This document shows positions 1 through 26,347 of a stretch of DNA of 26,347 bases, piece after piece; the stretch's first letter is position 1; each line of letters starts with the position of its first letter. The notes below the pieces were generated by a model. The model was not told the origin of the DNA and did not search any database. It worked only from the letters and a program-made list of their open reading frames with translations. The translations under genes and the position numbers were made by a program. The DNA is from a virus (taxonomy: Duplodnaviria; Heunggongvirae; Uroviricota; Caudoviricetes), in IMG/VR virus record IMGVR_UViG_2832576359_000003, positions 1 through 26,347 of that record. One strand, written 5' to 3'.

Positions 1-58
1 GCGCGCGCGCGCGCGCGGCGATCGCAGCCAGGCGCTCGGACGCCTCCGCGACGCTCAT
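1..58 (-). CDS. Possible 5' part of a hypothetical gene running off the left edge (MSVAEASERLAAIAARARAR...)
   Basis: ATG at 58 on the minus strand, 23 nt after the stop of the preceding gene and open to the window edge. No clear SD. Confidence 0.3.
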   Translation of the reverse strand, partial: MSVAEASERLAAIAARARA

Positions 59-81
59 TGGTGCTTGTTCGGGGCGTGACA

Positions 82-744
82 TTAGAAAAGGGCTCCCTGA
101 TCAATAGCGGGCTCGACGGTGGACGTCGCTGCGGGTACGTCGGGACGAGATTCGCGCGCCGTGCTCACGGGCTCGCGCCCTTGCTCAAGCCGAGCGAAGC
201 GGGCCCGGATCGCGTCGTACGCGCTTGCGTATGCCGTCGGCTGCCCGGGCACGAACCATCCGCTGTTGTGCGGGATCATTTCGTTGAATACGCATCCCAC
301 CTCGCGTGCGAGTTCGCCGAGTGCGGCTTCAGTCGATTCGAGAAGCCGCGCGCTCGGTGCGGCAGTCAGGATCGGGCGAGATGGGGGCGCCGGCGCCTTC
401 TGTGGCACGATGACGGGCACGGGAGCCGAAACGCCTAGCTCGTCAGCCGTCCAACCCGGCGGCGGCGTGCCGGGCCCCTCCGTGATCTTCCGGCCGAGCA
501 TCATCTGTGAGAACTCGTCGAAGTTCGGATACCAGCGCACGGACCCCATGTCGACGACGGCCTTCTTCGCGAGCGCGTGGTGCGTCATCACGTATCCGGT
601 GACGACGTAGAAATTGCGCTCCTCAATGCGCGCGGCGCGCTCGCGCGTCACGCCCAGGATGCAATTCAGGTTTGGACTGCCGCTCGCGCAGTCCACGAGC
701 ACGGGCCGATCGCTTTCGGCCTGAATCGCCGCGTCGACCGTCAT
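82..744 (-). CDS. Hypothetical phage protein (220 aa) with a Pro-rich central linker
   Basis: ATGA overlap with the upstream gene (741-744), co-oriented with the operon, protein-like composition. Confidence 0.7.
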   Translation of the reverse strand: MTVDAAIQAESDRPVLVDCASGSPNLNCILGVTRERAARIEERNFYVVTGYVMTHHALAKKAVVDMGSVRWYPNFDEFSQMMLGRKITEGPGTPPPGWTADELGVSAPVPVIVPQKAPAPPSRPILTAAPSARLLESTEAALGELAREVGCVFNEMIPHNSGWFVPGQPTAYASAYDAIRARFARLEQGREPVSTARESRPDVPAATSTVEPAIDQGALF

Positions 745-1055
745 GCGAAGCGCTCCGCGTCGAACGGCCGCACCTTCACACGCTCGTCGGTGTCCTTGAT
801 GTTCGTTGCGACCGCCTCTCCGACAAACCAGCCGACGAGCATCCGGTATGCGAGGTAGGGGCGCGAAAACATCGTGTGTTCGGGCGGCGGCGGTGCGATA
901 GGCTTCTCGCCGAGTACATACAGGGGGGTGCCTTCTTCGTCCCGCGTCAGCTGCACGATCACAAGCTTCGCGCGCAGCTCAGCGAGCTTGTCCGTGTAAA
1001 TGACGACGGCGCCTACAGGAAGGCGATGCAGCTCGCCAGGGTTCTCGCTGCGCAT
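741..1055 (-). CDS. Hypothetical phage protein (about 104 aa)
   Basis: ATG at 1055 just after the rtcB stop, GGGGG upstream, stop overlaps the next start. Confidence 0.65.
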   Translation of the reverse strand: MRSENPGELHRLPVGAVVIYTDKLAELRAKLVIVQLTRDEEGTPLYVLGEKPIAPPPPEHTMFSRPYLAYRMLVGWFVGEAVATNIKDTDERVKVRPFDAERFA

Positions 1056-1057
1056 CC

Positions 1058-2272
1058 TCAGGCCCCCTTCACGCAAAGGACCTGCTTCAGCTCATGAACG
1101 ACTTCGACGAGGTCGGTTTGATTCGCCATGACCTCGTCGATGGGCTTGTACGCGCCCGGAATCTCATCGAGAACGCTGTCGTCCTTCCGGCATTCAACGC
1201 CCTCGGTCTGAGACACGAGGTCCGCGACCTGGAACCGGCGGCGCGCTTCCGTGCGACTCATGCGGCGCCCAGCGCCGTGCGAGCACGAGCAGTACGACTC
1301 GGCGTTGCCTTTGCCGCGCACGATGTAGCTACGCTGGCCCATGGATCCGGGGATGATGCCGAGGTCGCCGGCGCGCGCGCGGATCGCGCCCTTGCGCGTG
1401 ACCCACAAGTTCTTTCCGAAGTGATTCTCGCGCATCACATAATTGTGATGGCAGTTGATCGCCTCCTGCGTCACGGTGAACTCGATAGGAATGTGCCGGC
1501 GCACCGCGGCGATGACGGCCTGCATCATCACCCGGCGGTTCTCGAGCGCATACTCCTGAGCCCACTGGACGGCTTCGACGTAGTCGTTGAACTCGTCCGT
1601 CTCCTCCGGGAAGTAGGCAAGATCGCCATCGGGAAGACTGATGAAATACTGCTCCATGCGCCGCTTCGCCTTCTCGATGAAGTAGCGCCCGATCAAGTTG
1701 CCGATGCCGCGCGAGCCAGAGTGCAGCATGATCCACACGTCCTGGCTCTCATCGATGCAGAGTTCGATGAAGTGGTTTCCGCTGCCGAGCGTGCCAAGTT
1801 GCGACGCCGCCTTAGTGAACGCCTTGGGCATGCTTCCACCGAAAATGCGGTCGGCGAGAATGTCCTGCATGCGATCTGACGGCATTGTCGGCAGGCGATT
1901 CAGGTTTGCATTGATCTCCTGATCGCGCTTGTGCGCGCCGCCAGCGCCGAGCGGAACGTCGCGCTCGATTTGATGGCGAATGTCCGTCAGGCTTTCCGGC
2001 AGGTCCGCAGCCTTCAGCGAGAGGCGCACGGCGTTCATACCGCAACCGATATCGACGCCGACGGCGGCAGGAATGATCGCCTTGTCGGTCGCAATGACGG
2101 TGCCGACAGTCGAGCCAATTCCAGCATGGACATCGGGCATGCACGCGACGCCGTTGCCAGCGATGAAGGGAAGGCGCGCAAGGTTCTTGAGTTGCGTGAG
2201 GGCCGCGTCCTGGATGTCGTCGGTCCAGATCTTGATCGGACGCGCGCCGTCCTCGCGAATGACTTGCTTCAT
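1058..2272 (-). CDS. rtcB: RtcB-family RNA ligase (404 aa)
   Basis: Motifs PDVHAG, VGVDIGCG, GTLGSGNHFIE, HSGSRG, HHNY, RKGA, PGSMG, SHGAGR and DEIPGAYK are all present. The real start is MKQVIRE at 2272 (ATGA overlap with the upstream stop), not 2407. Confidence 0.96.
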   Translation of the reverse strand: MKQVIREDGARPIKIWTDDIQDAALTQLKNLARLPFIAGNGVACMPDVHAGIGSTVGTVIATDKAIIPAAVGVDIGCGMNAVRLSLKAADLPESLTDIRHQIERDVPLGAGGAHKRDQEINANLNRLPTMPSDRMQDILADRIFGGSMPKAFTKAASQLGTLGSGNHFIELCIDESQDVWIMLHSGSRGIGNLIGRYFIEKAKRRMEQYFISLPDGDLAYFPEETDEFNDYVEAVQWAQEYALENRRVMMQAVIAAVRRHIPIEFTVTQEAINCHHNYVMRENHFGKNLWVTRKGAIRARAGDLGIIPGSMGQRSYIVRGKGNAESYCSCSHGAGRRMSRTEARRRFQVADLVSQTEGVECRKDDSVLDEIPGAYKPIDEVMANQTDLVEVVHELKQVLCVKGA

Positions 2273-2709
2273 AGCTGTTCCGTGTTGGATAGGTTTTTCA
2301 TCGCGTGCCGCACGTGATCCAGGTGGAACACGATCCCGCGGCAGTACTTCTCGCCGTCCTCGAGCACTTCGAACGTCGCATGCGGGATGTCCGTCCGATA
2401 GACCCACGAATATTCGCCCTCAGACCACACAGCCTCGACCACCGCGGCAGCGTCTTTTAGCTTCGCGAAGTGAGGACAATCGTCGTCCTCGCACTCGTTC
2501 GTGAGCAACCCGAGCGCGGTGAAATAGGCTTCTCCGCCGTCGTAGCAAGACACCTCATCGTGGATAGCGCCGCGCAGTTCCATGAGATCGTCGCTTGCAC
2601 CGAAAACCACGACCAGGCCGTGCGCTTTCGCTTCCGCCTCTTTTTCGCGACTGATCTCGTCCCCCATCTGGGCCCCGCTAAGAGCGGCCGCGAGTGTGGA
2701 TGCGTCCAT
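2269..2709 (-). CDS. Conserved phage hypothetical protein (146 aa; VVVFGASDDLMELRGAIHDE...TDIPHATFEVLEDGEKYCRGIVF)
   Basis: The pattern is one I recognise from many phage/prophage hypotheticals. AGGAG SD upstream, and its stop overlaps the rtcB start. Confidence 0.85.
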   Translation of the reverse strand: MDASTLAAALSGAQMGDEISREKEAEAKAHGLVVVFGASDDLMELRGAIHDEVSCYDGGEAYFTALGLLTNECEDDDCPHFAKLKDAAAVVEAVWSEGEYSWVYRTDIPHATFEVLEDGEKYCRGIVFHLDHVRHAMKNLSNTEQL

Positions 2710-2724
2710 GTTGATTGGCTCCTT

Positions 2725-3231
2725 TCAATGCGTGGTGGGGGATGCGGCTGCGGCGACGGCGACCGTAAGCGGTTCGCAAAGCTCGTTGAGCGTTGCCTTT
2801 CCGTCGACGATCGGGTTGCGGCCGTGCCAGGTGCCGTTGTGATGCGTGATCACCTGAACGGACACGAACTCGATAGCGGGGATCTCGTCGCCCGCCCGCG
2901 GGCCGCCGGGCGCGACCATGACGACGGCGTCTGGCGGGACCGCGAACGACGCACGCAGTGCACTCGCCGTGTCGAAGATGCCTGCCAGAAAGCGCTGCAG
3001 AATGTTGTGCTGCTGCTCGACCGCATTCTCCGGCGCGACCTCGTACAGTCCGAGCAGCATTTGCATCGGTATCTCGACCATGAGAATTTCGGTCGGCTCG
3101 AACGTCGCAAGCATGAGGGCGGGAGGGATCTCGCCCTTCTCGTTGAACTTGGCGACGGCGATGCCCGCGACGTTCGAGTACAGAATCGAAATCTGTTCGC
3201 GCGTGAGGCGGCGGGGGTCCTGAGTGCTCAT
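2725..3231 (-). CDS. Hypothetical protein (about 168 aa)
   Basis: GGAG SD upstream of ATG 3231 (alternative start 3249 by ATGA overlap), globular-looking sequence. Confidence 0.7.
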   Translation of the reverse strand: MSTQDPRRLTREQISILYSNVAGIAVAKFNEKGEIPPALMLATFEPTEILMVEIPMQMLLGLYEVAPENAVEQQHNILQRFLAGIFDTASALRASFAVPPDAVVMVAPGGPRAGDEIPAIEFVSVQVITHHNGTWHGRNPIVDGKATLNELCEPLTVAVAAAASPTTH

Positions 3232-3245
3232 AGATAGTTCTCCAT

Positions 3246-3776
3246 TCATTCATTTGCGATGCGCTTCAACTCGCGCGCGATCGGATCCGATATTTGGTGG
3301 ACCAAGGTTCGAAACGGAATCCTGGCCAGCGTCAAGGGACTGATCGCATAGCCGACGCGCTGCTCGCAGTAAGTCACGCGCACATGGCGCGCTCCACGCA
3401 TGTCATCGAACGCGTGCGCAAGGATGACCGGCAATGTCAGCGTTCTGAACGCATGACTCGGATCGACGCGCATGGCGCGCCCCGGCAAATACACCGCGTC
3501 CATCACGGACGCATAATCCACGTTGTTCAGCGCGCCGAATCGTCCGAACAGCTCCACGAACTGAGTCGCCGGACCATTTAATTCCAACGTCTGCGGATCG
3601 AATGCCGCGCTGTACTCGCCCGCGATTCGCTTCGCTCGCGCGATCTCTTCGCGTAGGACACGAAGCTCGCTCGTTTTGTCGCCGATCGCGCGTCGGGAGA
3701 TAGCGTCCTGATGCTCAAGTTCTAAAATCCGCTCGCGCGCGCGGCGCCGCTGATTGCGGCCAAATCGCTTGCTCAT
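3246..3776 (-). CDS. Hypothetical phage protein (176 aa) with basic N-terminus MSKRFGRNQRRRARE and a short coiled coil
   Basis: Tightly packed within the operon, with an N-terminus typical of phage hypotheticals. Confidence 0.75.
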   Translation of the reverse strand: MSKRFGRNQRRRARERILELEHQDAISRRAIGDKTSELRVLREEIARAKRIAGEYSAAFDPQTLELNGPATQFVELFGRFGALNNVDYASVMDAVYLPGRAMRVDPSHAFRTLTLPVILAHAFDDMRGARHVRVTYCEQRVGYAISPLTLARIPFRTLVHQISDPIARELKRIANE

Positions 3777-3782
3777 GAACGA

Positions 3783-4004
3783 CTACAGTTCGCCGATGCG
3801 ATGAAGGTGGTTGAAAATCGCCGAGTGCCCGCGCTTTACCTGACGCGGTGTGAGGCTCTTTGCCGCCGGGCGCTTCGCGCGCCGCGCATCGCACGAATTG
3901 CAGATCGGCTTCTTCGAAATCTGATCCACGGCCTTGTGCGCCACGTCTTTGTGGCGCGAGCACGTGAAGCAGAAGAACTCTGCTCGAGCATCGGCCTTAG
4001 TCAT
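3783..4004 (-). CDS. Small zinc-finger-like basic protein (73 aa; CFTC...CNSC)
   Basis: Two CxxC motifs, start overlaps the previous stop by 8 nt. Confidence 0.65.
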   Translation of the reverse strand: MTKADARAEFFCFTCSRHKDVAHKAVDQISKKPICNSCDARRAKRPAAKSLTPRQVKRGHSAIFNHLHRIGEL

Positions 4005-4173
4005 GTTCCGCGGCGCATGCGCGCTCCATTCCAATGCACTCGGTACACAGATCGCGGCCCGGCTCCTTCTCGAAGAAGCCGCACTCGGCGCACTTCGACT
4101 CGTCGTCCGGGGTTCCGCTGTCGATCGGCTCGAACGCGGGGCGCGCATGCTTTTCTCGGGATCGCTTGCTCAT
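3997..4173 (-). CDS. Small Cys-rich protein (58 aa; CAEC...CTEC)
   Basis: Two CxxC motifs. It fills the gap between flanking genes, with start MSKRSRE at 4173. Confidence 0.55.
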   Translation of the reverse strand: MSKRSREKHARPAFEPIDSGTPDDESKCAECGFFEKEPGRDLCTECIGMERACAAEHD

Positions 4174-4191
4174 GGTGGATTCGTGCTGAGA

Positions 4192-4216
4192 GCCGCGCGC
4201 GGGCGATGCGCGCGGC
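4192..4216. other. Perfect 9-bp GC hairpin in an intergenic gap
   Basis: GCCGCGCGC-gggcgat-GCGCGCGGC. No U tract, so it is not called a terminator. Confidence 0.45.
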
Positions 4217-4225
4217 GTGACGCGA

Positions 4226-4831
4226 TTACTGCGGGGCGCCGACGGCGCGCGGGACTTTCTTCGGGGCGGCTGCGGTTGCGACGGGCGCAAGGCTCGGGGC
4301 CGCGATCGTCTTCGGCGGCCGACCGCGTCGCTTGGGCTGAGCCACGGGCGCATCCGTTGCCTTGACAGCAGGTGGCACGGCCGGCTTCTTGATGGCGCGC
4401 TTCGCTTTGGGCGCGGGCGCCGGCTTCGACTGCGCGTCGGCCTGGGGCGCTGCAGCAGCGATGCGCGCCGCAGCAGCGATCGCTTCGTCGATCGGCGGCG
4501 AGAGAAGGATAAGCGGGCCGCGCTCCGTAATCTGCGTGCGGATTTCACGCCCGTTGAGCTTCACGCGACGCTTTGCGAGTTCGCGATCGATCCCGAGTCT
4601 GAGGTTCGCCATCTGAGTTTGCTCGTGCGAATGCAACTCGTTGATGGCGTCGCCGAAAGACTTCGCCTGGTTCGTCAGAAAGTTTTTGACGTACTGGATC
4701 GCGGTCAGGTAGCCGGCGGTGTGCGCGGTGTGTGCGTCGCGGATTGCGATCTCCTCGACCGCCGGAGCGACGGCCTGAGCGATCGATTTCTTTGCCTTCG
4801 TGGCGGCCTGCTTGATGGCTGCTTTCGACAC
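4226..4831 (-). CDS. Basic protein (201 aa) with an AT-hook (KRRGRPPK) and an Ala/Pro/Lys-rich histone-H1-like tail
   Basis: GTG start at 4831 preceded by AGGAG. The AT-hook is encoded at 4310-4333. Confidence 0.75.
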   Translation of the reverse strand: MSKAAIKQAATKAKKSIAQAVAPAVEEIAIRDAHTAHTAGYLTAIQYVKNFLTNQAKSFGDAINELHSHEQTQMANLRLGIDRELAKRRVKLNGREIRTQITERGPLILLSPPIDEAIAAAARIAAAAPQADAQSKPAPAPKAKRAIKKPAVPPAVKATDAPVAQPKRRGRPPKTIAAPSLAPVATAAAPKKVPRAVGAPQ

Positions 4832-4853
4832 TTGAACTCCTATTTGGATTGGG

Positions 4854-5069
4854 TCACTCGGTGCGCGCGAACTGATCGCAGACGCCGTTCGCCACGATCG
4901 TGAATCCACCGATTCGGCATTTCGACACTCGGCTCTGAGTGCCGCTCTCAAACCCCGATTTCTGGCATGAAAAGCAGCACGCTTGCGACCGATAGCCCTG
5001 GATCTTCCTGGCGTTCGTCAACTCGCCGAATCGTGTGGATTGCTCGATGCTCTGCAACGTGGTTTCCAT
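4854..5069 (-). CDS. Small Cys-rich phage protein (71 aa; GYR..CCFSC...KCRIGGFTIVANGVCDQF)
   Basis: GAGG SD 6 nt before ATG 5069. The Cys spacing resembles a small phage protein family. First gene of the leftward operon. Confidence 0.6.
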   Translation of the reverse strand: METTLQSIEQSTRFGELTNARKIQGYRSQACCFSCQKSGFESGTQSRVSKCRIGGFTIVANGVCDQFARTE

Positions 5070-5099
5070 GCTGCGCCTCGCCAATTCTGCGTACAAAGC

Positions 5100-5160
5100 A
5101 GATTATTGACGCAATGCGTAACCCCGGCAACAAATATTTCTTCGATTTAGGAAGAATTCG
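5100..5160. promoter_or_regulatory. AT-rich divergent control region: candidate leftward sigma70 promoter with inverted repeats
   Basis: On the minus strand, TTGCCG-17 nt-AATAAT. Near-palindrome TTGACGCAATGCGTAA at 5106-5121 and inverted repeat TTCTTC-N7-GAAGAA at 5138-5156. Confidence 0.4.
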
Positions 5161-5179
5161 GGGCGCGGATAGGGCCGGA

Positions 5180-5195
5180 GTCGTGACTACAAACT
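5180..5195 (+). promoter_or_regulatory. Putative late promoter 1 (portal operon)
   Basis: GTCGTGAC-TA-CAAACT, followed by a GGGGG SD and the portal ATG at 5220. Confidence 0.7.
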
Positions 5196-5219
5196 CATCG
5201 TTAAAACCATGGGGGTGTT

Positions 5220-6971
5220 ATGTCCGATTCAGCCGCGTCCGCAGCCTTTGACGGGGCCGCGCCCGAAGACGAGCGCTCCGAAGCGCTTGGCGCGCTGCAG
5301 CGCGAATACATGCCGACGCAGTCGGATTTGCTGCCTCCGGAGCACGTTCGTCAGATTCTTCAATTTGCCGAGTACAGTTTCGACGAGCCGTTCGCCAAGG
5401 CCATCGCGGACAACGGCGCGCCGTTCCCGAGCGAGGCCGCGCGCAAGAAGTTGCGCGGCATGCAGTCCGTGCAGCTCGACGGGTTCACGATCAATATCCA
5501 GGGCGATTTCTGGGAGCGGCCGACCGCGCTGTCGTATGACTCGTTGCGGCTCATGGTCGCCAAGACACCGATCCTGAACGCTGTCGCGATGACGCGCGTT
5601 CGGCAAGTTCAGCGCTTCTGCCGCGTCGCCGAGAAGGGCGTCGACGCCCCCGGATTCGATATCCGGCACGTTGACCGCAAACACCAGCTCACGAAGGCCG
5701 AGCAGGAGTCGATCGGGCTCTTGAATCGCTTCATGGTCAATTGCGGGTGGGAATTCAACCCGCGCCTTCGGAAATCGCTGCGCCGCGACTCGCTCTCGCA
5801 GTTCATGGCGAAATCGGTGCGCGACTCGCTCGTGCTCGACTCGGCGCCGATCGAGACGGAATGGAAGCGCAACAAGAAGCTGGGCATCGACGGGTTTTAC
5901 CCGGTCGACGGCGCGACGATCCGCCTCTGCACCGAGGACGGCTTTCACGGGAATGAGGCCATCTGCGCGATTCAGCTCGTGGAAGGACGCATCACGGCGG
6001 CCTATACCCACGACGATCTGATCTACGAGCCGCGCAACCCGCGCACGGAGGTCAACGCGGTGGGCTATGGCATCTCCGAGACCGAGCTGCTCGTGCGCGT
6101 CGTGTCGGGCTACTTGAACGCTATGACGTACAACATCAAGGGCTTCGACTCGAACCAGATCCCCAAGGGCGTCCTGAACCTCGTTGGCGATTACAGCGAA
6201 GCAGACTTGAAGGCCTTCCGTCGCTACTGGAACTCGCTTGTCAAAGGCGTGAGCAACGCCTGGACGCTCCCCGTGCTCGCGGCCAAAAACAGCGAAGCGA
6301 AGGCCACGTTCGAGAAATTCGGCGTCGAATTCAACGAAATGTATTTCGCGAAGTGGATGACGTTCCTGACGTCGATCATTTGCGCGCTGTGGGGCATGTC
6401 GCCGGCGGAGATCAATTTCGACAGTTTCTCGGGCGGCAATACGTCGCCTCTTTCGGGTTCGGACACGGCAGAGCGCTTGGCCGCCTCCAAAGATTCGGGG
6501 CTGCGGCCTCTGCTCGCGCACTACGAAAACCTGTTCAGCGATTTCCTCATCGCCGAGTACTCGGACAACCTCGTGTTCCGGTGGACGGGGCTCGACCCCG
6601 AGGACAAGGAAGCGAAACAGGAAATGCGCAAGCTCGTTCTGACGGTCAACGAGATCCGCGCGGAGGAAGGGCACGAGGCGATGGAAGGTCCGCTCGGCGA
6701 TGCCCCGGTGAATCCCGCGTTGATTCAGCCGTGGATGGCCTTCAACGGCCCGCAGCCGGCCGAAGGTGCCGACGGCGGCGCCCCGGGTGCTCCTACCGGC
6801 GCAGGCGGCGCGCGGGCCGCAGATCCGGACGCCGAGCCCAACGAAAACGACACCCCCGAAGAAGACGCAGCGCCCGGATCGGAATCTAGCTTCGGCGAGC
6901 AGCCGGGCGAGGACTTCGGAAAGGCATTCAATCTGCCGCCCATTTATTCGACTGAGGACATGCTCGCATGA
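5220..6971 (+). CDS. Portal protein (583 aa), HK97-family, SPO1/Twort-like
   Basis: Motifs FYPVDGATIR, GYGISETE, PKGVL, NAW.LPVL, EMYFAKWMTFLTSIICALWGMSPAEINF, SKDSGLRPLL, TVNEIRAEEG. First gene of the head module, with an acidic C-terminal tail. Confidence 0.92.
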   Translation: MSDSAASAAFDGAAPEDERSEALGALQREYMPTQSDLLPPEHVRQILQFAEYSFDEPFAKAIADNGAPFPSEAARKKLRGMQSVQLDGFTINIQGDFWERPTALSYDSLRLMVAKTPILNAVAMTRVRQVQRFCRVAEKGVDAPGFDIRHVDRKHQLTKAEQESIGLLNRFMVNCGWEFNPRLRKSLRRDSLSQFMAKSVRDSLVLDSAPIETEWKRNKKLGIDGFYPVDGATIRLCTEDGFHGNEAICAIQLVEGRITAAYTHDDLIYEPRNPRTEVNAVGYGISETELLVRVVSGYLNAMTYNIKGFDSNQIPKGVLNLVGDYSEADLKAFRRYWNSLVKGVSNAWTLPVLAAKNSEAKATFEKFGVEFNEMYFAKWMTFLTSIICALWGMSPAEINFDSFSGGNTSPLSGSDTAERLAASKDSGLRPLLAHYENLFSDFLIAEYSDNLVFRWTGLDPEDKEAKQEMRKLVLTVNEIRAEEGHEAMEGPLGDAPVNPALIQPWMAFNGPQPAEGADGGAPGAPTGAGGARAADPDAEPNENDTPEEDAAPGSESSFGEQPGEDFGKAFNLPPIYSTEDMLA

Positions 6972-7315
6972 GTACGGCCGTATTTTTCAAGGCGATCAAG
7001 CCGGCGAAGTCTCCCAAGGCAGGGAAGGCCTCGAAGATCAACAAGCAGGGGGACGGCAACCCTCTGGCCGGTCTCCTGTCGATCCTCACCGAGCACAAGG
7101 TGGGGCAGAAATTCGGGCCCGACGTGGTGAAGGACGACCACGAAGTCACGTTCAAGGCCGGCACTTTCGTCGGCTCGGGTAAGGTCCGCGCAACCGGAAA
7201 GCATGGCTGCAAGGTCGAGGACGAAGAGGGCCGCGCGCACGACGTGCGCTGGCACGAAGTCACCGGGCACAAGGACGGCGGATCGGGCAAGCAGAAGGGC
7301 AATGCTGAAAAATAA
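6968..7315 (+). CDS. Small basic protein (115 aa), candidate internal head protein with an SH3-like beta C-terminus
   Basis: ATGA overlap with the portal gene, N-terminal FFKAI motif, Lys-rich. Confidence 0.7.
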   Translation: MSTAVFFKAIKPAKSPKAGKASKINKQGDGNPLAGLLSILTEHKVGQKFGPDVVKDDHEVTFKAGTFVGSGKVRATGKHGCKVEDEEGRAHDVRWHEVTGHKDGGSGKQKGNAEK

Positions 7316-8504
7316 CGTGTTCCTCGATATCGGCCCGCTTTCGTGTGCGTGCTCGGACCACGTGCTCGGCACGATCGCGAAGGCGCTGTCAGGCTCGGAC
7401 GGCCTGTCGCACGACATCTGGGCGCTCCACGAGAGCCCGTTCGTGCGCTCGCTCGTCGAACTGTTCTCGTCGCGCGGCCTGCTGCAGCTCGACAAGGTGC
7501 AGACCGAGCTCAAAGCATGGGTCGCGGGCAAGCGCTTCATTCCGAACGGGCTCGGTGTCGACGGACGGCCCGTGCTTTCGGTCGGCCGGCTGGATGCGAA
7601 CGAACTCGCGCTCGTGCGCATCTATCTCGAGAACCTGCCGCCCGAGAAATTCACGGCGGCCGACTGGAGCCTGTTGGTCGACTATCTCGTGAGCCGTTAC
7701 ATGCCACCCAAGGTCGCATATAGCGAGGCGGAGTGGCTGACGGTACGCTCCACTTTCATGGGAAAGGTGCAGGCGAACATCGCAAATCTGAACGCCGCGC
7801 AGGCGGAGGGACTCGTTGCCGCTCTGCCGAGCACAGTCGCCGAGGCGAAACGCGAGTTCAGCCCTTCGCCTTCGCTTCAGGCGATTATCGACTTCGGGCT
7901 CGAGCGCTGCGCCGACAACATCACCGCGATCAACGACGCGACGCGGCACCGAATCAAGCGCGTGATCATGAATCACGAAGAGCAGCGCTTGCTCGGCGAT
8001 CGACCGCCGGAATCGGCGTTGCAAACGCAGCTCGTCGACGAGTTCGCTGCGCTCAATCGTGACTGGCGTCGCATCGCTCTCACCGAGGTCGCCGAGAACG
8101 CCGGCAACGGCATGATTGCCTCGGTCGCGCCGGGCGGCCGCGTGCGGCGCGTCGAGCAGTACGTGGGTTCGTGCGACTTCTGCCGGAAAATCCACGGCCG
8201 CATCTTCACCGTCGTGTCGCCCGATAAGAAGGACAAGAACTGGGACACGGAGGTCTGGGTCGGCAAATCGAACATCGGCCGATCTGGCGCGAAGATGAAG
8301 CGCACCGATGATGGCCTGGTGCCGCGCGCCGAGTCCGAACTGTGGACGGTGCCAGCCGGCCCCGTTCATCCCCACTGCCGCGGTATCTGGGTTCCCGTCG
8401 AGGACGCGAAGCCGACCGACGATCCGTCGTTCGCAAAGTGGCTGGACGCGCATTTCGCTAAGCACCGCCGGTCCGCCGAGCAGCTCGCAGAATCCTTTCG
8501 CTAG
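7302..8504 (+). CDS. Head morphogenesis protein, Mu gpF/SPP1 gp7-like (400 aa)
   Basis: WRRIALTE...GNG, CDFC and HPHCRG motifs. Position after the portal. Start MLKNNVF at 7302. Confidence 0.85.
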   Translation: MLKNNVFLDIGPLSCACSDHVLGTIAKALSGSDGLSHDIWALHESPFVRSLVELFSSRGLLQLDKVQTELKAWVAGKRFIPNGLGVDGRPVLSVGRLDANELALVRIYLENLPPEKFTAADWSLLVDYLVSRYMPPKVAYSEAEWLTVRSTFMGKVQANIANLNAAQAEGLVAALPSTVAEAKREFSPSPSLQAIIDFGLERCADNITAINDATRHRIKRVIMNHEEQRLLGDRPPESALQTQLVDEFAALNRDWRRIALTEVAENAGNGMIASVAPGGRVRRVEQYVGSCDFCRKIHGRIFTVVSPDKKDKNWDTEVWVGKSNIGRSGAKMKRTDDGLVPRAESELWTVPAGPVHPHCRGIWVPVEDAKPTDDPSFAKWLDAHFAKHRRSAEQLAESFR

Positions 8505-8519
8505 TCGTGACGCCGTAAT
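8504..8519 (+). promoter_or_regulatory. Putative late promoter 2 (leaderless 73-aa gene)
   Basis: GTCGTGAC-GC-CGTAAT, with the ATG exactly 7 nt after the final T. Overlaps the inverted repeat TGACGCC-N5-GGCGTCA (8508-8526). Confidence 0.65.
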
Positions 8520-8525
8520 GGCGTC

Positions 8526-8747
8526 ATGCACAAGTTCACCGTCTACGAGCTACACCTCGCGGCCTATATCAAATCGAACGGCGCCACGTTCGATGGCCTC
8601 GATGGTCGCGGCTTCAAATTCACCTCAGATATCTCGGTCGACGCGTGGAAGGTCAAGCACTCCAACTCGTGCTGCCGTCGCGTTGATATCGAGCTAATCG
8701 GGCTGCGCAACTTCTTGCGCGACAAGTTCCCCGCAGAAAAGTCGTGA
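8526..8747 (+). CDS. Small protein (73 aa) resembling the DUF5659-type pattern (LAAYI..G...F.F)
   Basis: Fills the gap between the Mu-F and protease genes exactly. The family resemblance is from memory only. Confidence 0.75.
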   Translation: MHKFTVYELHLAAYIKSNGATFDGLDGRGFKFTSDISVDAWKVKHSNSCCRRVDIELIGLRNFLRDKFPAEKS

Positions 8748-8756
8748 CGCGAGCAT
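8741..8756 (+). promoter_or_regulatory. Putative late promoter 3 (protease-scaffold-capsid operon)
   Basis: GTCGTGAC-GC-GAGCAT, with the ATG 8 nt after the final T and no SD. Its TGA is the stop of the 73-aa gene. Confidence 0.7.
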
Positions 8757-8763
8757 TGCCTTC

Positions 8764-9648
8764 ATGACTCCGCACACGAACAACGAAGCATTGCTGAGCA
8801 CGCTGCCCGATTTTCTCAGCGTGTCGCAAATGCTCAAGGCGACACCCGCGACAGAGGGTGACGCTCGCTTCGTGTATCTCGAAGCGTCGAATCAGACGCG
8901 TGACCTGCAGGGAGAAGTACTGCTCGCGAAGGCCCTCGAGGAGTCGGCCTCGTATTACCTCAAGTTCGGAAATCTGGATCTCGAACACTTCACGCAAATC
9001 GGCGCGAAGCAGGGCATCCCGATGTACGAGTCGTACGAAATCGGCAAGCCCGTCGATGTGCGTGTCGATGGCACGCGCACTTTCGTCAAGGGCCAGATCT
9101 ACACCGGCACCGGACCGGCTGCCGAGAAAGCAAATCTGTTCTGGTCGTCTCTCACGCAGATCGATCCGCCGAAGGACTGGTACCCGTCCGTCGGCGGTGG
9201 CGTTCTCGGCAAGAGCATCGCAATCGACCCGGAAACACAGCAGCCGTACCCCGTGATCACGAAAGTTCGGTGGTCGAACGTCGGGTTCTCGCGCACGCCC
9301 GTGAACCCTGACCTAGAAACAGTCTCAACGATGCCGATCGGCGTCCTCACCAAGTGCTGGGGAGCCGCGGGCATCGATCTACGCAAGTCCTTGACCGCTG
9401 GCTATTCGACCGACTCCGCGTCGATGACCGGCGGCGAAGCGCTGCGCATCCAGTCGCTTCAGGGCGGCAAGAGCAAGTCATACCGCGACTTCCGCGACGA
9501 GCTTGCAGGCGCCTTCATGAAGGGCGAAATCGCCGCTTGCGACAAAACCTCTTTGGTACGGGAGGCCGGCGCGCGTTTCGGTCTTTCTGACGCCGACGCC
9601 GCGCTGTACGTGGGGCGGTTTCTTGATGACCTCAAACGCGAGAACTAG
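8764..9648 (+). CDS. Prohead (capsid maturation) protease (294 aa)
   Basis: EAS...RDLQGE, LDLEH (candidate His), WYPSVGG (candidate Ser), ITKVRWSNVGFSRTPVNP. Located upstream of scaffold and capsid. Confidence 0.85.
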   Translation: MTPHTNNEALLSTLPDFLSVSQMLKATPATEGDARFVYLEASNQTRDLQGEVLLAKALEESASYYLKFGNLDLEHFTQIGAKQGIPMYESYEIGKPVDVRVDGTRTFVKGQIYTGTGPAAEKANLFWSSLTQIDPPKDWYPSVGGGVLGKSIAIDPETQQPYPVITKVRWSNVGFSRTPVNPDLETVSTMPIGVLTKCWGAAGIDLRKSLTAGYSTDSASMTGGEALRIQSLQGGKSKSYRDFRDELAGAFMKGEIAACDKTSLVREAGARFGLSDADAALYVGRFLDDLKREN

Positions 9649-9656
9649 GAGCACTG

Positions 9657-10409
9657 ATGAAGTTTGACGAACTGCAGAACCTGATCAAGGGTGCCGACGA
9701 CCTCGCGAAGTCGCTGTCGGCCGCACCCACGGAGCCGATCAATAACGCAGCGGTCGCGGCTGCCGCGAAGGATGGCGCCGCCGCCGGTGGCGATGGAAAC
9801 ACGACCGCTCAGGATCCCAACGCATCCGCTGGCGATACGCCGGCTGAAGGCGACGAGGAAGACGAGGACAACCCCCTCGCGAAGTCGTTCTCGCTGACGC
9901 TCGAAGACGGCACGACGCTCGAAGGTTTCGACGGCACCGAACTCATCAAGTCGTTGCGCGCCGAGCTCGCTGCCGAAAGCGGCGCCCGCGTTGCCGACGG
10001 CGAGCAGTTCCTGAAGGCATTCGGCTCGGTGATCAGCATCGTCAACACGCTGACCGCCGAAGTGGACTCGACCAAGAAGGCCAACGCCGCGCTCGGGAAG
10101 CAACTCGACGCTGCGGCAGCTGAGATCGCAACCCTGAAGGCCGCAGGCGAAGAACTGACGAAATCGCTCGCGACGTTCGGTAACGAAGGCCGCGGGCGTC
10201 GTGCGGCCACCCTCGTCGTGCACAAGCCGCCCGTCGGCGCCGACGCGGGCACCGACCCCGTCCAGCCGTCGAAGGCCGAGATCCTCGCGAAGGCATTGAG
10301 CGCCATGCAGTCCGGCGCGATTTCCGGCTCCGAGGCCTCGCGCATCGAAGCAACTCTCAACGCCGGGCAGCAAGTGTCGAAAGCGCTGCTCGACCGCATT
10401 TTCAAGTAA
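9657..10409 (+). CDS. Probable capsid scaffolding protein (250 aa)
   Basis: AGGAG SD, helical/coiled-coil Ala-rich sequence with an acidic linker, position between protease and capsid, seven hydrophobic-x-K-S/A-hydrophobic motifs. Confidence 0.75.
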   Translation: MKFDELQNLIKGADDLAKSLSAAPTEPINNAAVAAAAKDGAAAGGDGNTTAQDPNASAGDTPAEGDEEDEDNPLAKSFSLTLEDGTTLEGFDGTELIKSLRAELAAESGARVADGEQFLKAFGSVISIVNTLTAEVDSTKKANAALGKQLDAAAAEIATLKAAGEELTKSLATFGNEGRGRRAATLVVHKPPVGADAGTDPVQPSKAEILAKALSAMQSGAISGSEASRIEATLNAGQQVSKALLDRIFK

Positions 10410-10448
10410 TTCCCGCCAACAGGGACTTTTCGGAGGTCTTAGAGAACC

Positions 10449-11897
10449 ATGGATTTTCAACCCGGCAATACTTCCGGCATTTCCACCGCTGGCGCGATGG
10501 GCACGGACGAACTGGCTGAACTGCAGAAGTCGCTCGAGGCAGGCTACGAGACCGACGTCGACGGCATGACCGGTGGCTCGGCGCTGCGTATTCAGTCGCT
10601 CGACTTGAATCTGCAAGCGACCGTGCAGCAGAACCACCACTTCGTGCTGTTCAACATGCTGCCGAAGCCCCGCGCGACGGCCGTGCTGGACGAATGGACC
10701 GAACAGCATGACATCGGCGGCTTCCTGGGCTCGACGTTCAATACCCAGGACGGCGCTGCGCAGCAAACGAACGGCAACTACGAACGCATGGTCGGCCAGG
10801 TCAAGTACATGACCACCTATCGTTCGATCCCGATCGTGCTGCAACGCCAGAACAACATCGTCGACGCTACCGCGATCGAAACGACCAACGGCACGAAGCA
10901 GCTGCTCACGGATATCGAATTCACGATGTTCGAAGGCGATTCGTCGGTGGTGCCGCTCTCGTTCGACGGTATCTACGCGCAGATCAATTCGCTGGACTCG
11001 GACGACCATATCATCGATTTGGCGGGCGCACCGCTGAACTCGATCGATGCGATCGCGACGGCCGCCGAGGTGATCTACGGCTACGGCAACTTCGGCCGCG
11101 CGACGGACATCTTCATTCCGCCGAGCGTGCAGACGGACCTGAACCAAGACCTGGACCCGGCATTCCGCGTGCTGCTGAACCAGGGCGCGCAGAACACGGT
11201 TCGCGGTACGTCGGTGTCGGGCATCCAGACGACCTACGGCGAGATCAAGACGCGCAACGACGTTTTCATCCGTGACGACAAGCTGAAGAAGCCGTTCGAG
11301 ACCGTCTCGCCGGCGCTCCAAGCAATCGCCGCCGCGAACGCGTTCAAGCCCGCTACGGTCACGCCGACGGCTGTCGCGACCGAGGTCGGATCGGCATGGC
11401 AAGCCTCGCAAGCGGGCAACTACTACTACGCCGTGGCTGGTATCAACCAGAACGGCCAGTCGCAGGCGCTCGTATCGGCACAGGTTGCGGTCGTCTCGGG
11501 CGGCGCTGTCTCGCTCGCGATCGCCGCGTCGGCAGGCGGAACCGAAACGGGCTACGTGATCTATCGCGGCCGCCTGAACGGCACGAACGCGCTGACCGAT
11601 ATGCGCGAGATGATCCGCATTCCGAAGGCCACGGGTGGCACGACGACGTACGTCGACACGAACTCGGAAATCCCCGGTTCGACGCGGGCATACATCCTGA
11701 ACTTGGCAGCGGAAGACCACGCTATCGCCTGGCGCCAGTATCTGCCGATGATGAAGATCCCGATGGCCGCGGTGAACAGCCCGATCATCCCGTGGCTGCA
11801 AATGATCTGCGGATATCTGCGGATCACGAAGCGCAACCAGCACGTCGTCGTGAAGAACATCGTTCCGACGCGCGCTGCCTGGAAGCCGTTCGGCTAA
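10449..11897 (+). CDS. Major capsid protein (482 aa), SPO1/Twort/K-like
   Basis: KSLEAGY...GGSALRIQSLD, IEFTMFEGDS, LSFDGI, FGRATDIFIP, YVIYRG, YVDTN..IPG, YLPMMKIPMA, VVVKNI correspond to motifs I recall from the phage K/A511 capsid protein. GGAGG SD. Confidence 0.9.
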   Translation: MDFQPGNTSGISTAGAMGTDELAELQKSLEAGYETDVDGMTGGSALRIQSLDLNLQATVQQNHHFVLFNMLPKPRATAVLDEWTEQHDIGGFLGSTFNTQDGAAQQTNGNYERMVGQVKYMTTYRSIPIVLQRQNNIVDATAIETTNGTKQLLTDIEFTMFEGDSSVVPLSFDGIYAQINSLDSDDHIIDLAGAPLNSIDAIATAAEVIYGYGNFGRATDIFIPPSVQTDLNQDLDPAFRVLLNQGAQNTVRGTSVSGIQTTYGEIKTRNDVFIRDDKLKKPFETVSPALQAIAAANAFKPATVTPTAVATEVGSAWQASQAGNYYYAVAGINQNGQSQALVSAQVAVVSGGAVSLAIAASAGGTETGYVIYRGRLNGTNALTDMREMIRIPKATGGTTTYVDTNSEIPGSTRAYILNLAAEDHAIAWRQYLPMMKIPMAAVNSPIIPWLQMICGYLRITKRNQHVVVKNIVPTRAAWKPFG

Positions 11898-11904
11898 GGT
11901 GCGC

Positions 11905-11967
11905 AGCCCCCTAGCCGGGGCATTCACTGAGGTTTTGACGAACACGAGAGCCCCCTAGCGGGCTCTC
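11905..11967 (+). repeat. Two tandem hairpins sharing AGCCCCCTAGC after the capsid stop
   Basis: The 11-mer occurs at 11905-11915 and 11949-11959. The second hairpin is GAGAGCCC-CCTAGC-GGGCTCTC. Confidence 0.6.
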
Positions 11968-11986
11968 CTTCTGAGAGGGTTTGAGA

Positions 11987-12358
11987 ATGAAGATTCTTTG
12001 CACGCTGCCGAACGCGTCGACGCTGATCAATGGTGTGAGCTTCGTCACGCACAAGCTCGGCGTGGTGTCCGAGGAAATCGAGGACGACGTCGCAGCTGAA
12101 TTCCTGAAGATCAAGGGCTATCTCCCGTTCGCGCCGAAGAAGGCCGCGCCCGCACCTGCTGCGACGGGTGCCGCGACCGATACGTCGAGCACGAGCACCG
12201 CTGACGCCGCTGCCACGCCTAGCGCTGCGACGGCGGCCGCAGCGGAAACAGCCGCCCCGGCTGCCGCTACGACCGCGGCTACGGCTACGGCGACGACTGC
12301 GGCCGCGACGGCCGCTGCCGCCCCCGCTGCCGCGTCGAGCGACGTTGCCACGAAGTAA
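11987..12358 (+). CDS. Small head-associated protein (123 aa) with an Ala/Thr-rich low-complexity tail
   Basis: GAGGG SD, ATG 11987, about 45 aa folded-looking N-terminus, position directly after the capsid gene. Confidence 0.75.
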   Translation: MKILCTLPNASTLINGVSFVTHKLGVVSEEIEDDVAAEFLKIKGYLPFAPKKAAPAPAATGAATDTSSTSTADAAATPSAATAAAAETAAPAAATTAATATATTAAATAAAAPAAASSDVATK

Positions 12359-12381
12359 TCAAGCAGCTCTGCCGTAAGAAG

Positions 12382-12416
12382 TGCGTCGCGAGGTTCGCCT
12401 CCCGACGCATTTTTTT
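12382..12416 (+). terminator. Rho-independent terminator of the capsid operon
   Basis: TGCGTCG-c-GAGG-TTCG-CCTC-c-CGACGCA followed by 7 T. Confidence 0.85.
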
Positions 12417-12430
12417 CGTGATCGCATCCT
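12416..12430 (+). promoter_or_regulatory. Putative late promoter 4 (neck genes), variant motif
   Basis: TCGTGAT-CG-CATCCT, beginning inside the terminator T tract. Confidence 0.55.
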
Positions 12431-12457
12431 GCTTGAATTGAAGCCGATTCCTTCGCT

Positions 12458-13312
12458 ATGGCCATGACCGATTCGACCGATCCCACCTCCGGCACGACCA
12501 TGGTGTCGGCGCTGTTTCCCGATGCCGCATGCGCGATCGCCGATCTGCGCGCAATGCTCTCGATGAGCGCCGGCGGCCTCATCAACCTGTCCAAAGTCAG
12601 CGACACGACTCTCTGGAACAAGCTGATGGCTGCCGAGGCCGAGGCCGAGCGCATCCTGAAGACGTTCTTCGGCGCAGTGGAAGTTCTCCCGGATAACTGC
12701 GACCCGAGCGAAATCGCGGCGTTCGAGGCCGCGGGCACGCGCTATACGCTGGTGTCCGCCTTCGACTACGACCCCGACCTGTTCCGCAACGACGCCTGGG
12801 GCTATATGCGGCTGCCGTTCGCCCCGATTCAGCAGCTGCATTCGGTCAAGATCGTTTTCCCGGCTCCGTTCCTGCAGGACTACACGGTGCCCGAGGACTG
12901 GATCCGGCTCGACAGCAAGTACGGCGATTTGCAGCTCGTTCCGACGACGACGGCCCCCGTCACGCCGGTCGGCGCGTACGCGGTCGCGATGTGGGGCGGA
13001 ACGGTCTACCCGCAAGCCGTCCAGATGCGCTATCGCTGCGGCCTCACAAATGCGAGCGGAACGGTCGTAACGTCGTTCGCGCAACACTGGAACGACCTGG
13101 TCGACGTCGTGCAGCGCATGGCGATTATGAAGCTGCTGCGCATGGCGTTCCTGCCCACCTCGGCGTCGATCTCGGCCGACGGTCTGTCGCAGTCCAAGAG
13201 CTTCGATTACAAGGTGTGGCAAGACGGCATCGATGAAGTGCTGAAGGGCGGAAAGGGCGCGAACGGCGGCCTGTTCGTGCAAATTCACGGTGCAATGGGA
13301 TTGGTGGGCTGA
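12458..13312 (+). CDS. Head-tail adaptor / neck protein 1 (284 aa)
   Basis: Syntenic position. Motifs such as YMRLPFAPIQ, PQAVQMRYRCGL and TSASISADGLSQS are typical of gp15-like adaptors. Confidence 0.7.
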   Translation: MAMTDSTDPTSGTTMVSALFPDAACAIADLRAMLSMSAGGLINLSKVSDTTLWNKLMAAEAEAERILKTFFGAVEVLPDNCDPSEIAAFEAAGTRYTLVSAFDYDPDLFRNDAWGYMRLPFAPIQQLHSVKIVFPAPFLQDYTVPEDWIRLDSKYGDLQLVPTTTAPVTPVGAYAVAMWGGTVYPQAVQMRYRCGLTNASGTVVTSFAQHWNDLVDVVQRMAIMKLLRMAFLPTSASISADGLSQSKSFDYKVWQDGIDEVLKGGKGANGGLFVQIHGAMGLVG

Positions 13313-13313
13313 C

Positions 13314-13964
13314 ATGCAGCTGAATCCCGACGACTTCAACAATTTCCTCGGCGGCAACGGCGTCATCGGGCAAGACTACGCGTGGTACAGCTCGAACGCG
13401 TGCCCGTGCGTCGATCCGAACTCCGGGCAGCCGGATCCTGCGTGCCCCGTGTGCGACGGGCAAGGGCGCATCTACGCCGCTCCGGTGCCGGGCGTCGCCG
13501 CGCTCTCTGGCGCTAAGACGCAGCGCGATTGGGCACAGTTCGGGCTGTATGAGAAGGGCGACGTCGTCGTGACGGTGGCCGAGGACTCGCCGATGTACGT
13601 TATCGGCCAGTATGACCGCGTGACCGCGCTCAACGAGACCAACCGCTTTTCGGTGCCGCTGCGGCGCGGCGCCACGATCGAACGTTTGCTCGGGTCGATT
13701 GTGTCGCTCTCGCGTGTGTTCTGGCTCGCGGGGACGCCCGCGACGATCGTCGACGGCGATCTCCCGACGGTGAATGCGGACGGCACGCTTACGTGGGCCG
13801 CGGGCGCAAACGCGCCGCCCGAGGGAGTGCAGTATTCAGTCACGGGCCTTCGCCACATCGACTATTTCTGCTTCGGGAACTACCCGCAGAACCGCCGCAT
13901 GAACCAGGGATCCCGTCTGCCCATCAAGGTCGTACTGCGGGACTGGGACCTGTTCAATCGCTAG
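13314..13964 (+). CDS. Neck / head-closure protein 2 (216 aa) with a CPC...CPVCDGQG zinc motif
   Basis: CPC..PDPACPVCDGQGRIY and YDRVT match the K/SPO1-like neck protein pattern. Start MQLNPDDF at 13314. Confidence 0.75.
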   Translation: MQLNPDDFNNFLGGNGVIGQDYAWYSSNACPCVDPNSGQPDPACPVCDGQGRIYAAPVPGVAALSGAKTQRDWAQFGLYEKGDVVVTVAEDSPMYVIGQYDRVTALNETNRFSVPLRRGATIERLLGSIVSLSRVFWLAGTPATIVDGDLPTVNADGTLTWAAGANAPPEGVQYSVTGLRHIDYFCFGNYPQNRRMNQGSRLPIKVVLRDWDLFNR

Positions 13965-14818
13965 TCGTTGCCCAACTCGCGACGCATGGCCTCGTTCAAG
14001 GCCTCTTGCGCGATCGGCTGAATGTGCTCGGCGACGCCGCGCGCGATGTAAAGGCCTTGCTTCGCGGGGATAACCCATCCGCTGGATCCTTCCACCATCG
14101 TCCTGAACGTCAGATATGACGTGCCGCCGGTCGATTCCTTCATCCGCACCATTCCCGCGAACCTGCGCTGGTCAGCCTGCGACACGCCGGCTGCCGTCAG
14201 GTCCGCGCGCTTCAATCGTCCACCCCATTGATAGCTGTGATTCGGGACGAGGTAGGTCTTCTTCGTCGCGATGTTGGATGCGAACGGGGTCTGCAACGGA
14301 GACGGTGCCATCCCGCTGCCTGGTGTCATGACCGTCGTCTGGCCGGACGGCCGCGTCCCGGTCCCGGTGACTTCGGACGCTCGCATCTGGCTCGCAAGCT
14401 CATAGACGCTTGTCGGCATCGCGGGCGCGTGCGCGGTATTGCCTGGCGTGTTGTGCCGGATGGGGATCACGAGGAATCGCCGACCATCATGCGTGCGGCG
14501 CACCTTCATGCTCGTGTCGAGCATCGTCTTCAGGTCGCGCGGCGGCATACCTGATTCGATCTGTTCGGCGAGCTTGTAGTCGCTGACGATTTCGGCGCGC
14601 ATTCCGGATCCCCAATAGTCGACTTTGATGCTGTCGATATAGGGCTGCTTGTATCCCTGCCAAATCGGCGCGGCCGCGATCGCGTCTATCCAGTTCGACT
14701 GAATCTCTTGCGCGATGGCGCGCACCGCCTGTTCCACCAGCGGAAATACCTGCTTGTTGAAAATTCGATCGACGTCCGAAATTGTCGGAAGGTCGAGCTT
14801 GATCGAGTAATCGGGCAT
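13961..14818 (-). CDS. Neck-region virion protein 3 (285 aa), inverted relative to the rest of the module
   Basis: AGGAG SD before ATG 14818. Motifs PRDLK.ML, FLVIPIRH and YLTFRTM...GWVIP resemble the K/SPO1-like protein encoded at this position. Its stop overlaps the convergent stop (CTAG). Confidence 0.8.
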   Translation of the reverse strand: MPDYSIKLDLPTISDVDRIFNKQVFPLVEQAVRAIAQEIQSNWIDAIAAAPIWQGYKQPYIDSIKVDYWGSGMRAEIVSDYKLAEQIESGMPPRDLKTMLDTSMKVRRTHDGRRFLVIPIRHNTPGNTAHAPAMPTSVYELASQMRASEVTGTGTRPSGQTTVMTPGSGMAPSPLQTPFASNIATKKTYLVPNHSYQWGGRLKRADLTAAGVSQADQRRFAGMVRMKESTGGTSYLTFRTMVEGSSGWVIPAKQGLYIARGVAEHIQPIAQEALNEAMRRELGND

Positions 14819-14837
14819 TTGTAAATCTCCTGCGCTC

Positions 14838-14853
14838 AGTGTTCCGTCACGAG
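14838..14853 (-). promoter_or_regulatory. Putative late promoter 5 (inverted neck gene)
   Basis: Minus strand CTCGTGAC-GG-AACACT. The base 7 nt downstream is the first A of AGGAG. Confidence 0.7.
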
Positions 14854-14869
14854 GTCGTGACGCGAGTCT
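14854..14869 (+). promoter_or_regulatory. Putative late promoter 6 (tail terminator-sheath-tube operon)
   Basis: GTCGTGAC-GC-GAGTCT, with ATG 14876 exactly 7 nt after the final T and no SD. Confidence 0.7.
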
Positions 14870-14875
14870 GTGTGC

Positions 14876-15742
14876 ATGACGATTTCCATGCTCGACCCCC
14901 TCCCGATCGGGAACGCAATCAAGATCGTTTTCGATCCCGCGGACGGCAACGTAGCGCGCCGCGTGCTGCGCACGACGGACACCTCGTTTTCCGGACCCAA
15001 CGACGCCCATTCGGTCGTCGTCTATCAGGGTGACGGCGTGTACGCGGTCGACGCGCATCGCCTGAAAAACGGAACCACCTACACGTACGGCGACTTCATC
15101 TTCGACGGTACCGAATGGGTCTTGTCGTCCGTCGTCCAAGGCACCCCCGAGATTGCGTACGAGGACCGCAGCACAGACGTGCTGACGGTCTTGCGCGAGC
15201 GCCTGACGGTCGGTCTTGAGAACGAGGTCGCTCGCAAGACCCTACGCCCCAAAGAGGGCGTCATCGAGGTCAAAACGGCCCCCCCTGCGTTCGAAGAGAC
15301 GCCATGGCCTCTCGTGACCGTGCACGTCCTCAACGACGGCAGCGCGGAGCGCGGTGTCGGCGAGTTCCTCGACACCGACGTGCAAGACCTCATCACCAAC
15401 GAATGGCTCGAGACGCAGGGCTGGATCGCTCGCGTGCAGATCTCGGTCGTTGGCTGGTCGAAAAACGCCGACGAGCGCATCGCCATGCGCCAAGCATTGC
15501 GCCGCCTCGTGATCGGGAATCTCCCTGTTTTCCAGGGCTACGGCATGACGCGCATCGACTTCTCGCAAACCGACGCGGACGAGATGGCTGCGTATCCGGT
15601 GCCCGTCTATCAGACCGTCGGCACGTTCTCGTGCTTCGCGCCCGCCGAAGTCGTCACCTCGAGCTCGAACGTCGTCACCGACATCGACTCGTCCGCTTTC
15701 ACCCCCGATTTCCCCGATCGGTCCGCTCGGGCCGCCTTTTAA
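14876..15742 (+). CDS. Probable tail terminator/completion protein (288 aa) with an N-terminal beta-sandwich-like domain
   Basis: Position before the sheath. Motifs WPLVTVHVLND, QISVVGWSKNADER..MRQAL and VPVYQT. Confidence 0.7.
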   Translation: MTISMLDPLPIGNAIKIVFDPADGNVARRVLRTTDTSFSGPNDAHSVVVYQGDGVYAVDAHRLKNGTTYTYGDFIFDGTEWVLSSVVQGTPEIAYEDRSTDVLTVLRERLTVGLENEVARKTLRPKEGVIEVKTAPPAFEETPWPLVTVHVLNDGSAERGVGEFLDTDVQDLITNEWLETQGWIARVQISVVGWSKNADERIAMRQALRRLVIGNLPVFQGYGMTRIDFSQTDADEMAAYPVPVYQTVGTFSCFAPAEVVTSSSNVVTDIDSSAFTPDFPDRSARAAF

Positions 15743-15765
15743 CGCTCCATTGAGGACTCATCGAA

Positions 15766-16164
15766 ATGGCAAACGAAACGACAGCGGGTACGGCTGCGGG
15801 CTCGACGGATACGTCCACCGCAACGGCTGCCGCTGCATCCACCGCGGCGGCTGCCGCGACGACCCCGGCGGCGAGCACGGAAGCATCGACGGCTTCGGCC
15901 GCCGCGGCGACGACGACCGCTACCCAGGCTGCGGCAGCGCCGGCAACGACCGCGACGACCACCGCCGCGACCACGAGCACGGCCGCCGCGGCGACGGCTC
16001 CGCAAATCACGCTCAAGCAGTTCGCGATGGAGACGTCGGCCATCGACAAACGCGTCGCGCTGCTGCACGGCTTCGTCTTCGAGGAAACGGCCGCGGGTCA
16101 CTTCAAGGACACGGAGGCGAATTTCAAAACTCGCTACGCCGCGTTCGCAACCAAGAAGCTCTAA
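15766..16164 (+). CDS. Small protein upstream of the sheath (132 aa) with an Ala/Thr-rich N-terminal extension
   Basis: GAGGA SD, about 78 aa of low-complexity A/T followed by a roughly 50 aa helical domain. Confidence 0.75.
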   Translation: MANETTAGTAAGSTDTSTATAAAASTAAAAATTPAASTEASTASAAAATTTATQAAAAPATTATTTAATTSTAAAATAPQITLKQFAMETSAIDKRVALLHGFVFEETAAGHFKDTEANFKTRYAAFATKKL

Positions 16165-16173
16165 GGACTAGCG

Positions 16174-17895
16174 ATGTCGTACTACTTCAACGGTACTGAG
16201 TACATCACGCCGACCACCGTGTCGGCGATCAACGACGACGCGATGACGCCGGCCGGTGCCTCGACGTCGAACCTTCCTTGCATTCTGGGCGAATCGGAAG
16301 GGGGACAGCCCAACGTCGCTCTGGTCTTCAGTGACCCCTCCGTCGCGCAAGCCACATTGCGCGGCGGCGAGCTGCAGCAGGCGGTGCTGCGCACGTTCGC
16401 GTGCTCGGACGACACGGGCGGCCCGTCGCAGGTGGTCGTGTTCCGCGTCAATCCGGCCGTGCAATCGACGCTGTCGCTGCTCGACGCGTCGGGCAACGAT
16501 GTCATCGATCTCACGTCGCAAGACTGGGGCGCGTGGACGTCAACGATCAAGACGTCGATCGGCGCCGGCTCGACGCAAGGCCTCAAGGTCAGCATCGGTG
16601 TGGGCTCGACGATCACGACGGCCGACAACATCTATGGCGAGCCGCTCACGGTCCAGTACACCGGGGAGGAGGAAACCGCCTCGATGTCGATCACCGGAAC
16701 GTCGCTGACTCTCTCGGCGCCGACCGGGACCGTCGTCGCGACGGTCGACCTGACCACGTTCTCGACGATCGAGGAGCTTGTCGACCACATCAACACGCTC
16801 AACGATTTCGTGGCCGTCATCGCGAGCGGCTACGAGAACGACCCGTCGCTCAACGGGCTCGACTTCGTCACCGACGTACCGATTCTTCAGGCCTATACGG
16901 TCGAAGCAACGCTGCAGGCGCTGGTCGACTGGTTCAACGGCTCCGCGCAGACGTACGTGACTGCCGCGCGCGGCACGAACGCGGGCACGCTCCCGACGCC
17001 CATCGGCTACACGTACCTTACCGGCGGTTCGGACGGCGAGACAACGACCTCGTCGTGGAACGACACGCTCACGGCGATGCAGGCGGCCGATGTGCAGTGG
17101 ATCACGCCAGTCTCGCCGACGCCGACGATCTGGGCGATGGTCGACGCGCACGTGCAGTACATGAGCACGACCGGTCGCATGGAGCGTCGTGCGATCTGCG
17201 GAACCGACTTGTCGACGTCCGACGACGCCGCGATCGCGTACGCCAAGCAGATCAATTCGAACCGTACGTCTCTCGTCAACTTGGGTCATTACAACTATGA
17301 CCTGACCGGCGCGACGGACGCTCTCGTTCTGTGGGCGCCGTACATCAGCGCGTGCGCGCTCACGGGTGCATTTGCGGCGTCCGCGCCCGGCACCGCGCTG
17401 ACGAACAAGGCCATGAAGTTCGCGGGCCTCGAGCGCGATCTGCTCAACCCGACCGACACGGATGCGCTGATCCAGGGTGGTGTGATCCCGCTCGAAAACA
17501 CGGCGTCCGGCTACAAGGTGACGCAGTCGATCTCGACCTGGTTGACCGACCAGAAGTACGACAAGGTCGAACAGTCGGTGGGCTTCGCGTGCGACTACAT
17601 CGCGCGCACGGTGCGCACGAATCTCGACGTGCTGCGCGGCCAGAAAAACGGCCCGCTGCTCATGGGCCGCGCGATCAGCATCACCGATTCGACGCTGCGC
17701 GCGCTCGCGGTGCCGGCACCGAACGGCCCCGAAGTCATCGTCGGCGACGCGGACAACCCGGCCTATCAGAACATCACCGCGTCCGTCTCGGGCACGGTGC
17801 TGGCCGTGTCGTTCCAGTGCGCTCCTGTCCTGCCGGCGAACTACATCGGCATCACGATCTACGCGGTGCCGTATAGCGGCTCGGCGTCGGCCTAA
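16174..17895 (+). CDS. Contractile tail sheath protein (573 aa)
   Basis: ILGESEGGQPN, V.RVNPA, YLTGGSDG, ALTNK, LIQGGVIPLE, YKVTQSISTW and V.FQCAPVLPANYI motifs. Followed by a tube-sized gene. Confidence 0.92.
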   Translation: MSYYFNGTEYITPTTVSAINDDAMTPAGASTSNLPCILGESEGGQPNVALVFSDPSVAQATLRGGELQQAVLRTFACSDDTGGPSQVVVFRVNPAVQSTLSLLDASGNDVIDLTSQDWGAWTSTIKTSIGAGSTQGLKVSIGVGSTITTADNIYGEPLTVQYTGEEETASMSITGTSLTLSAPTGTVVATVDLTTFSTIEELVDHINTLNDFVAVIASGYENDPSLNGLDFVTDVPILQAYTVEATLQALVDWFNGSAQTYVTAARGTNAGTLPTPIGYTYLTGGSDGETTTSSWNDTLTAMQAADVQWITPVSPTPTIWAMVDAHVQYMSTTGRMERRAICGTDLSTSDDAAIAYAKQINSNRTSLVNLGHYNYDLTGATDALVLWAPYISACALTGAFAASAPGTALTNKAMKFAGLERDLLNPTDTDALIQGGVIPLENTASGYKVTQSISTWLTDQKYDKVEQSVGFACDYIARTVRTNLDVLRGQKNGPLLMGRAISITDSTLRALAVPAPNGPEVIVGDADNPAYQNITASVSGTVLAVSFQCAPVLPANYIGITIYAVPYSGSASA

Positions 17896-17910
17896 AAGGG
17901 GTAAAAAAGA

Positions 17911-18351
17911 ATGGCAACGACGGCAACGACCTCGACCAACGTCCAGACCCAATCCGGTAACCGGATAAAGGTGTATCTGGGCGGGATCCTCGTCGGCTTG
18001 ATTCAAAACATCGACGCCGAGGACGACTACGCGCCGGATCCCGCTTCGGGCGTCGGCGATATCCACGCGATCGAGTACGTCCCGACGATGGCGCGGCACA
18101 CGCTGAATGTGTCGGTCATGGTCCTCAAGACGGGCTCCCTTATCGCGGCGGGCGTCGCGATGGAGAACGGCGACGCGGTACTTCAGGGCAACGTGTTCGA
18201 TATCGAAGTCTATGACAACGATACCGGCAGCTTGCTCCGCAAGTACATCAGCTGCTCGTACGCGTCGGGCGGCGTGCAGATCTCGAAGCACGCGATCGTT
18301 GTCCAAAACGCGCGCTTCATGGCGTTGGACGTGAGCGGAACGGGCTTCTAA
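17911..18351 (+). CDS. Tail tube protein (146 aa)
   Basis: QSGNRIKVY, IQNIDAEDDY..DPASGVG....EYVP, FDIEVYD and NARF. Located directly after the sheath, with an AGGGG SD. Confidence 0.85.
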   Translation: MATTATTSTNVQTQSGNRIKVYLGGILVGLIQNIDAEDDYAPDPASGVGDIHAIEYVPTMARHTLNVSVMVLKTGSLIAAGVAMENGDAVLQGNVFDIEVYDNDTGSLLRKYISCSYASGGVQISKHAIVVQNARFMALDVSGTGF

Positions 18352-18359
18352 GCGTTCAC

Positions 18360-18388
18360 AGCCGGCCGCCTGCGTGGGGCCGGCTTTT
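18360..18388 (+). terminator. Probable weak intrinsic terminator after the tube gene
   Basis: Stem AGCCGGCC/GGCCGGCT followed by only a short T run. Confidence 0.55.
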
Positions 18389-18419
18389 CCAATGGTGCAG
18401 GTATCAGGGGTAGAGGAAA

Positions 18420-18830
18420 GTGCGCAGTCAAAAGGACGAGACCCAATTTCACATCGACGTCAAAGGCGTTGGGCGGTATCTGTTCCGCCGGCGTCAGATG
18501 GCCGATCAATTCAAGATTCGCGGCATCTACGCGCAGCTCACCGGCGGCAATTACGACGAGCAGGGACGCATGACCGACGTGTCGGCGCTCGCGTTCGCGT
18601 GCATCAAGGTGCTCGCTGTCGAGCAGCCCGCGGATTTCCACATCGAGCGCATGGACCCGATCGTCGACGAGAAGCTCGACGATCGCCTGGTCGAAGTCTA
18701 TATCGCGCTGACCGAAAAGGAGCGCTCCTTTCGACCTGGTTCGGCGGCGGCGGTCGAGGGAGCGGGGGCGGGAGCTGGCGAAGACGTACGAGCTGTGGTT
18801 CCGCCGAACGTATCGGCTGGCGCCGACTGA
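18420..18830 (+). CDS. Tail assembly chaperone, G form (136 aa)
   Basis: Lies between the tube and tape measure genes, AGAGGA SD, GTG start. Confidence 0.8.
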   Translation: MRSQKDETQFHIDVKGVGRYLFRRRQMADQFKIRGIYAQLTGGNYDEQGRMTDVSALAFACIKVLAVEQPADFHIERMDPIVDEKLDDRLVEVYIALTEKERSFRPGSAAAVEGAGAGAGEDVRAVVPPNVSAGAD

Positions 18831-19131
18831 TCCTCGTTTTCTTTGCGCGACGCCTGAGCAGATCGAGGCCGAATATTGGGCGTACTACTTCGACGCGAAA
18901 AAGAACGGCAGCGACTTCGAAGACGACAATTTCAACCTGGACGACACGATCGCGCAGATCGAGGCCGAGGCGGAATCGGGCGAAGTGGCGATCGAGTATC
19001 AGGTCGGTGCGGAGCCGCGGCGCGCACCCGAAGCCGCGGCGCCGGATCACCGTCCAACCCCTGAAGAAATCCGCGCGATCGACGATTGGGAGGAGGTAAC
19101 CGACCTCTCGAATCTCGGCCCCGGGTCGTGA
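18733..19131 (+). CDS. Frameshift extension of the tail chaperone (GT form, fused product about 236 aa); not in the ORF track
   Basis: The +1 frame opens at 18712 after a TGA, has no ATG, and reads ...ELWFRRTYRLAPTDPRFLCATPEQIEAEYW... to TGA at 19129-19131. Candidate shift site TCC TTT CGA at 18726-18734. Confidence 0.8.
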   Translation, partial: DLVRRRRSRERGRELAKTYELWFRRTYRLAPTDPRFLCATPEQIEAEYWAYYFDAKKNGSDFEDDNFNLDDTIAQIEAEAESGEVAIEYQVGAEPRRAPEAAAPDHRPTPEEIRAIDDWEEVTDLSNLGPGS

Positions 19132-19140
19132 CATCACCCT
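19125..19140 (+). promoter_or_regulatory. Putative late promoter 7 (tape measure-hub-spike operon)
   Basis: GTCGTGAC-AT-CACCCT. Its TGA is the stop of the GT chaperone, followed by an AGGGGG SD and GTG 19169. Confidence 0.7.
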
Positions 19141-19168
19141 GTAGAAATCGAAGAATCAGGGGGTTCGC

Positions 19169-21847
19169 GTGACGGACGTACGGATTGGGGTAGCCGGAGA
19201 CGTTGGGGCCGCGAAAGCGGCCATCAACGTCATGGCCGACGCGATGAACAAGCTCGCGAAGTCGGTCGCCGACGCGAACAAGGTCGAATACAAGGCCCCG
19301 GGCCTCGAGGCCGTCTCCAAGGATCTTGCGAAGATCCAGAAGCAGTTTCAAGACGCCATTCGGCAATCCACGGGTCTGCGTAACGCGCTGAAGAACAGCG
19401 GGCAAAACGCAGACGCCGGGATTCTCAATATCGACTGGAACAGGCTCAACATCGATCCGAAGATCGCGGCGTCGCTCAAGGCGCGCACGATCGCCTTCGC
19501 GACGCAGGGCACATCGCTCGACACGAAAAACACGTTCGGCCAGGCGACCCCCAACCCGGCACCTGCCCCCCGCGATCGTCAGTCGCAATCCTCGACGCGC
19601 GGCCCCGGTGTCGGCACGCAGGCGGCTCAATCGTTCGCGAGCGGCGTGGGCGGCGCGGCCGGCCAGATCGGCAACAGTGCAATCAAGGGCGCCGCTTCCG
19701 GCGCGAAGGCCGGCGTCGATCCGGATGAGGGCGGCATCAACATCCTGGGCGGCGTTGGCGGCCTCCTGAAGGGGGCAGGTATCGGCGCGGTCATCGCGGG
19801 CGGCCTGGCGGCCGGGAAAGCCGTTTCCAACGGCATCGATATGGCGAAGGATCGGGCCATGACGCTCGACACCCTAAAACGCCAGATGGGTGACCTGGGA
19901 TTCAGCTTCGACGAGCTCAAGGAATCGGCTAAAGGTGTCAGCGTAAGTCTCGGCGTCAATTCGGCTGAGTTCGCGCGTCTGGAGCAGCAAAATCTGCAGG
20001 CCTCGCACGGAATCGTCGGCAACGAGTTGCACGACTCGACCGAGTTCGGCGTCGGCGCCGCGCGCGCGTATGGCATGGACCCGTCGGCCTATCTGGCTTT
20101 CCAAGGCCAGATGCGCGCTATCGACCCTGCGACGGACCATCGCCAGCTCGCGACGTACATCGCCGAGGCCATCAACGGCGCGGGCAGTAAGGCGCTCCCG
20201 CAGGAGGTCATCCAGGCGATCCAGTCGCTTTCCTCCTCGACGTCGCGCCTGGCGCTATACGCGCCGAATGTAGGCGCTGAAGGCTCTGCCTTCACGTCCA
20301 TGCTGCGTGACAACAAGGTCGGCATGACGCCCGATGTCGCGCAGGCGATTCTCGGGCAGGCCAATTCGTCGATGATGAACATGGGTTCCGCCGGCGAGGC
20401 TGGGAAGAACTTCATCATGCAGGCGCTCAACGACCAGGGCGGCACGACGATGAACCCGCTCGAGGCGCGCGAGCTTGCTTCGGGCGGCCTATTTGCGACG
20501 CCACGCACGCGATTTGCACCGAACAGCACCTACGCCAAGTTCGTGAATGACGACGCTCGCATGTCCGCGCTCGCGAATGGTCCCAACGCCGACCGCACGA
20601 ACATGGAGGCAATCCGTGCCTATGCCGACAAGGTGTCGGGCGGCAACAAGGAACTTGAGCTCGACTTGGCACAGAACCTGTACGGGCTTTCGACACAGGA
20701 TCAGGCAGCGGCGCTGCTCGGTGCCAATCCGACTAGTTACGGAAAGCTCGGCAAGCTTCTTGAAAAATCCGGCGTCTCGCTGAACGACGTGAATGGGTCC
20801 GGGCTGGCCACGCTTGGCCGGCTCTCCGGCGCCAGCGACATGTGGGATTTGAACGGGATCTACCAGGATCTCCAGCAGCGCACCGGCAACTCTGCGCTCT
20901 CCGACAGCGCCAAGAGCGATCTCGAGAAGGCGCACGCCACGGGCGATTTCGATACGTTCCAGCAGGCGATCGCGAAGGCGGTCGCGAGTATGGGCCAGAC
21001 CGAAACGACCGCTACGCAAATGCGCAAGCTCGGCACCGGCGTCGATGACCTCGAAATCGGCGTGGGCGATAAAGCCCTGACCGTTCTCACAACGATCGAG
21101 GGGGGTATCGACAAGCTCGTGAATTACTTCACGAGCGGCGCGGGCGGCCTCGCCGACCAAGTATCGAACTCGCTCGACATCGGCGTTCATCCATCGGGAC
21201 CGGGCGGCACCACTCCGGCTCAATGGAACAACTACGGGTCCTACACGCTCGCACAGAAGCAGCGGGTCATCTCCAGCATGGAGGAGCAGTACAACTTGCC
21301 TGCGGGTTTGCTGAAGGGCGTATGGGGCACGGAATCGTCGTACGGTCGCGACGCGACGAAGGCATCGTCTGCCGGCGCGCTCGGGAATTTTCAGGAGATG
21401 CCAGGAACGATCAAGCGCTACGGCGTCAAGATCGGCGACTTCGCGTCTGAGGCCGACGGGTCTGCTCGCCAACTGAGCGACCTCATCGCTTTGCACAACG
21501 GAGACGTGAAAGAGGCGCTGCTCGACTACGGTGGATTCAACCCCAAGGATCCGAATCGGGCCGTGCGCGGCGCGGGCTACATCGCGAAGGTCGAGGAGGC
21601 GGGCGGCGTAAATGAGCTTGGCCCGCAGATCATTCCCGAGGCGGACAACAAGCTCCCGACGAGCGATCCCTCGTCTTCGTCCAAGGCGGCGAAAGCGGCG
21701 CCGTCGTCGGGCTCAACCGACACCGTTGTCGTCGACATGAACTTCAACGTTCTGGACGCGTCGACAGGCCAAAAGAAGACGCTCAACACGTCGGTGAACG
21801 TGCCGCGCGGCTCGGGCACGCAGTACGTATCGGTCACCGGGCAATAG
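19169..21847 (+). CDS. Tape measure protein with a C-terminal lytic transglycosylase (SLT) domain (892 aa)
   Basis: Long Ala/Gly-rich helical protein after the chaperone. At about 21270-21600: YNLPAGLLKGVWGTESSYG, SSAGALGNFQEMPGT, ALLDYGG, YIAKV. Confidence 0.88.
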   Translation: MTDVRIGVAGDVGAAKAAINVMADAMNKLAKSVADANKVEYKAPGLEAVSKDLAKIQKQFQDAIRQSTGLRNALKNSGQNADAGILNIDWNRLNIDPKIAASLKARTIAFATQGTSLDTKNTFGQATPNPAPAPRDRQSQSSTRGPGVGTQAAQSFASGVGGAAGQIGNSAIKGAASGAKAGVDPDEGGINILGGVGGLLKGAGIGAVIAGGLAAGKAVSNGIDMAKDRAMTLDTLKRQMGDLGFSFDELKESAKGVSVSLGVNSAEFARLEQQNLQASHGIVGNELHDSTEFGVGAARAYGMDPSAYLAFQGQMRAIDPATDHRQLATYIAEAINGAGSKALPQEVIQAIQSLSSSTSRLALYAPNVGAEGSAFTSMLRDNKVGMTPDVAQAILGQANSSMMNMGSAGEAGKNFIMQALNDQGGTTMNPLEARELASGGLFATPRTRFAPNSTYAKFVNDDARMSALANGPNADRTNMEAIRAYADKVSGGNKELELDLAQNLYGLSTQDQAAALLGANPTSYGKLGKLLEKSGVSLNDVNGSGLATLGRLSGASDMWDLNGIYQDLQQRTGNSALSDSAKSDLEKAHATGDFDTFQQAIAKAVASMGQTETTATQMRKLGTGVDDLEIGVGDKALTVLTTIEGGIDKLVNYFTSGAGGLADQVSNSLDIGVHPSGPGGTTPAQWNNYGSYTLAQKQRVISSMEEQYNLPAGLLKGVWGTESSYGRDATKASSAGALGNFQEMPGTIKRYGVKIGDFASEADGSARQLSDLIALHNGDVKEALLDYGGFNPKDPNRAVRGAGYIAKVEEAGGVNELGPQIIPEADNKLPTSDPSSSSKAAKAAPSSGSTDTVVVDMNFNVLDASTGQKKTLNTSVNVPRGSGTQYVSVTGQ

Positions 21848-21851
21848 CGCA

Positions 21852-23357
21852 ATGCTAAACATCACCTCGCATACGCCTGGTATTCAGGTCTTGCTCAGAA
21901 AAAACGTGGGGCGAAGCACCGTCGACGGCACGACGCCTGTGTCATCGGTCTGGGCCGGACAATCGCCTGTGGTCGATCTCACGCCGTACCTGTCGGATTC
22001 GCTGCCGGTGCGTGTGCGCAAGTCGGTGCACGAGGACGCCGGCGCATTCTCGTTCCAGATCGCGGACCAGATCGACAAGGACGTTCTCGATACGCTGTAT
22101 TCGGTGATCGAACCGATGGACGTCATCGAGATCCGCATGGCGCACGACGCGTACGTCTACGCCGGCCTCGATTTGCCGATCATGATGCGCGGCTTTGTGA
22201 GCAGCGTGCGTCGCACGCAAGCAATGGGGCACGAGGGAAAGCCTAAGCGCATCGTCTCCGTCAGTGGCCACGACTACGGCAAGATTTTGCAGCGGTACCA
22301 GGTCTTCTATCTGCCCAGCGTGCCGGGCGATGCTATGGCGATGATTACCTCGTTCCCGTTCTTCACGAAATTTGGGGACTTCGCCAACGTCAAAGAGGCG
22401 GGTGCCTTCGTGCAGGCCGTTGTCGATCAGGTTATCAACCCGTACTTGTCGGCCATGATCTCGACGTCGCCAAACGTGGCCGCGGTCAAGACCTTGTCGA
22501 CAGATATCCAGGTGAGCGGCGGGGTGGTGTCACCGTACGGATTCGGCACGTTCACGCAAGGCACGCTGCTGCAACTATTTCGACAGAATTGCGACGTCGG
22601 CTCGTGGAATGAGCTGTTTATCGAGGACCGAGCCGACGGCCCATACCTCGTCTATCGGCCGAACCCCGCACTCGATATCGTCTCTGGCGTTTGGCTGATG
22701 CAAGGCGCCGCGGTGTCGGGCGCCTCGGCGCCGAGCGTGATTGAAATCGACGACACCGATGTCCTGTTCTACGACGTCGGCCGTAGCGACGCGAACGTCG
22801 CGAACGTGTTCTGGGTTGATTCCCATCGATACGCGCTGAACTACGACTTCACCACGAAGGCGCTCGCCTCCGTTGCGCCCTCAGTGTCGGCCACCGCTCC
22901 CGTGGCCGAGACGTCGTACGGCAACGTCAACCCCGCGCTGTACGGATGGTCGAAACTCGAGGAGATCACGAACCAGGGTCACCTCGACGAGACGGATAAC
23001 GGTAACGGCACGGCGGCCGGCGCTTCTCGCAACTCGAACAACGGCTACGGGATCGACTGGCTCAATACGCGCCGCGCGCAGCTCTATGCCCAGAACAAAG
23101 ACAACGTGATCTTCGAGTCCGGCTCGATGCGCGTCAAAGGAAACGAGCAAATCCGCGCTGGCCTCTATGTCGCGTACACGCACGGGAACCTGCGATCGCT
23201 CCACTATGCCGAGGCCGTCGATCACGAATTCATCCCGTTCGGAAACTACTTCACTTCGATCTCCTTCGCGCGCGGCACCGGGTTTTCAGACCGGATCAAG
23301 CAGAACGATCAGATGCAGTCCCCGTATTACGCTGAAAACGTCGTGGTCAACCCATAA
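21852..23357 (+). CDS. Baseplate hub protein (gp27/gpD-like, 501 aa)
   Basis: Position after the tape measure. Motifs GAFSF, IEPMDVIEI, MRGFVSSV, VSGHDYGK, WNELFIED and GSMRVKGNEQIRAG. Confidence 0.75.
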   Translation: MLNITSHTPGIQVLLRKNVGRSTVDGTTPVSSVWAGQSPVVDLTPYLSDSLPVRVRKSVHEDAGAFSFQIADQIDKDVLDTLYSVIEPMDVIEIRMAHDAYVYAGLDLPIMMRGFVSSVRRTQAMGHEGKPKRIVSVSGHDYGKILQRYQVFYLPSVPGDAMAMITSFPFFTKFGDFANVKEAGAFVQAVVDQVINPYLSAMISTSPNVAAVKTLSTDIQVSGGVVSPYGFGTFTQGTLLQLFRQNCDVGSWNELFIEDRADGPYLVYRPNPALDIVSGVWLMQGAAVSGASAPSVIEIDDTDVLFYDVGRSDANVANVFWVDSHRYALNYDFTTKALASVAPSVSATAPVAETSYGNVNPALYGWSKLEEITNQGHLDETDNGNGTAAGASRNSNNGYGIDWLNTRRAQLYAQNKDNVIFESGSMRVKGNEQIRAGLYVAYTHGNLRSLHYAEAVDHEFIPFGNYFTSISFARGTGFSDRIKQNDQMQSPYYAENVVVNP

Positions 23358-24292
23358 TGAGTCTCGAGCTTGGTGCAGTGGTGGCGGTCTATCCGCAGGG
23401 CACATCGGTCGATATCGTGCTGCGCAATGGCGCGCGCTTGGCGAATGTGCAAGTCATGCGAGGCGAAGCGAGCGACGCGAGCGGCCGGCAGGATCTCATC
23501 GACGTCGGGGGGCCCTCGGGCGAGCAGCGGTGGGTCCTGACCTCCGCGTTCGAGCGCTACGTGCGTGCGGTCATTTCCTACATCGGTCAGGTTCCCATCT
23601 GCCTGGGATTCGTGTTCCCGCAGGTCTCGCAGATGACCTTCGATCGTAAGAATTTTCGCGTCGATCGGCATGGCTCCGACGTCTATTCCACGATCAACGA
23701 CTCGGGCGATATCGAGCAATACCACCCGAGCGGCACGTTCCTTCGCATCGCATCGTCCCCGACGCATGAGGACCTGACCGGGCAAGACTTCGACCAGCAG
23801 TGGGCCATCGAGCGCAACACAAGCGCGGCCGTCTATGTGAACCTGACGGTGGCAAACGCGGGATCGGTTGTGGCCACGTTCGAAATTGACCCGGCCGGCA
23901 ATGTGTCGCTGGTGAACGCGGGCAATCTCACGGCGAAGGTGGGCGGAGATATCGACATCTCTGCAGGCGGGGATCTCGATGCCGAAATCACCGGCACAAC
24001 AACGATTACCTCGGGGGGCGCCGCGACGCTCAAAGCGCCGTCTGTGACGATCGACTCGCCCACCACCACGTGCACGGGGACGCTGACGGTTCAGGGCGCG
24101 CTGACGTTCCAGGCTGGCGCAACCGGCTCGGCAGGATCCGGCGGAGGGGCGGCAATCAGTCTGACAGGGGACGTCTCGGTGACAGGCGGCATCACGTCCA
24201 CGGGCGACCAGGTGGCGGGGAACATCTCGCAAATCAACCACGAGCACACGTCCGAAAACCCGGGTTCGCCGACGAGCCCGCCGATTGCGTGA
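23357..24292 (+). CDS. Baseplate central spike (gpV/gp5-like, 311 aa)
   Basis: N-terminal OB-like region, Gly/Thr-rich beta-helical repeats, C-terminal HEH (INHEHT) metal-binding apex motif. Confidence 0.85.
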   Translation: MSLELGAVVAVYPQGTSVDIVLRNGARLANVQVMRGEASDASGRQDLIDVGGPSGEQRWVLTSAFERYVRAVISYIGQVPICLGFVFPQVSQMTFDRKNFRVDRHGSDVYSTINDSGDIEQYHPSGTFLRIASSPTHEDLTGQDFDQQWAIERNTSAAVYVNLTVANAGSVVATFEIDPAGNVSLVNAGNLTAKVGGDIDISAGGDLDAEITGTTTITSGGAATLKAPSVTIDSPTTTCTGTLTVQGALTFQAGATGSAGSGGGAAISLTGDVSVTGGITSTGDQVAGNISQINHEHTSENPGSPTSPPIA

Positions 24293-24294
24293 TA

Positions 24295-24320
24295 GGACGG
24301 CCGGACTATCCCGGCCGTCC
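24295..24320. terminator. Perfect 10-bp hairpin between the convergent spike and SPOR genes
   Basis: GGACGGCCGG-ACTATC-CCGGCCGTCC. No long U tract on either strand. Confidence 0.6.
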
Positions 24321-24321
24321 C

Positions 24322-24996
24322 TTACTGCGCTTTCGAGGTCAACGGATAGCCGTTGGCCAATGCCGTATCAGATATTCCGGTGGCGCGATATTTCTTGACG
24401 GCTGATTCGGCTTCGGACCGCGCGTCGAACGGTCCCATTCGCAGCAAATAGACGCCGTCACGCTCCAACACGAACGTCGAGAGGCCCTGTGATCCGTTCA
24501 AATACGCGGCCCAAGCGCTCGCCTGCGCGAGGTTCTTGTATTTCGCCAGTTGCACGTAAATGTGCTTGCCGTCCAGAGCTTGCGGAGGCGTCGTCTGGAT
24601 ACTCGCTTCGCTCGGCGCCGACTTCTGAGGCTCCTCTGCTGGCTCCCCATCGCCGAGCTTCATATCGGTCGAGGTGAATTCCGTTTGCTCGCCCTCGTGC
24701 GCCCAGGTCACGGAAAACGTGTTGACGTGTTCCCCTTTGGTAACCACAGCACACCCTATGTTGACCGTTCCGTCTTTCTGGTTTTTCGCGAAGACGAGCG
24801 ATCCCTTCGGATCACGGGGGACGTTTGCATAGCCATCCTCCGGCATATTCGAGCAGGGGGCGTAGCTAAATTGAATCGTGTTTCCAGTCAGCTTCGACAC
24901 CTGGTGGGCGATCACAATGCTGTCCGCGATGCTTGGCATGCTGACGGCGCTGAGTATCAATCCGGCGAGCAGCAATCTGGTCGATTTATTCGTCAT
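24322..24996 (-). CDS. Secreted SPOR-domain protein (224 aa), antisense moron
   Basis: N-terminal Sec-type signal (MTNKSTRLLLAGLILSAVSMPSIA). C-terminal IYVQLAKYKNLAQA...GVYLLRMGPFDARSEAE matches the SPOR pattern. Start at 24996. Confidence 0.82.
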   Translation of the reverse strand: MTNKSTRLLLAGLILSAVSMPSIADSIVIAHQVSKLTGNTIQFSYAPCSNMPEDGYANVPRDPKGSLVFAKNQKDGTVNIGCAVVTKGEHVNTFSVTWAHEGEQTEFTSTDMKLGDGEPAEEPQKSAPSEASIQTTPPQALDGKHIYVQLAKYKNLAQASAWAAYLNGSQGLSTFVLERDGVYLLRMGPFDARSEAESAVKKYRATGISDTALANGYPLTSKAQ

Positions 24997-25036
24997 TTTT
25001 GCTTGTGTGTTGGTCTGACAAATGGACTCCGGGACG

Positions 25037-25045
25037 AGTCTATCA
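25037..25045 (-). promoter_or_regulatory. Possible extended -10 host promoter for the SPOR gene
   Basis: Minus strand TGATAGACT (TGn-TAnnnT), about 40 nt upstream of the ATG. Confidence 0.35.
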
Positions 25046-25079
25046 CCTAGCGCGCGCATGCCTCCCGCGGCCCCCGCGC

Positions 25080-25095
25080 GTCGTGACGCCACAGT
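25080..25095 (+). promoter_or_regulatory. Putative late promoter 8 (baseplate operon)
   Basis: GTCGTGAC-GC-CACAGT, with ATG 25102 exactly 7 nt after the final T and no SD. Confidence 0.7.
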
Positions 25096-25101
25096 CGTGG
25101 C

Positions 25102-26347
25102 ATGGTCTCCTCCCTGTCTTCGATCACATCGTCCGTCTCGTCAGTCTCGTCGACGCTGTCGTCGTTGTCTGGCGCGCTGTCCAACCTGAGCCCGCCATCG
25201 AGCCAAAAGCCGGGCGATCGGCCCGTGCTGTTTGCTCTCATCGACGGTACGACAACCGGCTCGTCGGCAAGCTCGAGCGGCGGCTCGGATAGCTCGTCCG
25301 CACAGACGCAGTCGATCACGTTGAATATCCGTCCGGAGGAAATTACGCGAAGCGCGCCGTCGCGCGCCGTCGTGCAGCAGACGTTCGGGGGCGCCTGGGT
25401 CGACGATTGGGGCACCGGGCTGACCCAGGTGAACATCTCGGGCACGACGGGGTGGCGAGGCGTGCAAGGCTCCGACGGCATCGACCTGTATATCGCGCTC
25501 AAGGGGATGGTGTGGAACAGCTTCTATCGGAAGCGGAACGACGCCCGAAAAAACGGGCAGGACCCCAATCTGGTTGTCCTGAAATTCGTCGACGCGCTCG
25601 ACAGCACAGTTCTAAGCGTCATTCCGACGCAATTCACGATCCGTCGCTCGAAGTCGCGTCCGCTGCTGATCCAATACAACATCTCGATGATCGCGCTCGC
25701 GCCAACGACGTACACGCCTGCGTCGAGCAGCGGCGTCTCCGGATTGCTCTCTGGGCTGCTGAGCGCGGCGGGGCTCACGTCGATCGCATCCGCCCTCAGC
25801 ACGATTACGTCGGCGATTTCCACCGCGGTGTCGTTCGTCGAAAACGACATCATTGGTCCCGTGACGGCGCTGTTGAGCACGGCGGCCGCGGTGATCGGCG
25901 TCGTCGTGTCGGCTGTTGCAGCGGGCGTCGCGGTGGTGTCTTCGGTACTGAGCATCGCCACGCTCGTGGCCCAAACCGGCGCGCAGATTATGCAGACGCT
26001 GGCGACGGCGGACGGCCTTTCGAATAGCACGATGTCGTCGCTCGTGACGACCGGTGGGGCTTTCACGAACTGCTATTGCTTGCTCTCCAACACGGCGAGT
26101 TCCGGTTACACCTATCCCGATTATTCGTCGATCGACGGTGCATCGAATTGCTCGTCGACGGCGGGCGGCTCGCCCTCGAGCACGTACACGATTGATGGCA
26201 CGAACCCGTTCGACGACATCGTCGGGACGACGGCTGCGCCACCGGTCCAGATCAGCGCGGCGGCAACGAACGCGCTCCAGCAAATCGTTCTCGCCGATCC
26301 AGTCCTGTCTCCTCTGACAAAGACCCAGATTTCCTCTCTGCTGACGA
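25102..26347 (+). CDS. Baseplate core / tube-initiator-like protein, truncated by the window end (at least 415 aa); not in the ORF track
   Basis: I translated an open frame from ATG 25102 to the window end. NIRPEEITRSAPSRAVVQQTFGGAWVDDWG...ISGTTGW and FTIRRSKSRPLLIQYNISM resemble the K/SPO1-like baseplate protein. Confidence 0.85.
   Translation, partial: MVSSLSSITSSVSSVSSTLSSLSGALSNLSPPSSQKPGDRPVLFALIDGTTTGSSASSSGGSDSSSAQTQSITLNIRPEEITRSAPSRAVVQQTFGGAWVDDWGTGLTQVNISGTTGWRGVQGSDGIDLYIALKGMVWNSFYRKRNDARKNGQDPNLVVLKFVDALDSTVLSVIPTQFTIRRSKSRPLLIQYNISMIALAPTTYTPASSSGVSGLLSGLLSAAGLTSIASALSTITSAISTAVSFVENDIIGPVTALLSTAAAVIGVVVSAVAAGVAVVSSVLSIATLVAQTGAQIMQTLATADGLSNSTMSSLVTTGGAFTNCYCLLSNTASSGYTYPDYSSIDGASNCSSTAGGSPSSTYTIDGTNPFDDIVGTTAAPPVQISAAATNALQQIVLADPVLSPLTKTQISSLLT

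Follow-up and report, generated by a model that had tools for sequence, protein, structure and literature searches.

The window that we have analyzed (26,347 nucleotides) makes up the opening 26 kb of a phage-plasmid contig of 90,347 bp, and it contains eight copies of a short motif that stand ahead of virion genes such as those for the portal, head maturation protease, tape measure and baseplate (Table 1). The full signal spans 16 bases and reads GTCGTGAY, followed by two bases and then nAnnnT; the G in front of the heptamer, absent from the original prediction, is present at 15 of the 17 full sites on the contig, nine of which lie outside the window, and at 89% of sites across the phage family considered below. 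All eight of the copies first predicted are found, with seven lying one base away from the positions initially given and only 12416 exact. The ranges of Table 1 start with the heptamer on the plus strand, while the heptamer of the single minus-strand copy begins at 14852 and extends down to 14846. A T eight bases past the heptamer occurs in every copy and an A at the second position of the hexamer in seven, just as had been described, with the exception of CGTAAT at 8505, a copy that is kept in the closest relatives (L048, L020 and L021). The TCGTGAC sequences inside genes at 8057, 13567, 15312 and 26042 had been set apart from these, and the A/T frame is indeed missing in all four.

Table 1. 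Putative late promoter copies and adjoining genes in the window (heptamer in capitals, two-base spacer in lower case where given).
Feature	Position	Strand	Sequence	Context
Putative late promoter	5181..5195	+	TCGTGAC-ta-CAAACT	G at 5180; predicted start ~5203; 17-nt leader with GGGGG ribosome-binding site; portal ATG 5220
Putative late promoter, variant -10	8505..8519	+	CGTAAT	ATG 8526 after 6 nt
73-aa ORF, predicted leaderless	8526..8747	+
Putative late promoter	8742..8756	+	GAGCAT	Protease ATG 8764 after 7 nt
Head maturation protease, predicted leaderless	8764..9648	+		First gene of operon
Putative late promoter	12416..12430	+	TCGTGAT-cg-CATCCT	T replaces preceding G; ~21-nt leader to ATG 12458, without clear ribosome-binding site
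285-aa conserved gene	13961..14818	-		Under minus-strand copy
Putative late promoter	14838..14852	-	TCGTGAC-gg-AACACT	Predicted start ~14831; predicted 13-nt leader opening with AGGAG; ATG 14818
Putative late promoter	14855..14869	+	GAGTCT	Back to back with minus-strand copy; ATG 14876 after 6 nt
288-aa virion protein, predicted leaderless	14876..15742	+		First in sheath/tube operon
Putative late promoter	19126..19140	+	CACCCT	~22-nt leader; GGGGG; GTG 19169
892-aa tape-measure-like protein	GTG start 19169			Behind 19126 copy
Putative late promoter	25081..25095	+	CACAGT	Baseplate ATG 25102 after 6 nt
Baseplate protein gene, predicted leaderless	25102..26347 (continues to contig 26379)	+

The 57-bp divergent gap 14819-14875 is made up of two back-to-back copies and nothing more, with a matching divergent pair in phage Touem01 at 42672(-)/42691(+), and the TGA stop of the 73-aa ORF falls within the heptamer at 8742. 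The protease operon also includes the major capsid gene (10449-11897), and orthologues with the same arrangement of motif and ATG are found in 68 of 80 related loci for the protease and in 55 of 80 for the gene at 14876, while the baseplate orthologues of Touem01 (52268) and Dolphis (ORF 23688) each lie 21 nt past a motif of their own. The protease and baseplate assignments of the original prediction hold, whereas the gene that it took for a tail terminator is a head-to-tail adaptor in the annotation of relatives.

A scan of the whole contig with the full motif returns 17 sites, 16 of them intergenic and 16 directed at the next gene; intergenic DNA amounts to 11.8% of the contig, giving a binomial P of about 2e-14. 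Sites head all of the virion, lysis and packaging operons, the genes behind them being those for portal, protease/capsid, adaptor, tail, tape-measure, baseplate, fibre, lysis, small-terminase, injected-effector and large-terminase proteins. The full motif is strongly enriched on the contig, with a density of 0.188 per kb vs 0.0101 over the remaining 6.55 Mb, and when the preceding G is included (14 copies on the contig, 12 in the host) the difference becomes 85-fold, so that the ratio ranges from 19 to 85 times. All 12 host copies are inside long open frames and the host chromosome makes no use of the motif. The bare heptamer is barely enriched (21 in the window vs 12 expected; 0.7 times the host density).

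Related loci were gathered by capsid alignment; a single-protein search with the product of the gene at 14876 gave none. Hosts of the family include Pseudomonas, Bordetella, Aeromonas, Yersinia, Morganella and Burkholderia relatives. The motif is found in Touem01, Dolphis, PHB04, ST4 and fHe-Yen8-01 and in 79 of the 80 related IMG/VR contigs, which vary in GC content from 42 to 67%; in these IMG/VR loci 330 sites are on the gene strand and 22 on the opposite one, with a control pattern giving 0. Each of 28 whole genomes carries 2-28 sites vs 0-1 for the control, and when the DNA preceding the protease gene is aligned, no block other than the octamer is invariant. The motif is probably the late-promoter mark of an entire family of ~90-kb tailed phages of Proteobacteria, and no description of it was found in the literature on the motif itself, on these phages, on their genus and on leaderless late promoters of Pseudomonas phages.

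At the four copies for which a leaderless start had been claimed, an ATG does follow 6-7 nt past the final T (8526, 8764, 14876 and 25102), and for three of these four genes it is the earliest possible start codon of the frame. Across the family an ATG occurs 6 or 7 nt past the T at 165 of 283 unique sites (about 55%), with 163 of the 165 opening frames of at least 50 codons, and the spacing is kept despite differing GC contents and hosts; annotators of Touem01 independently put gene starts on motif-spaced ATGs. The codon at the leaderless position is ATG in 163 cases, GTG in 1 and TTG in 0, which fits the need of leaderless mRNAs for a 5' AUG. This geometry is compatible with a predicted transcription start at the ATG itself and with leaderless translation. 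Leaderless mRNAs are common in Thermus and rare in Proteobacteria, and to our knowledge their efficient translation into abundant virion proteins would be unexpected in Beta- and Gammaproteobacteria, a point against the explanation that we favor.

The motif had been taken for a compact promoter without a -35 box, dependent on a phage factor and often leaderless, and this is supported, with placement, flat upstream sequence and conservation all in agreement. Between -46 and -27 none of the 17 contig sites comes closer to TTGACA than 2-4 of 6 positions, the family base profile is flat upstream of the octamer, and a canonical sigma70 promoter scan gives 2 sites in 20 kb vs 3.6 expected. Counting from the predicted +1, with which the ATG spacing agrees, 16 of the 17 contig sites have A at -11 and all 17 have T at -7. 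At -12, C or G predominates and T is seldom found, which is unusual for sigma70 and weighs against our explanation. One might then ask whether host sigma70 reads an unusual extended -10 element by itself, through Y-15, G-14 and spacer contacts, with the late timing reflecting a general shift away from -35-dependent promoters and with no sequence-specific phage factor involved. Where Y is T, a following G creates the canonical TGn at -15/-14, G is found at -14 in 60% of family sites, and the family member Mecenats66 has plain TGnTAnAAT promoters at many of the corresponding junctions. However, C occupies -15 in 86% of the sites across the family (14 of 17 on the contig), so that the extended -10 pair T-15, G-14 is confined to the TCGTGAT-G subset; TCGTGA is invariant over hosts of 42-67% GC; the copies in the host chromosome are at chance level and all intragenic; and factor-independent late promoters would fire in the plasmid prophage state. 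Reading by the host alone also leaves unexplained the tie between the motif and the ZnF-A homologues described below, and we consider it very unlikely.

A phage sigma factor or an activator had been proposed to read the promoter; a candidate of the activator type is found, and no sigma factor. This candidate, ZnF-A, is a Cys-rich protein of 193 aa (contig 48902-49483), and the adjoining gene encodes ZnF-B (contig 49486-49881). All 28 family genomes carry ZnF-A, with ZnF-B next to it in the four that were fully compared and in 20 further genomes examined, and on this contig the pair comes after genes for a CI-like repressor, a Cro-like protein, an O-like replication protein and a RusA-like resolvase and before the first putative late promoter (contig 49994). 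Mecenats66 retains both genes but has two motif sites only, which counts against our explanation. Distant ZnF-A homologues were sampled in nine unrelated Burkholderia/Paraburkholderia contexts totaling 83 kb, where 10 of 11 motif copies lie within 250 bp of the homologue's start while 0.023 are expected (binomial P = 2.4e-15). One such copy shows the exact leaderless spacing, in islands both the ZnF-A homologue and an AlpA-headed operon bear the motif, and a number of homologues include a fused winged-helix domain of the DNA-binding kind. These associations make ZnF-A, which is new here, the leading candidate for the reader of the motif; alternatively, ZnF-A genes could be targets of the regulator rather than the regulator.

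The ZnF-A family comprises 867 clusters at 50% identity, all unnamed. Neither ZnF-A nor ZnF-B matches a Pfam (E <=0.05), PHROG or NCBIfam family, fold searches give no PDB match at E <=0.001 (VIA-align Z <=3), and AlphaFold DB clusters hold only unnamed homologues and one entry called ArsR family. PDB sequence profiles return generic zinc ribbons only, and those of RNA-polymerase factors (Elf1, TFIIS) score with E above 1 and are not evidence. With no known fold or family, DNA binding and polymerase contact by the two proteins are unsupported by homology. The AraC-family and TraR-like genes of Touem01 and Dolphis were set aside as readers since general BLAST comparisons with the contig brought up no counterpart.

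The ZnF pair occupies the position of Q in phage lambda, and lambda Q is also a zinc protein. This raises the question of whether the octamer is not a promoter but a loading site for a Q-like antiterminator, with nAnnnT as a sigma-dependent pause, or else a signal for RNA processing or translation, all the more as many copies sit between co-directional genes and would be contained in read-through RNA. Yet there are 17 copies per genome and not one, copies on their own occupy four divergent gaps (5070-5219, 14819-14875 and contig 66793-67024 and 79733-79836) that no upstream transcript could reach, and the strict distance from hexamer to ATG is that of a promoter. No conserved RNA structure is seen, and we regard such a role as extremely improbable. 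Terminator-like hairpins in the late region are at chance level.

A phage protein might instead replace sigma70 altogether, as do T4 gp55 and phiEco32 gp36, in which case ZnF-A or another protein would be an unrecognized sigma-like subunit. The motif, as one compact block that extends from about -22 to -7 and lacks a -35 element, does resemble one-block phage-sigma promoters; T is rare at -12, and ZnF-A is similar in size to gp55 and without a known fold. [quoted passage not shown] Neither of the zinc-finger models appears helical like sigma domain 2, and the A-11/T-7 frame and 6-7 nt start distance fit sigma70-family holoenzymes in general, so that they do not discriminate here. A PF00940 search for a polymerase has no match anywhere, control genomes included, and hence says nothing. 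Replacement of sigma70 strikes us as unlikely, if less so than the alternatives above.

The explanation that we prefer, and hold to be probable as a whole, is that of a late promoter used by the host polymerase, with a phage-encoded reader for which ZnF-A is the best candidate, giving leaderless mRNAs. The octamer at -22 to -15 would substitute for the -35 box and would be read by a phage-encoded factor, ZnF-A perhaps together with ZnF-B, produced from the repressor-controlled early operon, while nAnnnT would be a weak -10 element that retains the critical A-11 and T-7. Transcription by the host polymerase, most probably as sigma70 holoenzyme, would begin 7-8 nt past the final T. When that first base coincides with the A of an ATG, neither leader nor ribosome-binding site would be present in the mRNA, and the first gene of the operon would be translated leaderless, with internal capsid, sheath and tube genes using ordinary ribosome-binding sites. 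We are nearly evenly divided, leaning slightly against, as to a broader proposal, namely that the ZnF-A family constitutes a previously unrecognized class of transcription specificity factors that bind GTCGTGAY at -22 to -15, enable the host polymerase to use promoters without a -35 box and are shared by ~90-kb phages and Burkholderia integrase/AlpA islands, with leaderless mRNAs routinely opening the late operons of phages of Proteobacteria.

The promoter is reminiscent of several known systems. P1 late promoters have a -10 without a -35 and a conserved element around -22, so that the likeness to P1 drawn originally is apt, as a likeness of layout only. In P1, likewise a phage-plasmid, the early-made activator Lpa acts on host polymerase together with SspA (PMC8201110). 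The P1 element, however, is an inverted repeat of other sequence while the GTCGTGAY box is asymmetric, P1 late mRNAs carry leaders, and among 30 contig proteins scanned none has a PHROG or Pfam match to Lpa or a late-promoter activator. T4 middle promoters, again present in many copies, likewise pair a sigma70-type -10 with a box further upstream that is specific to the phage, serves in place of the -35 and is recognized by a phage protein. The MotA box, though, lies at -30, whereas the box here touches the -10, which is weaker (C/G at -12); half of the transcripts here would be leaderless, and no MotA or AsiA homologue is found. T4 late promoters (gp55/gp33/gp45) share a single compact element without a -35, in many copies before virion genes, but the T4 element, TATAAATA, is at -10 only and is read by a clamp-tied sigma-like protein; gp55, gp33 and gp45 homologues are not found here.

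P2 Ogr and P4 Delta are small Cys4 zinc-finger proteins that activate several late promoters, but Ogr sites are dyad-symmetric and located near -55, a normal leader is retained at Ogr-dependent promoters, and PF04606 is unmatched by ZnF-A and ZnF-B. A P4-type satellite has its own copy of the activator behind an activator-dependent promoter, which recalls the ZnF-A/AlpA islands, and small integrase/AlpA islands may themselves be satellites, in cross-talk with phages of this family in the way that P4 is with P2. Thermus phage Lalka27a, a structural relative (capsid protein 31% identical), lacks the GTCGTGAY motif as well as any ZnF-A homologue. As in YS40, its late promoters are numerous and feature a special -10 (TAGGGT), one conserved upstream base (C at -25) and no -35, and it has no recognizable phage sigma or polymerase; its transcripts are mostly leaderless by 5'-end data (bioRxiv 10.64898/2026.04.20.719267).

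With a single unnamed zinc-finger family linked to the motif in phages and unrelated islands alike, the question of the reader is now an experimentally direct one. Leaderless translation, deemed marginal in Proteobacteria, is predicted to open the portal, protease, tail, baseplate and terminase operons, and if our explanation is true a 16-bp promoter and one small protein would form a compact orthogonal expression switch. In this widespread, unstudied phage family the motif allows late transcription units and true start codons to be located precisely, and two gene starts of Dolphis have already been corrected by it.

The eight copies of TCGTGAY-N2-nAnnnT that the original prediction had placed at operon starts in the window are all present; the copies themselves are real, although seven of their eight coordinates had been put one base low. 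Its description likewise holds for the terminal hexamers with their final T and A/T frame, for the four ATG codons 6-7 nt downstream and for the four bare heptamers within genes. Taken alone, the heptamer TCGTGAY carries little signal, with 21 copies in the window versus 12 expected and a density 0.7 times that of the host. The full motif occurs 17 times on contig C11 and 66 times in the remaining 6.55 Mb of the genome, a 19-fold difference in density. A G precedes the heptamer at 15 of the 17 C11 sites, and with this base included the numbers become 14 on C11 versus 12 elsewhere, corresponding to an 85-fold difference in density, with the 12 host copies lying inside long open frames. On C11 16 of the 17 copies are intergenic, on a contig whose intergenic share is 11.8%, and 16 of the 17 face the next gene. 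A one-mismatch copy, GGCGTGAC-ga-CACGAT, is found at C11:53768-53782 (-), upstream of the minus-strand gene 53148-53726, and may be an eighteenth promoter.

The units behind the sites constitute a late regulon, as listed in the table below. No sigma70-type promoters above chance level could be found in the late region, and a -35-like box is absent upstream of all 17 C11 sites. The 57-bp gap between the divergent genes that start at 14818 and 14876 is made up of two copies placed back to back, one followed by a 13-nt leader and the other by a 6-nt spacer; each of these genes needs a promoter, and the gap holds nothing else.

Units headed by motif copies on contig C11, and the candidate reader genes (C11 numbering)
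Feature	Position	Strand	Location
Portal operon	5181		window
73-aa ORF	8505		window
Protease-scaffold-capsid operon	8742		window
Adaptor genes	12416		window
Conserved minus-strand gene	14852	-	window
Sheath/tube operon	14855		window
Tape-measure operon	19126		window
Baseplate operon	25081		window
Baseplate J	27017		beyond window
Fibre genes	29314		beyond window
Lysis cassette	32079		beyond window
HU-like gene	49994		beyond window
Small-terminase-like gene	66983		beyond window
Large virion effector	79760		beyond window
Two small genes	82528, 83191		beyond window
Large terminase	83446		beyond window
ZnF-A + ZnF-B pair	48902-49881 (3902-4881 of L011)		

C11 (90,347 bp, 62.8% GC), the first 26,347 bases of which are the window, is part of a 6.64-Mb genome of ∼64% GC. 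Its virion module is complete and of the contractile-tail type, with genes for the portal, protease, an SPO1-like major capsid protein, sheath, tube, tape measure and baseplate. The contig also carries a TrfA/ParA plasmid module (36397-39003) and, at 45003-48664, a lambdoid-style control region. The latter encodes a CI-like repressor that has an S24 peptidase domain, a Cro-like HTH protein in divergent orientation, an O-like replication protein and a RusA-like resolvase. The relatives of C11 are ∼90 kb myoviruses: Pseudomonas phages Touem01, Dolphis and Jeremy, Morganella phage Mecenats66, Bordetella phage PHB04, Aeromonas phage ST4 and Yersinia phage fHe-Yen8-01, and close homologues of C11 proteins are encoded on ∼90 kb Burkholderia and Paraburkholderia contigs.

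The same motif with the same spacing recurs in Touem01, Dolphis, PHB04, ST4 and fHe-Yen8-01. Among the gene starts deposited for Touem01, those at 1234, 14216, 25277, 30831, 36339, 42712 and 52268, and that at 42652 on the opposite strand, all lie 20-22 nt past the first T of a copy. The Dolphis record begins at the terminase ATG, and a copy stops six bases short of the record's last base. For Dolphis (locus L009), the leaderless starts predicted from the motif fall at 14320 and 23688, as compared with annotated starts of 14482 for gp15 and 23748 for gp25; since the longer frames align with orthologues, the annotation probably puts both starts too far downstream. A capsid-profile search retrieved 80 related IMG/VR loci (capsid identity 44-76%, GC 42-67%), of which 79 contain the motif. 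Over the 1.42 Mb of these loci the gene strand has 330 copies and the opposite strand 22, a reversed control pattern has none, and G precedes the heptamer in 89% of the 283 unique sites even though the search pattern did not demand it. The 28 whole genomes have 2-28 copies each, versus 0-1 control matches, and in an alignment of ten genomes upstream of the protease gene the octamer GTCGTGAY is the sole invariant block. Mecenats66 (loci L016 and L017) retains only two sites, one ahead of the protease and the other ahead of the tail operon, with TGnTAnAAT promoters and normal ribosome-binding sites at its remaining junctions; it still encodes ZnF-A and ZnF-B, the gene pair considered below.

An ATG lies 6 or 7 nt past the final T at 165 of the 283 unique sites, and 163 of these ATGs open frames of at least 50 codons (median 294). 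This spacing is seen for the protease orthologue in 68 of the 80 loci, and 55 loci show it for the counterpart of the 14876 gene, with protein alignments that begin within the first six residues in both cases. Leaderless mRNAs require a 5'-terminal AUG, and the codons at this position (ATG 163, GTG 1, TTG 0) are consistent with that requirement. The distance from hexamer to ATG is the usual distance between a -10 element and the transcription start, and family sites prefer C at -1 and A at +1, so placed with respect to starts that are predictions from sequence; leaderless translation is what this geometry suggests. The abundant capsid, sheath and tube proteins are encoded by internal genes that have no copy directly upstream and keep their own translation signals. 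The absence of a -35-like box, the placement before late operons, the conservation in the family and the ATG spacing together support the reading of the motif as a compact late promoter dependent on a phage factor.

As to that factor, a phage sigma factor or an activator had been proposed, and it is the second of these for which a candidate emerges. A search for sigma domain 2 gave no match on C11, and a search for T7-type polymerases gave no match anywhere, control genomes included. The single weak match to sigma region 4, the small-terminase-like protein, is itself the product of a late gene and was set aside. When four complete genomes were compared, few non-structural genes proved to be shared. 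They are the genes for an SSB, DNA methylases, a phosphatase and the small-terminase-like protein, plus two adjacent Cys-rich genes. The first of these two, ZnF-A (193 aa, C11 48902-49483), occurs in 28 of the 28 family genomes, and ZnF-B (131 aa) directly adjoins it in all 20 further genomes examined; the two are neighbors in every family genome inspected. The invariant residues of ZnF-A are C24, C35, C54xxC57, H63, C85xxC88 and C112xxC115, and ZnF-B conserves HxCxxC, CxxC, CxC and C. On C11 the pair ends the operon that starts with the Cro-like gene opposite the CI-like repressor and that includes the O-like replication gene and the RusA-like resolvase, with the first late promoter 113 bp further downstream; in lambdoid phages this operon position is occupied by the late regulator Q. 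Within the family ZnF-A generally has no motif copy of its own upstream.

A profile search yielded 867 clusters of ZnF-A homologues, all unnamed, from which nine independent contexts of distant homologues, all of them from Burkholderia/Paraburkholderia genomes or from metagenomes, were picked solely by protein similarity. Small islands make up most of them; there the homologue is divergent to an operon headed by AlpA/HTH_17 and lies near integrase, resolvase or defense genes. Six of the nine have the strict motif within 150 bp of the homologue start, often as two copies back to back, and in one context (L129) the distance from motif to the ATG of the homologue itself is precisely the leaderless one; a seventh context has the exact octamer with a variant hexamer, and an eighth a copy at the head of the operon containing the homologue. 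Ten of the 11 copies in 83 kb fall within the 2.7% of sequence adjoining homologue starts (binomial P 2.4e-15), where the host background predicts 0.023. ZnF-B is absent from these islands, and some ZnF-A homologues are fused to winged-helix DNA-binding domains. This association, a correlation between sequences, is the pattern of an autoregulated specificity factor, recalls P4 Delta and P2 Ogr as well, and provides the strongest evidence for ZnF-A as the putative reader. Against such a reading, neither ZnF-A nor ZnF-B resembles a known fold in structure and profile searches (nor has either a Pfam, PHROG or NCBIfam family), and the ZnF-A genes could instead be targets of whatever regulator acts through the motif. 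This candidate reader, which the present analysis adds, may represent a new transcription-factor family and is open to test.

The island loci with the divergent arrangement (L124/L125/L127, L126, L128, L129, L131, L133 and L134) contain integrase or resolvase genes together with defense genes (NACHT, McrBC), and one or two motif copies in the gap shared by the homologue and the AlpA/HTH_17 operon. By analogy with P4, they may be satellites of this phage family.

Were ZnF-A the reader, loss of the repressor would lead to expression of ZnF-A and ZnF-B from the early operon, ZnF-A would bind GTCGTGAY at -22 to -15 and recruit or remodel the host polymerase, and the latter would melt the weak nAnnnT element and start 7-8 nt further; at roughly half of the promoters the start base would coincide with the A of the ATG that opens the first gene. 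What the sequences show is the motif, where it is placed, its conservation, its restriction to the phage and its association with ZnF-A, whereas the point of initiation, the choice of sigma factor, activation and the way the mRNA is translated are inferred. The layout is nearest to those of the Lpa-dependent late promoters of P1 and the middle promoters of T4. The nearest experimental case is Thermus phage Lalka27a, whose late promoters combine a special -10 element with a single conserved base upstream; it has no recognisable sigma factor of its own, and most of its mRNAs are leaderless (bioRxiv 10.64898/2026.04.20.719267). Sequence, box position and candidate reader are all different here from those of the three systems. 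In Lalka27a, which is a structural relative, the late promoter is a different one, and both the motif and ZnF-A are lacking. No published description of the motif was found in literature searches, and the original observation is confirmed.

Two minor features deserve mention. A 205-aa gene lies by itself on the minus strand of the window (24322-24939), flanked by the tail and baseplate operons of the plus strand. Touem01, Dolphis and Mecenats66 lack a homologue of it, and it may be an inserted accessory gene. Short hairpins are located at or just past the predicted start of three late transcripts (C11:29329-29350, 50003-50018 and 83461-83480), that following the 29314 site being GACCTCC-aaatgatc-GGAGGTC.

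Follow-up and report, generated by a model that had tools for sequence, protein, structure and literature searches.

An SPO1/K-type virion module on a circular ~90 kb phage contig allied to phages of Gram-negative hosts

The Herelleviridae, among them SPO1, K and 812, infect Bacillota, are strictly lytic and have long terminal repeats on genomes that measure about 125-170 kb. A second set of phages, with genomes of 85-95 kb and Gram-negative hosts, comprises Touem01, Mecenats66, PHB04 (ICTV genus Phabquatrovirus), ST4, Dolphis and fHe-Yen8-01 and has no family assigned. Pseudomonas phage Touem01 (proposed Toucanavirus emiw, PP179325) has a 91.6-kb genome with a ParA-like gene and a predicted temperate lifestyle (PMC11256456). 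The Thermus phages phiMa and Lalka8 (PMC11437467) have smaller genomes of 52-72 kb and a thermophile host. In the literature searched, we found no statement that the particle of the Gram-negative clade is a distant SPO1/K/A511-type particle.

Here we analyze positions 1-26,347 (the window) of the 90,347-bp contig IMGVR_UViG_2832576359_000003, whose structural block extends past 26,347 to about 31 kb. Positions 5220-26347 very probably hold the larger part of the late, structural operon from a temperate myovirus whose complete genome measures ~90.25 kb and whose host is a Gram-negative bacterium of Burkholderiaceae type. In this account, homology, clade placement and replicon content are tool results, while we infer what the proteins do, how the chaperone frame shifts and that the phage lives as a plasmid.

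The virion module from portal to baseplate

About 17 proteins have SPO1 counterparts, arranged in the same order (phmmer against the SPO1 coding sequences), and this portal-to-baseplate order is also that of K and 812. Among solved structures in the PDB, the best matches come from phage 812 (capsid, sheath, stopper and terminator) and from SPO1 (Gp6.1), and phage K matches occur among the neck, sheath and tube proteins. The SPO1/K-type virion module put forward in a sequence-only reading is thus homologous and colinear with its models. The gene order given there agrees with Pfam, PHROGs and phmmer, except that two genes lie on the minus strand and the chaperone spans two frames: the third neck gene (13961-14818) is inverted, as is the gene for the secreted SPOR protein (24322-24996). 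The head genes are as follows.

5220-6971, plus strand: portal protein (PF04860 3.5e-17; phrog_12 8e-39; SPO1 gp3.1 1.6e-63)
6968-7315, plus strand: small conserved protein between the portal and Mu-F-like genes (tblastn matches in L008, L026, L021 and PHB04)
7302-8504, plus strand: putative Mu-F-like minor head protein (ORF opens at 7203, likely start 7302; ESM Atlas model TM 0.51-0.59 to PF04233 clusters)
8526-8747, plus strand: small conserved protein (60-64% identical in IMG/VR loci L018, L039 and L019)
8764-9648, plus strand: prohead maturation protease (phrog_1028 1e-28; SPO1 gp3.2 1.7e-8)
9657-10409, plus strand: scaffold protein, assigned by position only (size and place as SPO1 gp3.3)
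10449-11897, plus strand: major capsid protein (phrog_752 6e-87; PDB 9vel Gp6.1 1e-27; 5lii 4e-22)
11981-12358, plus strand: small protein at the gp6.2 position (tblastn, about 20 related loci, residues 2-54 only)

The capsid protein matches that of SPO1 at 2e-31 (phmmer), and residues 200-232 of the protease repeat its N-terminal motif; a 37-residue motif common to the protease and the capsid-protein N-terminus is also found in the Herelleviridae. The scaffold shows weak matches to PHB04 and Touem01, and its similarity to SPO1 gp3.3 is not significant (0.22, phmmer). Unlike SPO1, which has no counterpart at this position, the module includes an additional gene at 7302-8504. Its product has no Pfam or PHROG match; its homologues in PHB04, Touem01 and Mecenats66 (where the annotation is 'putative minor head protein') share 40-47% identity with it. 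The single line of evidence that it may be Mu-F-like is predicted-model similarity. In the small protein at 11981-12358, about 50 conserved N-terminal residues are followed by an Ala/Thr/Pro-rich tail. The neck genes follow.

12458-13312, plus strand: head-to-tail adaptor, SPO1 gp6.3 / phage 812 gp96 type (phrog_772 2e-12; gp6.3 7.5e-8; K gp171 0.002)
13290-13964, plus strand: stopper, SPO1 gp6.4 / phage 812 gp97 type (phrog_1004 3e-28; gp6.4 3.4e-11; PDB 8q01_S 1.3e-6; K gp170 1e-10)
13961-14818, minus strand: inverted homologue of SPO1 gp7.1 / K gp169 (phmmer to gp7.1 1.6e-13; phrog_16819 6e-57)
14838-14869, both strands: promoter-like motif TCGTGAY-N3-A-N3-T, a back-to-back pair between divergent genes (7 motif matches in the window versus 0.46 expected)
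14876-15742, plus strand: tail terminator, moderately supported, SPO1 gp7.2 / phage 812 gp99 type (ORF opens at 14870; gp7.2 0.007; same position and length)
15766-16164, plus strand: small protein at the gp8.1 position (tblastn to L009, PHB04, Touem01 and L008 over residues 79-132)

The adaptor role is carried over from the literature (PMC12886913). The gp7.1 homologue, whose start at 14818 is set by an alignment with 23 invariant columns (A1), is encoded on the minus strand here and in each of the 18 related loci in which it occurs, which differs from its orientation in the Herelleviridae. Two of the seven motif matches in the window, one per strand, form the pair at 14838-14869. ESM Atlas leads for this protein (Phage_tail_S and HK97-gp10 at 0.89) suggest that it is possibly a tail completion protein. 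An AF2 model of the gp7.1-type protein, built from eight sequences, reached a pLDDT of 57 and gave no significant Foldseek match. Its top row was a chain of a SaPI1 neck entry at E 1.5, which is a lead only. The sole match in a profile search with the gp7.1 family was ribosomal and was judged to be due to chance. When the adaptor, terminator and gp7.1-type sequences were searched singly against the PDB, nothing was returned; the terminator profile (A2) matched PDB 8q01_M, 'Tail terminator protein', at 0.012 and in colinear fashion, giving moderate support to this assignment. The protein at 15766-16164 has an Ala/Thr-rich N-terminal part and about 50 conserved C-terminal residues. Apart from the chaperone, which is treated below, the tail and baseplate genes are these.

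16174-17895, plus strand: tail sheath (PF04984; phrog_279 1e-58; PDB 5li2, phage 812, 2.7e-17; SPO1 gp9.1 4.4e-34)
17911-18351, plus strand: tail tube (phrog_985 3e-36; SPO1 gp10.1 6.7e-14; K gp165 2e-9)
19169-21847, plus strand: tape measure protein with a lytic transglycosylase domain at residues 690-811 (PF13406 4.5e-7; PF01464; phrog_2013 2e-19)
21852-23357, plus strand: baseplate hub protein, gp12.1 homologue (phrog_1015 3e-13; gp12.1 1e-4)
23357-24292, plus strand: central spike (phrog_9992, phrog_430; Gly/Thr-rich repeat region)
24322-24996, minus strand: predicted secreted SPOR-domain protein (PF05036 1.4e-11)
25102-26347, plus strand, ending at contig position 26379: tail tube initiator / baseplate protein, gp13.1 homologue (PF23980 2.6e-11; phrog_1011 1e-34; gp13.1 5e-20)

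The tape measure protein aligns with SPO1 gp11.2 over residues 206-360 (4e-7). Its transglycosylase (SLT) domain, considered as a sign of common ancestry with SPO1, was set aside on account of its position outside the aligned region. The hub, 33-40% identical to its clade relatives, lacks the extra lysin domains of gp12.1, and the spike has a C-terminal HEH at residues 295-297. Touem01 (HKH) and PHB04 (HGH) have an HxH motif equally far from the C-terminus; SPO1 gp12.2 has none. In the search against 29 SPO1 proteins, only weak matches (E 1e-4 to 7e-3) were obtained for the terminator, hub and spike. The SPOR protein has a Sec-type signal-peptide-like N-terminus after an internal Met and no match in Touem01, Mecenats66 or PHB04; its gene appears to be an opposite-strand insert missing from the cultured relatives. 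Further proteins match SPO1 gp14.1 (2e-18), gp14.2 (3e-23) and gp15.1 (5e-10), and the large terminase matches that of SPO1 at 9e-16.

Frame switch in the tail chaperone

18420-19131, plus strand: two-frame tail assembly chaperone (gp10.2 9e-4)
18726-18734, plus strand: proposed +1 frameshift site TCC TTT CGA (in-frame TTT CGN at the frame switch in relatives)

The short form of the chaperone would occupy 18420-18830 in frame 0, and the long form would join 18420-18731 to 18733-19131 through a +1 shift. Near 18720 the GC3 signal leaves frame 0 and takes up frame +1. The extension in the +1 frame has matches in +1-frame ORFs of L008, L009, Touem01 and PHB04 and in SPO1 gp11.1 (8e-6), and no start codon precedes 18985 in this frame. 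An in-frame TTT CGN is located at the switch in 19 of 19 clade genomes (TCT TTT CGC in Touem01), in both Thermus phages, phiMa and Lalka8, and likewise in five Herelleviridae (SPO1, SP-10, K, LMTA-34 and Bastille), where the +1 switch takes the form UCC-UUU-CGN. From these comparisons, we infer that the chaperone is probably made in two forms by +1 ribosomal frameshifting at UCC-UUU-CGA. On the contig, TTT accounts for 17% of Phe codons and CGA for 9% of Arg codons. In-frame TTT-CGN occurs at 15 other places on the contig, so that context must matter for the frameshift.

We rejected a -1 frameshift into the 18374-19099 frame, since both GC3 and homology follow the +1 frame. TCC TTT CGC also occurs where the Mu-F-like gene ends, but a second recoding event there was likewise rejected because the +1 frame stops at once. 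Hardly any of these genomes has the chaperone signal annotated.

Placement among phages of Gram-negative hosts

In the capsid tree, the contig is nested in the Gram-negative clade with its 85-95 kb genomes (SH-aLRT 95), within a sub-clade (support 98-99) that includes Burkholderiales MAG and IMG/VR sequences. The top ten capsid tblastn matches are ~90 kb phages of Gram-negative hosts (38-63% identity), and 25 IMG/VR relatives, many of them on 84-94 kb contigs, are 61-76% identical. Two further relatives come from Burkholderiales MAGs, and the MAG contig around one of them is 2.46 Mb long. Like the rest of the clade, the contig combines the colinear virion module with the inverted gp7.1-type gene and a terminase of ~870 aa (38% identical to that of Mecenats66).

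Touem01 shares the colinear module, inverted gene included, with 63% identity in the capsid protein, 52% in the portal, 51% in the sheath and 54% in the 870-aa terminase. However, it lacks the SPOR insert, most of its non-structural genes are unrelated to those found here, it has an integrase-family gene where this contig has TrfA instead, and the two show no nucleotide-level similarity. Bordetella phage vB_BbrM_PHB04 and Morganella phage Mecenats66 (PMC9503643) agree with the contig in module order and in the inversion of this gene; both differ in a large portal-protease cargo (a 2097-aa methyltransferase and helicases of 1371-1518 aa) that is absent here. The portal and sheath of PHB04 are 61% and 53% identical and it shares the HxH spike tip, but its capsid is only 43% identical and falls in a different sub-clade; Mecenats66 has a capsid protein 57% identical and a separate spike-tip gene. 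Similarity to named members falls short of genus level in nucleotide terms: megablast gives no more than 74% over about 750 bp in the portal gene, with Dolphis and Jeremy, and for this reason the phage is a new species, probably of a new genus. The sequence-only reading had proposed a distant sister lineage, against which already classified close relatives were to count. The capsid instead nests among cultured phages of Gram-negative hosts, and PHB04 is classified, in Phabquatrovirus.

The element is thus outside the Herelleviridae, yet it is not an unknown lineage. We consider it very improbable that it is a true deep-branching Herelleviridae member (a new subfamily) that moved to a Gram-negative host. 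The virion module and chaperone recoding site, homologous and colinear with those of SPO1 and K, are what such an origin would predict, and the virion proteins are indeed homologous to those of SPO1, K and A511. This homology is distant, with nearly all of the 763 phage records matched by capsid tblastn being Herelleviridae at about 25% identity, and the family lies beyond a long branch of support 100, whereas the Thermus phages are sister to the Gram-negative clade. The genome, at 90,347 bp and with an assembly overlap of just 96 bp, differs from the 125-170 kb of the family with its long terminal repeats and from the 130-150 kb of SPO1, K and 812. The replication core typical of the family (family A DNA polymerase and replicative helicase) is missing, with no PF00476 (PolA) or PF03796 (DnaB) match on the contig or among the large ORFs scanned, and TrfA (1.4e-30) and ParA genes are present in a Gram-negative rather than a Bacillota host. 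Kinship to the Herelleviridae therefore covers the virion and packaging genes only, the remaining replicon being plasmid-like. For the virion module itself, the sequence comparison indicates common ancestry with that of the Herelleviridae, because the two share gene order, about 17 homologous proteins and the same recoding site.

The capsids of phiMa and Lalka8 are 31-36% identical to the one described here, and the comparison with these phages covered the capsid and the chaperone site. On balance, we favor the view that the ~90 kb Gram-negative clade, the Thermus phiMa/Lalka phages and the Herelleviridae belong to a single ancient virion lineage of roughly order rank, sharing gene order and one conserved +1 signal, (UCC-)UUU-CGN, in the tail chaperone. 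The signal would then have been kept at the nucleotide level in genomes of 35-66% GC and across the Gram-positive/Gram-negative divide.

Replicon, host and lifestyle

The carrier of the phage is a Gram-negative soil bacterium, most likely of Burkholderiaceae type. The diderm host foreseen in the sequence-only reading is upheld by LpxC, encoded in the host assembly, and by the nearest capsid relatives in Burkholderiales MAGs; of the arguments offered there, the SPOR protein, SLT domain and HxH spike all exist, although the SLT and SPOR features are weak arguments. A search of the assembly, in which one contig is masked as N, detected no 16S primer site, and the host assignment draws on LpxC and the MAG relatives. 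The same reading described a GC-rich genome, which agrees with the 61-65% GC of the stretch. It also suggested inspecting the contig for an integrase or partition genes, and here ParA is found but no integrase (no PF00589 match on the contig). The capsid gene occurs on this contig only within the host assembly, and the contig ends share an exact 96-bp overlap, so that it assembles as a circle. A full phage genome with plasmid replication and partition genes and without an integrase, on a separate circular replicon, is what characterizes a phage-plasmid, and the contig has this make-up. Because TrfA and ParA are present and an integrase is absent, the phage is most likely maintained as a plasmid.

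A circle could also arise in assembly if the genome were terminally redundant and came from a phage that was replicating or contaminating. A virulent or pseudolysogenic phage co-sequenced with the culture, its circle reflecting headful packaging, would be in keeping with Mecenats66 and Touem01, reported or predicted headful packagers (PMC9503643; PMC11256456) whose genomes would assemble as circles, and with the isolation of most cultured relatives as plaque formers. We nevertheless regard this as unlikely given the TrfA initiator and ParA partition genes, a contig GC (62.8%) close to the 64% of the host, the relative embedded in the 2.46 Mb MAG contig and the predicted temperate nature of Touem01. 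A defective remnant or tailocin-type particle locus is hardly credible: the head, neck, tail and baseplate genes are all intact open frames, terminase (phrog_675, 9e-90), portal and capsid protein are encoded on the contig, and its length agrees with that of complete relatives.

Based on these comparisons, we propose that the resident phage would form an HK97-fold capsid matured by the prohead protease, a neck of portal, adaptor, stopper and terminator, and a contractile tail whose tape measure bears a lytic transglycosylase and whose spike carries an HxH tip. Tail assembly would require the chaperone in two forms, supplied by the +1 frameshift, and the phage would reside as a TrfA/ParA plasmid in its Burkholderiaceae-type host.

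With this placement, a clade that is poorly described and lacks a family gains a ~90 kb phage resident in a bacterium of the Burkholderia family. Since high-resolution structures exist for the SPO1/K/A511 particle, neck, tail and baseplate roles may be transferred to the clade. The UUU-CGN switch provides a concrete recoding site that would correct the chaperone annotation in the clade and in many Herelleviridae. Lastly, one conserved structural module is joined to TrfA and ParA on this contig and to an integrase in Touem01, with neither evident elsewhere; these differing maintenance systems are a clear example of a virion module that shifts from one lifestyle to another.

The virion module and its SPO1-type homologues

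Virion genes of the phage and their SPO1 counterparts. Genes were assigned by Pfam and PHROGs; E-values are from phmmer against the annotated SPO1 virion genes. Neck roles are candidate assignments.
5220-6971: portal; SPO1 gp3.1, 1.6e-63
8764-9648: prohead protease; gp3.2, 1.7e-8
10449-11897: major capsid protein (phrog_752, 6e-87); gp6.1, 1.7e-31
12458-13312: candidate adaptor; gp6.3, 7.5e-8
13290-13964: candidate stopper; gp6.4, 3.4e-11
13961-15139 (ORF), minus strand: inverted neck-region gene; gp7.1, 1.6e-13
14870-15742 (ORF): candidate terminator; gp7.2, 0.007
16174-17895: sheath; gp9.1, 4.4e-34
17911-18351: tube; gp10.1, 6.7e-14
18420-18830 (frame 0): chaperone; gp10.2, 9e-4
19169-21847: tape measure with SLT domain; gp11.2, 4e-7
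21852-23357: hub; gp12.1, 1e-4
23357-24292: spike; gp12.2, 0.006
25102-26379 (ORF): tube initiator; gp13.1, 5e-20
26376-26999: contig gene; gp14.1, 2e-18
27062-28210: contig gene; gp14.2, 3e-23
28207-29313: contig gene; gp15.1, 5e-10
83497-86115: terminase; gp2.11, 9e-16

The matches to SPO1 form a gene-for-gene colinear series, which, together with the Pfam and PHROGs assignments, confirms the gene order and virion identity that the sequence-only reading had proposed for an SPO1/Twort/K-type module. Past the window, which is positions 1-26347 of the contig, baseplate wedge, J-like and fibre genes carry the module on as far as about 31 kb. The adaptor, stopper, gp169, sheath and tube of phage K map to the same genes as do those of SPO1, and the top solved structures all belong to the SPO1/812 group: SPO1 Gp6.1 and the phage 812 capsid protein for the capsid, the 812 sheath for the sheath, and chain 8q01_S for the stopper candidate. 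A profile search places the colinear 812 tail terminator on the terminator candidate (E 0.012). By analogy with phage 812, whose neck comprises gp96 adaptor, gp97 stopper and gp99 terminator (PMC12886913), the homologues would fill the same roles here.

The predicted HxH spike was borne out: the C-terminal end of the spike is a Gly/Thr-rich region and then HEH; at equal C-terminal distance Touem01 has HKH and PHB04 HGH, and SPO1 gp12.2 has no such motif. The secreted SPOR protein is likewise real (24322-24996; PF05036, 1.4e-11), with a Sec-type signal peptide that follows an internal Met. A minus-strand insert between the spike and tube-initiator genes, and without a match in Touem01, Mecenats66 or PHB04, it looks like a moron expressed in lysogeny. 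The "Mu-F" label fared less well. The 7203-8504 ORF, whose likely start is 7302 because its ESM Atlas model begins at residue 34, has no Pfam or PHROG family match; the model resembles Phage_Mu_F clusters at TM 0.51-0.59, so that the label stands as a supported lead for a candidate Mu-F protein.

Several features lie beside this series. Capsid residues 15-51 (10491-10601) and protease residues 200-232 (9361-9459) carry versions of one 37-residue motif (65% identity, E 9e-9). The SPO1 protease and capsid protein give the same cross-match, as does phrog_1028; the motif may mark a shared propeptide, targeting or cleavage region. Two small proteins each join about 50 conserved residues, the only part to which relatives align, to a long Ala/Thr/Pro-rich low-complexity stretch, C-terminal in one (11981-12358) and N-terminal in the other (15766-16164). 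The portal-protease interval is a variable cargo site among relatives: it holds a 1371-aa helicase in Mecenats66 (L004 13833-17948), a 2097-aa methyltransferase and a 1518-aa helicase in PHB04 (L005 6317-17774), a GDSL lipase in Touem01 (L001 14979-16364), and here nothing but the Mu-F-like gene and two small genes. In the Thermus phage Lalka8 (L047 3083-4464), a CRISPR repeat region and a TnpB-family gene are annotated directly after the capsid gene.

Placement and replicon

In tblastn searches the capsid protein matched 763 phage records, led by Touem01 (63%), Mecenats66 (57%) and PHB04 (43%), with Aeromonas ST4, Pseudomonas Dolphis and Jeremy, Yersinia fHe-Yen8-01 and two enterobacterial phages also among the top matches, all with genomes of 86-95 kb. 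Next come the Thermus phages at 31-37%, then Herelleviridae and a few Bacteroides phages at about 25%. The 25 relatives in IMG/VR are 61-76% identical, with many of them on 84-94 kb contigs rated complete by CheckV, and Burkholderiales MAGs hold two, one of them within a 2.46 Mb contig. At the DNA level there is no close relative; the sole match covers about 750 bp of the portal gene at 74% identity. Similarity to Touem01 beyond the virion and terminase genes is confined to a few proteins.

A maximum-likelihood tree of 33 capsid proteins, one of the phylogenies called for by the sequence-only reading, puts the phage inside the Gram-negative clade (SH-aLRT 95), in a sub-clade with MAG and IMG/VR sequences (support 98-99). 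The Thermus phages are sister to the clade, and Herelleviridae and Bacteroides SJC03 lie across a branch with support 100; we take the deep branching order as provisional because of a warning of long-branch joins at the deep node. The proposal of a distant sister lineage therefore holds for the virion homology to SPO1-like phages and fails for novelty, the clade being already known. PHB04 represents the ICTV genus Phabquatrovirus, which has no family; Touem01, proposed as Toucanavirus emiw, is predicted to be temperate (PMC11256456); and the similarity of Mecenats66 to Dolphis and PHB04 is restricted to morphogenesis genes, in a paper in which the word "Herelleviridae" does not occur (PMC9503643). 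In the literature searched we found no paper linking the clade to Herelleviridae, a link that is implicit in PHROGs. The phage thus falls outside Herelleviridae, and its lineage is not an unknown sister group either; it is a new species, and probably represents a new genus, within an already known clade that infects Gram-negative hosts.

The contig (90,347 bp, 62.8% GC) belongs to a 43-contig bacterial assembly (6.64 Mb, 64% GC), of which it alone carries this capsid gene. An identical 96-base sequence at its two ends lets the contig be closed into a circle of about 90.25 kb. The diderm host is upheld by LpxC in the assembly, a family seen in diderm controls only. The contig encodes TrfA (1.4e-30), RecT, a PD-(D/E)XK nuclease, methyltransferases, a Tad2-like protein and a NAPRTase/Prs pair; the proposed check for partition genes and an integrase found a ParA ATPase and no tyrosine integrase, and PolA and DnaB were not found either. 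In gene content the contig thus fits a putative phage-plasmid. The window contains no tRNA. Upstream of the portal, a minus-strand gene cluster that runs across the circular junction toward the NAPRTase/Prs pair includes an RtcB RNA ligase (1058-2407; PF01139, 1.6e-130), probably with a repair or counter-defence function.

A conserved probable recoding site in the chaperone gene

In chaperone frame 0, the GC3 signal fades near 18720 as the +1 frame picks it up. The latter is open from 18712 to 19131, with no start codon before 18985, and from about 18715 it shares homology with the +1-frame ORFs that follow the chaperone in two related loci (L008 and L009), Touem01 and PHB04, and to SPO1 gp11.1 (E 8e-6). 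The switch site reads TCC TTT CGA, in frame, at 18726-18734, as in L009 and PHB04; it is TCC TTT CGT in L008, SPO1 and K and TCT TTT CGC in Touem01. Across the loci surveyed (L008, L009, L001, L004, L005, L017, L054, L055 and L057-L073), in-frame TTT CGN, mostly TCC TTT CGN, stands at the frame switch in 19 of 19 Gram-negative-clade genomes examined and both Thermus phages, as well as in five Herelleviridae (SPO1, SP-10, K, LMTA-34 and Bastille). The last three of these have a +1 frame that opens just two codons 5' of the site and a frame 0 that ends 2-3 codons 3' of it, an overlap so short that it pins the site.

The SPO1 GenBank record gives gp11.1 as the product of +1 ribosomal slippage. 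The favoured mechanism here is likewise a +1 slip, in which tRNA-Phe would move from UUU to UUC as a slow Arg codon waits; a -2 event is a less likely alternative. On the contig just 17% of Phe residues are encoded by TTT and 9% of Arg residues by CGA; the retention of TTT in 19 GC-rich genomes points to selection acting on RNA. Elsewhere on the contig TTT-CGN is found in frame 15 more times, and further context must therefore be needed for the shift.

The long chaperone form lacks annotation in most of these records, and the phage K record names the downstream ORF "RNA polymerase beta subunit". The end of the Mu-F-like gene (8491-8511, TCC TTT CGC TAG) repeats the context of the chaperone site, but we rejected it as a second shift site, since its +1 frame stops immediately; a promoter-like TCGTGAC lies directly 3' of it.

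An inverted neck-region gene

The third neck gene of the sequence-only reading, the gp7.1 homologue, lies on the minus strand. Its start is placed at 14818 by an alignment with 23 invariant columns (Touem01_00062, Mecenats66 ORF70, PHB04 gp015 and SPO1 gp7.1), and at its 3' end it shares 4 bases with the stopper gene. With the capsid gene taken as plus, the gene is likewise minus in each of the three cultured relatives examined and in 18/18 metagenomic loci that reach it, unlike in SPO1 and K, where it is on the plus strand. Atlas leads for the protein are tail-completion families at 0.89; a fold search with its poor AlphaFold model (pLDDT 57) gave no significant match.

The 51-bp gap between the inverted and terminator genes holds two back-to-back copies of TCGTGAY-N3-A-N3-T, one on each strand (14838-14869). 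This motif occurs seven times in the window against 0.46 expected, and each of the remaining five copies sits just 5' of a gene (portal, protease, adaptor, tape measure or tube initiator). A promoter role for the motif, if real, would account for expression of the inverted gene. Two results here go beyond routine annotation, namely the conservation of the recoding site and the inversion of this neck-region gene across the clade.
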